From Chiloscyllium plagiosum (taxonomy: Eukaryota), in assembly GCF_004010195.1 (NCBI RefSeq), contig NC_057719.1, positions 5,589,258 to 5,653,257 on the forward strand: 64,000 nucleotides of DNA, given 5' to 3'. The first letter of the stretch is position 1. Every line of letters begins with the position of its first letter. The notes under the pieces are model-generated. The model did no database searches and had not been told where the DNA came from. It worked only from the letters and a program-made list of their open reading frames with translations. This document shows, one piece after another, positions 1 through 64,000 of this stretch. The position numbers were made by a program, and so were the translations under genes.

Positions 1-210
1 CATTGTGTCTCCTGATTTTATCAACTAGTTTTTTTTGCAGGAGATATCTTATAAACCCAAAGAAGCTATCATTACATTCTCACCCTTAACAATAATAACA
101 AAACTTTATAGAAGGGCATTTAACATAATAAATCATCCCAAAGCAATTCATTTAGTCACTTTGTCAAAAAAAAATGTTACCTTGGTCACAAATGACCTCC
201 TTTTCTACAT

Positions 211-342
211 GATGTGGAGGTGCTGGTGATGGTCTGGGGTGTACAAAGTTAAAAATCACACAACACCAGGTTATAGTCAACAGGTTTATTTGGAAGCACT
301 AGCTTTCTCCAAAACTATAAACTGGTGTTGTGTGATTTTAAC
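211..342. mobile_element. Short Penelope-derived fold-back element (family B)
   Basis: gttaaaaatcacacaacaccaggttatagt is inverted against actataaactggtgttgtgtgattttaac. Same family as the copies at 34990, 36033 and 59855. Confidence 0.7.
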
Positions 343-1454
343 CAACTCATTTTGTGTGTCCGGGCTCAGTCTTACCATGTAGTTTTGATCTTCCTTAATG
401 TTCCATCAATTTGGTCTTGCAATTGTTTTGGCAATTGTTTGTCAACAGTTTCCTGGTGTGAATATAGAGTTATCAGTTTCTCGAGCCCCTTTTTAAGTAA
501 GGGCATTATGTTTTCCATTTTTCTATCTAATGAATCCCTAATTTTTAGCCAATAAGTCTTCCAGCATATTATCTAGGCTTGTTTGGCCTGTTTTTCAAAG
601 CCATGGACTTCACCCTTTTTAACAATTTCCCATTTTATGTTCAAATGTCTTTAAGTACATGCAAGGTACTATATGAATACAGGGTTCTTTGATGAGCTTT
701 CAACACCTATACCTTTATAGGTCTCTTACTGCCTTTGTTTCTGTTGAATCATTGTAGCACTAAAGGAAGCCTCTAGTGCCATTAACTTCTCTTAACAACT
801 CTTTCCATTGTCTGGTGTACAGATTACCTGTCTATTTTCTTTGTCTCTTCAAACTAAACTCCAGATAATTCCACAACTACTTTCTCTCGAGCTTTTTCCC
901 TTCCCATATGCTTTGTCCTGAAGCTCTTAAAATGCTTGCTCCTTTTAAAATTATAATGAGGGTTTACAGTCTGCAATGTTAAGACAGTAGTTCTCTGTGC
1001 AAATTCTGGCTGTGCTATGTGTTTCCAGCATTTTCAGGTTTTTGCATTTGACTTACATTCATGTAAATACTTGGCTGACTCCTGTCTAATCCACCTGATT
1101 TACTTACTCAGATCTTATTCAAATATTCACATCAAACAATTTCACTGTATTACCTGCCCAATTTTGACCGGCAAGGAATACCCTTTTGTTGTACCAGCCT
1201 GCTCATTTGTAACTACACTTGAGGCATTGAATCTTAGATGGAAAGAGAGTCCATGTTTGAACTTGCAACCAGTTAACTATGGAAAGAGTGCGCTTAGTAG
1301 ACTAATTTAACCCTTCTTCATTCCAACCTTTCTTTTTACCTGATCTCAGAAATTAAGCTAATATGAACAACACAGGTTGCTTTTGACTCCATTTTGAATT
1401 TCATTTCAGGAAGGCTGTACTTTGTCCTGACAAATGGTGATTGCCTCTGAAAGA

Positions 1455-2992
1455 GGAAAGGTAGCTACAAGGGCATGAGGGAGGAGCTGGCCAGAGTTGA
1501 TTGGAAGGGGAACCTAGCAGGGAGGAGGGTGAAGCAGCAACATCAGGAGTTTCTGAGGGTAATTTAGGATGCATATCAAAAATACATCCCTACAGTGCTG
1601 AATTAGTCAAAACAATTAATAGGAGTCAACACAGCCATGACTGACAAAGGGAGTAAGGGATAGCGTAAAAGCAAAAGGAAAAGCATACTATGTGGTGAAG
1701 ATGAGTAGAAAACCAGAGGATTGGGAAGTCTTTAAAAACCGGTAGAGCATAACTTTAAAAACCAATTGGGGGTAGAAGATGAAATATGAGGGTAAGCTAG
1801 CTAGTAATATAAAAGATGATTATAAGAGTCTTATATGGGGATAAAAGCGTTGCAAGAGTGAACATTGGATTGCTAGAAAATGATGCTGGCGAATAGTAAT
1901 GGGAAACACAAGAATGCCAGAGGAACTGAATACGTACTTTGCCTCAGTCTTCATTCAAGCAGCATGCAAGAACTTCAGGGGACAGAGGTGATTAGTGTCA
2001 TTACAAAGGAGAAGGTGATGTGGAAACTGAAAGGTCTAAAGATGGGTAAATCACCCAGACCAGTTGGACTACACCCCAGGATTCTGAAAGAGATAGCTGA
2101 GGAGATTGTGGGGCATTGGTGGTGATCTTTCATGAATCACTGGAGTCGGGGAGGGTCCTAGAGGACTGGCAAATGGTTAAAGTAACATCCCTTTTTGCGA
2201 AAGGGGGGAAGCAGAAGGCAGGAAACTCTAGGCTGATTAGCCTGACCTTGGTTGTTGGTAAGACTTTAAAGTCCATTATTAAGGATAAGGTTGCAGATTA
2301 CTTGGAAGTGCATGGCAAATAGGACTGAGTTAGCATGGCTGCATCAAGGGAAAGTCATATCTGACAAATCTGTTAGGATTCTTTGTGGATATAATGAGCA
2401 AGTTAGACAAAGGAGAGCCAGAGTATGTGATCTATTTAGATTTCCGGAAGACTTTTGACAAGATGCCACACAGGAGGCTGCAAAATAAAATAAGAGCACA
2501 TGGTGTTACAGTAACATGCTGGCATGGATAGAGAATTATCTGACTGGCAGAAAACAGAGAATGGTGATAAAGAGGTCTTTTGCAGGATGACAGCTGATGA
2601 CACATGGCGTTTCGCAGAGGTCAATGTTGGGGCCACAATAATTCACGTTATACATTACACTTTGGACAGGGCTTTGTTGTTAACATGATGCAAACATAGA
2701 TTGAGGGACAGGTAGTTTTGAGGAAGCGGGTCAGTTGGAGGATTCGGACAGTTTAGCAGAGTGGGCAAAGAAGGGGTAGATAGAATGCAATGTGGGTAAA
2801 TATGAGGTTAATGTACTTTGGTTGGGAGAATTGAGGCATAAACAGTTCTCTGAAAGGCTTTAGAAATCTAAAGTGCAAAGGTACTTAAGAGTCCTAATTC
2901 AGGATTCTCTTAAGGTTATTTTACAGGTTCATTTGGCAGTTAGGAAGACAAATGAAATGCTGATATTCATTTTGAGAAGTCGAGAATACAAG
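1455..2992 (+). mobile_element. Degraded CR1 LINE ORF2 fragment
   Basis: Broken ORFs with KSPRPVGLHPRILKE and LEDWQMVKVTSLFAKGG motifs typical of CR1 reverse transcriptase (RT). Resumes at ~3976 after a nested insertion. Confidence 0.85.
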
Positions 2993-3975
2993 AGTCGTAG
3001 AGATTTACAGCACAGAAACAGACCCTTTGGTCCAACTCATCCATACTGACCAGATATCCCAACCCAATCTAGTCCCACCTGCCAGCACCAAAACCCTCCA
3101 AACCCTTCCTATTCATATGCCCATCCAGATGCCTTTCACATGTTGCAATTATACTAGCCTCCACCACTTCCTCTGGCAGCTCATTCCATACACGTACCAC
3201 CCTCTGCGTGAAAAAGTTGCCCCTTAGGTCTATTTTATATCTTTCCCCTCTCACCCTAAACCTATACCCTCTAGTTCTGGACTCCCCTACCCCCAGGAAA
3301 AGACTTTTCACAACATCTTTCCGATAGGAAGGCGACCAGAATTGCATGCAATATTCCCACAGTGGCCAAATCAATGTCCTGTACAGTCGCAACATGACCT
3401 CCCAACCCCTGTACTCAATACTCTGACTAATAAAGGAAAGCATAACAAACACCTTCTTCACTATCCTATTTACCTGCGACTCCACTTTCAAGGAGCTATG
3501 AACCTGCACTCCAAAGTCTCCTTGTTCAGCAACACTCCCCAGGACCTTATCATTAAGCATATAAGTCCTGATAAGATTTGTTTTCCCAAAACGCAGCACC
3601 TCACATTTATCTAATTTAAACTCCATCTGCCACTTCTCAGCCCATTGGCCCATCTGATCAAGATCCCGTCGTAATCTGAGATAACCTTCTTCACGGTCCA
3701 CTACCCATCCAATTTTGGTGTCATTAACAAACTTACTAACTATACCTCTTATGCTCACATCCAAATCATTTATATAAATAATGAAAAGTAGTGGACCCAG
3801 CACCGATCCTTGTGGTATTCCACTGGTCACAGGCCTCCAGTCTGAAAAATAATTCTCCACCACCACCCTCTGTCTTCTACCTTTGACCCAGTTCTGTATC
3901 CAAATGACCAAGTTCTCCCTGTATTTCATGAGATCTAACCTTGCTCACCAGTCTCCCATGGGGAACCTTGTTGAA
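2993..3975 (-). mobile_element. 5'-truncated CR1 LINE nested in an older CR1
   Basis: ORF 3069-3929(-) has GIPQGSVLGPLLF, a degenerate KFVNDTK and the CR1 C-terminus FFTQRVVRVWNELP, followed by the CR1 3' UTR. Confidence 0.92.
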
Positions 3976-4345
3976 CAGATACACTGCTGAGGTTGTATAA
4001 AGCTGTGATCAGACTGCATTTAGAATATTGTGAGAGTTTTGGGCCTGTACCTAAGGAAGGGTGTGCTGACTCAGGAGGTTTACAAGAATGATCTCAGGAA
4101 TGAAGGGCTTGTCATTGGAGGAGAGGTTGAGGACTCTGGGTCTGTATTGGATGGAATTTAGAAGGATTGGTGGGGGAATGTGTTTGAAACTTAATACTGA
4201 GAAGTCTGGATAGAGTGAACATGGTAAAGATTTTTCCACTAATAGGAGAGACCAGGACCACAGCACGCAGCCTCCAAGTGAAGAGTTGACCATTTCGTAC
4301 TAAGATGAGGAGGAATAATCTACAATCAGAGGGTGATGAATTTGT
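3976..4345 (+). mobile_element. Continuation of the older CR1
   Basis: ctgaggttgtataaagc...ttagaatattgtg continues the RT sequence interrupted at 2992. Confidence 0.75.
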
Positions 4346-4349
4346 GGTA

Positions 4350-5665
4350 TTAGGGAATGAAACCGGTCCTTTACTGTTGCGGGGAAGGTACAGGGGGTTT
4401 GGGGAGGGGGTTTGGTGGGGAGAGTGGCGCGAACCAAGGATTGGTGAAGGCAGAGAGGGGTGGGGAGGGGAAGGTGTTCTTCGGAGTTGGTGGAAGTGTT
4501 TAAGATGATACATTGGATGCAGAGACTGGTAGGGTGGTAGATGAGGATAAGGCGCACCCTGTCTTCATTGTGTTTGGAGGGGGATAGTTTAGAGCAGTGG
4601 AGCAGGTAATAGAGGAGGTGTGGTGGAGTGCTGTCTGAATGACAGAGGAGAGAAGAGCACGTTGTTCAAAATAGGTGGACATCTGGGATGCTTGGGAGTG
4701 GAATGTCTCCTCATCCAAGCAGATGTGATGGAGGCAGAATAATTGGGAAAACGGGATGGACTTCTTGCAGGATACTAAGTGGGAGGAGGTGTAGTCCAGG
4801 TAGTTATGGGAGTCTGTGGGTTTATAGACAGTCTGTAGACTGTCGTCGGTGATGGAAATGAAGAGGTCAAGAAAGAGGAGGAAGGTATCCGAGGTAGACC
4901 AAGTGAAAAGAGGAGTGGAAGTTGTGGGTGAACTCGATGAACTGCTTCAGTTCAGCGTGGGCACAGGATGTTCACTGATATAGTCAGTGATGTAATTGCA
5001 AAGAGTTGGGGCACAGTGCCTATGTAGGTACTAAGGAGGGACTGTTTGATGTAGCCGACAAAGAGGCAGGCGTAGCTCGGGCCCATCCAGATGGCCAAGG
5101 AAATGTTATTAAGGGTGAGGACTAGTTTGGGAAGGCAAAGGAGGGCATTGGTGGAGGGGGACTGGATGGGTTTTTTGAAGAGAAAGATGTTAAAGGCCTG
5201 GAGGCCATCCTTGTTGGGGTATGGACATGTATAATGACGGCATGTCCATAGTGATGATAAAGCACTGGGTGCCATGGAATTGGAAGTTACTGAAGAAGTG
5301 GAGGGTGTGGTTAGTGTCACAGATGTAGGTGCGAAATGTTTGCATCAAGAGGAAGAGATTGAAGTCAAGGTAGGAGGAAATACATTCAGTGGAGCAGGAG
5401 CATTGGAGACAATGGGTGAGCCGGGGTGTTGGGCTTATGGATCTTGGGGAGCAGATAGAACTGGGCAGTGTGAGGCTGGGGACCATGAGGTTGGAGGCAG
5501 TGCAGGGTCGATGATCAGAGGCAATGAGGGCACAAACAGTGTAAGTGATTTTGGGCTGATGGGCCAGGGTGGGGTTGTGGTCAAGGGAGAGGTCAGACGT
5601 GGTGTCAGAGAGCTGGTGTTCGGCCTCTAGAAGACATAGAGGTCCGTCCTCCCGACAACCATTAC
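4350..5665 (-). mobile_element. Degraded Penelope-like RT fragment
   Basis: Minus-strand fragments LVLTLNN, MGPSYACLFVGY and TMDMPSLY, homologous to the element at 8975-11120. Confidence 0.85.
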
Positions 5666-5699
5666 CTCGTCTTTGTGAAACGGGATTGGTGCAGAGAGA

Positions 5700-6575
5700 G
5701 TAGAGTGCTTTTTGAAATATAGTAACTGCTCTGATATGGAAAGGTCCTAAGCTTGATTGCCAGACTGTGCTGATGTATCTGGTCTTGGCTGAGCAATGGT
5801 GAGGATGCTGCATTGATGTCTGTGTCATGGATAGAGAAACTCAACTGGACTCGCCACATCAACACAGTGCCTACAAGAGCAGGTCAGAGGCTCGGAATAT
5901 TGCGACAAGTACCTAACTTCCTGACCCCCCCCAAAAGCCTGTCCATCATAAACAAGGCGCAAATCAAGAGTGTGATGGAATAGGACAGTACACCACAGTA
6001 CAGGCCCTTTGGCCCTCAATGTTGTGCTGACCTTTTATTCAACTTTAAGATCAGACTAACCTAAATACCCTTCATTTTACTATCATCCAACTTGCTTGGA
6101 TGGGTGCAGCTCCAAAACCAATCAAGAAGCTTGACACCTTCCAGGATAAAGTAGCTCGCTTGATTGGTACCTCATCCACAAACATCCACTCCCTCCACTA
6201 CCAAAAGCAGTAAAAGCACTGTGTACTATCTATAAGATGCACTGCAGAGATTCATCAAAGTCCTCAGACAGCACTTTCCAAACCCATGACCACATTCATC
6301 CCGAGGGATAAAGGCAGAAGATAGATGAGAACATGACAATCTGCAAGTTCCCCTCCAAGCCACTCACCATTCTGACTTGGAAACATATCATCATTCCTTC
6401 ACTGCCACTGCATCAAAATCCTGGAATCCCTCCCTCAGGGCATTATGGGTCAACCCACAGCAGGTGGACTGCAGTGGTTCAAGAAGGCAGCTCATCATTA
6501 CCTTCTCAAGGGCAAATAGGCTTGGGCAATAAATGCTGACCAGCCCACATTCCACAAATGAATAAAAAATGAAAA
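5700..6575 (+). mobile_element. CR1/L2-group LINE 3' fragment with a small internal insertion
   Basis: RT C-terminal-like sequence (aactggactcgccacatcaacacag...gtgatggaata), interrupted at ~5983-6090 and ending in aatgaataaaaaa. Confidence 0.65.
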
Positions 6576-6769
6576 TCTTGGCTTTCTGTTCCTAATCACT
6601 AACCAGTATTCCATGTTGGAAGTCCACAAATATGAACCTTGGCTGAGGGCAATATCAGACTTGACCATGACACCTCTCCTATTGTCTCTGGTTGGTCAAG
6701 TAGCCTCTACATACTATTAAAGATAGTACCAAAGACAATGAGAAGCAGACAGTGGGCCTTTTGAGAGAT

Positions 6770-7125
6770 GGGTAAACTACATGAGGGGCATGGATAGGGT
6801 GAGTAGGCAAGATCTTTTCCCCAAGGTAGGGGAGTCCAAAACTAGAGGGCACAAGTTTAAAGTGAGAAGGGAAAGATTTAAAAGAGACCTAAAGGGCAAT
6901 GTTTTCATGCAGAAGATAGTGCGTGTGTGGAATTAACTGTCAGAGGAAGTGATGGAGGTTGGTACAGTTACAACGTTGAGAAGGATCTAGTTGGGTACAT
7001 GATTCGAGAGGGTTTTGAGGGATATGGGCCAAACACTGGGAAATGGGATTAGATTAATTTAGGATATCTGGTCAGCATGGACTGTTGGACCGGAGGGTCT
7101 GTTTCCATGCTGTGTATCTCTATGA
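6770..7125 (+). mobile_element. CR1 3' end
   Basis: actagagggcacaagtttaaagtgagaaggg...gtctgtttccatgctgt, the same 3' end as the other CR1 copies. Confidence 0.85.
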
Positions 7126-7183
7126 CGCTGGTGCAGGAATATTGTCTGTAGTTTATAGTTATTAACACATTTAAATATTTTAA

Positions 7184-7447
<264 letters not shown>

Positions 7448-8567
7448 TGATTAATGCAATGGTGTGTATTCAAAAATTAATTTCAAATAACAGATTGGGA
7501 ATGCAATCTTTAACATTGACGTGAATCTGATCTATTTTGCCACAGTAATATTTTTCTCAAACCTTGTTCAGATCAGAAACATATTTAATCCAGTGTGGCT
7601 CAATGGGATTGAGATTACCATTGGCCTTGGTTTTATATTGTCTCTCCAACTTGGAGAGACAATGTATATTTCTTTTACAGAACATAAGTATTGCTGAAAA
7701 AAGAGGCAAGCTGATGAAGCTTTTCAATGCACACATCAGAACAGGATCAAGAGTTCCAGATTTCTCAGAGAACAATAATTTCTACTGCATGAGAAAGGCT
7801 GCTGATTGAATAATGCATGGTCTCTAATTGTTCAAGGCATTGCCATGGAACTATTGCCCCTACCCTTTTGTTTAATTCACAAACAACGTGCAGTGCTTAT
7901 TCTGCTTGCAGAGGACAGACCCTGAGTATAAATTAAACAAAAACGTGGGGGTATAATATTTCCCAGGGCTATATTCTCCTTAGTATTACCTCCATGAACC
8001 AGTCAACTTGTCAACTAATCAGCACGATTTTCACATGCAGTGAAGACTGTTGGTTGTTTAGAAATGTGGCATTCTTGTTTGTCCTGAGGAATATGAGGCA
8101 AAAAAACTTTGGCAGCATATCTAACTGTTTTTTTCAGCCACATATGCAATCATGTGTATCTTCTGTGTCTCGCTGACCTCACTGCTTTGCCTCAGATTCC
8201 AGTTCTAATTGGTTTGATGACCTTTTATGCTGTTAGGACAATTCCATTGCTTATGTCTTTGAATAGTGATAGTTTGCATCTGTGAGCTACTGCCTCTGCC
8301 ATTCTATTTTACTATTAAACCCTTATATTATTCTTCATCCTGAGAAAGAATAAAACATTAGTCATGTTTGTAAATCCTGGCAACTGATTGGAAATAAACA
8401 TGCCTGGGGCTTCCTCCTTCCATCTGCCTTAGCTAGGTTTTTTTCGTAAAATAAAATTCACAATAAGTGAAAATCGTTGACAAGACAGAACTGTATTGCC
8501 CATCCCCAATCAGGTCAGTAGAGCTGTGTAGCCCCTACACCACCAACTAGGTCAGTGGAACTGCGTT

Positions 8568-8745
8568 CTTTTTTATTTCAAAAATATACTTTATTCATAA
8601 AATAATCGATATACATATATAACCACGAGAGCAATTCAATACTGTACAGTCTTTACATGTGGGGAAAAAATGGTCCTAAGGCGTTTCTTATTTATACAAG
8701 TCCATATTTATACACATTTGAGGCATCGGGAAGGCCAATAACTGA
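8568..8745 (-). mobile_element. Probable L1/Tx1-type 3' end
   Basis: The + strand T-run followed by ...tactttattcata reads on the minus strand as AATAAA plus an A-rich tail. Confidence 0.45.
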
Positions 8746-8851
8746 GCATGTTGTGTGTGTAATGAGGTCAGCCAGGTGGACTTCATAGAATATGAGTTGT
8801 TAATCTGGTCTAATCAGTTTGAAAGATCAGAACATTAACTTTCATGTATCT

Positions 8852-8975
8852 GAGAGGCAATGGCCCAGTGGTATTATCCCTTGACTTTTAATCCAGGAAC
8901 CTAGAATAATGTTCTGGGGACCAGGATTTGAATCCCTTCAAGCCAGATGGTGAAATTTGAATTCAATTTTAAAAA
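8852..8975 (+). mobile_element. tRNA-derived SINE 5' head (DeuSINE/SacSINE-like)
   Basis: A-box-like tggcccagtgg, B-box-like gatttgaatccc, then gatggtgaaatttgaattcaat. Confidence 0.55.
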
Positions 8976-11122
8976 GCCTCAGCCACTCCAACCTCCTGCC
9001 CTCACAAAGTGCAGCCCTCCATTCCCTCCGCTCCAACCCCCAACCCGCAGACAAGGGGGGGGGCACAGTAGTAGTGTGGCGCCCTGACTCTACACAGCTG
9101 AAGCCAGGCCCCAACTTGAAGATACCTCCTCCTATTGTTCCCTCGATCATGACCTCACCTCCCAACACCAAATCATCATCTGCCAGACCATCCACAACCT
9201 CACCACCTCTGGGAATCTCCCATCCACAGCCTCCAACCTCATTGCCAGTGAACCCCGCATTGGCCAATTCTATCTCCTTCCTAAGATCCACAAACCTGAC
9301 TGCCCCAATCGACCCATTGTCTCAGCCTCCGCCTGTCCCACCGAACTCATCTCTTCCTACCTCGACACCCTTCTGTGCCCCTTAGTCCAGGAACTCCCCA
9401 CTACATTCGGGACACCACCCATGCCCTTCGCCTCCTCCAAGATTTTTGTTTCCCCGGCTCTGTACGCATCGATCCGCCACGACGAAGGTCTCCAAACCCT
9501 CAGTTTCTTTCTCTCACCCTTTCCCAACCAGTACCCTTCCACCGACACCCTCATACGCCTAGCTGAATTGGTCCTCACGCTCAACAACTTCTCCTTCCAA
9601 TCCTCCCACTTCCTCCAAACCAAAGGGGTAGCCATGGGCACCCACTTGGAACCCAGCTATGCCTGCCTGCTTGTTGGATACGTGGAACAGTCCATCTTCT
9701 GCAGTTACACTAGCACCACCCTCTACCTGTTCCTCCGCTACATCGATGACAATATTGGCACCGCCTTGTGCTCCCACGAGGAGGTTGAACAGATCATCAA
9801 CTTTACCAACACCTTCTGCCCGACCTCAAACTCACCTGGACCATCTCGGACACCTCTTCTCCACCCCCACCCCCTCTTCCTGGATGTCTCCATTAATGTC
9901 TCTAGCGACCGACTAACTACAGATATATGCTACAAGCCCACCAACTTCCACAGCTACCTAGACTCCACCTTCTCCCATCCTAACTCTTGTAAAAATGCTT
10001 TCCCTTATTCCCAATTCCTCCACCTCTGCTGCATCTGTTCCCAGATGATCAGTTCCACCTCAGAAAGTCCCAGATGGCCTCCTTCTTCCACGATCGCAAC
10101 TTCCTTTCCCGCGTGATTGACAATGCCCTCCAGCGCATCTCCTCCACTTCACACACCACTGCCCCTGAACTCCACCACTCCCAACGCAACAAGGACCGAA
10201 CCCTCCTGGTCCTCACTTTCCACCCCACCAACCTCCACATATAACACATCATCCTCCGCCACTTCCGCCACCTCCAAACAGACCCCACTGTCAGAGATGT
10301 ATTTCCCTCCCCACCCCTATCAGCATTCCGAAAAGACCATTCCATCTATGACTCCCATGTCAGGTCCATACCCCCCACCAGCCCAGACCCCACTCCTGGC
10401 ACCTTTCCCTGCCACTGCAGGAAGTGCAAAACCTGGGCCTATGCCACACCCCTCACCTCCGTCCAAGGCCCCAAGGGATTCTTCCACATTTGTTAAAAAT
10501 TTACCTGTATCTGTACCAATGTCATCTACTGCATCCATTGCACCCACTGTGATCTCCTCTACATCGGGAAGACAGGACATCTTGCGGATTGTTTCAGAGA
10601 ACATGTCTGGGACACCAGCACCTACCAACCCCACCGCCCCGTGGCTGAACACTTCAACTCCCCCTCCCACTCCGTCAAGACCATGCAAGTCCTGGGCCTC
10701 CTCCACTGCCAAACCGTTACCACCCGACGCCTGGAGGAGGAACGTCTCAAATTCTGCCTAGAGACCCTGCAACCGCACAGGATAAATGTGGATTTCAACA
10801 GCTTCCTTTTTTCCCCTCCCCCACATTATCCCAGTCCCTAGCCTCCAACTTGGCACCGCCCTCCGGACCTGTCCTTCACTCTCCCCTCTGCCCTAACACT
10901 TTTTCCCTCACCTTCATCCACCTATTCCTTTCTCAGCTACCTTCCCCCAAACCCCACCCCCTCCCATGTATCTTTCAGCCGCGACCCACAGCCTCATTCC
11001 TGATGAAGGGCTTATGCCCGAAATGTCGATTCTCCTGCTCCTCAGATCCTGCCTGACATGCTGTGCTTTTCCAGCACCACACTCTCGACTCTGATCTCCA
11101 GCATCTGCAGTCCTCACTTTCT
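8975..11122 (+). mobile_element. Penelope-like element: frameshifted RT, GIY-YIG endonuclease and 3' pLTR
   Basis: ORF 9421-10116 has QTKGVAMGT, YACLLVGY, LRYIDD and YKPTNFHSYL. The C-terminus AEHFNSPSH...RRLEEERLKFCL follows. The pLTR carries a hammerhead core at 11000-11027. Confidence 0.92.
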
Positions 11123-11124
11123 CT

Positions 11125-12040
11125 CAGCCCATTGGCCCATCTCATCAAGATTTTGGTGTGCATCCTGGGGAACAGCCCGTGGAGCACAGAGTCCTGTGTC
11201 ATAGAGCTGCTCAGGACAAGCCTTCACAAAAACCACTGCATCTCTCTGCAGACCTCCTTTGCAAAGCCTCATTCCAGCAGGATATATGTGATAGTCTCTC
11301 CCCACTGCAGCCACTTCGAGGGCAGTGTGCAGTGGCACAGAGTCCAGGCCTACATGAAGGTTCTCACAGGTAGTGCCCTTCTCACCATCAGCCAAGCAAT
11401 GTCTTGGCGTTTGTTGGAAAGCTGTGGTGATGATGCATTCTGCCAAATGACTTTGACAATCTGCTTAGAGAACAATCTTCTTTGGAGACAAAAAAACTGT
11501 AAATCCTGGAATCCAAAGTAGACAGGCAGGAGGCTGGAAGAACACAGCATCAGGAAGTGCAGAAGTTGATATTTTGGGTGTGACCCTTCTTCAGGACAGG
11601 AGGTGGGTGTCAGGGGAGCTGACCTTTCCCTTTTCCCGCAAGGTCTCGAGGACGCTATGCGGTGACCACTTGCGGATTGACATGTGGTCAAAGGTGTTTT
11701 TCTTTGCACATCTCTCCATGAAGGACTGGAGATAAGGAATGGTCCAACTATTTGGAGTGTTCTTTGGCAAGTCCCATCCTTTGCAACACCGGGGACAGGT
11801 CAAAGCTCAATGTGGAGTTTCATTTGGCGTTTGTGTACTAAGGTCTACATACAGCGTGGCTATCAGGATGAGGGTGGCACTGGGTGCATTGTTAAGCACT
11901 TTTCCAGAGTTGTTTACATGGTGTCCCTGCAGACATAGTCCATCTTAGACCTCCAGATGAAGTGGAAGATGGCTCGGGTGACTGCAACGGTGCTGGTTCA
12001 TGGAATGTGCAGTGTTGCAAATTGAGATCCAGCTGCAGAC
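11125..12040 (-). mobile_element. Tx1/L1-clade ORF2 fragment, split by a short PLE-derived insert (~11490-11625)
   Basis: Minus-strand KVIWQNASSPQLSNKRQDIAWLMVRRALPVRTFM resembles the Tx1 zf-RVT region. The insert contains cctgaagaagggtcacaccc on the minus strand. Confidence 0.75.
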
Positions 12041-13299
12041 TTTTTGAAAGATTTCAATTAGCAAATGAAATTAGATTCACATTCTTTAGCACTGTTTGAT
12101 AATTGAAACATATTGTAAAACATATTAAAACATATTGTAAAATGCTGGCAGAAATTAGTACTGTACGATCTTTAGATCTGTGAAGTCAAATCATTAGTTC
12201 CTACATGCAAAGTAATACCCTATACAAGCAAGGTTTTATTTGTCAAGTACAGCAGCAAGTGTTCTTCTGTGACTATCATATGCTTGCACTCCTGAAATTG
12301 TTTTAAAATATCTTTATGGACAGCGCACTTGTAAATATTGTCATACTACTGAATCAGACATCTTTTGTAAGAAAACAAAAAAATTAATTTGTGGAAAATG
12401 TGTTTTTCAATATCTCTAATATATAAGGCTAATTGTTTTGACAAGCCCTCAGTCAGCCTCCAGCCCTGCAGCATCCTTTATGGACAGCCTGGTATGCAGT
12501 AAGACTGTGAGACGGTGTGGTTGGCCGCAGTCTGGAGGATGGGTGCAGGGTGGCCACATCAGGGAAACTGGTGGGCAGGAGACCACAATTGCAGTCAGTA
12601 GATAGGGAGGCCTATGTTTGGAAAAGATGAGTACAGGGAGGCCAAAGATTGTGTCGAGAAGAGTCTGAAAATTTCTTTATTTTGTTATTTTTCTACTTTT
12701 GTGCTCAGAAGACTGTAGTGCAGAATTTTTTAAACTTATTTCTTTATTTCACTGTTTCTGTAACTTAGATTTTGTACCTAGGTACTTTTGCCCTAAGATG
12801 GTGTCATCCATGGCAACATTGTACACTTTTCGCTGGACTCTTGAACGCCATACTTTAGTACACATGACAGTAAAATCTGAATCTATAATATTCTCTTGAG
12901 CATTTTTAGGAAAGCTGCCCTCCTTCCCAATCAAGAAAAGAGTCACTTAGCTTGTTTTGGCTGAGTGCCAAACCTCCATTTCATGCCAATTTTACTGACA
13001 CCAAAAAAAGTCCAAGCATCACCAGTTGATTTCAAATTGGGCTCACAATTTCACAGTCGGAAGTAGATTTAAATATAACGGTAAGCAGCCTGACCGCTAC
13101 CCATATGCTCTGCTACTGCCAGAAAATGTGGCAGGTGTGATGTGGTTGAGTCATGTTAGACTGATTTAAAAATATTATTTATTTTGTTTTATTTGTTCAT
13201 GAGATGAGGATATTGCTGGCTAGGTTAACATATATTGGCTATCCCTCATTGCATTAGAGAAGATGCTGATGCTGCCTTCCAGTTACAAAAAACGTAAAA

Positions 13300-14340
13300 T
13301 AGTACTGCACAGGAACAGGTCCTTCAGTCCACCATTTCTGTACCGATCATGGTACTATTCTAAACTAATCCCATCTGCCTGCACCTGGTCCATACTCCTC
13401 TATTGCCTGCCTGCCCTTTTGTCTGTCTAAATTCCTCCAAATGTTGTTACTGTATCTGCTCTACCACCTCCCCTGGCAGTGTGTTCTAGGCACCTACCAT
13501 GCATTGTATAAAAAAACTTGCACATCTCCTTTAAATCTTTCCCGCCTCAGCTTAAACCTATGACCCCTAGTATTTGTCATTTCCACCTGGGAACAAAACT
13601 CCAACTGTCCACCCTTTCATACCTCTCATAATTTGTATACATGTATCAAATTGGCCCTCAGCCTCCGACACTCTAGTGAAAACAATCCAAGTTTGTCCAA
13701 TCTCTCCTTACAGCTGGTACACTCCAATCCAGGCAACATCCTAGTAAACCTCTTTTGTACCGTCTTCAAAGCCTCCACACCCTTCCTGTAGTTTGGTGAC
13801 CAGAATTACACCCAACGTTACAAATGTGGCTTAACCAAAGCTTAATACAGCTGCAACATGACTTGCCAATGTCTGTACTCATTGCCCCAACTGATGAGGG
13901 CAAGCATGCAGTACCACCTTATCCACTTGTATTGCCACTTTCAGAGAGTTGTGGTCTTGCACCCCAAGTTTTCTCTGTATATGAGTGCTTCTAAGGATCT
14001 TGCCATTTATTGCCTGCTTTTGTCTTGCATTCTACATTCCATAATGCATCATCTCACATTTGCCTGGATTAAACTCCAAATGCCATTTCTCAACCCAATT
14101 TTCCAACTGATCTATATCCTGCTTTGACAACCTTCTTCAATATCCGCAACTCCACCAATTTTCATCTGCAAACTTACGAACCAGATGTGCATTTTCATCC
14201 AAATCCTTTAGAAATTACAAACAACAACAGAACACCAGTGGCTATAGACCTCCTGTCAGAAAAGCACCCTTCCACAACTATCCTCTGTCTTCTATGACCG
14301 AGACAATTATGTATCCAACTTAACAACTAATTGTGGATCC
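13300..14340 (-). mobile_element. Old CR1 LINE
   Basis: CR1 3' end and RT C-terminus in reverse orientation (taatcccatctgcctgc..., ctcagcctccgacactc). Confidence 0.8.
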
Positions 14341-14529
14341 TGTGAATTGTGTTGAGACAGTTGAGCTGAGTAGGTCTATAATATCAGACTTTGAGCTGCC
14401 TCATTGATTTTGTACATTGTTTTTTCACTCCTGGATTCCTTCAACAGTCTACATTTCCTAATGTTTTTCTCTGCGCTGTTTACATACATGGCTCACTCTT
14501 TCTCCAATTCAGTACTTCACAATTCATGG

Positions 14530-14852
14530 TTAGGGGGTGTGGCATAGTAGTAATGTTACTGGAATGGCAATCCAAAGCCTCAGACTAATGCATTGGGGCA
14601 GCTGGAGCAATTTAAATGTGTTAGTAAAACAAATTAAAATTAAAACATTATCGGTTTTCATAAAAACCCATTTGGCTCACATGTGTCCTTTATGGAAGGA
14701 AGTCTGCTGTCCTTGCTTGGGTTTGCCTTCTATGTGATTCTAGATCCACAGTAATGTGGTTGCCTCTTAACAGTCCTCTGATATGGTCCAGTAAAGCACT
14801 CAAATCAAGTGTAATTAGAGGCAGGCAGCAAATGCTGACCTTCCTAGCACAA
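14530..14852 (+). mobile_element. DeuSINE/SacSINE-like SINE
   Basis: tRNA-like head gtggcatagtagtaatgttactgg and body gaaggaagtctgctgtcctt...aatgtggttgcctcttaac. Confidence 0.6.
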
Positions 14853-16007
14853 CCTTAAATAAACTTGTAAGTGTAACATGTAATTTGTCATTTATGCACC
14901 CAATTGCATGATGTATTTAAATTCTGTATGAAATCGTAACTGTACTCGCAGCTCCCATTGCTTGAGCTGGAACTTCATGTTGGGCTTGGAAAATGCAGGT
15001 TGAACTATTTCCTGGTTTCAAAAACCCATGTTCCAGACATCTGTTCATACCTGCCATATTTTCCTCTCTCAGGTGGGCAGGGGAGGAGGTTTCTTAAGTC
15101 ATGAGGCAGCATTGTATAGGTGCAGGTGTTGAGAAGAGCTGATTAGAAGGTCTGCCTCAGTTCATTGAGATATCATCCAACTCTCCAACATGCTTCTTAT
15201 GCCCCCTAAATGCCACAACTAACTCCCAAGCTCCTCATATCCTTCATTCCTCCTTATAACTCCCTATATCCCCCCCCCCCGTACCATTATCCATTCTTGT
15301 ATTTTTTATGCTCATTCATGTCCTGTCAATTCCCCCAGAAATCCATCGTAGCCACTCAACTCAGTATATCCACTAGGGATGGAAATTTGGAATAGGATAT
15401 CTTTAAGATAGACATAATTTAATAGTTCAAAGTTTTTTTTATAAGAACTGTCATATCTAAAGGCACGTCATGCTGAAAAAACACTCCTCCATTAAACCTT
15501 TTCAAATGGTCCACTCAAATGGTCAATCTGTTGTAAAACACCTTACTATTTACTACGAGTGTTGCTATTTTAATAAGCTCTTAAAACTATCACACAAAAT
15601 GTGAATGTTGAGCTGTGTGGTTCTGGATCTTTTGAAACTCAAGCAAGCATCCATGATGGCCCCAACTATCAAAACAAACCTTAGAAAATGTCAAATCTGC
15701 AGTCCATTAAAACTTAAATGAGAGAAGGCATATGTTAAGCGTATGATGTTCATTTCTACTTCAAAGCAGATTGCCTGTCAATCAATGGAGTGTATCAGGT
15801 ACTTAGAAAAATTTTTGATGTTCAAGCAGGGCTTTAGCTTTAAAAATAAAGCGAAAGATCATAACTCATTTAAATCTCAGTCCCAAACATGGCAACTGAG
15901 TTTTCCAGCACATTGTTTTACAGATTTGAATGCGTATGTCACTTCCTCAATTGTACAAAGTACTGTAATGCATGACCACGTTTAGACAATGGCAGTCGGT
16001 TTAATAG

Positions 16008-16685
16008 AGTCAAAGAGTGATAGAGATGTACAGCATGGAAACAGACCCTTTGGCCCAACTTGCCCATGCTGACCAGATATCCCAACCCAATCTAGTCCCA
16101 CCTGCCAGCACCTGGCCCATATCCTTCCAAACCCTTCTTTTTCATATACCCATCCAGATGCCTTTTAAATGTTGTAATTGTACTAGCCTCCACCACTTCC
16201 TCTGGCAGCTTATTCTATACATGCACCACCCTCTGTGTGAAAACGTTGTCCCTCAGGTCTCTTTTATATCTTTCATCTCTCACCCTAAACCTATGCCCTC
16301 TAGTTCTGGACTCTCCCAGCTGAGGGAAGAGACTTTGTCTGTTTATCCTATACATGCCCTTCATCATTTTATAAACGTCTATAAGATCACCCCTCAGCCT
16401 CCGATGCTCCAGGGAAAATAGCCCCAGCCTACTCAACCTGTCCCTATAGCTCAAATACTCCAACCCTGGCAACATCCTTATAAATCTTTTCTGAACCGTT
16501 TCAAGTTTCACAACATCCTTCCGTTAAGGAGGAGACCAGAATTGCACGCAACATTCCAGAAGTGGCCTAACTAACGTCCTGTACAGCCACAGCATGACCT
16601 CCCAAATCCTGTACTCAATACACTTGACCAATAAAGAAAAACATATCCAACGCCTTCTTCACTATCCTATCTACCTGCGACTCTA
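16008..16685 (-). mobile_element. 5'-truncated CR1
   Basis: ORF 16215-16511(-): LETVQKRFIRMLPGL...LGLFSLEHRRLRGDLI. Confidence 0.9.
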
Positions 16686-17929
16686 CAACAACTTTGCAGG
16701 ATGGAGTCTTGTAATCAGTTACTGAGTGAAATGTATATCTACAATAACATCTTATTTTAATGTGTCAAACATTTCATTCTCAGTCGACAAATGCTTACCA
16801 GTGATCACAAACTTTCAGCCTCAGTGTGTTTTTCAACACCACTCAGAACAATGGGGGTGGAAATCCAACTTTGCTATTGTCTTCACAATGGGAACCCTGA
16901 GCTCTGAAGTAATGTGTGTAGAGTTTGGGCTTGATGCCTTCCTAACCTGAGAAAAGGGCAAAAAAAAATTGTGTCGGCACTACAAATTGGAATTTCCAGA
17001 TGAACAATATTTTCTTGACCCTCATGACCACCTGACTGCTTCCACTGGCAGATTGGCAGGTGCAATGTAGAGCCAGTCCAGCAGCTTTAGGATCTGCTGA
17101 TGAGGTGCACACACCTGCACTCGATTACTTCAGCCAAAGTCATAGCAATACGGGTATGGGATCATGGTGAGCACTCCAGATTCCTCTTTCTCACAAGGAA
17201 ACAAAGCAGTGCCAGTGACCCCCAACCTGAGAAGGAACTATATGCAGGGCTCTCAGAAGTCTCATCTTCAACACTCCAGAAGTGGCCAGGCCCTCAGTCT
17301 CCTCCCTGTTCGTCACCTTCCTCCTTAGAAAGTTCAAGTCGAAGAGGGTTCACCTGGCTCTGGCATGTTTAGGCCATCCAAACACAGAAGTGACCCCAGA
17401 TCATCCAAACAAACCCTCAGGGCCAGAAGGTTCCACAACTAAGCAGGTTCCCTCTCACCCCGACTGAGGAACCAATGATCATACTGATATGTAGTGGAGG
17501 GAGAGAAAATCTACTGAGGACACTTTTGAGGCATGGGTGACATTGCACTGTACATGAATTGTCAAGCATGTATAAGTGTCATTGTTTTGACTCTACATCT
17601 ATTTGTTTGAGTCTCTATGTAACCCCAAATGTGACTGTGCCAGCATGATGTCTAAATTGATGTCCACACAGGTTGTACCATGGTTCGATGTCTGAGGTGA
17701 GAACTACTGCAACATGTAGAGGCAAGATGAATAAGCCATATATAGGGCTTTGGGTCCTGTAGACAGGATTTCACCTAAATCCTAAAGCATCCCTTCTTCC
17801 TCTGACTTCTTTCTCCAAATGTTTGGTGATTGCGGTGAAATGTAATATCTGGGGAAGGGGGGTGTATGCAGAGAGGGAGTCAACACATTAGGGTGGCCAG
17901 GGATTAGGGATCCTGCAAGACTATCCTGT

Positions 17930-18450
17930 GTAGTGTATGTGCCTGTGTCCAGTTCTGGGCCCCACACCTCAGGAAGGACATACTGGCCCTGGAGCGTGTC
18001 CAGTGGAGATTCACACGGATGATCCCTGGAATGGTAGGCCTAACATATGATGAACGGCTGAGGATCCTGGGATTGTATTTATTAGAGTTAGAAGGTAAAG
18101 GGGAGATCTAATAGAAACTTACAAGATAACGCTTTGCTTACAAAGGGTGGACACTGGGAATTTGTTTCCGTTAGGCAGGGATACTAGGACCCGTGGGCAC
18201 AGCCTTAGAATTGAAGGGGGTCAATTTAAAATGGAAACAAGGAGACATTTCTTCAGCCAGAGAGTGGTGGCCCTGTGGTATTCATTGCTGTGGAGTACAG
18301 TGGAGGCCAGGACATGAAATATCTTCAAGGCAGAGATTGATAAATTCTTGATCTCGCAAGGAATTTAGGGCTATGGGGAGAGTTGAGTTGAAATGCCCAT
18401 CAGCCATGATTGAATGGCGGAGTGGACTCAATGGGCCGAATGGCTGAGTA
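17930..18450 (+). mobile_element. CR1 3' fragment
   Basis: gtccagttctgggcccc...ttcttcagccagagagtggtg...atgggccgaatgg. Confidence 0.8.
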
Positions 18451-19887
18451 GCTTTTTGAATAAGTTGAATCAGTTATAATGGGCCAAATGGGCCCCACCT
18501 AGCTGCATCATTATATTGTAACACATATATCTATTAAATGAGGGGGGAATGATCAAAATTCCACAAATAATGCAAAATTATTTCATGTTTTTAAATAAAA
18601 ATGGAAAAACATATTGTCCAAATAGAATCCTGTATTGGAAGTTAATGTAGATGTGTTCTACTTGTGATGGAAATCTCAAGAACTTACTTATGACGTTGAT
18701 GTTCAGGATATTATACTGTTCCCTTCACTTGTAAAATAAGTACTTTTTGCAGTTTTCATATGATATCCTCCATATCTCAAATAGGGCAAAAATATTTGTT
18801 CATCGCCAGCATCAAATAAAACATACATTATGGCAAGATACAATCCTTGATTAGCTTTAAAGGAAACCTGAATTTAATGTGACTGTCCAGGTACTCACTA
18901 CCAATTACAAATTATAACTATAAATGCTATCAGTTTTATTTTAGCTACTCTGCAAGGATGAGAAATCCATTAGAAGAGCTTCTAAAATTCCAAGATTGCA
19001 GTGAACCCAAGTACAGAGCTGTCAATTCCCCAGCTATCTGGGATTTGTTATTTTTTGACAAAATGTGCCAATTTGAGTGTGACAGGACCATATCGATAAT
19101 GATTTTTGGTTGCTGCTAACGCTTGAAAATTGCAGCAATGATGAAGGATTGTCAACAAGTACATAGATGCTCTGGGACAGGTACTGGCTATAAAGGATTG
19201 CTGTATATGTCTATTGGTTATGGATTAATAAGCCATTTTCCATTCTTCATGCATTTTTCTATCATGGCAGCACCAATCTCTAAATTTGTCGCAAGAGTTG
19301 ACCAGAATACGTTACAAGACAGCCTGCGATTGCCGATGGTTCGATGTCTTGGCTGTCCATTTATCCAGGTGTTTTGAAATACCAAATCAGAAAATACCAT
19401 TCCAGATTAAGTAATAAACTATATTGATCTATGATTACCCACAGTTTTGCTCAAAGATTTTCAAGAAACTTGTTGCAGATGACTTTGTATCTTTCTCCCA
19501 TCCCTTTCCTTCCTTTCAAAAAGACTGTGATCATGTAGTGTTCACATTGACCCAAGCAAATTTTAATACTGGCAATCACTGAAGACTAAAATATACACAC
19601 ATTATTTTTTGACCTAACTCCACTTGCAGCAATCCTTTTCCTTTGATCTGTAGTTAGATCAAAGCTTCTTTCATTTGACTGCTGTACAGAATCATCAACA
19701 ATAAGCATAGAACTCAATGTTCTTCAATTATAACTGGTCAGATTGTGCTTTCAACTATCCTGTTGTGTTTTTACAGCTTGAGTTTGCTTAGATTCATAGT
19801 GAATATTTTTACCTCATATATAAATCCTTTTAAATGCAAATGGATCACAGCTGAAATGGCTCAAGATATTTCTGTCAGTAGGCCTCC

Positions 19888-20458
19888 CTACGCGGAGCGT
19901 TTCAGAGAACACCTCTGGGACACCCGGACCAACCAACCCAACCACCCTGTAGCTCAACATTTCAATTCCCCCTCCCACTCCACCAAGGATATGCAGGTCT
20001 TTGGACTCCTCCATCGTCAGACCACAACAAAACGACGGTTGGAGGAAGAACGCCTCATCTTCCGCCTAGGAACCCTCCAACCACAAGGGATGAACTCGGA
20101 TTTCACCAGTTTCCTCATTTCCCCTCCCCCCACCCTGTCTCAGTCAAATCCATCAAATTCAGCACCGCCTTCCTAACCTGAGATCTTCTTCCCGACCTCT
20201 CCGCCCCCACCCCAGTCTGACCTATCACCCTCACCTTGACCTCTTTCCACCTATCACATTTCCAACGCCCCTCCCCCAAGTCCCTCCTCCCTACCTTTTA
20301 TCTTAGCCTGCTGGACAAACTTTCCTCATTCCTGAAGAAGGGCTTATGCCCGAAACGTCGATTCTCCTGTTCCCTGGATGCTGCCTGACCTGCTGCGCTT
20401 TTCCAGCAACACATTTCCAGCTCTGATCTCCAGCATCTGCAGACCTCACTTTCTCCTC
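19888..20458 (+). mobile_element. Young 5'-truncated Penelope-like element (GIY-YIG C-terminus and pLTR)
   Basis: AERFREHLWDTR...VAQHFNSPSH...RRLEEERLIFRLGTLQPQGMN; CpGs are retained. Hammerhead core at 20332-20359. Confidence 0.9.
20332..20359 (+). ncRNA. Minimal type I hammerhead ribozyme motif in a PLE pLTR
   Basis: CTGAAGA-a-GGGC-ttat-GCCC-GAAAC-GTC: CUGANGA and GAAA cores, 4-bp stem II, palindromic ACGT in place of stem III, and a GUC triplet. Confidence 0.75.
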
Positions 20459-20921
20459 CCTTATCAGAGCATAATAACTTAAAACATGAACAGCCATTTC
20501 TACCAAATCATCTCATAACCTCCCATGTTTTCAATAAAACAGACACAATGTGGCCTATAGGTTGTAAGTAAAAACTCTTTGTCACTATTTTAAGAAAGTT
20601 CTTTTCATTCTTCTGATAACCTCGCATAGCCCTTTTGTAACTTATTTTACAGACTGTGTCTTCCTCACAGTTTAATTTCCCACTAACTTTATATCATCAG
20701 GCGGATTAATTATCTAAGTTCAAATTCATCTAAGCCAGTAATATAGACAGTAAGTAGCTGAGGCTGCAACCCATCCTTAAGGTACCCCATTAGTAGCAAG
20801 CTGTTAACCAGAAAATAGTACACTTATCCCTCCTCTGTGGTCTCCAACCTTGACTGAATGGACTATCCTCAACTCCATGTTGCATCTGTTTCACCAAAAC
20901 CATTGGAATTTATGAGATGGT

Positions 20922-21142
20922 CTGGTAGAAATGGCTGAAAATGTGTTGCTGGAACAGCGCAGCAGGTCAGGCAGCATCCAGGGAACAGGAGAATCGACAT
21001 TTCGGGCATAAGCCCTTCTTCAGGAACGTCGATTCTCCTGTTCCCTGGATGCTGCCTGACCTGCTGCGCTGTTCCAGCAACACATTTTCAGCTCTGATCT
21101 CCAGCATCTGCAGACCTCACTTTCTCCTGGTAGAAATGGCTG
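20922..21142. mobile_element. PLE-derived fold-back element (family A) with 16-bp TSD
   Basis: TSD ctggtagaaatggctg at 20922-20937 and 21127-21142; ~60-bp inverted arms; hammerhead core on the minus strand at 20996-21023. Confidence 0.88.
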
Positions 21143-21989
21143 TTCATGTTTGAAGTTATTATCCCTATTGAATGTAGTTATCATGCGCCTTTTGTTTGGA
21201 GTACACAGTCTCTTTAAAATTTCAACTTTATTGATCACAGATTGGTGTCTCTGAGGTGCCTTACAGGTTTCTGCGCAGCCACACAATTTAGCTGAAACAC
21301 TGTCCATAATCCCTTACTTTATATGGACTTAAGTGTTGTACCTTATTGAAGGCTTCTGCAAATCCAAATATATTACCTTTTTACCTACACACTAGTAATG
21401 TTGAAAATTGTGCTATGTTTCTATCAGTGCTTTGGTTATCATGGATTATCAATTGCCAAATGTTTAAATCAAATTTCCCAATCTGTTTTGTCAATTCACT
21501 TCTGATACCTGTGTGTTTGACTTTATTCAAGCTCAGTGCAGAAATATGTCAGACTAAAATTTGACATTGACTTTGAGAGCATTATGGTCATTATTTTTCA
21601 TAAAATTACAGATTACTATGAGGTTACAATTGCATGAGACACGATTGCAAATACTCTTTTCTCTGGTTGATTCCAAATTTGTTGATGTAATGTCCTGGGA
21701 AATTGTCTTTTATGAATTTGACCTCTAATTTACTCTCATCAATTTGAGTTGTCCAGGCTATATAATGATTAAGTTTCCACACATTTTAGTTTTGTTATGT
21801 TCTGTTCTTTTCTTAATTGACACTCTGTTCAGCTACTGCTGGGACTTCCTATATTATTCCTGTGGATGTTTGCTCCCAGTTGATTTGGTTCTTACCTTTA
21901 AGCATCCTGATTCTGCTTTCTACAATCTGTACCAGGATTCTTCTTATGTCATCACTATTTTCCGTATTATTGGGGCTACTTCCCTCCAT

Positions 21990-22405
21990 CACTGCTTTAT
22001 GAAAGGCTTGTCTGTTGAGGATAAATTGCACAGAACTAGAGTTTAGAAGCGTGAGTGGACATCTAATTGAGGTATATGAGGTGCTAAAGAAGATGTAAAG
22101 CAGATGTTTCCCCTTATGGAGCAATCGCAAATAAGAGGCCACAGTTTTAGGATAAAGTGTAACAGGTTTAAAACAGAGAAGAAGAGGGATTATTTCTCTC
22201 AGTATTGTGAATCTATGGAATCTGTGCAGTGGACAAAGAGACACTGCATGATTTTTAATTAGTAATGGTTTAAGAGGTTTTGGAGAATGAGCAGGAAAGT
22301 GGAGCTTAAGCCAAAATGAGATCAGCTATGATTCTATTAAATGTCAGAGCAGGCTCGAGGGGCTCAATTGCCAATCCTCTTCCTGGTACTTAGGTTCTTA
22401 TGTAC
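21990..22405 (+). mobile_element. Old CR1 3' fragment
   Basis: gagtttagaagcgtgagtggacatctaattgagg...tgtgaatctatggaat. Confidence 0.7.
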
Positions 22406-22507
22406 CTTTTTGAAACATTAGTGCACTGTATTATTTAATTCCCAACTTTGGTCACCAAAAACGCAGGCTGCTGCTACTAGTTAATAAATCAAACCCTTCT
22501 ACCTCTA

Positions 22508-22910
22508 TAAAAGCAAAATACTGTGGATGCTGGAAATCTGAAATTAAGCGGAAAGTGCGAGAGAAATTCAACAGGTTTGGCAGCATCTTTAAAGGAAACA
22601 AACGGTTAACGTTTCGAGTCTGACTTCAGAACTGAAGGAGACTCACTAAAATAAAACAAAGAACTGTGGATGCTGGAGATCTGAAACAAACAGGAATTGT
22701 TGGCAAAGCTCAGAACAGTTCTGAAGAAGGGTCACAAGACTGAAACGTTAACTCTGTTTTCTCTGCTGCCAGACCTGCTGAGTTTTTCCAGCAGTTTCTG
22801 TTATTGTTTGTCTGAAGAAGAGTCATATTGGACGCGAAACATTAACTGTTTCTTCTGCACAAATGCTGCTGAATCTTTTGAGTTTCTCCAGCACTTTCTG
22901 TTTTATTCCT
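22508..22910. mobile_element. Cluster of older PLE-derived pLTR/fold-back remnants
   Basis: tgtggatgctgga motifs in inverted arrangement with ctgctgagtttttccagca; ctgaagaag...gaaac cores at ~22721 and ~22812. Confidence 0.7.
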
Positions 22911-23129
22911 TTGATAGCTGTTTGTGGCATTGAAGTACCTTTGATTTTTAACTTTTTACCATTTTTCTCTGATTTTACTTTACTCATTGCTGCATTAAAC
23001 TTTGACCCTTCTTGTCACACTGCTTATCTTTACCCAAATCGCCACTTTCAGTCTGTGCTACAAGCTCACTTACCTTGTTTCATATACTGTGTGTATTTAA
23101 GTACAGTACCCTTAGTATACAGCATCCTA

Positions 23130-23590
23130 TTTGCATGCCCACTTGTCTGTCCTAGGCGTCCTTCAATGCTCCAGCGAATCACGGTGCAAACTGGACGAAC
23201 AACATCTCATCTTCAGATTAGGCACTTTACAACTTTCTATGTTTAATATTGAGTTCACCGCCTTCACTCACTCCCATTTCTTTAAGCTTTACTTCTTGCA
23301 TTTTCTGTCACTGTTTCCTCTCTCCCCTCACTCTACTCGTGGGGCTATCCATTCTTTCCAGTTTGGTAGTTAAACTCACTATTGTTCTCTCATTGTCACA
23401 TTACGATTGCTTAATCTGAACTAACAACACCCTTTCTCCCCCAGCAATCCAACTCTCACTATTGCCTAAATGCTATCTCCTCTACATTAACGTCTGCTCT
23501 GATGAAGAAACTTCTAGATTCAAAACGTTAGCTTGCACTCTCTCTACGGTTGCTGTCTGACTTGCTTGATTTCCAGCATTTTTTGTTTTC
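23130..23590 (+). mobile_element. Old Penelope-like 3' fragment
   Basis: CKLDEQHLIFRLGTLQ, then a degenerate ctgatgaag...caaaacgtt pLTR. Confidence 0.7.
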
Positions 23591-23849
23591 ACCTTCAGTC
23601 CTACATTGACTGTCCCTTTCTCATAGTTGCCCCCTCATCTCCTGTGCCTGAAGTTAGATTCCTGATCCTTTCCTTACTCTTTTACTTGTTCTGGAAACTT
23701 TAATAACCACTCCTGAGCCCTGCCCCATATAACAAGTTTCAAGTCCTTGTGACTTTAATTTATTTTGATTTGCGACATCAGTTCATCTGCCTTGTTCTGA
23801 ATGCTTCATGCATTCCAATTCTACCAATGTCTTGTAAATGTAAAAGATC

Positions 23850-24465
23850 CCACGGAAATCCACATCAGGGAGACAGGACGCCAACTTGCAGAACGTTTCA
23901 GGAAACCTCTCTGGCATACATGCACCAAACAACCCCATTGCCCTGTGGCCGACCACTTCAATTCCCCCTCCCACGCCATAAGGACATGCAAGTCCTGGGC
24001 CTCCTCCACTGCCAAATCAAAGTCCCCCGACAACTTGAGGAAGCACCCCTCATCTTCCGCCTTGGGACCCTTCAATCACACAGCATCAACATTGACTTCA
24101 TTAGTTTCCAAAGTTCCCCTTCCCCACCTCATCCCAGATCCAGCCCTCCAACTCGGCACTACCCTCTTGACCTGTCCTACCTGTCCATCTTCCTTCCCAT
24201 CTTTTCGCTCCACCCTCCCCACCAACCTATCTCAATCACACCTGACTTGCATCTACATATCGCCTTCCCAGCTACCTCCCCACCCCCACCCCCACCTTCC
24301 TATTTATCTTTCAGTCCCCTTCCCTCCTCCATATTCCTGATGAAGGGCTTATGCCTGAAACACCGACTCACCTGCCCCTTGGATGCTGCCTGACCTGCTG
24401 CACTTTTCTAAGGCCATACTTTTTGACTGTGATCTCTAGCATCTGCATTCCTCACTTTCTCCTAG
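23850..24465 (+). mobile_element. Penelope-like 3' fragment (GIY-YIG and pLTR)
   Basis: HIRETGRQLAERFRKPL...ADHFNSPSH; pLTR with cctgatgaagggcttatgcctgaaac. Confidence 0.85.
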
Positions 24466-24859
24466 TCACTAGGAAAGAAAGGTGAAGGTGTAATTCCTGA
24501 ATCTGAGCCAACAATTAACCTTAAGCACCACTTCCAAAAGCAGTTTACATTATTCATTCAAGGGATAGGACTTGAGCCAGCATTCATTGCCCATTCTTCT
24601 TGAACTTCTCCATGTGGAATAAGTTGATCCATAGTCTTGTCAGGAAGGTTATTATCTAATCAAATGTCTCATTGTTTTCAGAATCTTTTTATGTGGAAAT
24701 CAAATACCCTGTTTTTGCTACATCTGTAATATGGCTGTGCAGTGTTATTTGCAGATGTTATGTAACCAGATCACATTGTGACAAGACACAACACTGAAGA
24801 CAAAATTAATCTTTCACTTTGGTATCTGAATATAGCTTTCATCAATTAAATTATATTAG

Positions 24860-25750
24860 AGCATAACAGAAATAGGCCATTTAGCCCCTTAAACTTGCTG
24901 TGCCGTTCACGTAGATCACTACTGATAATCTGCCTCAGTGCCAGTTTCCTGCACTGTACTCCATATCACTTGAATCTTTAATGTTGAGTAATCTATCAAT
25001 CTCTGACCTGAACATATTCAATATCTGATCTTCCACAGCCCTCTAGAGTAGAAAAATCCAAAGATTTACTAACCTATGAGTGAAGAAATTCCTCCTCATC
25101 TCTGTTCTTAATACCCTACCTCTTATTCTGAGACTCTGTCTCCTGGTTCTTGCCTGGCTCACGGGGTGCTCAGCAACCATCCTTTCCATATTTACCTTGT
25201 TAAGCCCTATAAGAATTTTGTAGGCTACATTCTTCTCTACTCCAGAGACTATCAACCTAAACCCTACAACCTTTCCTCATAGTGCAATCCTTTTGCCAAA
25301 GGAATCTATCTGGTGAACCTCTCTCTATGGCAAGGATATCTTCCTGAGATAAGGAAAGCTACTGTACACAGTAGTCCAGATCAGGTCTCATCAAGGCTGT
25401 ATGCAATTGTAGGAAGATCTCTTTACTCCAGTACTCAAATTCTGGTGGTTTAAATACCATCATACCAATTAGCTTAATATTTGCAACTGTACTTACATGT
25501 TAGCTCTCAGTAATATATGAACAAAGATATCCCAGATCTCTGAACATCAACACTTCCCAATCCCGTATCCTTTCAGAAGTAATCTTCAATGTTTCCTAAC
25601 AAAGTGGATAATTCCACATTTTTCCATATTATATTCCATCTGCCATGATCTTGCCCTCTCGCTCAGCCTGTCTAAATCACCTTGCAGCCATTTTGTATCC
25701 TCCTCACAACTCCTTCCCACGCCAGATTTTGGATCGTCAGCAATCTAAAA
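24860..25750 (-). mobile_element. Old CR1
   Basis: Minus-strand RTEMRRNFFTHRLVNLW. Confidence 0.75.
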
Positions 25751-27111
25751 GGACTGCAGAGTGGCACTTTAAAAAGGAAACTGCTTTACCGGGCTCTAGT
25801 GTATGTATAAGACAGATTGTGATAATATGACCAAAGAGAAGCTTCCGTGTAATTGTAAGGTCGTGGATAGTAAATGTGTGAAGAAGCAGTATTCATTTCT
25901 TACTTCTCCAGTCTATTACTATGCTGCAAAGGGAAATGTAAGAGAAAAGGCAGATTCTCAATTATCCATTGAGAACCATGTAATACTAAAATTACTGCCG
26001 GTCAGAGGTCACGAGTCTTTTTGTGAGTTTACTATTTTATCATTCAGTTAAAAGACTGCTTGCTAAATACACATGCCCAAGTTATTCTTACTTGCCTCCC
26101 TTTTAATTACTGTGAATGTTTCTTGCTTCTCTGCTTGGCACTCTACTTGTTAATTCAGGTCAACCGAGTTGCTGTGAGATTTTTTGCTTCCCACCGTGAG
26201 GTGTGCCTCAGAAATTTCATGTGTAATAACAACTGTTAATATTGTTTGATTAGAATTCTTTACCAGGTAGCTCGGAGAGGATGATGTGGTATATCAGCTC
26301 AGGATAAATATTCAGGTCTTGGATTTGAATGGCAAAGCAAAGCCAAACTTTTGCAGTTTATTCCTTGCTTTGTATTTTGCTAATACTTGTGACAATGTTT
26401 CAGCCTTTGTATCCATGGAGACTGATTTTACTGGGTCTTTGTGACTACTATTACTCTTAAAACAAAGCAAAAGCTGGACCCAAAAGTTGGATTCAGTCTT
26501 TGTGTTTGCTCATGACCTGAATGTACAGATGCAGGTGTACACCGATGCCATGATAAGCTGTTTCAAACATTTTGTCCTTTCCTGGAGCAAAGTTTTAAAT
26601 GTTTTAGTGTGGATCACTCTCGCATTTTACCAAGCAACTGATGCAAGTGCTTCAGAAACCCTTGCAGAAAGAGAAAGAAAGGGCAAGGTGTTTTGCTTAA
26701 GTAACAAAAGTGACATGAGAAAAATCTTTCTTCACACAATTAGTGGTTCAGGTCTGGAATACACTACCTGGAATTGAGGTGGAAGTGAGTTCAATTGAAC
26801 CGTTCAAGAGGGTATTAGATAGTTATTGGAATAAAAACAATGCAGAAAAGTACAGAAAAGTCATAATGCTTATTTGGAGAGTTGAAAAAATTACGATGGG
26901 CCAATTTCTCTTCTTGTGCCATACTCTTCTGTGATTCTGCGGTTATGTTCAAAATGGCTACATGACAAATCGTGTCATGTTGTCACTAAATACTGATACC
27001 AAACAATCACTACTTTGCCCATTGACTTTCCAACCATTGGTAAGCAGCTGTCCACATAGAGGTTGCATGGATTAAAATCATGCATGTCTAAATGAACATA
27101 GGGATGACAGA

Positions 27112-27960
27112 GATCACATGGACCAATGGGCTGAGGAGTGGCAGATAGAGTTTAATTTAGATAAATGCGAGGTGCTGCATTTTGGGAAAGCAAATCTTAG
27201 CAGGACTTATACACTTAATGGTAAGGTCCTAGGGTGTGTTGCTGAGCAAAGAGACCTTGGAGTGCAGGTTCTTAGCTCCTTGAAATTGGAATCACAGGTA
27301 GATAGGATAGTGAAGAAGGCGTTTGGTATGCTTTCCTTTATTGGTCAGAGCATTGAGTACAGGAGTTTGGCGGTCATGTTGCAGCTGTACACGATGTTGG
27401 TTAAGCCACTTTGGAATATTGTGTACAATTCTGGTCTCCTTCCTATCGGAAAGATGTTATAAAACGTGAAAGGGTTCAGAAAAGATTTACAAGGATGTTG
27501 CCAGGGTTAGAGGATTTGAGCTATAGGGAGAGGCTGAATAGGCCGGGGCTATTTTCCCTGAAGTTTCGGAGGCTGAGGGGGTGACCTCATAGAGGTTTAT
27601 AAAGTCATGAGGGGCATGGATAGGATAAATAGACAAAGTCTTTTCCCTAGGGTGAGGGAGTCCAGAACTAGAGGGCATAGGTTTAGGGTGAGACAGGAAA
27701 GATAGAAAAGAGACCTAAGGGACAACTTTTTCACACAGAGGGTGGTATGTGTATGGAATGAGCTGCCAGAAGAAATAGTAGAGGCTGGTACAATTGCAGC
27801 ATTTAAAAGGCATCTGGATGGATATATGAATAGGAACGGTTTCAAGGGCAGTGGGGCAAGTGCTGTCAAATAGTACTACACTGGGTTGGGATATCTGGTC
27901 GGCATTGATGAGTTGGTCCGAAGAAGTCTCTTTCCATGCTGTACATCTCTATGACTCTGT
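27112..27960 (+). mobile_element. 5'-truncated CR1
   Basis: ORF 27118-27462: WAEEWQIEFNLDKCEVLHFG...QRDLGVQV; 3' tail ctctatgactct. Confidence 0.92.
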
Positions 27961-28237
27961 AACCCTATTTAGCTTTCTTTCCCCAATCCAGATTTTGGAC
28001 ATCGCAAAATATAAAACTAGATTATGGTGACTGAATTATTTGTAGAAGCAAACTTTCGTTTCAGTTTTGGTTTAACTATATCACCAAGTTGCTAGAAAGA
28101 CAAGTTTTTGTTTAAAGAAGGTGTGAATTCTTACTGGTTGTAATAACTTAGGAACCCGGACTGGAAATATCATTTAATGGTGAATGCCAAAACAGAGCCA
28201 CTATTCCTGGGTTTGCCTATTTTTTAAAATCCGAAAT

Positions 28238-28605
28238 TAGAGGCATAGAGATACATAGCACGGAAACAGATACTTCCCTCCAACTTGTTCATGTCAACCA
28301 TACATCCTAAATAAATCTAGTCCAATTTGCCAGCATTTGGCCTATATCCCTCTAAACCCTTTCTATTCATATACCTATCCAGATGCCTTTTAAATGTTGT
28401 AATTGTACCAGCCTCCACCACTTCCTCTGGCAGCTCATTCCATATACGCACCACCCTCTGTGTGAAAAAGTAGCCCCTGAGGTCCTTTTAAAATCTTTCC
28501 CCTCTCACCTATATCATCTAGTTTTGGACATCCCATCCTGTGGAAAAGCCCTTGTCCATGTACCCTATCCATGCTCCTCATGATATTATAAACTCTTTAT
28601 AAGTG
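28238..28605 (-). mobile_element. CR1 3' end
   Basis: Reverse complement of the CR1 C-terminus and 3' UTR. Confidence 0.85.
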
Positions 28606-29052
28606 ACCTTTTAACTATCAACCACCACCAGTAAACCATGGGTCCACTTTATGGTTTTTCATTGGAGGAGGGAGTTGATATATGCTAATGAACCAGTTCA
28701 GAGGTGCTATTACACTGCTCTGGAGCAGATGAGAATTGAAACCAGGTCCTAGCTCAGAGGTAGGTAAACAGCCACAAACAGAGCATTATCTCCAGAGCAT
28801 TAGCTTAGGTCTCTGAGGTACTAGCTCAGTAACTAATATTATCATCACTCAGGGTTGTGCAGGGCTGCTCTCTCCTTAGAGAAAAGTGACCGGTATAATC
28901 TTGTCTCAGGTGACGGGTGAGGTTAATCAACCTTCACGGTGTCCTCAGTTGGTGCAGAAATTGAACCCATACTGTTGATATCTGTCTGCATTACAAACCA
29001 GGTGCTTCACATGCAACTTAACAACATTCTACGGAAAAACTGCCTGTGACTT

Positions 29053-29135
29053 TGGTAGCAGTGGATTTTCAGACCACAACTTAATAGTCACTCAAGTTTA
29101 AATTCTGCACCTTAGACCACTTAGCCACATTGCTA
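29053..29135 (-). pseudogene. Decayed tRNA-Leu-like sequence
   Basis: The minus strand reads tagcaatgtggctaagtggtctaaggtgcagaatttaaac...aatccactgctacca. This aligns by eye to type II tRNA-Leu (GGTAGCGTGGCCGAGCGGTCTAAGGCGCTGGATT...CCCACCGCTGCCA). The T-loop/B box is degraded. Confidence 0.65.
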
Positions 29136-29608
29136 TGGGCCTTCATTTTTTAACCAATTTTATAATAAAGCTACTCAAAGATGAAATTGCACACCTCTGG
29201 AGGAGGTGGGACTTGAACTCAGGCCCCGGGCTCAAACGTAGCGTACTACCACTGCATTCAACAGCTGCCTTAAGATTTAATGAACCTGTTCAGTAATGTT
29301 TTAAACGCCTTAGAAGCAGGTGAGTCTTGAACCTAGGCCTCCTGGCTTAGACATAGGAGCTCTACCATTGCACCATAAGAGTCTTGTTTGGGTCTGTTTT
29401 ATTGTTTTCCTTTATTTTTTTCAATCAGCCTGTTTAGAGTTGTTATTTGCATACCTCTCGAGCAGATGAGACTTGAGCCCAGGTCTCCTGGCTCAGAGTT
29501 AGGGTTGCTACCACTGCATCACAAGAGTCCCCTTTGGATCTGTTTTTTAAAATCTTTTTATACCCAGAAGTGCAATTAAACACAACTGAGCAACTTTCCC
29601 ACCCTGGG

Positions 29609-30150
29609 AGTGACAATGCAGTCACTTTAAAAAAAGTTATTTTGTCCTTTTGGTCATAAAGGCGGAGGTGCCAAAAAGTCTACTCTAATAATGGCAGGGG
29701 AATGACCAGTTCTCTAGTTTGGTTTAGTTGTAACAGTGAGAAGCTGCTGCAGCGCAGAAATGTTCCAAGCTTCAGCAGATGGTCCCTGACTGGCTTTCTC
29801 TTTGACATTTCTTTGGAAGTTGTTTCCTCCTGCCAGAAAGAATCTGAGTTTGAATTTGCCTTTTGCCAAGGGGTGTGATTATGGGATGTTACAGGAATTG
29901 GAACAGCTCCTTAGTAAAGTTGCTGTATCAAGTCGGTTGGGTTTCAAATAGTTAAGTTATTCTAAATTCTGTTTTGTTCGTTCATGTTTCAACTACAATG
30001 TTTAAGTAAATTCTGTTTGCTTAAAGCCGAGTGGTTTGATCAGCTGCATCACTCCTGGAATATCCACTTCATGCCTTTAAAATAAGAAAAACTTAGGGTT
30101 TGGGCTACATTCTTAAAATATTTTGAGGGGGTCTGGCCTGATCCATAACA
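29609..30150. mobile_element. Probable solo LTR
   Basis: 542-bp insert, (a)gtgaca...cataaCA, flanked by 4-bp direct repeats TGGG (29605-29608, 30151-30154). It splits the array linker; the expected 5' TG reads AG. Confidence 0.6.
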
Positions 30151-30394
30151 TGGGTCTGCTTTATATTTTCTAATCAACCTGTTCAGAAATGTTATTACAC
30201 ACCACTGGAGCAGGTGGTACTTGAACCCAGGCTTTCCAGTTCAGGAGTAGGGACATTACCACATCAGCACAAGTACCCTATGGGTCTGCTTTTTTTTTCT
30301 CTTTTCTTTTCCATTTCTCTTATACCCAGAAGTACTATCACTCACAACCGAGTGACTTTCCTACCACCATAATCATGTGGGTCTGCTTTATATA

Positions 30395-30555
30395 CAGAGG
30401 AACCTAATTTATTCGGCATTCAATTATCTGAAAATTGGATTATCCAACAAGATAATCCTTGGCTAAACTGTTACTCGGCATTCGATTATCCAGAACTTGA
30501 TTAACCGACCGAAATATTCCCTGCCCGTGTCCTTCAGATAATCAAGGTTCCTCTG
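30395..30555. mobile_element. Tc1/mariner (Tigger-like) MITE
   Basis: TA-cagaggaacct ... aggttcctctg-TA: perfect 11-bp terminal inverted repeats with TA duplication; internal gattatcc repeats. Confidence 0.85.
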
Positions 30556-30732
30556 TAGTTTGAAAACCACCTATTTCGAGATGCTATTACACACCACAGG
30601 AGCAGATAGGACTTGAACCCAGAATCTCCTGGGTCAGAGATAGGGACACATCTACTGCATCACAAGGCCCAGGTGTTGAGTTCAGGCTGGGCAGGCCAAT
30701 TCCTGTTAGCAAGGGAACTCCACAAGGGATAT

Positions 30733-31000
30733 TAGAACATAGAACAATACAACGCCTTCGGCCCTCGATGTTGTGCCGACCTGTGAACTATTCTCAGCTC
30801 GTTCCCCCTACACTATCCCAAAATCATCCATGTCCTTTCCTAAGGATTGTTTAAATATCCCTAACATGGCTGCATTAACTACATTGGCGGGTAGGGCATT
30901 CCACACCCTTGCCACTCTCTGTGCAAAAAACCTGCCTCTGACATCTGTCTTAAATCTATCACCCCTCAATTTGTAGTTATGCCCTCTCATACAAGCTGAT
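30733..31000 (-). mobile_element. CR1 3' end
   Basis: ORF 30808-30990(-) RGHNYKLRGDRFKTDVRGRFFAQRVARVWNALP; agaacat tail. Confidence 0.85.
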
Positions 31001-31947
31001 TAATTAGTACTTCCCTGTGGACTTTGCAGGGGTTATCACAATGGTCAGCTATAATAGGAAGGGGCTTTCACCATTACAGTCCAGGGAGATCTAGGATAGT
31101 TAGACAATGTTACCATTCTCATTCCAAGGCCTTTAGCACAATATTCAGGTTGACTTTCCAGTGTGATACTTTTGAATGTATCCACCCAGATGGTCTTAAA
31201 ATATCTCGTGATACTATTTCAAAGAAGAGAAAAGGAATTATGTTTACTGTACTGGCCAAAATTTACCCCAAAACCAAAATCATTCAAAGAGATGATCTGT
31301 TTGTTATCTATCTGCTATAAGTGGGTGCTTGCTATGCACAAAATTGGTTGGTATATTTCTTAGAATACCACAGTTCACACTTCAAAGCCACATTTCAAAT
31401 ATACTTAATTGGTTGAGAAATGCTTTGGGATGTCCTGAGAATAAAATATTTTTCAACGTGCAAACGTAATTTTTTTTTCTAATCATAGAAAATGGTGCTA
31501 AAGTGACCTGCATGTGCAATTCACTGACATTTACACATACTGCTGCTCTGATTAAGGAATGTAACTTTCATTATTCACCTCTCCCAATACTTTTTCAGTG
31601 CAAACAACCACTTCCTACAAATTAATTTGTAATCCTTTGTACAAAGTGGGCTAGAAATTAGAATGTTCTGATCAGGAAAAATAAATCTGCTAGCAGTCTC
31701 TATGTTCCTAGGAATAATTGCTGAACTAATAACAATCTGATTGTGAATCTTCAGTTACAATCTACGAGACATGCTTATTAAGTGTTATAATTTAACAGAA
31801 GAAAGAGTACAAAATTAACCTCAAAGTACTTTCAACCAGAAATACTATTGTGCAACACCTGAAAGATCCAATATGGCGTGTGTGTGTGCAGCCTGTGCCA
31901 GAAGAACCTGTGAGACATATTTCATGGGGTCAGACCTGAAAATTGGT

Positions 31948-32595
31948 ATTCAGCCAATTATGAGAAAGTGAGGACTGCAGATGCTGTTGAGTCAAAGTCA
32001 AAACATGTGGCACTGGAAAAGCACAGCAGGTCAAGCAGCATTCGAGGAGCAGGAGAATCGACATTTCAGGCATAAACCCTTCATCACTGAGCAACCCCAC
32101 TGTCCTGTGACCAACCACTTCAACTTCCCCTCCCACCCCCCCAAGGACATGCAAGTCCTGGGCCTGCTCCTCTGCCAAATCCAAGCCACCCGACGACTGG
32201 AGGAAGAACACCTGTCCTTCCACTTGGGACCCATCAACCACACAACATTAACTTCACGAGTTTCCAAATCTCCCCTCTCCCCACCTCATCCCAGATACAA
32301 CTGCCCAAATCGGCACCGCTCTCTTGACCTGTCCTATTTGTCCATCTTCCTTCCCACCTATCTGCTTCACCCTTCCCACTGACCTATCATTATTACCCCC
32401 ACCTGTATCCACCTATCACCTTCCCAGCTATTTTCTCTCCACCCCCACCCCACTCTCCTATTTACCTCTCAGCCCCCTTCCCTCCTCCACATTTCTGATG
32501 AAGGGCTTATGCCAGAAATATGGATTCTTCTGCTCCTCGGATACTGCCTGACCTGTTGTGCTTTTCCATTGCCACATTTTTCAATTCAGTCAATT
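31948..32595 (+). mobile_element. Truncated PLE with 5' inverted pLTR and ~12-bp TSD
   Basis: Inverted pLTR (~31961-32086) joined to the GIY-YIG tail (NHFNFPSHPPKDMQVLG) and a direct pLTR. attcag(c/t)caatt occurs at 31948-31959 and 32584-32595. Confidence 0.85.
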
Positions 32596-32706
32596 TTGTA
32601 AACACCTGTCTCCAGCTCCTTTTACCAAATTGTTTGACTGAATATGCTATAGTCCATTTTCCCAGGCACAAATTAGCATTAACTTAAAAGCCCCTGCCCA
32701 CCTAGG

Positions 32707-32944
32707 GATACCTGATAAATGTCAAAAAGTATGGTGCTGGAAAAGCACAGCCGGTCAGGCAGCATCTGAGGAGCAGCAGAGTTGACATTAACTCTTCTTT
32801 CCTGATGAAGAACTGATGCTTGAAACATCGAGTCTCCCGCTCTTTGGATGCTGCCTGACCAGCTGTGTTTTTCCAGCACCACACTTTTCGACCCTGATCT
32901 CTAGCATCTGCAGACCTCAATTTCTGCTAATTGATACTTGATAA
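32707..32944. mobile_element. PLE-derived fold-back element (family A)
   Basis: Inverted arms tggtgctggaaaagcacag / ctgtgtttttccagcacca; TSD gatac(c/t)tgataa. Confidence 0.8.
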
Positions 32945-32959
32945 GTACCTATTCATTCT

Positions 32960-33480
32960 CACATGATCCTCCATTTTAAGTGGCAAGAAAGGCAGTCCGA
33001 CAACAATGTCCTCTCCCAAGCCAAACTATCCAGTATTGAGGTGCTAAGCTCTCCTAAACCAACTCCAATCAGAACATCAGACCGCACAAAGCAATTGCTG
33101 TACTCTGAACTTGGTCATAGCAGGACACTCCCAGGAAGACAACAGACATGCTTTTGAGATGTCCTCAAAGCATCCCTGAAGAAGTTAAACATTGATTCTT
33201 GAGAGTCCATGGTTTGTGGCCAGCCAACATGGAGAGGGCTCATTGAGTAAAGCATCAACAGGTGAAGAAACTTTGTCAGGAACTTCCAGAAGCAAAGTCA
33301 AGATATTAGTGCACCCAAACCACTAAACTATCTACTTAGCCAATTTTATAAAGAACCACTAGATCTGTATATGGCAAAGCCTACAGATCACATATATCAG
33401 CTATCTCAGAACCTGTCAAATTGGAGTAGAAACAAGTCATTCTTGATGCCGAGGGTCTAGCTAAGAAGAGGATTCATTAT
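32960..33480 (+). mobile_element. Decayed RTE-clade LINE 3' fragment
   Basis: RTKQLLYSELGHSRTLPGRQQTCF*DVLKASLKK resembles the RTE ORF C-terminus (PKQLLYGEL...KRFKD.LKASLK). Confidence 0.65.
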
Positions 33481-34061
33481 TTATCATTTAAGTCTGTTCA
33501 AAGCCAAGAACTCAACTTGGTGCACAGACCACCTAGTCTCTGGCTTCTTGCATAAGCAATGATATGAGAAAATTTCGGCTTGCCAAAGTTTGTTTATGGC
33601 TCTGCATATTTACATAAGTGTGAGTCACAGATGGTGGGGCTCCTCGTCCAGATAATAAATGTATTCCATCTGGCTAATTCCAGCTGAACAGTGATCCTGT
33701 GATTCTAGAGTAACCAATTTTAGATAATTAGAAATAAATAAGTTCCAATGAAAAATGTTTACAAATCTTGTCATTTGAAGTAAAACATCTCCAGTCTTGT
33801 CTCAGCTTGATTGCATGAGTATAAAGAACAGTTCAAGGGGTTTAACTGTGAGCATGAAGTCATTGTACACACAATGTAGTGCTCTGTTGAGTCATGGTGC
33901 AAGCATGCTACCACTGTAAGCGATTTGAGTGTGTTTGGCTGGACTGTGAATTGTTGGTAATTCCATTAGCAAAGTGAGCCCCTGCACCCACAGATTGTAG
34001 AACAGGATAGAATGTGTAGTCTGGCCCTTATTTGAGAGTTGATGAGTTCCACAAGTCACTT

Positions 34062-34920
34062 AGAGTCGTAGAGGTGTACAGCTTGGACCCTTCGGTCCAT
34101 CCTGTCCATGCCGACCAGATATCCCAACCCAATCTAGTCCCACCTGCCAGCACCCGGCCCATATCCCTCCAAATCCTTCCTATTCATATACCCATCCAAA
34201 TGCCTCTTAAATGTTATAATTGTACCAGCCTCCACCACATCCTCTGGCAGCTCATTCCATACATGTACTACCCTCTTGGTGAAAAAGTTGCCCCTTAGGT
34301 CTCTTTTATATCTTTCCCCTCTCACCCTAAACCTATGCCCTCTAGTTCTGGACTCCCCGATCCCAGGGAAAAGACTTTGTCTATTTATCCTATCCATGCC
34401 TCTCATAATTTTGTAAGCCTCTATAAGGTCACCCCTCAGCCTCCGATGCTCCAGGGAAAACAGCCCCAGCCTGTTCAGCCTCTCCCTGTAGCTCAAATCC
34501 TCCATCCCTGTCAACATCCTTGTAAATCTTTTCTGAACCCTTTCAAGTTTCACAACATCTTTCCGATAGGAAGGAGACCCGAATTGCACGCAATATTCCA
34601 ACAGTGGCCTAACCAATGTCCTGTACAGCCGCAACATGACCTCCCAACTCCTGTACTCAATACTCTGACCAATAAAGGAAAGCATACCAAACACCTTCTT
34701 CACTATCCTATTTACCTGCGACTCTAATTTCAAGGAGCTATGAACCTGCACTCCAAGGTCTCTTTGTTCAACAACACTCCCTAGGACCTTATCATTAAGT
34801 GTATAAGTCCTGCTAAGATTTGCTTTCCCAAAATGCAGCACCTCGCATTTATCTGAATTAAACTCCATCTGCCACTTCTCAGCCCATTGGCCCAACTGGT
34901 CCAGATCCTGTTGTAATCTC
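34062..34920 (-). mobile_element. Young 5'-truncated CR1
   Basis: Uninterrupted 253-aa ORF 34134-34895(-) covering the CR1 RT C-terminal region. Confidence 0.93.
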
Positions 34921-34989
34921 TGTGAAAATACTTTTTAGCTGCTTTCAATAGATAAGTGCAGAGAAATTTGAACACAGACACTACTCAAA

Positions 34990-35173
34990 AACCAAGTAAA
35001 CAATGATTTGGAGATGCCGGTGTTGGACTGGGGTGTACAAAGTTAAAAATCACACAACACCAAGTTATAGTCCAACAGGTTTAAGTGGAAGCACATTGGA
35101 AACTAGTGTGCTTCCAATTAAACCTGTTGGATTATAACCTGGTATTGTGTGATTTTTAACCAAGTAAACAATG
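34990..35173. mobile_element. PLE-derived fold-back element (family B) with 16-bp TSD
   Basis: aaccaagtaaacaatg at 34990-35005 and 35158-35173; ~50-bp inverted arms. Confidence 0.85.
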
Positions 35174-35453
35174 TGATTGTTCCTCTCAACAGTTTCTCTT
35201 TAATTCAGATATATGGCTTGTAATCAAAGCTATTTACTTTATGATTTCTATTAAGTATTTATATTCACTGCTGACTTAATTTAAAGCAAGGTTTTTTTCT
35301 CATTCTCCCATTAGCATTCTGAAACCAGCCTTACAATAGATTACAACTTGTGCAAGTCCGTTTCTCCTATCTTCACCTTATTGATTTCTTCGGGCATGTG
35401 AGTTGAACAAGGAATAGTCACAGGACATTTAAATACAGAACCAAGCATAGACA

Positions 35454-35669
35454 ATCCCAAACACTACGGCGAAAATGAGGACTGCCGATGCTGGAGATCA
35501 GAGTCAAGGTTAGAGTGGTGCTGGAAAAGCACAGCAGGTCAGGGAGCATCCAAGGAGCAGGAAAATCGACCTGATCAAGAGCTTTTGCCCGCAACGTTGA
35601 TTTTCCTGCTCCTCGGATGCCGCCTGACCTACTGTGCTTTTCCAGCACCACTCTAACCTATCCCAAACA
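35454..35669. mobile_element. PLE-derived fold-back element (family A, reverse orientation)
   Basis: Arms ggttagagtggtgctggaaaagcacag / ctgtgcttttccagcaccactctaacc; TSD atcccaaaca. Confidence 0.85.
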
Positions 35670-36032
35670 GTAGTCAAACAGGAATACTGTTCATGGAGGT
35701 CGCAGTGGCAGGAAACCTGCTCATTCTTTCCATCATTAACTCAGAGGCACTGAGTTTATTAAGCAGCTTTGCTGCTGCCCTTGAACAGAGCAGCCAGCTC
35801 AGCACAGGCTTCTGGTCTGTACATGGTTTGATACGAAGCTCTACATTATATTTATTAATTTGACATTGAGGAAACTGTAACATTTTCTTTGTAGCAGAAA
35901 CTGCACCTGCCAAAATTTTGTTTTAAAAATTGTATGGTTTTTCCAGTGATTTAGGATGTACGCTTTTGATCTACACAAATTGAAAGAGCAGTTTTTTCTC
36001 TCAGTTCCTCCTTGTCTTCCATAATTATTCTA

Positions 36033-36372
36033 TGATGTGGAGGTGCCAGTGTTGAACTGGAGTGGACAAGGTCAGAAGTACACAATACTAGGTTATACAG
36101 GGCAACCTTGATTATCTGAACATCGATTATCCGAATTTTGGATTATCCGTACAAGATCTCAAAGTCCCGATGCTTTGGATTATCCGAACAAGATACTGCC
36201 AACTCATGTCATTCACATAATCGAGGTTGTTCTGTAGTCCGACAGGTTTATTTGAAATCACAAGCTTTCAGAACTCTGCTCTTTCATCAGGTGAAGTGAC
36301 TTGGCAAAAGAGCAGCCCTTGTAATTTCAAATAAACCTGTTGGGACTATGATCTGGTGTCGTGTGACTTCTT
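36033..36372. mobile_element. Family-B fold-back element interrupted by a MITE
   Basis: The consensus aggttaTAgtcc is split at the TA by the MITE. The minus strand carries cctgatgaaagagcagagttctgaaagctt. Confidence 0.75.
36098..36234. mobile_element. Tc1/mariner (Tigger-like) MITE
   Basis: TA-cagggcaaccttgattat ... ataatcgaggttgttctg-TA; related to 30395-30555. Confidence 0.82.
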
Positions 36373-36851
36373 ATGTAGTTACTCCAATCTCAGAACATTA
36401 TGATGAAGGTTCATGATACATTGTTGTTATTTGTAAACTTGGGTTCTAAAGTGAAAATAATTATGTATAGCCTTAAGTCTGATTTATGTTTTGATATTGT
36501 GTATATGTTAAGAAGGCAAGGACAGGACAGTTTAGTTTCATTTTAAATTAATTCTGTGAGTGTTACTGGTTTCTCTGGAAATGTGTTTACTTGCATTTAT
36601 ATGAGACATTTCAAAAAGATTGATATTTAATTGTGGTGAAAGTTCAGTGCTTCATAAACAAAGTGTATAATTATTTATTCTAAATATTAATGAGGGAAGC
36701 AAATATCCTATAGCAGAGTTTGCAAATGATACAAAAATAGATGGAAAGACAAATGGTGAGAATAACACAAAGAGCCTGCAGATGGATAAAGAGTGGGCAA
36801 AAACTTGGCAGATGAAATATAATGTCATAATGTTGGTAGGAGCAATAAAGG

Positions 36852-37158
36852 ATTAGATTAGATTACTTACAGTGTGGAAACAGGCTATTCGGACCAACAA
36901 GTCCACACCGACCCTCCGAAGAGCAACCTACCCAGCCACATTCCCCTACACCTAACACTGTGGGCAATTTAGCATGGCCAATTCACCTAACTTGCACATC
37001 CTTTAGACTGTGGGAGGAAACCGGAGCACCTGGAGGGAACCCACGCAGACACGGGGAGAATGTGCAAACTCCACGCAGACAGTTGCCTGAGGCAGGAATT
37101 GAACCCGGGTCTCTGGCACTGTGAGGCAGCAGTGCTAACCACTGAGCCACCGTGCTGC
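36852..37158 (-). mobile_element. HE1-type (V-SINE) elasmobranch SINE
   Basis: Minus strand ggcagcacggtggctcagtggttagcactgctgcctcac...gggttcaattcc (A and B boxes), central tggagtttgcacattctccccgtgtctgcgtggg, and (taatc)n tail. Confidence 0.88.
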
Positions 37159-37429
37159 CAAAGGAGCAGAATATTATCATAGAATGTCTGTGTGGAATCA
37201 GACCATTCAGCTCATCGAGTCCACACTGACCCTCCAAAGAGAATCCCACCCGGACCCACCACCTCCCCAATCCCTGTAACCCTGCCTTTCCTATTGCTAC
37301 AAGGAAAAAGGAAGAGAATGGGGTTGAGAAACACATCAGCTCGATTGAATTATGGCGCAAACTGGATGGGCCAAATGGCCTATTCCTACTCCTATATTGT
37401 ATTCTAGGCCTCTCAAAATGAATACTAAC

Positions 37430-38012
37430 ATTGGCTTTCATTGGCAGGGGGAATGAGTTTAAAAGCTGCAGCTCTATTCAGCCCTGGTTAGACCACACTT
37501 AGAATATTGTGTTCACTTCTGGTCCCCTCACTATAGGAAGGATGTGGAAGCTCTAGAGAGAGTGCAGAGGAGATTTGCCTGGGCTGGAGGGCAGGTCTTA
37601 TGAAGAAAGGCTGAGGGAGCTAGGGTTTTTCTCACTGGAGCGAAGAAGGGTAATGGGTGACTTGATAGAGGAGTATAAGCTGATGAGAGGCATCGATAGA
37701 GTGGATAGCCAGAGACTTTTTCCCGGGGTGGAAATGGCTATCATGAGGGGGCATAATTTTAAGATGATTGGAGGAAGGTTCAGGGGCGATATCAGAGGTT
37801 GGTTCTTTACACAGAGAGTGGTGGGTGAGCGGAATGCACTGGCAGTAGTGTAGTAGAGTCAGTTCATTAGGGACATTTAAGCGACACTTGGATAGGCACA
37901 TGGATGATAGTAACATGAAGAGGTAGGTAGTTTGATCTTAGAGTAGGATAAAGTGTCGGCACAACATCAAAGGGCCAAAGGACCTGTGCTGTGCTGTACT
38001 GTTCTATGTTCT
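37430..38012 (+). mobile_element. CR1 3' fragment
   Basis: ORF 37575-37853 [23 protein letters not shown]; gttctat tail. Confidence 0.88.
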
Positions 38013-38014
38013 AT

Positions 38015-38198
38015 GTAATTCACCAAGCCTGCACATCTTTGGACTGTTGGAGGAAACTGGAGCAGCCAGAGAAAACTCATGCAGACACAGGGTGAATGTA
38101 CAAACTCCACAGAGACAGTTGCCTGAGGCTGGAATCGTACCATGGTTCATGGCGCTGAGAGGCAACAGTGGTAACCACTGAGCCACTAAGCTGCTGCA
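38015..38198 (-). mobile_element. HE1-type SINE fragment
   Basis: Diverged copy of the 5' part of 36852-37158. Confidence 0.75.
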
Positions 38199-38544
38199 TT
38201 ATGGGAAAAGACTATCGAAAGCTGCAGCACGGAAGGATTTGGAAATCCTCATGCATAAGTCTGAAAAGGCTAAATACAAATTCAGCTGGTAATACAACAT
38301 GGAATATTGGTCTTTATTTCAAAGGAGATGGAGTCCAAAAATAGGGAAGTCTTGCTCAAACTATACAAGACATTAGACAACACCAAGAATACTATGAGTT
38401 GTTTTGGGCCCCTTATACAAGGAAAATATGCTGGCATTAAATGTAGTCCAGAGAAGATTCAATAAATTGATCCCGGTTATGCAAGGACTGTCTTACAAAG
38501 AGGAGCAAAGTGCGTTAGGATTTGTTGGAGTTTAGAACATTGAA

Positions 38545-40295
38545 GGGTACAGCACAGTACAGCCCTTTGGCCCATGATGTTGTGCCGAGCATTTATCTTA
38601 ATCTGAGATCAACCTAACCTACACACCCCTCAATTTACTGCTGTCGTGTGTTTGTCCAGCAGCCACTTAAATGTCCCTAATGTCTCTGTCTCTACTACCA
38701 CTACTGCCAGTGCATTCCATGCACCCACCACTCTCTGAGTAAAGAACCAACCTCTGACATCTCCCCTATTATTTCCTCCAATCACCTTAAAAGTATGACC
38801 CCTTGTGACAGCCATTTCTGCCCTGGGGAAAAGTCTCTGGCTATCTACTCTATCTATGCATCAGTACACCTTGTACACCTCTATCAAGTCACCTCTCTTA
38901 CTTCTTCTCTCCACAATGAAAAGCCCTAACTCACTTAACCTCTCTTCATAAGACAGGCCCTCCAATCCAGGCACCATTCTAGAATCTGCTCTGCACCCTA
39001 TCTAAAGCATCAAAATCCTGCCAATGAGGCAACCAGAACTGGGCACAATGTTCCAGGGTTCCAGGGTTTCAGGATGCAAAGATCATCGCCAGAGGTGCAG
39101 CAATCTCACTCCTTGCTGCCCGTAGTAATCTTGGATATATCTGGTCAGGCCCTGGAGACTTATCTATCTTGATGCTTTCCAGAATTTCCAGTAAATCCAC
39201 TTTCTTAATATCAATCTGTTCAAGCCTATTAACCTGGTACACGATGGTCTCACTATCAATAAGGTCCCTCTCCCTAGTGAATACTGAAGCAAAAAAACTA
39301 ATTTAGGGCCTCCCTCACCTCTTCAGATTCCACTATCCCTGATCGGCTCTACCTATCTCTGATCATTCTGTTAATCCTCACGTAAGTATAGAACACCTTT
39401 GGATTTTCCCTAATCCATCCCGCCAAGGCTTTTTCGTGCCTTTTCCTAGCTCTCCTCGGTCCATTTTTGCATTCTTTCCTAGCCTCCCTGTAATCCTCGA
39501 AAGCTGCGCTAGCTCCTTGCCTCCACCACCTTAAATAAGCTTCTTTCTTCCTCTTGATGAGAAGCCCCTCTTTTCTTGTCATCCAAGGCTCCTTCACCTT
39601 ATCATTCCTTGCCTGTCTCAGTGGGACAAAGCTATCCAACACTCGCAACAAGTGCTTCTTAAACAGCCTCCACATTTCTATTGTGCATTTCCCGTAGAAC
39701 AATTGTTCCAAATTTATACTCCACAGCTCCTGTCCAATAGCAGTGTAGTTCACCCTCCCTGAATTTAATACCTTCCCATACCGTCTGCTGCTATCCCTCT
39801 CCATGGCTATGGTAAAGGTGAGGCAGTGTGGTCACTGCCACCAAAATGCTCTCCCGAGAGATCTGACACCCAGCCTGGCTTGTTGCCCAGCACCAAATCC
39901 AATATGGCCTCCCCCTTGGTTGGCCTATCTACATATTGAGCTGGAAATGTGTGGCTGGAAAAGCGCAGCAGGTCAGGCAGCATCCAGGGAACAGGAGAAT
40001 CGACGTTTCGGGCATAAGCCCTTCTTCAGGAAGAAGGGCTTTCCTGAAGAACGGCTTATGCCCGAAACGTCGATTCTCCTGTTCCCTGGATGCTGCCTGA
40101 CCTGCTGCGCTTTTCCAGCAACACATTTCCAGCTCTGATCTCCAGCATCTGCAGACCTCACTTTCTCCTATCTACATATTGAATCAGGAATCCTTCCTGG
40201 ACACACCTGACAAAATCAACTCCATCCAGACCACCTGCACTAAAGAGGTTCTAAGCAATATTGAGGAAGTTGAAGTCACCCATAACAACAACTTT
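38545..40295 (-). mobile_element. Internally deleted CR1 (3' end plus upstream ORF2/endonuclease region)
   Basis: ORFs 38630-38815(-) and 39349-39804(-) (EPWMT...ENPKVFYTYV); VVVMGDFNF endonuclease motif near 40270. Confidence 0.8.
39924..40182. mobile_element. Young PLE-derived fold-back element with two opposed hammerhead cores and 16-bp TSD
   Basis: TSD cctatctacatattga at 39924-39939 and 40167-40182; ~95-bp near-perfect inverted arms; cores at 40002-40029(-) and 40044-40071(+). Confidence 0.92.
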
Positions 40296-40409
40296 GTTAC
40301 ATCTGCACATTTCCAAGATCTGCTGTCCAATCTGTTCTTCCATCACTTTGCATTTACAAAAATGAGAGGTAACCTTACTGAAACATTCAAGCCTCTTAGG
40401 GACTTGTAA

Positions 40410-41580
40410 GATTAGAAACATAGGAATGAGGAGGCCATTGAGCCCTTCGAGCATGTTTCACCATTCATCACGATCATGGTTGATCGTCCAATTCAGTAGC
40501 CTAATCCTGCTTTCTCCCCATAACCTTTGATCCCATTCGCCCCAAGTGCTATATCTAGCTTCCTCTTGAATACAATCAATGTTGTGGCATCAACTATTTC
40601 CTATGGTATTGAATTCCATAGGCTCAGTAATCTTCGGATGAAGAAATGTCTCCTCTTCTCTGTCCTAAATGAAAATCCCGAATCCTCAGGCCTTGACACC
40701 GGTTCTGGACACATCCACCATCAGGAAATCCTCCCTGCATCTACCATGTCTAGTCATGTTAGCATTTTAAAAGTCTCTATGAGATCCCCCCCTTATTTGT
40801 CTGAACTCCAGCGAAAACAATCCTAACCTAGTCAATCTCTCCTCATTTGTCAGTCCCGCCATCCCTGGAATCAGCCTGGTAAACCTTCGCTACACTCCCT
40901 CGAGAGAAAGAGCATCCTTCCTCAGAAAAGGTGACCAAAACTGCGCACACTCCTCTCTCCCAATTTACAGCCATTCAGGTAGTAATTTGCCTTCTTGTTT
41001 TTGCTTCCAAAGTGAATAACCTCACACTAATCCAAATTATACTGCATCTGCCATTGATTTGCCCACTCTCCCAACCTGTCCAGATCATGTTGAAGGATCT
41101 CTGCATCCTCGTCACAGTTCACCATCCTACCCAACTTGGTATCATATGCAAACTTTGTGATTTTACATTTTGTTCCCTCCATCCAAACCATTAGTATATA
41201 TTATGGATAGCTGGGGGTCCCAGCATCGATCCTTGTGGAACCCCACTAGCTATTGCCTGCCAATTTGAAAAGGACCCATTAATTCCTATGCTTTGTTTCC
41301 TCTCTGCCAACCAGTTTCCTATCCATCTCAATAGAATTCCCTCAATCCCATGTGCTTTAATCTTGCACAATAATCTCTTATGCAGGACTTTGTCAAACTC
41401 TTTCTGTAAATCCAAATATCCCACATCAACTCGCTCCCCCGGTCAGCTTTACTAATTACATCGTCATACAATTCCAGCAGATTTGTCAAGCATGATTTTC
41501 CCTTCATAAATCCACACAGACTTTGTCTGATCCTGCCACTGCCTTCTAAATGCTCTACGACAAAGTCCTTGACAATGAAT
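40410..41580 (-). mobile_element. CR1 RT fragment
   Basis: GFMKGKSCLTNLLE, YLDLQKEFDKV and SGVPQGSMLGP on the minus strand. Confidence 0.88.
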
Positions 41581-42339
41581 ACATTCAAAACAAAAGAACT
41601 GTGAATGTTGAACTTTACCTTCCTCAGTGAGAGCTTACCTCCTTTGCTTTAAGCAGAGGTTGATCATCACGTCATCTCCAAAAGTAGCTTTCCTCAATGA
41701 AAGTTGCATGGATACAGTAATCTCCTTAACTTCAGACAGTCCTGCATTCTGATGACATAGATACCCCAGAGTCACTACTCAGTAACACCCTGGTGCACTA
41801 TGGGTGGCCCTGGTAAGATAACTGAAGCAGTGGCATAGCGTTATTTCATTTCACTGTCCCTGCTACCAACCTGATCTTAAGGTTTTTATTTTTCAGTATT
41901 CCACACACGCAAACTGCCTGCTTGAACTTCCTCTGAGGTTTTGGTATCTCTTTCAGTTAACGACTGCTCACAAAAGTACAGACTTTGAAACCAAAGTCAG
42001 TTCAAAAAATAGGCTCACACACCATTCCCCTGTTGCCCTGTCTAATCAGTGTATTTCATGACAATAAGGAAACGTGACTTTAATTAAGTCTTATTTGAAG
42101 GACATCATGTAACAATGTGCCTGAGTAGCTGGGAGTCTCATGGAATCAGTACCAATATCCCAGTGGCTATCATAGAATCACAGAGCTATTACATTGTAGA
42201 AGGAAGCCATTTGGCCCATCATGCCTGCACTCTATCTGTTATCTAGTGCCAAAAACTAAACTTGTTGGAAAAGCTCAGCAGGTCTGGCAACATCTGTGGA
42301 GAGGAATCAGAGTTCACGTTTCAAGTCTAGTAACCCTTA

Positions 42340-44140
42340 GAATCATAGAGTTACAGAGATATACAGCATGGAAACAGACCCTTTGGTCCAACTCATCCAT
42401 GCCAACCAGATAAGCTAAATAAATCTAGTCCCATTTACCAGCACTTGGCCCATTTCCCTCGAAATCCTTCCTATTCATATACTCATCCACATACCTTTTA
42501 AATGTTGTAATTGTACCAGCCTCCACCATTTCATCTGGCAGCACACACCACCTTCTGCATGAAAAAATTGCCCCTTAGGTCCTTTGTAAATCTTTTCCCT
42601 CTCACCTTAAACCTATGCCCTCTAGTTTTAGACTTCCCCACCCCAGGGAAAAGACCTTGTTTATTCAATCTATCCATGCCCCTCATGATTTTATAAATCT
42701 CTATATGGTCACCTCTCAGCCTCCGACGCTCCAGGGAAAACAGCCCCAGCCTATTCAGCCTCTCCCTGTAGCTCAAACCATCTAACCCCTGTCAACGTCC
42801 TTGTAAATCATTTCTGAACCCTTTCAAGTTTCACAAGTTTTCCTTCCTATAGCAGGGAGACCAGGGCTGCATACAGTATTCCAAAAGTGGCTTAACCAAT
42901 GTTTTGCACAATGACAACAGGACCTCCCAATTCCTATACTCAGTGCACTGACCAATAAAGACAAGCATACCAAATGCCTTTTTCACTATCCTATCTACCT
43001 GGGAATCCACTTTCAAGGAACTATGAACCTCACTCCGAGGTCTCTTTGTTCAGGACTACTCTCCAGGACCTTACCATTAAATGTATAAGTCCTGCCTGAT
43101 TTGCCTTTCCAAAATGCAGTACTACATATTTATCTAACCTAACTCCATCCGCCACTCCTCAGCCCATTGGCCCATCTCATTAAAATCCCATTGTACTCTG
43201 ATGGTAACCTTCTTTGCCATGCACTATACCTCCAATTTTGGTGTTACCTGCAAATTTACTAGCCATTTTTCATATGCTCACAACCAAAGCATTTATATAA
43301 ATGACAAAAAGCAGTGGACTGAGCAGTGATCCTTGTGGCACATGGCAGGTCAAAGGCCTTCAGTCTGAAATGTAATCCTCCACCACCACCCTCTGTCTTC
43401 CACCTTTGAACCAGTTCTGCATCCAAATGGCTAATTTTCTCTGTATTCCATATGATCTAACCTTGCTAACCAGTCTACCAAGAGGAACCTTGTCAAACAC
43501 CTTACTGAACTGAAAATGTGTTGCTGGAAAAGCGCAGCAGGTCAGGCAGCATCCAAGGAACAGGAGAATCGATATTTCGGGCATGAGCCCTTCTTCAGCA
43601 TCGGGCATGAGCCTGAAGAAGGGCTCATGCCCAAAACATCGATTCTTCTGCTCCTTGGATGCTGCCTGATCTGCTGCGCTTTTTCAGCAACACATTTTCA
43701 GCTCTGATCTCCAGCATCGGCAGTCCTCACTTTCTCCTAGAAGAAACGCCTTACTGAAGCCCATATAGATTACATTCACCACTCTGCCCTTGTCAATTCT
43801 CTTCTTATTTCTTCCAAAAACCCAATCAAGTTAGTCAGACATGATTTCCCACGTACAAAGTCATGTTGACTATCCCCAGTCAGCCTCTGCCTTTCCAAGT
43901 ACATGGAACTCCTGTCCTTCAGGATTCCCTCCAGCAACTTGCCCACCACCAATGTCAGGCTCACTGGTCGATGGCTCGCTGGCTTTTCTTTACCCCCTTT
44001 CTTAAATAGTGGCACCACGTTAACCAACCTCCAGTCTTCTAGCACCCCACCTGTGGCTATCGATAATACGGGTATCTCAGCAAGGGGCCCAGCAATCATT
44101 TCCCAAGGTTCCCACAGAGTTCCAGGGTAGACCTGATCAA
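42340..44140 (-). mobile_element. CR1 inserted into an old fold-back PLE remnant (arms ~42250-42340 and ~44141-44265)
   Basis: CR1 ORF fragments 42531-44099(-). The flanking arms tggaaaagctcagcaggtctggcaacatctgtggag and ctccacagatgctgccaaacttgctgagcttttcca are reverse complements. Confidence 0.88.
43495..43758. mobile_element. PLE-derived fold-back element with 15-bp TSD inside the CR1
   Basis: aaac(a/g)ccttactgaa at 43495-43509 and 43744-43758; two opposed hammerhead-like cores. Confidence 0.9.
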
Positions 44141-44423
44141 GGGTGATTAAACCTGAAACGTTAACTCTGATTTGTCTCCACAGATGCTGCCAAACTTGCT
44201 GAGCTTTTCCAGCAGTTTTTGTTTTAGTTTCTGATGTACATCGTCTGCAGTTCTTTTGTTTTTTGTCCAGTGCTAGTTTCTTGATTTTCCCCTGTATTCC
44301 TGCATGTGGTTTCTATGATGTGAGAAAACTGCTCACTGTACAGTACCTCTCACAGAAAGCTGCTCTGTCAGCAGCAAACATTGGCGCAAGTGCAAAATGG
44401 CATATAGATTTCGGCACATAGCG

Positions 44424-46185
44424 TCATAGAGATGTACAGCATGGAAACAGACCCTTCGGTCCAACCTGTCCACGCCGACCAGATATCCCAACCCAGTCTA
44501 GTCCCACCTGCCCATATCCCTCCAAACCCTTCCTATTCATATACCCATCCAAATGCCTCTTAAATGTGGCAATTGTACCAGCCTCCACCACATCCTCTGG
44601 CAGCTCATTACATACACGTACCACCCTATGCGTGAAAAAGTTGCCTCTTAGGTCTCTTTTATATCTTTCCCCTCTCACCCTAAACCTATGCCCTCTAGTT
44701 CTGGACTCCCCGATCCTAGGGAAAAGACTTTGTCTACTTTTCCTATCCATGCCCCTCATAATTTTGTAAACCTCTATAAGGTCATCCCTCAGCCTCCGAC
44801 GCTCCAGGGAAAACAGCCCCAGCCTGTTCAGCCTCTCCCTATAGCTCAAATCCTCCAACCCTGGCAACATCCTTGTAAATCTTTTCTGAACCCTTTCAAG
44901 TTTCACAACATCTTTCCGATAGGAAGGAGACCCGAATTGCACGCAATATTCCAACAGTGGCCTAACCAATGTCCTGTACAGCCGCAACATGACCTCCCAA
45001 ATCCTGTACTCAACACTCTGACCAATAAAGGAAAGCATACCAAACGCCTTCGTCACTATCCCATTTACCACTTCCAAGGAGCTATGAACCTGCACTCCAA
45101 GGTCTCTTTGTTCAGCAACACTCCCTAGGACCTTACCATTAAGTGTATAAGTCCTGCTAAAATTTGCTTTCCCAAAATGCAGCACTTCGCATTTATCTGA
45201 ATTAAACTCCATCTGCCACTTCTCAGCCCATTGGTCCAGATCCTGTTGTAATCTAAAATAACCCTCTTCGCTGTCCACTACACCTCCAATTTTGATGTCA
45301 TCTGCAAACTTACTAACTGCATCTCTTATGCTCGCATCCAAATCATTGGTGTAAATGACAAAAAGTCGAGGACCCAGCACCGATCCTTGTGGCACTCTAA
45401 TATTCACAGGCCTCCAGTCTGAAAAACAACCCTCCACCACCACCTTCTGTCTTCTACCTTTGAGCCAGTCCTGTATCCAAATGGCTAGTTCTCCCTTTAT
45501 TCCATGAGATCTAACCTTGCTATTCAGTCTCCCATGGGGAACCTTGTCGAACGCCTTACTGAAGTCCATATAGATCACATCTACTGCTCTGCCCTCTTCA
45601 ATCTTCTTTGTTACTTCTTCACAAAACTCAATCAAGTTTGTGAGATATGATTTCCCACGCACAAAGCCATGTTGACTTTCCCTAATCAGTCTTTGCCTTT
45701 CCAAATACATACACATCCTGTCCCTCAGTATTCCCTCCAACAACTTGCCCACCACCGAGGTCAGGTTCACCGGTCTATAGTTCCCTGGCTTGTCTTTACC
45801 GCCCTTCTTAAACAGTGGCACCACATTTGCCAACCTCCAATCTTCCGGTACCTCACCTATGACTATCGATGATACAAATATCTCAGCAAGAGGCCCAGCA
45901 ATCACTTCTCTGGCTTCCCACAGAATTCTTGGGTACACCTAATCAGGTCCTGGGGATTTATCCACCTTTAACCGTTTCAAGATATCCAGCAATTCCTCCT
46001 CTGTAATCTGGACATTTTGCAAGATGTCGCCATCTATTTCCCTACAGTCTATATCTTCCATATCCTTTTCCACAGTAAATACTGATGCAAAATATTCATT
46101 TAGTATCTCCCACATTTTCTGTGGCTCAACACAAAGGCCGCCTTGCTGATCTTTGAGGGGCTCTATTCTCTCCCTAGTTACCCTC
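44424..46185 (-). mobile_element. Young CR1 with an open 504-aa RT frame, 5'-truncated
   Basis: ORF 44424-45938(-): NYRPVNLTS, QHGFVRGKS, DFSKAFDKV, VPQGSVLGP, FADD. No endonuclease domain or ORF1. Confidence 0.95.
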
Positions 46186-46950
46186 ATGTGCAGAATGACA
46201 CAAAGACCGGTACCAACATTGCACATGCGCGGACATAGGCACACGAGAAGAATGGCGTGATGATTTCGGTGCATGCACAAAACGAAGCACGCAAACTGAT
46301 CCTCACTGGAATCAGGCTATTGCCAATGGACGTAATGCAATATACTGTTTCCTAATTTTTCAGCTGTCAAAACGCACGCTATCCCAGAACTACCTGTGAT
46401 GTAGTATTTACATCTGTACACAATACTCCAGCTGAGGTTCAACAAATGTCTTGTACAATCTCAATACATTTTTTCGCTGATGTATGCTGTGCCCCTATTT
46501 ATAAGGCTTAAGATAATTTATGTTTTATTAACTGCTGTCTCCACGTGTCCTGAGTCTTAGACTTAGGACCAGACCATCAAGGTGAGATGCTCGGAAGCAT
46601 TACTACACACAAAGAGGTTTGGAACTCTATCCACAATTATTAATGAATGCGTTGTTATGATGTTAGTTTTAACCAGAGATTCATAAGTATTTGTTGAGCA
46701 AAGGTATCAAGTGCTATGAGCCAAAGGCAGATATATGGAGTTAGGACACATATCGGTCATGTTCTCATTCAATGGCAGAACATGCTCAAGGGACTGAATG
46801 GTCTGCTCCTGTTTCTATTTTCCTATGCCCTATAAAAAACTTTTCTCTAATACTCAGGAGTGGCACAGATTGTAAACCTACTTAAAAATGTGAGATATAT
46901 TTTTAAGATTGACCTACATCAAAATAGTCACAATTTTAATCAACCTTGCT

Positions 46951-47204
46951 TTCAAATCAATTGTAGTCGAGAGTGTGGTGCTGGGAAAGCACCGCTGGTC
47001 AGGCAGCATCCGAGGAGCAGGCGAATCAACATTTCGGGCATTAGCCCTTCATCAGAAATGGAATAATTCCTGAAGAAGGGATTATGCCCAAAACGCTGAT
47101 GCTCCTGCTCCTCGGATGCTGCCTGACCTGCTGTGCTTTTCCAACACCACACTCTCAATTCTGATCTCCAGCACTTTCCTCACTTTCTCCTTCAAATCAG
47201 TTGT
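46951..47204. mobile_element. PLE-derived fold-back element with 14-bp TSD
   Basis: ttcaaatca(a/g)ttgt at 46951-46964 and 47191-47204; opposed hammerhead-like cores. Confidence 0.88.
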
Positions 47205-48084
47205 GACCTGAATTCCTTCTTTTATTTCAACAGTAACTGCAGTCAGGAGAACTGTAAGATAGCAGACCACCTCATGGTTTTGCAACAAGGTGTCATTGTC
47301 AAGAATAGCGTAAAATCCTTCAGTGAAGCAATTCTAAAAGGAAACAAAAAACAGTTTCTCTGCATCTGAGCAAATGTAAATAACAAATCTTTTAGATTAT
47401 TCTCTGAAAGGTATAACCAATCTTCAAAAAGCAAAGGATAATAAGTTGAAGTAGACAGCTGAATTTGGTGTTTTCAGTTATGGTGGAATGCATTTGTCTG
47501 TATTCAGCGCTGAAAATGTATTTTGCTACGAGCCAAGCCTTGAGCCATGTTGCTGAGTCTACACCAGTAAACCTAATGTAGGTGCTGCATCTGACAGCAT
47601 TACAAAAGAGAAGTTTCAGGAAGAGGAGATTTCCAAGTTGCAGGCAAACTGAATGGGTATTGTGCGAGAAACTTTTAAAACAAATTTAAGTTGACAGGAC
47701 CATGGAGAAATGAATTTCATTTGCAACGTGCTTATTTTACCTAATTCCAAAAGTATAGGATTTATATTCATGGTTTTCTTGCTCCTTCTCCCAGCTTCCC
47801 CAGTGGCGCCACTACCATAATGGAGTAATTATTCACTCTTACGCTGTGGACATAATCTTTTCAGTTCCAATACAGGGATCACTTCAATTCAACAATCTTC
47901 CATTTTCTTTCTTTTTGAGAAGCAAAACCTCTCAAAATGTTCGTCATTGCAACATAAGAACACATACTATCATTATACATGGACCTCTGATGTGTTATTT
48001 TCAAATATAGCATAATGATATGTGTTTTAAATAATCACGTTGTCAGCACTTAAACTTTGAATAGCATTCGGTCAGGATATCTGA

Positions 48085-48362
48085 AGATTGAACACGCACC
48101 AGCAGTTTCAAGAACAGCTTCTTTCCTGTCATTATTAGACTGGTGAATGGACTCTCCAGCTTCAAATAATGTTGATCTTGTTAATGATGATCTGCTTCAG
48201 GCACAGCCTGTCTGGTGTAGCCAGTATGCCTCACTTTTCCAAGTTCTTTTTAACCCTGCGATTTGTATGCCCTTGTTTACTATGATCTGCCTGTACTGCT
48301 TGCAAACAAAGCTTTTCACAGTACTGAGGTACACGTGACAATAAATCAAACCAAATCAAATC
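48085..48362 (+). mobile_element. Rex1/Babar-like LINE 3' end
   Basis: cgcaccagcagtttcaagaacagcttctttcct (RTSSFKNSFFP) ... gtacacgtgacaataaa(tcaaa)n tail. Confidence 0.65.
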
Positions 48363-48997
48363 GATTGTATTCATTGAGATTTAGCTGTGCCTGGAGATAG
48401 CACATTCAGTTGTGTGGCACTTGGGTGAAGTGAAAGTAGTCACGAGTACAGATTCAGATTATAAATCAGGCATAACTTATATCATTAAAATATTTTAACT
48501 CAAATGCAGCTTTATTCTCCATTTTTCCCATTGGTACTAACATGCTAAATAAATCTGGTGGCTGCAATGTCTATTATCCATCCCTTAAGTGTCTGTCTGA
48601 TGGATGTTACTGGTGTCAATGCCAGCGGCTCCTAAGTTATTTTAAAGAAAACATATGGTGAAATGGAACATGACAGGTGCGTAGTTCATTCCAAATGGTA
48701 AACTTGTTAATTAGCCGCTAGTAGTCAGTTTGGCCTAGAGATTACTAAAAGTGTTGGACTCCATTTTTTGAAAGCAGGCTCAGCTTGCAATGTATTTGGA
48801 GATATGAGGTCAATTTGCCTTTATTGACTGCTTTTTCTATACCAAGAATAGAGCAACTGCACTAAGCCAGAACATTTAACAATTTCCTAATCTTAAATCA
48901 CATTTCTGATTTTAGTTTCAAATAATTAACTCTGCCTGAGCTTAAATACTTCGTCCTTGTATCTACATTTTTCATGTTAACTTTGTGGTAACAACAG

Positions 48998-49680
48998 ACA
49001 TAGAATAGTACAACACAAGAACAGGCCCTTCTTCACACCATATCTCCTCCAACCATGATGCCATTCTAAACTAATCCCATCTGTCTGCATGTGGTTCATA
49101 TCCATCTATATCCTGCCTGTTTATTTGTCTGTCAAAATGCCTCTTGAACATTGCTATTGCATTTACTTCTACAGGTGCCCACCACCCTCTGTGTAAAAAA
49201 ACTTGCCTCTCATCTCCTTTAAACTTTTCCCCTCTCACTATGCCCCATAGTATTTGATATTTCCACCATGGGAACAAGGTTCTGACTGTCCACCCTATAA
49301 TACCTCTCATAATTTTATATATTTCTATCAGGTCGTCCTTCAGCTTCCGATACTCTTGCAAAAACAATCCAGGTTTGTCCAAACTCTCCTTATAGCTAAT
49401 ACAATCCAATCCAGGCAACGTCCTGGTAAACCTCTTTTGCACTCTACACGTCCCTCGTCTAGTGCGGCGACCAGAACTGCACACAACATCCAAATGTGAC
49501 CTAACTAAAGTTTTATACAGTTGCAACATGTCTTTATCAACTTTATACTTACTGCCCTAACCGATGAAAGCAAGCATGCTGTATGCCTTCTACCGTCTTC
49601 TCCATTTGTGTTGCCACTTTCAGGGAGCTTTAGACTTCTATGGATTGCACCCCAAGATCCCTCTGTAAATTAGTCCTCCT
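48998..49680 (-). mobile_element. Old CR1
   Basis: ORF 49071-49529(-) LQLYKTLVRSHL...RVQKRFTRTLPGL. Confidence 0.82.
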
Positions 49681-51298
49681 AATGGTTATGCCATTTACTG
49701 CATGTTATTTTGTCAAATGTAAAGTGTTCTATTTGAACCAAAACAAAACAGTTAAAATAACCATTGGGAGAATCTGGCATACCACTTAATCCTGACGTTC
49801 ATTCGTGTACAGCTTTAAGTGGACATATAAATTAAACTGAGGGACAGAGGAAGAGACTGGAAGTGACACTAGGGGTGAAGAGGTGAAACAACAATGACAA
49901 GCGGTTGTTGCAGTCTGCAGTTATGGTAATTAAGGTGCCATTATATCTAGTTTATTCAGGAAACAAAGTTTTTTTTGGATAAAAACTTGCTTTCCAATCG
50001 TACAAACAGGTTGGCCTTTACCAAAATCTACATTACAACTTGGGATGCCTGCTTCAACATGCCAAATGTTAAAAAACACTTTAACCAAGTCCAATCCATA
50101 CAACAAAATCTGGATTCCATTTCATAGCTTATTTTTATATTTTGATGTGTTTTCTCTCTTTCCTTTTTTGCTGTGTCTAGCGACAAGGCAACTTCCTGTC
50201 CCTTCTAGATTGTAATTGAAGATAATGTGGCATGTATCTTTCTGAGGTCTAACATTTCCTTAGATTGCAGTACTTAGTTCTTGTTCAGACATCCATATAA
50301 ACCACTATTTATTAGTCACAGCTGAGGTTTGCAAAAGGAATCATCCATTCAATGTGCTAATCATTAAGTGAACAAGTTCAGGAATACAAGAACTTCTTCA
50401 AAGCATAAGATTCTTCATTTATGCAACTGAAGTATTGCAGCCAAGAGAACGAACTGAGGAAAACCACATGTTGAATTCCTTTGTAAAATGACTGTCCTTG
50501 CAATAAACACATCCGTTTCTTACATGCGAGTGATCATCAGTTCTTAACCCACAAGCATTTTAACAGTGATCTCTATACGTGTGTGTGTCTTTAAATTCTT
50601 AACTCAAATCCGTGAAATGGTGTTGTAATGTGACATTCTTCGATTTGCTATCTCTTGTACAGACTTGGCTTGGTGCTATATAAAATTTTTTTGGATTTCT
50701 CTTTTTGTGTTTGAATGGACAGCTAGAAAAAGCACTTACGGCACATCCTTAACAATTTAGAATAAACTTGGAGAGTTCAATTACAATGAGGTGACTTTAT
50801 TTGGTGCCACACTTTCACTGGCCAATGGTCACTTCAGGTCAGGATTTAATCTTAACTTCAAGTGACTGAAGACGGGTGATCAGTGGTGTTAAAACATCGG
50901 TAGGCATATAACATAATTGAGTACGAGGAGTTTGAGGGAAAATCTGTTGAGTATTACCAGCATTCCTCTTCCTTTAACTTATGATTTGGCTTGAAAATCC
51001 TGCTGATGTGTAGTTCTTGTGTTTGAATCATGGTTTTGCCATAACTGGGACCATTGGTTTGATGAGTGATTGACTAGTGAGCTAAGAAGAAGTAGATTAG
51101 TAGCTGGTCTTGCAGTCACCCTGATTGGTGTTTTTTTCCTTTGATAAACTTGAAACTAATGTATCATAATTGTAGGGATTTCTTCATAATTAATGTGATC
51201 ATTGAAGAACCGGCATGCATCTTGAAACTGGTTACTCTAGGACTAGATCTTTCTTTGACTCGGTGCCAGCAGTCTGAGAAATTCCAGATCTGGAAATC

Positions 51299-51846
51299 CC
51301 AACTAGAGTTTTTTTTTTATAGATATTTTTATTAGAAATTTAACATTTTTACAAGTTTACAAAAATAAACAAAACTCTCAGATATAAACATTGATATACA
51401 ATTAGCTCAAATATACAATAGCCAAAATTTGACAAAAAAAAACAAAACAACAAAAAAAAACCGAAAAGAAAAAAAAACAAACAAACAAAACTCAACTATC
51501 TACTAATCTAACCTACAACTAACCAGGGTGTATATTTAAGTCTCTTACATGCTCGGGATGTGTTAACATCAGATATGATAAAACCCGTATTCGTGCGGGA
51601 TTCCTCCCCCGAGGGGCCGCGGACCAGCCAGGTCTGTAGTCTCAATTAAATAAAAGCCCTTGTTAGGATAGCCGAAATATCTGTATTTATGTAATTCAAA
51701 AAGGGCTGCCATATTTTATAAAATAATTCGGTCTTTCGGTGCACCATATTTGTAAGGAAGTCAAGGGGAATACATTCCATAATTAGTCTGTGCCAATTTG
51801 AAAGTCCAGGGGGGCCCTCCGCCACCCAGTTCCAACTAGAGTTTTT
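51299..51846 (-). mobile_element. 5'-truncated L1 with poly(A) and 15-bp TSD
   Basis: ccaactagagttttt at 51299-51313 and 51832-51846; T-run representing the poly(A); ORF2 C-terminus WVAEGPPGLSNW...FYKIWQPFLNY. Confidence 0.88.
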
Positions 51847-52375
51847 AAGGGGAATCAGAATATTTGAGTGGGGTGAAGACAAGCGAGTGAACATAATGTG
51901 TGCACCCAAGAAGAAATAAAAGAAGCTGAGCAAATTAAGCATATCTCATTAAATTTATGGATGCTAAACCCTGACAGATAAATTAAACTAATTGTCAACA
52001 TGTTATCCAAATCAAAGAGATTTAAATTTATTGGCTTTATACAGAGACCACAGAATGTCTTGAGCTTTATCTCATGACCAAGATAAAAGCAAGAAAGACA
52101 TCGTATGGTTCCAAACCCAAAGATAAATGCAAATTTATCTCTGCACATCAGAAATTAGCTAATGCTTTTAAGATTTAAGGGATTGTTATTCATCTTCAAT
52201 TTTCATTCTGTGGAAGAAGAGTTTGCTGACACGAACTATGACTAGGTCGTTTGATTGTTTCTGTAGCATGTTAGGTTATGAAAAGAATCTTGTGATAGTT
52301 TTAAAATTGTTCTTCAATTTGAAACAGGTATTCACGTTCTGATTTTCATTCTTCACATTTCTATTTTAACTCCAG

Positions 52376-52459
52376 AATGAACGAGCATATTCCTTTTGTG
52401 GTACTATAGAGTACATGGCTCCAGAAATTGTTCAAGGTGGAGATGCAGGACATGATAAG
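52376..52459 (+). CDS. RPS6KA5: MSK1 internal coding exon (activation loop, APE)
   Basis: ctccag acceptor and GTATAT donor; 84 nt. Translates NERAYSFCGTIEYMAPEIVQGGDAGHDK, in frame with the previous exon, and contains the activation-loop Ser (human S212 equivalent). Confidence 0.96.
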
Positions 52460-53163
52460 GTATATACTCTCTGCAGAAGTTTGCTCTCTGTTGACAAAGT
52501 AATTTGGCTTAATAGTCAGTATGGTCATCCAGTCGTACTGCTCAGACCCTAATGTCTGTTCTTAAGAAGGAATTTCGTACTTTTATATCTATAGCATTGC
52601 AATTTTCACAATCTCTAACATCTAGCACAGCAAGTGGGGGTGAACAAAATACATTAGATTAGAAGTTAATTATTAACACAGCTTCACAGTTTTTAATGAA
52701 AACAAAAACCCATTAACATCAAAACTGGTTCTGAAGGTTTTTAATTGAATGTTGAACCTTTCAGTTAAGGAACAAGAACTCCATTCCATAAATAATCATT
52801 GTTAATAATCAAAAAGGAAAACAAAAATACTGCAACTGCTGTTAATCATTGGGTTTTGTCTAAATGAACAGTAATCACTGAAAAATAGTGAACAAGGATG
52901 AGGCAGAAATGTTTGTGAATATTTTAAATGAGACTTGACTGAGGCAGGGCACAAACTATTTTTGAGAGCTTTTCTTGAGCGTTGCAACTTGATTATTGGG
53001 GCTCTGTTTTGGTGTTTGGGAGCTACTCCCTCATTCTGTCCAATTCATTTATTAGATATGCACTCATGTAGAACATTACCTTTGAATTTGTTTTGACTTA
53101 TAGCATATTTGTATGAAAAGAATAGGGTACACAGAAGCAGAATTAGAAGAATTAATTTACATT

Positions 53164-53880
53164 AGCGAGTTTTGAGAAGATTTGTAGCTGAGATTGAGGT
53201 TCTGGATGTAGGTTTGCTCGCTGAGCTGAAAGGTTCATTTTCAGATGTTTCGTCACCATACTAGGTAACATCATCAGTGAGCCTCCGGAGAAGCCCTGGT
53301 GGCTTGGCCCGCTTTCTATTTATGTGTTTAGATTTCCTTGGTTTGATGATGTCATTTCCTGTGGTGACATCATTTCCTGTGGCTATGCCATTTCCTGTTA
53401 TTTTTCTCGGGTGGTAAATAGGATCCAAGTCAATGTGTTTGTTGATAGAGTTCCAGTTGAAATGCCATGCTGCTAGGAATTCTCATGCATGTCTCTGTTT
53501 GGCTTGTCCCAAGATGGATGTGTTGCCCCAGTCGAAGTGGTGTCCTTCCTCATCTGCATGTAAGGATATTAGTGAGAGTAGGTCATGTCTTTTTGTGGCT
53601 AGTTGATGTTCATGTACATACATGAACCACAAAAAAGACATGACCCGCTCTCAGTAGTAGCATGATTTTCCAATCTGAATTCTATCAACAAACACATTGA
53701 CTTGGATCCCACTTACCAAACTAAGGACATCACCAAACCAAGGAAACCTAAACACGTAAATAGAAAGCGGGCCATGCCACCAGTGCTTCATCCGGATTCT
53801 CACTGATGATATTACCTAGTATGGTGATGAAACGTCTGAAAACAAACCTTCCAGCTCAGCGAGCAAACCTACATCCAGAA
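53164..53880. mobile_element. Large fold-back of a different PLE family (family C)
   Basis: ~150-bp outer inverted arms and inner arms centred near 53617. The minus strand encodes HEHQLATKRHD...HHFDWGNTSILG. Hammerhead cores at ~53244-53278(-) and ~53803-53837(+). Confidence 0.88.
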
Positions 53881-56141
53881 TAATTTATATACTTAAAAAA
53901 AATTAAACTTAAAGCTAAAGCATATAAGTAAGCATTAATTTCTTAGATACTATTTAAATTGGCACAAGGCAACAAGTCTAAGTTGTTAAAGTTTTCTCAT
54001 TCAAAATAATTAACACAAAAGAATTGCCCTTACACATCCCCTACAGCCTGATAAGTCACAGCTACAGTGTTTCTGTTACATATGTACAAAGGTGGAACAT
54101 TGTAACTAAGCAGTTACTACCTTTTTATTGATTATCAGATCTGATTCACAGATTTAAATTTAACAATTGATTATTACAAATGCATGCTCTATAAACAATG
54201 TTCCACAGGTTCCCCACTGTTCTGATTTCTTTGCCGCCTTCCTTTCACTTCCCAATTCTTGCACGCTGCCTCTTTCTCTCATCTCTTGCTCCCTCTAACT
54301 CTTAACCCTTGTTGCAGCCTCCATTTCCTTCCTGATCCCTTGCAAATTCCCGCTTTCCCATACCTGTTGACCAGCCCCTCTTTGTCCCATCCCTACTTAC
54401 AGCCTCCTGTTCTCTCCCTCACCAACCCCTTTGCAGCATCTCTTCAAACCCCTTGCTGCCTGCAACCTCCCCATAAACCCCTCAGCCCCTTTAAAGCCTC
54501 ACTGTCTCCCTTCACATCACCTTGTCACACTGCCCCCTCCCCCCACCCATCCCCAGGCACAACCCAACATACTTGTGGCCCCCGGGCTCTCTTTATTGAC
54601 TTTGAAGGTTTTGTCTTCCTCACAATCCCCTCACCCCAGTACAAAAACTTGGTTAGCTTGGCAAAAAGGCAGCTTAAGAACCTTGCCTTCATTCCATTCA
54701 CTATGGTGAGTTTTCTCTGGTTGGTCACTCCTGTGATTGATTTTAGTAGGGTGATTTGGGGATCTTTGGGAGTGGATTCGCCTGCCACCCCTGTGTATTT
54801 TGAATGTTAGTCCGAAGTAAGACTTTGAATACTTACTTTCCAACTTGTTTGAAAGTGTACAAAAACGAAAGGAATCCTGAAATCCTTCCAAAGGAAGAGC
54901 TGGTATATGTTCAGTTGCAAAATGTTCTCAAAACATATCTCAAACAGTTTGACTAGCTCATTAAGAAACCATGACAGGAAATTGTGTACATTAGAAATTG
55001 CCAACATAGAAATTTGCATAGACTGTTCTTAAGCTAAAGGCTAAAAGTATGCCCCAATTTTCTTTACAAGATCTAGATTTTCTCAATCTATTGAGAATAG
55101 ACAGTAGATCTGTTGAAATTTCATGCATATCCATAAGTTGGTTTATTGGCAGGTTAATAGTCGAAGAGTTTACTCTGCAGCCCACAGATAACTTGATCAC
55201 TTGTACAATAGCTTAATTTCAGTATTTGCCTATGGGTCAGTTAGGTATTGGACTTTATTTTAATTACTGCAATTTTTATTCTGTTGCAGCCTTTCCCCTT
55301 TGACATTCATCAGTTTTCCTTTATGCCCACCAATTCTCCCATTGGGGAATAGTCTCCCTGCAGATGTTTTAATGACACTTCTTGCCCAATATTTTAAGTA
55401 TGTAGAGGCCACCACCTTCTTCAGATAACCTTGTTAAGATTAGAGTACTGCCCTCTTCCTTTCCCACTCCCAGGGAGAAAGGTTGGATATGAATAACTTC
55501 AGAGCAAAATAAATTAAGGTCTTATTGTCATGTTTCACGCTCTTAACATTAGAGATGTGATTCGGTGTGTTACATGTCATATTTCTACATATAATAAGCT
55601 GATTTTAGTCAACAGTAAATTTAGATATTTTTCATCAGCTTGTTCAGATATGTTAGGACACACGTCTGAGGCAGTTAGGACTTGGATTCTTTTGGCCCAA
55701 AGATAGGGGCAATGATACTAAGCAACAAGATCCTTAAAAATGAATTGAAAGCACCACACAATTTTAGTTGTTCAACAATGTAAGGTTGAGGTTCTATCAT
55801 CCAGAAAGGGCCATTCCCTTAAGAGAGAAAAACAAGTATAGCTTGTTTCATTACTCCACAAGCATGGGGCAAGGGGAGGAAGCAGTGCAACCAAGAACTC
55901 TCACAGCCAGTGCCATGGTTGAACCAACATTGTTGTATTTATTCTGCACCACACTCTAGTCAGCTAACCAAGCTCCATTGTTCAAAAAGAACCAAATTAA
56001 AGGCTACATCCAAGAATTTTCTTCTATCCATATACTGTAGCATTTTCTTCCTCTATGACGAACAAATGAATGCAGTAGCAGATCAGACTGTATAATGTAC
56101 AGTCTTTTTGTAACTTAACATTAGCCCTTTTCTTTGTTCAG

Positions 56142-56245
56142 GCTGTAGATTGGTGGAGCCTTGGAGTCCTGATGTACGAACTGAAAACTGGAGCATCACC
56201 TTTTACTGTTGATGGAGAAAGGAATTCACAATCTGAAATTTCAAA
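56142..56245 (+). CDS. RPS6KA5: MSK1 internal coding exon (subdomain IX)
   Basis: tgttcag acceptor and GTAAGG donor; 104 nt. Translates AVDWWSLGVLMYELKTGASPFTVDGERNSQSEIS(K) and ends in phase 2. Confidence 0.96.
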
Positions 56246-57015
56246 GTAAGGAGTGGAATTGCTGTTGCTAGATAACATTTAGCACATGATTTGACCTATC
56301 TTAGTTCCGTTCTTCAGCAAAGCAGGGTTAGATGGAGTAAGGTAGGAGGAGGCCAGTGGGGACTGTAATCAGTGGCATGGACTCTTGCACCAAATGGCCT
56401 CTTTGTCTTGGAGTTCGCCCATTGGTGCATCCTGTAATTCTGTACATAATTCTAAAGTTTTTGCCTATACTAGTCTGTCAGGAAACGTAGATTGATTAAT
56501 CTTTGTGTGAAGAGGAATTTCCTGATATCAGTTTTAAATCTGTGTCCTCTATTCTATTCCAAATTTGATTTTGAAATCAGGATTACTTTGTCCTCAATGT
56601 AAAAATGTTCTATATCACCAGTCAGAAACCTCATTTCTATTCTGAAAAGCTTCAGTTTCTCAAAAGCTCAATTTCCTCGAGGTTTATCCTTAGTCATTTG
56701 AACTCTATTTCTCCTTTCCATACCGAGTACCTAATACTTGTTTGCCTTAAACTTCATCTTTCATCCCTCTGTACATTTACACTTCTGTGCAACTCATTCT
56801 AATTACCATTTGATATTATTTTTATGTCAAACCCATTTAATATTAAGTTTATATAATTGTATCCCTTTGGTTGATCCGATGAGCACTGAGGTAGGTAATC
56901 CACCAAATGCATTGTATTCAACCCAACAGTAAAATTGGAAGTGTAGCATTTAAGTTCACCAAGTTAACAATGTTTAAAAGTTTAACAATTAAACATGTTC
57001 ATTCTCCCCCATTAG

Positions 57016-57166
57016 GAGAATTTTGAAGAGTGATCCTCCATATCCTCCAGAAATTGGTCCTTTAGCTAAAGATGTAATGAAGCAGCTCCTGATTAAAGAT
57101 CCGAAGAAACGGTTGGGCTCTGGTCCAGGAGGTGCTGATGAAATTAAGTCTCACCCCTTCTTCCAG
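57016..57166 (+). CDS. RPS6KA5: MSK1 internal coding exon (subdomains X-XI)
   Basis: cattag acceptor and GTGTGG donor; 151 nt. Completes the split codon and translates RILKSDPPYPPEIGPLAKDVMKQLLIKDPKKRLGSGPGGADEIKSHPFFQ. Confidence 0.96.
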
Positions 57167-57384
57167 GTGTGGAAAATAAAATGTGGTTAATATTAAACTG
57201 TGGTCCTTTGACTAGCCATCGTGGAATCCTGTTTACATGCGGTCGGTTAGGTTAGACAAAAACATTATAACTTAGTTTGGTTATTCCATTATTAGCTGAG
57301 TTAGCAAGAAATAATTACAGTTACTGGAATCTGCAGCAAAAATTAAGAGTACTGGAAACACTCATTAAGTCTTGCCTTCATCGG

Positions 57385-57940
57385 TCAGGGTATAGAGTAA
57401 AAAAATTGGCAAGCTACGTTGGAATATTGCGTACAGTTCTAGTCATCACACTGCCAGAAGGATGAGATTGTACAGAAAAAAGTTTACTAGATGTTATCTG
57501 GTTTGGAAGGTACAGCTGTAAGGAGAGATTGAACTTGGTTTGTTTTCACTTGAACAGTGAAGAATGAGGAACAACCTGATAGAAGTTTACAAAATTATAA
57601 AAGGCATGGGATAGAATGGATAGCCAGTTGTCTTTCAGAACAGAAATGTCAAGTACTAGGGCGCATACCTTTAAGGTACAACAGGGTAGGTTTAAAGGAG
57701 ATTTGAGAGGCAGGTTCTTTGGGCAAAGGATGGTAAGTGCCTGGAATGTGCTACCTGAGGAGGTAATGGAGGCGGATACAATAGCAATGTTTAAGAGGCA
57801 TCTTGACAGATATATAAATAAGCAGGGAATAAAAGGATACAGACAGCATAGAGGCAAAAGGGTTTTAGTTTAGAAAGGCATTGTGTGTCAGCGCAGCCTT
57901 GGTGGACTGAAGGGCCTGATCCGCTGCTGTACTGTTATTT
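57385..57940 (+). mobile_element. Old CR1 3' fragment
   Basis: ORF 57616-57873 TRAHTFKV...FFGQRMVSAWNVLP. Confidence 0.82.
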
Positions 57941-59854
57941 GTCCTTAAGTCAGAGGAAGTGCAGGCCCCTTTGTCAGAATACTAGTGCACTAATGCATGT
58001 TGTTAGAGACTGTGTTTGTGCCAGTTTGTCTTTGTGTGTGCTTTTTGCCAATCTTGTTTATGCTCCTTTCAGAATGCTATGGAAGATATATATATGAATC
58101 AGAATTTGGAAGCTGATTGAGAGTGCATGAAGAACTCTGTTTTTATTTACAGTATTGTGATGTGCTAACATTTTGTTTGGCCTCAATGTTTTCTGTGGAC
58201 TGAGCTTGCATTATAATACTTGCTTCTTGTAGTTTCTGTGTTTCAAAACAAGTAGGAGCAGGCGTAGGCCCTATACCCCTTTGAACCTACCTTCCTAATC
58301 AATAAGATCAAAAAAGAAAACATCATCTTCAATTTGCATTTTACTGTTCACAACAACCAATGATCTCAAAGCCAACAAGTAAAAGTGTGATCACTGCTAT
58401 AGTGTAGGAAACAGAACAGCCAAAACACACAAAGCAAACTCCCATGTTAGCAATAAAATGAGGATCAGATAGTAATCAGTTTCTGCTGTGTTGATTGAGG
58501 CATCAGAAACCAAAGCTAACTCCACAGCTCTACAAAATAGTGCCATGAAAGTTTTTACATATCCACAAGCAGGTTTGGAGCTTCAGTTTAACATCTCATC
58601 ACTCAAAGTGAAAACATGACTCAGCTTGAACCACAGTGAGTTGAAGGAAGTGACATTTAGCTGAGCATTTTGTGTCAGTCAAAGATAATTTTCTACTGCT
58701 CCTGTACTTGATGCTTTCACCTTTGCTGGGCACCCTCCACCCTCTCAAGAACAGTGTTGGCATGAGCTAATCCATGGAATAGAACAAATGACATTGCTAA
58801 ACTGGTACTGGCCTTTATTTTAGTAACCAAAACCTGGAATAGAGCATGAATCCTAAATCTTATAACTTAGAGACCAGAGTGCTATTAACAAACCCACCTC
58901 CGACTCTTAATACCCAATAGCAGAATGGAAGGAATCATTCAAAGTCATTTTGCCTTAACTTAAAATAATTTCTGCCACCTTCCACCTCCACCATTTCTAG
59001 CAGTGCCCACCAATTACTTTGAATGTAATTTTGACTGCACACTCTTAATGTTGGATGACAGTGTTCCAAATGTGGTATTATATTGATGACTTCTGTCTAC
59101 AAGTGGTTCCAGTGCCACTTACTGGTTGTTTCATTGAACATTCTGAGGAAAATATTTGGGTCAGGTGCAATATGTCCTGAAAAGGCTTTCTGAAGTGCTG
59201 GGCAAGAATTACCACTAGGAGGTGGTATAGTTGACAAAAGATTTTAAAGTTTCACTTCCTAAAATTGTCTTTCCTTTATGTACCTATCTAAACCTAAATT
59301 TTTGAAGTATAATTCTATTGACTTATAGGCAAATGTGGCAGCCAGTTATGTGTCCTGAGCAACAATGAGAGAAATTACTAGTGAATTTAAGGATTAGATG
59401 AGAGACTTGGACTCAGGGAAATTCACTGCTTTTACACTGGTGCTGTGGTCTCTTTTGCATTCACCCTCGGCAGAATTATTTGAAGCACTAAGATTCCTGC
59501 TCTGTCCACAGAACCAGTCTACTCACTTGGCTTGAGCCTTTCCCACTGGTTAATTAATTACCCAGTTAACGACCACAGTTGTCCAACTGGTGAGTAACCT
59601 TGGAAAATTGTGATGGAGACAGGGCTCACGGGCAGGCAATAAGAAGGCCACATACCGGATATAACATGAAACCCACCCCACCACACCTCGTACTTTCCAG
59701 TAAAGGCATGGTAAATCCAATGTAGCATTTCTTCTGAAAGACAGCACCAGTAACAAAACAGCATTTTCTCAGTACTGCATTGAAGTGTTAGCAGGAATAA
59801 TGTGCTCAAGTCTCTTAAATCTATAGTGTTCAGCACAGTTTTAATAGGTGTTAA

Positions 59855-60068
59855 AGTGAGAAGTCACACAAGACCAGGTTATAGTCCGACAGATTTATTT
59901 GAATTTACAAGCTTTTGAAGCATTGCTCCTTCATCAGTTGAGATTCACCTGACGAAGGAGCAGCACTCCAAAAGCTTGTGATTTCAAATAAACCTGTTGG
60001 ACTATAATCTGGTGTCATGTAACTTTTGACTTTGTCCACCACAGTCCAACACCTGCACCTCCACATTA
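59855..60068. mobile_element. Family-B fold-back element with opposed hammerhead-like cores
   Basis: aagcttttgaagcattgctccttcatcag versus ctgacgaaggagcagcactccaaaagctt; outer arms ccaggttatagtcc / ggactataatctgg. Confidence 0.8.
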
Positions 60069-60864
60069 TTAGTAGGTAATTAGAAAGGGCATCCTGACTA
60101 CTCTCCACCTCTCTCCTCTCCACAAACCTAAGTGCTGTATTTCTAGTATAGCTACTGCTTGAGAGTAGCGAGTTCAACCACCGTTGGACTCGTTGTGTTA
60201 TTTAGTACACAGTCTCTTTGTTTTCTGCTGTACGCTAAACTACTAATAACGATTGGTGAAAAGTACAGGCCAAATTCTTCCCAGTACTGAATAACAGAGG
60301 CTGTGGCAAGAAATGTGAGAACTTGAGCAAGGTTTTTCTCAACATCAGGAGCAACCAGTCACATTTTCCAACTAAATTCCTGCTATCTAGACAAGATTCC
60401 CACTGGTGAGCAGTGAGATGCCTACTGATAGGGATTATTGCTCGTTGCCACCCTAATTATTACTTCATTAATATGCACTCTGTTATTCTGCAAACAACTA
60501 GATAGAAATCAAACACGGAATTCCTAACTTCAAAGTCATAGCAGGTACTTGGTGACTCCAACCTGATGTTTGCTCCTCTGGACCACTATTTTGGCCACCA
60601 TGTACCAATGTCTCTGAACATTCTCTGGTGTTGATATTCCCCTGCCTGCTATATTTATGTAAAATGACTGGAGCCATGTAGGACATCTTCTGACTGATAG
60701 TGCTTGTTTGGGTAAACAGCAGGCTTTTAAAGATGGCATTGGTACAAAGGATGTCAATACATTCCGGGATATCCACTGAGTGGCAAATTTTTCTGGGAAC
60801 AGCATATGTTAAAATGGGGCTGGAATTGATGTGAGGGACATCACAGGGGCAAGGTAGATGGTTA

Positions 60865-61530
60865 ATGAGGTAAGTTATAAGGAGAGGCTGAATAGGCTGG
60901 GGCATTTTACCCTAGAGCTAGGGGAGGTGTGCTTTATAGAGATTTATAAAATCATGAGGGGCATAAATTAGGTGAATAGTGAAGGTCTTTTCCCCAGTTA
61001 GGGAAGTACAGAACTAGACGGCATAGGTTTAAGGTGAGAAGGGAAAGATTTTAAAGGGACCTGAAGAGCAACTTTTTCACACAGAGAGTGGTGCTTATAT
61101 GGAATGAACTGCCAGAGGAAGTGGTGGAGGCTGGTACAATTACAACATTTCTGAGACATTTGGACAAATGGAGTCATAGAGTATTACAGCACAGAAACAG
61201 ACCCTTTGGTCCAACCAGTCCATGCTAAACATAAATCCCAAACTAAGCTAATCCCACCTGCCTGCTCCTGACCCATATCCCTGTAAACCTTTCCTATTCG
61301 TGTACCTATCCAAATATATTTTAAACATAGTTGTGCACACATCCACCACTTCCTCAGGAAGTTCATTCCACATGCAAATCACCCTCTGTGTAAAAAACAT
61401 GAATAAGGAAGGTTTAGAGAGATATGGGCCTAATGCAGGCCAATGGAACTAATTCAGTTTAGGAAACCTGATCAGCATGGTCAACTTGGATCGAAGAGTT
61501 TGTTTGCATGCTGTATAACTCTATGACACT
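60865..61530 (+). mobile_element. CR1 3' end containing an antisense CR1 3' end (~61172-61396)
   Basis: The + copy breaks at catttggacaaat and resumes at catgaataaggaagg. The intervening segment is the reverse complement of the same region. Confidence 0.85.
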
Positions 61531-61832
61531 AGGATACGGCTGACAGCCAAATATTCAGCCCAAGATGTTAGTTGCCTGTTGTATCTATTTAATCTTTTAA
61601 AAGTGATTGGAGGGAACTAAACCACTGCTTTATAAATATGTTCTAAGTGGAGAATATTGTATGATTTCTTTCCAATATCGACTGCAGTTATTAATTGTAA
61701 CAAACACTTATAAGTTTCTCACACTGTGTTTCTATGTTCGGGATATTTTGTCATGTTGTGGGAGCTGTATAAATGCAAGTTGTTGTGAGCTATTGTTAAT
61801 AGCCTTCTCTGTCATACTTTTACTATTGGCAG

Positions 61833-61994
61833 AAGATAAATTGGGATGAGTTATCAGCCAAAAACATTGAAGCTCCATTTAAACCTGTCATCAGGGATGA
61901 GTTGGACGTTAGCAATTTTGCTGAAGAGTTCACAGAAATGGATCCTACATATTCACCCGCAGCACTGCCTCAGAACTCTGATAGAATATTTCAG
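61833..61994 (+). CDS. RPS6KA5: MSK1 internal coding exon (AGC C-terminal tail/linker)
   Basis: ttggcag acceptor and GTCAGT donor; 162 nt. Translates KINWDELSAKNIEAPFKPVIRDELDVSNFAEEFTEMDPTYSPAALPQNSDRIFQ, including the TYSP MAPK site (human S360 equivalent). Confidence 0.96.
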
Positions 61995-62063
61995 GTCAGT
62001 ACCATTAAAACACTGTCAAATCTCTTAGAATAGATTTGTTAAACAAACACCTGTACAGCCATA

Positions 62064-62330
62064 AAGTCATACACTACAGAAACAGACTCTTTGGTCCAAT
62101 TCACCCACACCAACCAGATATCCCAATCTGACCTATTCCTATTTGCCAGCGCTTGGCCCATATCCATCTTCCTATTCATATACCCATCTAGATGCTTTTC
62201 AAATGTTGTAATTATACCCGTCACCACCACTTCCTCTGGCAGCTTGTTCCATACACACACCACTGTCTGTGTGAAAAAGATATCCATCAGGTCCTTTTTA
62301 AATCTTTTCCCTCTCATCTTAAACGTATGT
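62064..62330 (-). mobile_element. CR1 3' end
   Basis: ORF 62039-62317(-) FFTQTVVCVWNKLPEEVV. Confidence 0.85.
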
Positions 62331-63564
62331 CATTCAGCTTTAGAGTCTGGGGAAGGGTCACTGGATTAAATCTGATTACTGTCAACAGATGCTGCCAGAC
62401 CTGCTGAGCTTTTTTTGCAATTTCTCTTTTTGCCTCTTTACAGCTAATCTGGTTCACCCCTGTCAGCATCCTGGTGAATTTACATTGTACCTCCTTCAGT
62501 GCAATCACATCTGCCTTTTAGTGCGGTGAACAGAACTGCACACAGTATTCCAGTTGTGGTCAAACTATAGTCCTGTACCATTCCAACAAAAGCTCCCTGC
62601 CTGTATAATCTTTGCCATGACTGATAAAGAAAAGTGTTCTGTATGTCTTCATAAGCAAAACGTTATCCTGTCCAGCTGTCTTTGGGGATCTGTGAACAAG
62701 CACCCCAACATCCCTCTGTTCCTCCTCGTGTTCTGCTAGTCATTGAATACTCCTTTGTCTATTTGATCTGTTTGGGGAGGGTGGGGGAGGCCTACTTATA
62801 AAGTATTCTTAAATAAAAAAAAGTCCACAGAAAATACTGTCACTTGTTAACTAAATAAAACTAACCATCTGTTATATTAGACACATAAAGTGTTAGAGGT
62901 AGGCTGAATTGTATGATTCATGACTTGCAAAATGATAGTCCCATAATCTGGTTGCAGAAAAAGTCAAGTATTTTTGGCCACCCACTCCAAAACTGTTTCC
63001 GGCATTCTGGCATCACCAGTTGAAGCTCCCCTACATCAGAGTGAATTGGCATAAACTTGCTGTATAATTATGACACTAGAGGCCTTATACCCACTAACAA
63101 GGTCAAGACCCCAAAGGTATTTTCATTTAAATCTATTTTCTGAATGCAAACACGTCAGACCAACATTTACTGCTGCTGTTCACATGAAGCTATGTTAGTC
63201 AACAGTGCTAAATGTCATCACTTTTCAACAACAGTCAAATTATAACTTTTTTCAGTTTTATCCTTTTCATTTTTCTTGCACCTGTGATTTCAAATTCCTC
63301 TATTCAAAGAATTCTGTTAGCTGTTTCTAAAATGTCCTGTGATATATCATCTGCTAAAAATAATTGCTATTACTAGGAATGTACTAAAGCACAAGTGAAC
63401 TAATGAAAATTTCATGGCATACTTATATTAACTGTGACAAATCAGCACAACCAGAGGTTCGATGCTTCCAGCCAGGTCAGAAGAGGATATTTTTAGACAA
63501 GTAAAAGAGTCGTGATAGGAGAATGAATTAAGAGTACTATGTGGAAACAAACCAATGAACATGT

Positions 63565-64000
63565 AAGAGTGGAGGAGAAAAAAAGAGAGAGGATAGACAG
63601 AAGGGCAGGAGCAAAGAGGAAATGTGGGGTAGAGAGATTGAGGAAATGGGGAGAGACCTGTGGCAGAAAGAGATTAAGGGAGAAGTCAAAGAAAGAAAGG
63701 AGGTCGGAAGGAAGGAAAGAGTGAGGGAGGGAGAAAGAGAGGAAAGGGAAAGAGAGAGATTAAACTGTGGGGAGAGAAAAATAGAAAGACAGATAGAGAG
63801 AGGAAAGGTGGGGAGTTTGAGACAAGTGGGGGTAAAGAAAAAAGGGGGGGTAAGAAACAATGTAGAAAGTGAGAGAGGGAGAGACAGGACATGAGGGGGT
63901 AGGTGAGAAAGGTGGGATAAAAGGGGGAATAAAAGAGAGAGTGGAGGGGTAAGGGGGAAAGAGGGGAACAAGATGAGGAGTGCAGGGGAGACAGGAAATC
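63565..64000 (+). repeat. Purine-rich (GA) low-complexity tract
   Basis: About 430 bp almost entirely G/A, running to the window end. Confidence 0.85.

Follow-up and report, generated by a model that had tools for sequence, protein, structure and literature searches.

The hairpins of about 200 bases that recur in this stretch of the Chiloscyllium plagiosum genome are each two 3′ ends of Penelope-like elements (PLEs) set head to head, and they represent the shortest form of an insertion pattern that has already been described. We consider it probable, with some reservation, that each hairpin was made anew, both cut ends of the target being primed at two fixed start sites and the resulting short cDNAs being joined tip to tip. 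The architecture itself is on record (PMC3846280, PMC8557442); what we infer here is the mechanism. Our sample consists of 14 two-armed inserts from a single window, by which we mean the whole 64,000-nt stretch analyzed (GCF_004010195.1, NC_057719.1, positions 5,589,258-5,653,257 of the forward strand).

An initial annotation of the window had listed seven inserts of 180-260 bp. All seven were found where it had placed them, at 20922, 32707, 34990, 35454, 39924, 43495 and 46951, with full lengths (including both copies of the target-site duplication, TSD) of 221, 238, 184, 219, 259, 264 and 254 bp, respectively, and thus a range of 184-264 bp. Folded as DNA they give z-scores of −10.6 to −28.5 (40 dinucleotide shuffles per insert), and they are confirmed as genuine insertions. 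The annotation had treated them as one design, and the design is indeed common to all, but six belong to one PLE family (A) and one (34990) to another (B), and seven further two-armed inserts had been missed. With these included, the design spans four families (A, B, C and D) and insert lengths between 130 and 740 bp, and two-armed stubs are the most frequent PLE form in the window. The arms are unequal, as had been claimed, but the end of the short arm is fixed at the tail boundary and is not a free breakpoint.

Two of the seven belong to the young part of family A. In 20922..21142 (TSD 20922-20937 / 21127-21142) the tail-less arm (20934-21026, minus strand) covers positions −35 to −127, counted back from the 3′ end of the element, and the tail arm (21025-21128, plus strand) runs from −102 to the 3′ end; the arms are identical at 67 of 68 positions. 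In 39924..40182 (TSD 39924-39939 / 40167-40182) a tail-less arm at 39938-40032 (minus strand, −33 to −127) and a tail arm at 40041-40169 (plus strand, from −127) are identical at 93 of 95 positions and flank an 8-nt centre copied from the arm next to it. The older family A insert 32707..32944 (TSD 32707-32718 / 32933-32944) has a tail-less arm at 32721-32789 (minus strand, inner end −102), a 6-nt centre and a tail arm at 32796-32932 (plus strand, inner end −130), while 46951..47204, also older (TSD 46951-46964 / 47191-47204), has its tail-less arm at 46965-47060 (minus strand), a 5-nt centre and its tail arm at 47066-47190 (plus strand). A family A variant, 35454..35672 (TSD 35454-35463, or to 66, / 35660-35669, or to 72), carries the tail arm on the left (35467-35570, minus strand, inner end −99) and the tail-less arm on the right (35570-35659, plus strand, −125 to −39). 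The family A insert 43495..43758 (TSD 43495-43509 / 43744-43758; tail-less arm 43507-43598, minus strand; 13-nt templated centre; tail arm 43612-43743, plus strand) lies within a LINE that has a Pfam RVT_1 match and that we take to be CR1-like. The family B insert 34990..35173 (TSD 34990-35005 / 35158-35173) pairs a tail arm at 35003-35095 (minus strand) with a tail-less arm at about 35101-35160 (plus strand).

The inserts absent from the initial annotation extend this range. An asymmetric fold-back of family A (31948..32598, TSD 13/15) joins a 125-nt tail arm (31962-32086, minus strand) to a tail-less arm of about 495 nt (32092 to about 32587, plus strand) that reaches into the endonuclease C-terminus; 23 of 120 PLE-like proteins match it. 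The earlier label “non-coding” therefore suits the short inserts (0/120 matches for 20922 and 39924, the two of the seven covered by this comparison), but not this insert of the same design. The arms of the long family D fold-back (53153..53890; tail on the left arm; weak TSD, 9/10) extend past the hammerhead into what may be endonuclease coding sequence, and a family D arm compared with the 120 PLE-like proteins matched none. Family B contributes two old fold-backs, one at 59834..60077 (tail on the right arm, degenerate TSD of 13/16, inner ends of both arms at the hammerhead front) and one at 36230..36379 (TSD 8/9, tail on neither arm), and a third at 205..339, with a tail arm at 212-306 (minus strand) and a short tail-less arm at 314-339 (plus strand), for which a search for a TSD found none that was convincing. 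Two apparently nested family C fold-backs occupy 22509..22910, the inner one at about 22646-22811 (TSD 12/14); in both, a tail arm is paired with a tail-less arm, and the inner appears to sit in the hammerhead core of the outer.

That the arms come from PLEs, as had been proposed, is borne out by a broken, 5′-truncated family A element at 8954..11123 (plus strand), which served as reference for the arms and comprises a PLE-type RT, a Cys linker, a GIY-YIG-type endonuclease and a 3′ repeat with a hammerhead motif (11000-11023) and tail; its best match, at 66%, is a Chiloscyllium punctatum protein. Family A arms are 82-90% identical to the end of this element, which is of the older subfamily, and up to 99% identical to a one-armed, 5′-truncated copy at 19890..20457 (plus strand; 99% to the 39924 arm) whose 7-bp TSD candidate is at chance level. 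Pfam returned no family in four of four PLE frames, PDB no match, and Rfam no match at its gathering score; the PLE identity comes from relatives, which carry PF00078 and PF01541, and from tblastn, which spans RT to EN. Between the two domains lies a degenerate Cys linker, its last Cys replaced, which may correspond to the CX2-5CxxC linker of the Neptune/Nematis clade. No coding parent of families B and C lies within the window, and the assignment of B, C and D to PLEs rests on hammerhead, tail and common design. A pattern for the hammerhead core plus stem II matches ten times across the window against 0.14 expected, and every one of these putative hammerheads falls within the elements described here. 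In addition, a 19-nt pattern matched 48 loci in metagenome contigs, of which none aligned with the window over at least 40 nt, and these were discarded as chance matches.

The inserts carry the marks of endonuclease-positive PLE insertion, namely a one-sided tail of 30-40 nt, a TSD and a predicted minimal hammerhead motif. Tails of the seven are 30-42 nt long, and the short arm ends some 33-39 nt before the element 3′ end, that is, without the known PLE “tail”. These ends are tightly placed, at −33 to −39 in the six family A inserts of the initial annotation; none of 1,000,000 uniform draws was as tight (with 31948 entered by eye as −35), and families B, C and D have the same offset. Exactly one tail is present in 13 of the 14 two-armed inserts, 36230 being the sole exception, and two tails in none (P = 0.0009 under independent 50:50 site choice at each end).

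Junction scoring upheld the 10-16 bp TSDs claimed for the seven, with matches of 16/16 (20922), 11/12 (32707), 16/16 (34990), 10/10 or 12/13 (35454), 16/16 (39924), 14/15 (43495) and 13/14 (46951). Six of the seven score at least 10, a level reached by one of 150 random junction pairs, and the weakest, 32707, scores 8.5 against a null 95th percentile of 7. TSDs are weak or absent in 205..339, 36230, 53153 and the outer family C insert, and none of three one-armed copies tried had a TSD above chance. Paralogous empty sites with a single TSD copy were found for two of 11 inserts tried: 20471..20543 (minus strand, 85% identical) for 20922, and 45459..45654 (plus strand, 82% identical), in another copy of the LINE, for 43495. 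Divergence between arms rises with TSD mismatch (rho 0.90, n = 9 of the 14 inserts). The initial annotation had also noted overlaps of 2-4 nt between TSD and inverted arm. The three that it named are exact (gctg at 20934-20937, ga at 39938-39939, aac at 35158-35160), but the other four of the seven tail-less junctions have no exact overlap (4, 0, 3, 0, 2, 0 and 0 nt, P ~0.09), and microhomology at the tail-less junctions is only suggestive. When both junctions of the three inserts with exact TSDs are counted, the overlaps with the TSD are 4, 2, 3, 3, 2 and 3 nt (P ~1e-4, the three tail-end overlaps being read by eye from sister copies). We also considered MITEs, which have terminal inverted repeats out to both ends and a fixed short TSD, and rejected them, as here one arm overhangs by the tail and the TSD varies in both length and sequence.

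The inner ends of the arms also tend to a fixed point. Ten of 14 in family A lie at −123 to −130, the front edge of the hammerhead motif. Hammerhead cleavage was rejected as their source because none of the 14 lies at the predicted cut, which from the motif should follow −97 (nearest ends −99, −102 and −102). As a cause of the cluster near −125, fold-back potential is not specific, and a splice acceptor was dropped because, by eye, no AG stands at a constant position. The initiator consensus is YYANWYY. It occurs 4-7 nt before the hammerhead core in seven of 14 contexts, from three of the four families. This count includes family A copies that are related to one another, and hammerhead helix I would be made of these very bases; of the misses, five arms begin at or after the motif and both family D arms lack it. 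The case for a putative initiator before the core is thus weak. Between the inner ends, no centre recurs among 12 in the window, and those of the near-identical subfamily copies 20922 and 39924 differ; because no two match, de novo formation is favoured, as the initial annotation had argued. Words of 11 nt (39924) and 13 nt (43495) at the centres are exact copies of the neighbouring arm. The tail-less arm extends deeper into the element than its partner in 20922, 35454, 31948, 34990 and the inner family C insert, whereas in 32707, 205..339 and 53153 the tail arm does so.

We propose the following sequence of events. The endonuclease would cut both target strands 12-16 bp apart, leaving staggered 3′ overhangs, and each DNA end would then serve as primer for reverse transcription at one of the two start sites on either side of the 33-40 nt tail, probably under the coordination of an RT dimer. 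The cDNAs would stop early, mostly 0-6 nt before the hammerhead core, perhaps at the RNA 5′ end, and would be joined through matches of 1-4 nt, abortive snap-back synthesis leaving templated centres of 5-13 nt. The hairpins would thus be dead-on-arrival products of autonomous PLEs and not a mobile class. A purified PLE cleaves and extends both strands in vitro, starting at two sites that bound the tail (PMC11167929), and this, together with the fixed tail-less ends, supports dual priming. In the same work, use of the two start sites showed no strand bias, a result that by itself would predict some two-tailed inserts; as there are none here, coordination must be assumed. Also counting against dual priming are the tail-less overlaps, not significant over the seven, the lack of a tail in 36230, and rare variants common to both arms in five of seven family A inserts, which is also expected from snap-back. 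A more specific version, which we offer tentatively and believe less likely to be right than wrong, is a “double strong-stop”: an RT dimer straddling the tail in the 5′-proximal pLTR of its own mRNA would start one cDNA from each target end, one per tail boundary, and the two would run off the RNA 5′ end at an initiator just before the hammerhead and then fuse.

The strongest alternative, which we nevertheless regard as unlikely, is single priming followed by self-primed copy-back, with the second arm clipped at the tail boundary by endonuclease or end-joining and asymmetry arising from later central deletions. It is close to ideas of self-priming and EN resolution in passages of Arkhipova et al. 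(2013; PMC3846280) and Craig et al. (2021; PMC8557442), which lend it support, and it accommodates the templated snap-back words and the shared rare variants; moreover, cDNA ends at −127 to −129 find their best fold-back partner at −99 to −101, the turning point of three asymmetric inserts. Given that 45% of positions allow a 3-bp terminal stem, that match is nothing special, and RT has been measured to start at the tail boundary (PMC11167929). The tail-less arm outreaches the tail arm in the five inserts named above (25 nt in 20922, which is very young; about 375 nt in 31948), so that copy-back of one tail-primed cDNA is insufficient alone and needs an extra deletion per insert. Two joined cDNAs, snap-back followed by annealing, and a perfect palindrome trimmed by asymmetric central deletion would be indistinguishable in the final sequence.

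The initial annotation's alternative of a self-propagating non-autonomous class, in which a few hairpin masters are transcribed and mobilised by PLE proteins with occasional scrambling of the centre, seems to us improbable. Such derivatives of PLEs are known (retrozymes), and the narrow size range and the clustered inner ends would suit a master element, yet no centre is shared, even among three copies of the youngest subfamily (a comparison of low power, within the window only). The arms resemble a one-armed copy of the coding end no less closely than they resemble one another (39924 right arm against 20329: 0/69 differences), the same design exists with coding-length arms, the five tandem-repeat rows include no retrozyme-like unit, and tail-less ends adjoin each TSD with no carried-over flank. 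Slightly less probable still is a two-step origin, the second arm being added to a one-armed copy by insertion, recombination or repair. PLE-into-PLE insertion probably occurs in the window (the family C pair), and the anole PLE, when purified, cuts at its own ORF-pLTR junction (PMC11167929), but a single TSD encloses both arms, arm divergence keeps step with TSD decay, and both arms of each insert come from the same subfamily. L1-type twin priming, in which a second primer at a random internal site of one RNA yields adjoining, non-overlapping segments, fits the TSD length and the microhomology at both ends of the three youngest inserts; it is very improbable since both arms copy the same stretch (54-95 nt of overlap on the element, 7/7 inserts) and the second site does not vary. 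Fold-back artefacts of assembly or library construction, or older repeats taken for TSDs, are scarcely credible when arms differ by 1.5-19%, insert ends coincide with element landmarks and two paralogous empty sites have one TSD copy. Of the earlier interpretation, then, the origin from PLEs, the TSDs and the preference for de novo formation over a master element hold up; its wording in terms of truncation and a twin-priming-like reaction is not supported, and over the seven the tail-less microhomology does not exceed chance. Its view of the inserts as a “direct readout” of integration is fair, but of an architecture already described.

Passages in Arkhipova et al. (2013; PMC3846280), Craig et al. 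(2021; PMC8557442) and Schostak et al. (2008; PMC2377424) describe endonuclease-positive PLE units with an inverted pLTR and a “tail”. Like these, our inserts have a head-to-head, inverted, 5′-truncated copy, a one-sided 30-40 nt tail and a TSD that encloses the unit as a whole (8-10 bp in the rotifer); unlike them, they are two arms alone (65-130 nt each) with no ORF between and TSDs of 12-16 bp. In Poseidon_Ac (Frangieh et al., 2024; PMC11167929) both strands are cleaved and extended in vitro, two RT start sites bound the tail as is proposed here, and the hammerhead lies ~120 nt upstream of the 3′ end, its cleavage being dispensable for insertion. The main text of that paper draws no link from two-strand extension to inverted arms, family A differs from Poseidon in its Cys linker, which looks more like that of Neptune/Nematis, and one tail per insert implies a coordination absent from the in vitro data. 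Schistosoma mansoni has minimal hammerheads that occur in pairs, one on each strand, at distances of 100-700 bp (Cervera and De la Pena, 2014; PMC4209133). These are likewise short PLE-derived pieces with motifs in opposite orientation and are probably the same kind of object, mentioned in passing in the relevant passage without TSDs, tails or breakpoints. The proposed route resembles L1 twin priming (model as set out by Kojima, 2010, PMC2912911; intermediate in bioRxiv 10.1101/2024.12.14.628481) in that both target ends would prime, cDNAs would be joined at short complementarity and the TSD is ~15 bp. It differs in that the segments of an L1 product derive from separate parts of a single RNA with a variable internal site (their non-overlap is our own reading of the model), whereas here one stretch is copied from two fixed start sites. 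Non-LTR retrozymes (bioRxiv 10.64898/2026.07.22.740005) are also non-coding, hammerhead-bearing and pLTR-related, but are head-to-tail tandem units, not single head-to-head pairs with unique centres.

Published views on how PLE inverted ends arise have antisense self-priming at one extreme and endonuclease resolution at the other. The single tail of each insert, an asymmetry that can go either way and a constant inner stop speak for coordinated priming at the two target ends. Were the double strong-stop version true, head-to-head PLE inversions would arise with no need of an antisense template, and the start of transcription and the two priming sites would be legible in each hairpin. Hairpin stubs of this kind are open to misreading as MITEs or RNA hairpins. 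They are ordinary PLE debris, yet they constrain how PLEs form head-to-head inverted ends and a one-sided tail.

The seven fold-back inserts described in the initial annotation (starting at 20922, 32707, 34990, 35454, 39924, 43495 and 46951) are present as reported, with lengths of 184-264 bp and folding z scores of -10.6 to -28.5. Their arms are head-to-head copies of the 3' ends of Penelope-like elements (PLEs), six belonging to family A and one, 34990, to family B. A fold-back scan of the window revealed seven further two-armed inserts: three of family B (205-339, 36230-36379 and 59834-60077), two nested inserts of family C (22509-22910), one of family D (53153-53890) and one of family A (31948-32598) with arms of 125 and 495 nt. 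In all of them the element 3' ends lie outermost and the 5' ends centrally. The inserts had been termed non-coding, which is true of the short ones but is a consequence of shortness only, since the 495-nt arm of 31948 extends into endonuclease coding sequence and is matched by 23 of 120 proteins. Within the family C pair, the hammerhead core of one fold-back appears to have been the insertion site of the other (target-site duplication, TSD, 12/14), a possible sign that the element targets its own repeat. In the family D fold-back, two internal segments of the tailed arm, of about 10 and 100 nt, are missing from the tail-less arm (53632-53720), through template jumps or later deletions.

The window is repeat-rich animal DNA; listed PLE-derived pieces total about 8.6 kb (13%) and LINE pieces, presumably CR1-like, are likewise abundant. 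The closest match to ORF 9088-10113 is a protein of Chiloscyllium punctatum (66%), and relatives of this ORF have reverse transcriptase (RT, PF00078) and often GIY-YIG (PF01541) domains; the host is accordingly probably a shark. By tblastn, a broken PLE can be traced from 8954 to about 10805 across its RT and endonuclease regions, and a 3' repeat then extends to 11123. This copy (8954-11123) and a one-armed copy at 19890-20457 served as family A references, with element positions numbered backwards from the last reference base (-1). Ten minimal hammerhead cores with stem II are present in the window against 0.14 expected, all of them within PLE elements or inserts. Other PLE remnants are a broken RT-to-linker fragment of a further family, with no recognisable 3' repeat (4417-5714, minus strand), and one-armed family C fragments at 42262-42305, 44150-44266 and 62350-62430. 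At 27687-28509, 37923-38622 and 61073-61527, LINE-type 3' ends form inverted pairs with a spacing of a few hundred bases; these are not PLE fold-backs. An ATG-led frame at 20378-20455 (MLPDLLRFSS...), open through the family A tail, could be the true ORF start, since rotifer pLTRs include the first codons.

TSD scores were 16 for 20922, 34990 and 39924, 11.5 for 43495, 10.5 for 46951, 10 for 35454 and 8.5 for 32707, against a mean of 3.8 and a 95th percentile of 7 among 150 random junction pairs, one of which scored at least 10. In-silico excision recovered paralogous empty sites for two of 11 inserts, each with one TSD copy: 20471-20543 on the minus strand for 20922 (85%) and 45459-45654 for 43495 (82%). 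The two arms of an insert differ by 1.5-19%, and the difference is larger where the TSD copies are less alike (rho 0.90, P 0.001) across 9 of the 14 inserts, those with a clear long TSD (209, 36230, 53153 and the two nested inserts being omitted). We infer from the sequence that these are genuine insertions aged in place, not artefacts. The 20922 insert sits in one arm of an older inverted repeat (20471-20543 / 20875-21162; arms of 73 nt with 75-85% similarity, separated by about 320 nt), the other arm of which adjoins a one-armed PLE copy.

In the six short family A inserts one arm ends at the element 3' end and the other at -33 to -39, a clustering equalled in none of 1,000,000 uniform draws (a crude null). 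In these draws the corresponding end of 31948 was included at -35, a value placed by eye, the local alignment having ended at -43. The 30-42 nt absent from these arms is the known PLE tail (PMC3846280, PMC8557442). Thirteen of the 14 inserts have one tail, one has none and none has two (P 0.0009 against independent 50:50 choice); two-tailed inserts would have been detected, because the search was by arm complementarity.

The inner ends of the family A arms lie at -127/-102 (20922), -102/-130 (32707), -99/-125 (35454), -127/-127 (39924), -124/-125 (43495), -129/-128 (46951) and -123/-498 (31948). Ten of these 14 fall at -123 to -130, at the leading edge of the hammerhead core (-124), with P 2e-5 against a uniform 70-140, or 1.3e-4 when each of the six short inserts is represented by its longer arm alone; none lies at the predicted hammerhead cut after -97. 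Several B and C arms also stop at this landmark, and D arms do not. The tail-less arm reaches further inward in 20922, 35454, 31948, 34990 and the inner family C insert, the tail arm in 32707, 209 and 53153. In five of the seven family A inserts a rare variant is present in both arms, and therefore both arms have a single source. As for the centres, those of 39924 and 43495 are copies (11 and 13 nt) of adjoining arm sequence, 32707 and 46951 hold 6- and 5-nt arm copies, near chance, and no exact match was found for the 34990 7-mer.

The simplest account, we infer, is dual target-primed reverse transcription. After a staggered cut, the two target 3' ends would prime at opposite boundaries of the tail, one at its end and one at its start; the two cDNAs would stop early and then be joined, now and then with snap-back synthesis. 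Under such dual priming the head-to-head layout would need no antisense template of the kind proposed for PLE inverted ends (PMC3846280), and the one-sided tail and two-way arm asymmetry would also be explained. A purified anole PLE nicks and extends both strands, with two RT start sites corresponding to the two tail ends (PMC11167929). Sequence alone does not distinguish tip-to-tip joining from snap-back plus annealing, and a perfect palindrome that later loses part of its centre can show a similar asymmetry. A master element or self-propagating class is disfavoured relative to the de novo formation originally preferred, although few copies were compared; among the 12 inserts outside the nested family C pair, none of the centre 24-mers recurred elsewhere in the window with up to three mismatches. 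L1-type twin priming is contradicted, because the arms overlap by 54-95 nt on the element. The initial interpretation as a whole is partly supported.

The three TSD/arm overlaps previously named are exact. In the three exact-TSD inserts both junctions overlap (4, 2, 3, 3, 2 and 3 nt, P about 1e-4; tail-end values taken by eye from sister copies). For the tail-less junctions of all seven the values are 4, 0, 3, 0, 2, 0 and 0 (P about 0.09). Microhomology is suggestive only, because older copies lose exact overlaps by mutation.

PLE pLTRs often contain an intron. In older family A copies a run of pyrimidines closed by AG, some 20-30 nt ahead of the hammerhead core (10975-10990, 24305-24320 and 32455-32475), resembles a splice acceptor. 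Tentatively, the fixed inner stop may mark the 5' end of the RNA: PLE promoters are located in the pLTR (PMC2377424), the anole RT initiates near the ORF 5' end and runs off shortened templates (PMC11167929), and 7 of 14 contexts have an initiator-like word 4-7 nt ahead of the core. Other causes are possible, because the position of an intron end in D. virilis coincides with this landmark (PMC4209133).

An inverted copy, a tail and a TSD all belong to the textbook description of PLEs (see also PMC8969392), and Schistosoma has paired minimal hammerheads on opposite strands 100-700 bp apart (PMC4209133). In the open-access literature we found no paper on the dual-priming model or such PLE stubs in sharks; older papers and Repbase or Dfam notes may cover this. 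The value of these fold-backs lies in the testable constraints they place on PLE integration.

What the first reader, a model, noticed from the sequence alone, without database searches (positions are those of the whole stretch)
39924..40182. Mini fold-back retroelement with two back-to-back hammerhead ribozyme cores
Seen: a ~230-bp non-coding insert between exact 16-bp direct repeats, made of ~95-bp near-perfect inverted arms. Each strand has CTGAAGA-stem II-GAAAC-GTC (40002-40029 minus, 40044-40071 plus). CpGs are intact, which suggests a young insertion. Known: Penelope-like pLTRs carry minimal type I hammerheads with a palindromic stub for stem III, thought to need dimerisation. Inference: this is a tiny ribozyme-bearing unit with a core on either strand. 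The long hairpin would compete with the ribozyme fold and could act as an off switch.
Basis: partly seen in the sequence, partly recalled or inferred. Interest (0 to 1): 0.75.

Follow-up and report, generated by a model that had tools for sequence, protein, structure and literature searches.

The report
Double-primed Penelope stub, not ribozyme switch
This hairpin is one of thousands of short mirror-image insertions left by a Penelope-type jumping gene in a shark-like genome and is likely a dead by-product rather than a ribozyme switch, but the shared end point of its sister copies, often with an extra G, likely marks the capped start of the element's RNA and offers a test of how these elements copy themselves.

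Summary
In detail: exact 16-bp target duplication, 95-bp arms with 2 mismatches, a hammerhead core on each strand. It is a young insertion of a GIY-YIG Penelope-like element: two short copies of the element's end repeat (pLTR) joined head to head, the known 34-nt tail on one arm only. About 6,000 such junctions match one exact pattern in this genome; 123 of 179 sampled insertions carry an inverted arm. The switch idea is not supported: the cores lie on opposite strands, the + core has lost G10.1, both keep two stem I pairs, and cores are no better conserved than neighbours. Family level: arms end mostly just before the hammerhead, not at its cut site, and G precedes ATTCC in 4,874 of 8,093 non-native cases (28.5% expected). 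Best reading (inferred): both nicked DNA strands prime copying of a capped RNA that starts 4 nt before the core; the run-off copies are then joined. Architecture and ribozyme are in print; the cap reading was not found in 10 searches, but this scan has noted it before on other DNA.

The parts
39924..39939 (.). left target-site duplication (16 bp; last 2 nt also fit the arm)
   Evidence: single copy in paralogues of the host repeat
39938..40032 (-). inverted pLTR arm, positions -3 to +91 counted from hammerhead C3, no tail
40002..40029 (-). minimal hammerhead core, intact letters, only 2 stem I pairs; predicted cut between 40002 and 40001
   Evidence: numbering and features from PMC4209133
40033..40040 (+). 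junction insert, matches pLTR +5 to +12 (with 40030-40032 and 40041 a 12-nt re-copy of +2 to +13); likely a slipped re-copy at joining
   Evidence: sequence directly; pair I5; 16 of 24 junction inserts of 5 nt or more hold a 5-mer of this region
40041..40169 (+). direct pLTR arm, positions -3 to +125
   Evidence: 127 of 128 identical to 20330-20457
40044..40071 (+). minimal hammerhead core with G10.1 changed to C at 40052; predicted cut between 40071 and 40072
   Evidence: the C form occurs only here among 7 loci with this junction
40136..40169 (+). 34-nt Penelope 'tail' present on one arm only
   Evidence: tail described in PMC8557442, PMC3846280, PMC11167929
40167..40182 (.). right target-site duplication (first 3 nt also fit the tail end)
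19876..20457 (+). longer 5'-truncated copy of the same family used as reference: endonuclease C-terminus, native sequence upstream of the hammerhead, pLTR and tail; predicted RNA start at A 20328
   Evidence: GIY-YIG match of the longer relative L163

Best explanation
This is a young insertion of an endonuclease-bearing Penelope-like retroelement made of two short pLTR copies joined head to head, likely written by two separate priming events, one from each nicked strand of the target, on a sense RNA whose predicted capped start lies 4 nt before the hammerhead core. Shown: identity with the family, one-sided tail, 16-bp duplication, thousands of sister insertions, arm ends piling up at -6 to -1, G excess before A(-4). 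From the literature (anole element, in vitro, PMC11167929): the protein nicks and extends both strands and starts copying at two internal sites that bound the tail. Inferred: one strand starts at about +125 and the other at about +90, both copies run off the RNA's 5' end after 95-130 nt, and the two ends are joined by short homologies with slipped re-copies such as the 8 nt here. The two hammerhead cores are passengers; the long hairpin would keep them unfolded, with no sign of selection for that.
For: Family: 127 of 128 nt identical to a copy behind an endonuclease C-terminus; Pfam GIY-YIG E 0.00047, 20.8 bits against a cut-off of 22.6; 9 homologues at E 0.001 or better, 7 of them NCBI or ENA records, the best named from sharks. 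Abundance: 6,001 and 6,058 strand matches, control 0; 38,202 exact tail matches. Ends: tail-arm starts at -10..+15 in 138 of 179, inverted-arm ends in 96 of 123, none at -14..-11; 144 of 332 arms not chosen by their 5' end start at -6..-1. Two starts: outer end of the inverted arm at +87..+93 in 80 of 107; duplication found in 100 of 107, 13-16 bp in 86; tail-less short arms also occur alone, with flanking repeats visible in the printout. Symmetry: tail arm longer in 29, equal in 11, shorter in 45 of 85; same junction with the tail on either arm, 4 against 3. Cap mark: letter before ATTCC G 4,874, A 2,278, T 941, 60% against 28.5%; not explained by the inverted arm G 21 of 36 at -4 against 5 of 35 at -3, Fisher p 0.00017; 12 of 21 after the strictest pruning, p 0.006. 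Native TCATTC at that place fits the initiator consensus (recalled, no call). Cut site: 5 of 332 arms start at +27..+29, neighbours 5, 5 and 4.
Against: No RNA 5' end was seen: raw RNA reads of run X21 show a 4-fold depth step at the hammerhead edge but no pile of molecule starts, and the consensus of 96 loose ends before -4 ends in T, not G (agreement 0.37). Arms of one insertion nearly always share subfamily letters (100 of 102 at +85; 18 both against 3 one-sided at +42), which fits copy-back or one RNA read twice as well as two RNAs. The commonest single end in the tail-chosen sample is -3 (45), not -4 (24); this element itself ends at -3 on both arms and has no extra G. Read-through is not rare: 15,132 arms keep native sequence to -8, 16 of 179 run past -20, and the 15 of 194 dropped for unreadable flanks may be long copies. 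G could also come from terminal addition at an uncapped end or from junction homology (3 of the 21 G lie inside the duplication). The reverse-transcriptase part of the long copy could not be read, so that domain is untested. Samples come almost wholly from the first 62 Mb of one contig.
Confidence: 0.7

Rival explanations
1. One priming event plus fold-back: a single cDNA runs off the RNA's 5' end, folds on itself and is copied back, or an antisense template self-primes as proposed in PMC3846280; the RNA start may still be at -4.
For: Arms share subfamily letters in 100 of 102; arms differ 2.0% within and 3.0% between elements (74 elements); 53 of 107 junctions overlap by short homology.
Against: Copy-back needs the tail arm to be the longer at the junction, but it is shorter in 45 of 85 and longer in 29; the same junction occurs with the tail on either arm; many junctions leave a loop too short to fold (one search list); inverted arms stop at a fixed site that solo tail-less arms also use.
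Confidence: 0.15
2. Short palindromes are what is left of longer inverted copies after later deletion of the centre, and the pile-up reflects a repair or copying block at the stem II hairpin rather than an RNA end.
For: Long inverted copies exist (L163); junctions look like end-joining scars (47 of 107 with inserts); ends spread to +15.
Against: Non-inverted insertions pile up at the same place (19 of 56 at -6..-3, 42 of 56 at -10..+11); the upstream edge is sharp (no ends at -14..-11); G excess is specific to the base before A(-4).
Confidence: 0.08
3. One reading: a self-propagating mini element with a working ribozyme on each strand and a hairpin off switch.
For: Both core motifs are present and the hairpin is predicted to bury them; 6 other loci share the exact junction; the fly element works with a 2-bp helix I (PMC4209133), so short stem I alone does not exclude activity.
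Against: Opposite strands; G10.1 lost on +; no better conservation of cores; 81 of 107 junctions unique; the 7 same-junction loci differ in tail side and subfamily letters.
Confidence: 0.04
4. The ribozyme does cut the template in vivo and a minor class of copies ends at the cut site (+28); this would concern sister copies, not this one.
For: By eye, 14 of 100 listed starts between +24 and +31 fall at +28, 19 with a variant letter, against 7-14 at other positions; 7 of 30 by script.
Against: At most a 1.5-fold bump; 5 of 332 arms at +27..+29 like neighbouring bins; no read ends pile there in run X21; this element spans the cut site on both arms.
Confidence: 0.03

Closest known systems
Inverted-pLTR insertions of endonuclease-bearing Penelope-like elements (Pen2a_Av in PMC3846280; Fig. 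2 legend of PMC8557442; D. virilis Penelope in PMC2377424)
   Same: Inverted 5'-truncated pLTR next to a direct one, 30-40-nt tail on one side, whole unit flanked by a target duplication, palindromic head-to-head junction, initiator-like motif in the pLTR.
   Different: Here the unit is reduced to the two pLTR pieces with no ORF, duplications are 13-16 bp (8-10 in the rotifer), and such stubs are the majority form of the family.
Minimal type I hammerheads of metazoan Penelope pLTRs (PMC4209133)
   Same: CUGANGA, one unpaired base, stem II, GAAA, palindromic stub without loop III; that paper also reports pairs of minimal hammerheads 100-700 bp apart on opposite strands in Schistosoma mansoni.
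   Different: Cores only 14 nt apart; stem II is 4 bp; the + core lacks G10.1; stem I is cut to 2 pairs.
Anole Poseidon element PAc (PMC11167929)
   Same: Hammerhead near the front of the unit, tail bounded by two fixed end sites; in vitro both strands are nicked and extended and ribozyme cutting is not needed for insertion.
   Different: That study did not, in the parts read, explain inverted arms or map the RNA's natural start; its ORF starts in stem II, here the first long ORF starts about 160 nt after C3.
Non-LTR retrozymes (10.64898/2026.07.22.740005)
   Same: Non-coding, hammerhead-bearing, related to pLTRs.
   Different: Retrozymes are head-to-tail tandem arrays; this is a head-to-head pair with one core per strand.
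L1 twin priming (recalled, no call)
   Same: Both target strands prime, giving an inversion.
   Different: In L1 the two pieces do not overlap; here they duplicate the same 95 nt.

Membership tests
EN+ Penelope-like element insertion | pLTR continuous with a C-terminal GIY-YIG endonuclease ORF in longer copies | tested here: met
   Same pLTR follows the ORF end at 19877-20457 and in L163; GIY-YIG E 0.00047, just under the curated cut-off
EN+ Penelope-like element insertion | Telomerase-like reverse transcriptase in the same ORF | not testable with these tools
   The middle of the long copy L163 could not be read
EN+ Penelope-like element insertion | Inverted 5' pLTR with a 30-40-nt tail on one side | tested here: met
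   34-nt tail on the right arm only; outer end at +87..+93 in 80 of 107 sisters
EN+ Penelope-like element insertion | Target-site duplication around the whole unit | tested here: met
   16 bp here; 100 of 107 sisters
Minimal type I hammerhead of PLEs | Core letters CUGANGA, GAAA, UH and palindromic stub | tested here: met
   Both strands
Minimal type I hammerhead of PLEs | G10.1-C11.1 pair closing stem II | tested here: not met
   Not met on the + core (C at 40052); met on the - core
Minimal type I hammerhead of PLEs | Helix I (4-5 bp in Schistosoma, 2 bp in D. virilis) | tested here: inconclusive
   2 pairs in both cores; parent 2 pairs, a U-U mismatch and one more pair
Minimal type I hammerhead of PLEs | Self-cleavage as a dimer | not testable with these tools
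   Needs an assay; cores on opposite strands cannot pair within one RNA
Non-LTR retrozyme | At least two head-to-tail units each with a hammerhead on the same strand | tested here: not met
   Head-to-head, one core per strand
Self-propagating fold-back mini element | Many copies sharing one junction and one polarity | tested here: not met
   90 junction types in 107; 7 loci with this junction split 4 to 3 in tail side

The most novel reading that the evidence does not exclude
The stubs are a genomic record of the Penelope cycle: the element's Pol II transcript begins at an initiator 4 nt before the hammerhead core, is copied uncut and in sense from two internal start sites onto both target strands, and the cap is copied as an extra G. 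Short run-off copies are then the default product, long copies need read-through from an upstream partner, and the head-to-head inversion needs no antisense template.
Probability: 0.6. Interest if true: 0.6.

Novelty: new member of a known kind. Interest (0 to 1): 0.36.

Why it matters
The single insertion is ordinary. The family is useful because the origin of Penelope's inverted ends and the role of its hammerhead are stated as open in the papers read (PMC3846280 Discussion proposes self-priming on an antisense template and asks for tests; PMC8557442 calls the ribozyme's function unclear; PMC11167929 leaves later steps unvalidated). Thousands of independent junctions give sharp predictions for the existing in vitro system: RNA start at A(-4), cap-dependent G, two primings per site, and no need for ribozyme cutting. 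They would also explain why active elements need a partial tandem.

Tried and rejected
Empty site in other individuals or species: contigs of 4 runs laid on the left flank gave no locus-specific spanning record, as the flank is itself an old repeat; inconclusive, replaced by the paralogue test. Expression: no RNA holder listed for the flank; run X22 laid nothing; 92% of X21 reads run on into unlike sequence, so they mostly reflect dispersed copies. Rfam: no hammerhead model matched. Cut site as the main end point: rejected. Splice acceptor at -4: no AG upstream in the native sequence. Control at -5 was blurred by a subfamily with native C at -6. A first census and a first conservation test (script stopped with an error after the folding output; its arm choice biased the neighbours) were discarded and redone. 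Energies of hand-drawn hammerhead folds were not used. Searches used an off-frame translation and mean nothing; the structure-bank search was not repeated. The sigma-70 scan does not apply to this host. Lunse et al. 2016 (PMC5785218) was not held, seen only as a reference title; supplements of no paper were opened, and those of PMC4209133 or PMC11167929 may list shark motifs or RNA starts. Paper searches; none showed the cap or double-priming reading in titles, abstracts or the passages read.

Full report
Observation. The element is as described: identical 16-nt repeats at 39924-39939 and 40167-40182, 95-nt inverted arms with two mismatches and 8 nt between them, and a minimal hammerhead pattern on each strand at the stated places. 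It folds far better than shuffles (z -24). It sits in an old LINE-like repeat on the minus strand (endonuclease-end and reverse-transcriptase-start motifs; the CR1-type label is recalled). Ten blast hits from other copies of that repeat run across the joined empty site, and the four printed show the 16-mer once, so the duplication was made by the insertion.

Identity. The right arm is 127 of 128 nt identical to 20330-20457, which follows the end of an open frame. The longer relative L163 gives a GIY-YIG match (E 0.00047, 20.8 bits, cut-off 22.6), and its best database relatives are named from Chiloscyllium, Rhincodon and Stegostoma. The arms are therefore pLTR pieces of an endonuclease-bearing Penelope-like element in a shark-like genome. 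Counting from hammerhead C3 as 0, the left arm is -3..+91 inverted, the right arm -3..+125, and +92..+125 is the one-sided tail known from these elements (PMC8557442, passages; PMC3846280, passages and Discussion). The reverse transcriptase could not be read.

Abundance. One exact junction pattern matches 6,001 and 6,058 times on the two strands, control 0, about 6,000 loci. The tail pattern matches 38,202 times, the finding's own subfamily 4,631 times. I sampled insertions by the tail alone: 194 elements, 15 dropped for unreadable 5' flanks, 179 kept (a few with two tails counted twice), 123 with an inverted arm. After removing doubles, 107 fold-backs had a full outer end; 100 had a duplication by a finder that accepts 7 nt or more, 86 of 13-16 bp; 80 ended at +87..+93. 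Their junctions fall in 90 types, 81 seen once; 53 overlap by short homology, 7 are blunt, 47 hold inserts. This element's exact junction occurs at 7 loci, with the tail on the left arm in 4 and on the right in 3 and with different subfamily letters. That points to repeated independent formation, not to a unit being copied.

The ribozyme. The motif fits the minimal hammerhead of PMC4209133 (parts 1-2 of 4 read), which also reports pairs on opposite strands and little or no activity of single motifs. The two cores can never be sense in one RNA. The + core has C for G10.1, private to this locus. Both keep two stem I pairs; the parent can add one after a U-U mismatch; the fly element has a 2-bp helix I, so this is not decisive. 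In a transcript of either strand stem II has predicted probability 0.0. Across 106 arms, core positions changed in 16 of 1,058 cells and neighbours in 45 of 3,916 (p 0.35): copies decay neutrally. The 'off switch' is thus a structural side effect with no sign of selection.

Where the arms end. Tail arms start at -10..+15 in 138 of 179 and inverted arms end there in 96 of 123; no end lies at -14..-11; 2 and 5 lie at +26..+30. Non-inverted insertions behave alike (42 of 56 at -10..+11). Of 332 arms not chosen by their 5' end, 144 start at -6..-1, 31 run past -12, 5 start at +27..+29 (4 more dropped as indels). Of 108 bystander arms of all ages, 3 scored as having upstream body and 5 more were borderline. 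Read-through is still substantial: 15,132 arms keep native sequence to -8. At the predicted cut site there is at most a small bump: by eye 14 of 100 listed starts at +28 (19 with a variant letter, 6 ambiguous) against 7-14 elsewhere in +24..+31, 7 of 30 by script.

The extra G. Where ATTCC (A = -4) is preceded by a non-native base, it is G 4,874, A 2,278, T 941 times: 60% against 28.5% from base composition. In sampled loci, after setting aside 12 of 48 explained by the inverted arm, G is 21 of 36; one base further in (-3) it is 5 of 35 (17 of 52 set aside), p 0.00017; by eye 15 of 100. After dropping any case whose last 5 letters occur in the pLTR or end in CTG, 12 of 21 remain G (p 0.006). 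An added C at the cDNA end marks a template end and is the usual trace of a cap (recalled). [quoted passage not shown] Against: RNA run X21 shows a depth step from 70/96 to 305/416 across the hammerhead edge but no pile of starts or ends, and its 96 loose ends before -4 have a consensus ending in T, perhaps from older subfamilies with native T there (printout). The commonest single end is -3, and this element has no extra G.

Mechanism. PMC11167929 (parts 1-2 of 4 read) shows that an anole Penelope protein nicks and extends both strands, starts at two internal sites bounding the tail and does not need ribozyme cutting. Put with the ends above: a transcript starting at A(-4) offers only 95-130 nt between those sites and its 5' end; two primings give a tailed and a tail-less arm, joined head to head. 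Simple copy-back predicts a fixed asymmetry, but the tail arm is longer in 29, equal in 11 and shorter in 45 of 85. Arms share subfamily letters almost always (100 of 102), so one RNA read twice, or two RNAs from one source, cannot be told apart here. These steps are inferred, not shown.

Novelty. The shape and the ribozyme are in print. I did not find the cap or double-priming reading in ten searches (listings, and the readings named above; 10.64898/2026.07.22.740005 part 1 of 5). My reading was noted before any look-up; the scan's own notes hold the same reading for other windows of this and other genomes. They are unchecked and are not counted as support. Verdict: a new member of a known kind, ordinary by itself, with a family-level signature that makes an open question testable. 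Interest 0.36.

Noticed in passing
window 20934-21128, 43503-43739, 46974-47191, 32736-32929, about 35515-35651: More fold-back or junction-bearing stubs of the same family at different ages, each with its own junction; 20934-21128 shares a rare letter on both arms.
   Followed up: partly
window 10997-11123, 24334-24464, 31959-32086, 32492-32579: Single pLTR arms of older subfamilies starting at or near the hammerhead's 5' edge.
   Followed up: partly
window 53803-53836 (+) and 53244-53277 (-): A second hammerhead-bearing family with a longer stem II, two cores head to head about 525 nt apart.
   Followed up: no
window 22721-22749 and 22812-22843 (+): Two hammerhead-like cores of another family in tandem on the same strand, 91 nt apart; a candidate for the dimer arrangement.
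   Followed up: no
L163:1370-5648: Near full-length copy with a 310-nt inverted arm, a tail-less 3' end, an internal tail running into the 5' region, and a first ORF of 139 codons followed by a second frame.
   Followed up: partly
L053/L054 and L072/L073: Fold-backs with a tail on both arms; 4 of 107 had outer ends at +121 or beyond.
   Followed up: partly
window 38800-40400 (-): Decayed LINE-like host repeat, about 70-79% alike to other copies, interrupted by the insertion near the end of its endonuclease region.
   Followed up: partly
listing, e.g. L303, L310: A subfamily with C in place of T at -6, which weakens the initiator match yet has many copies.
   Followed up: no
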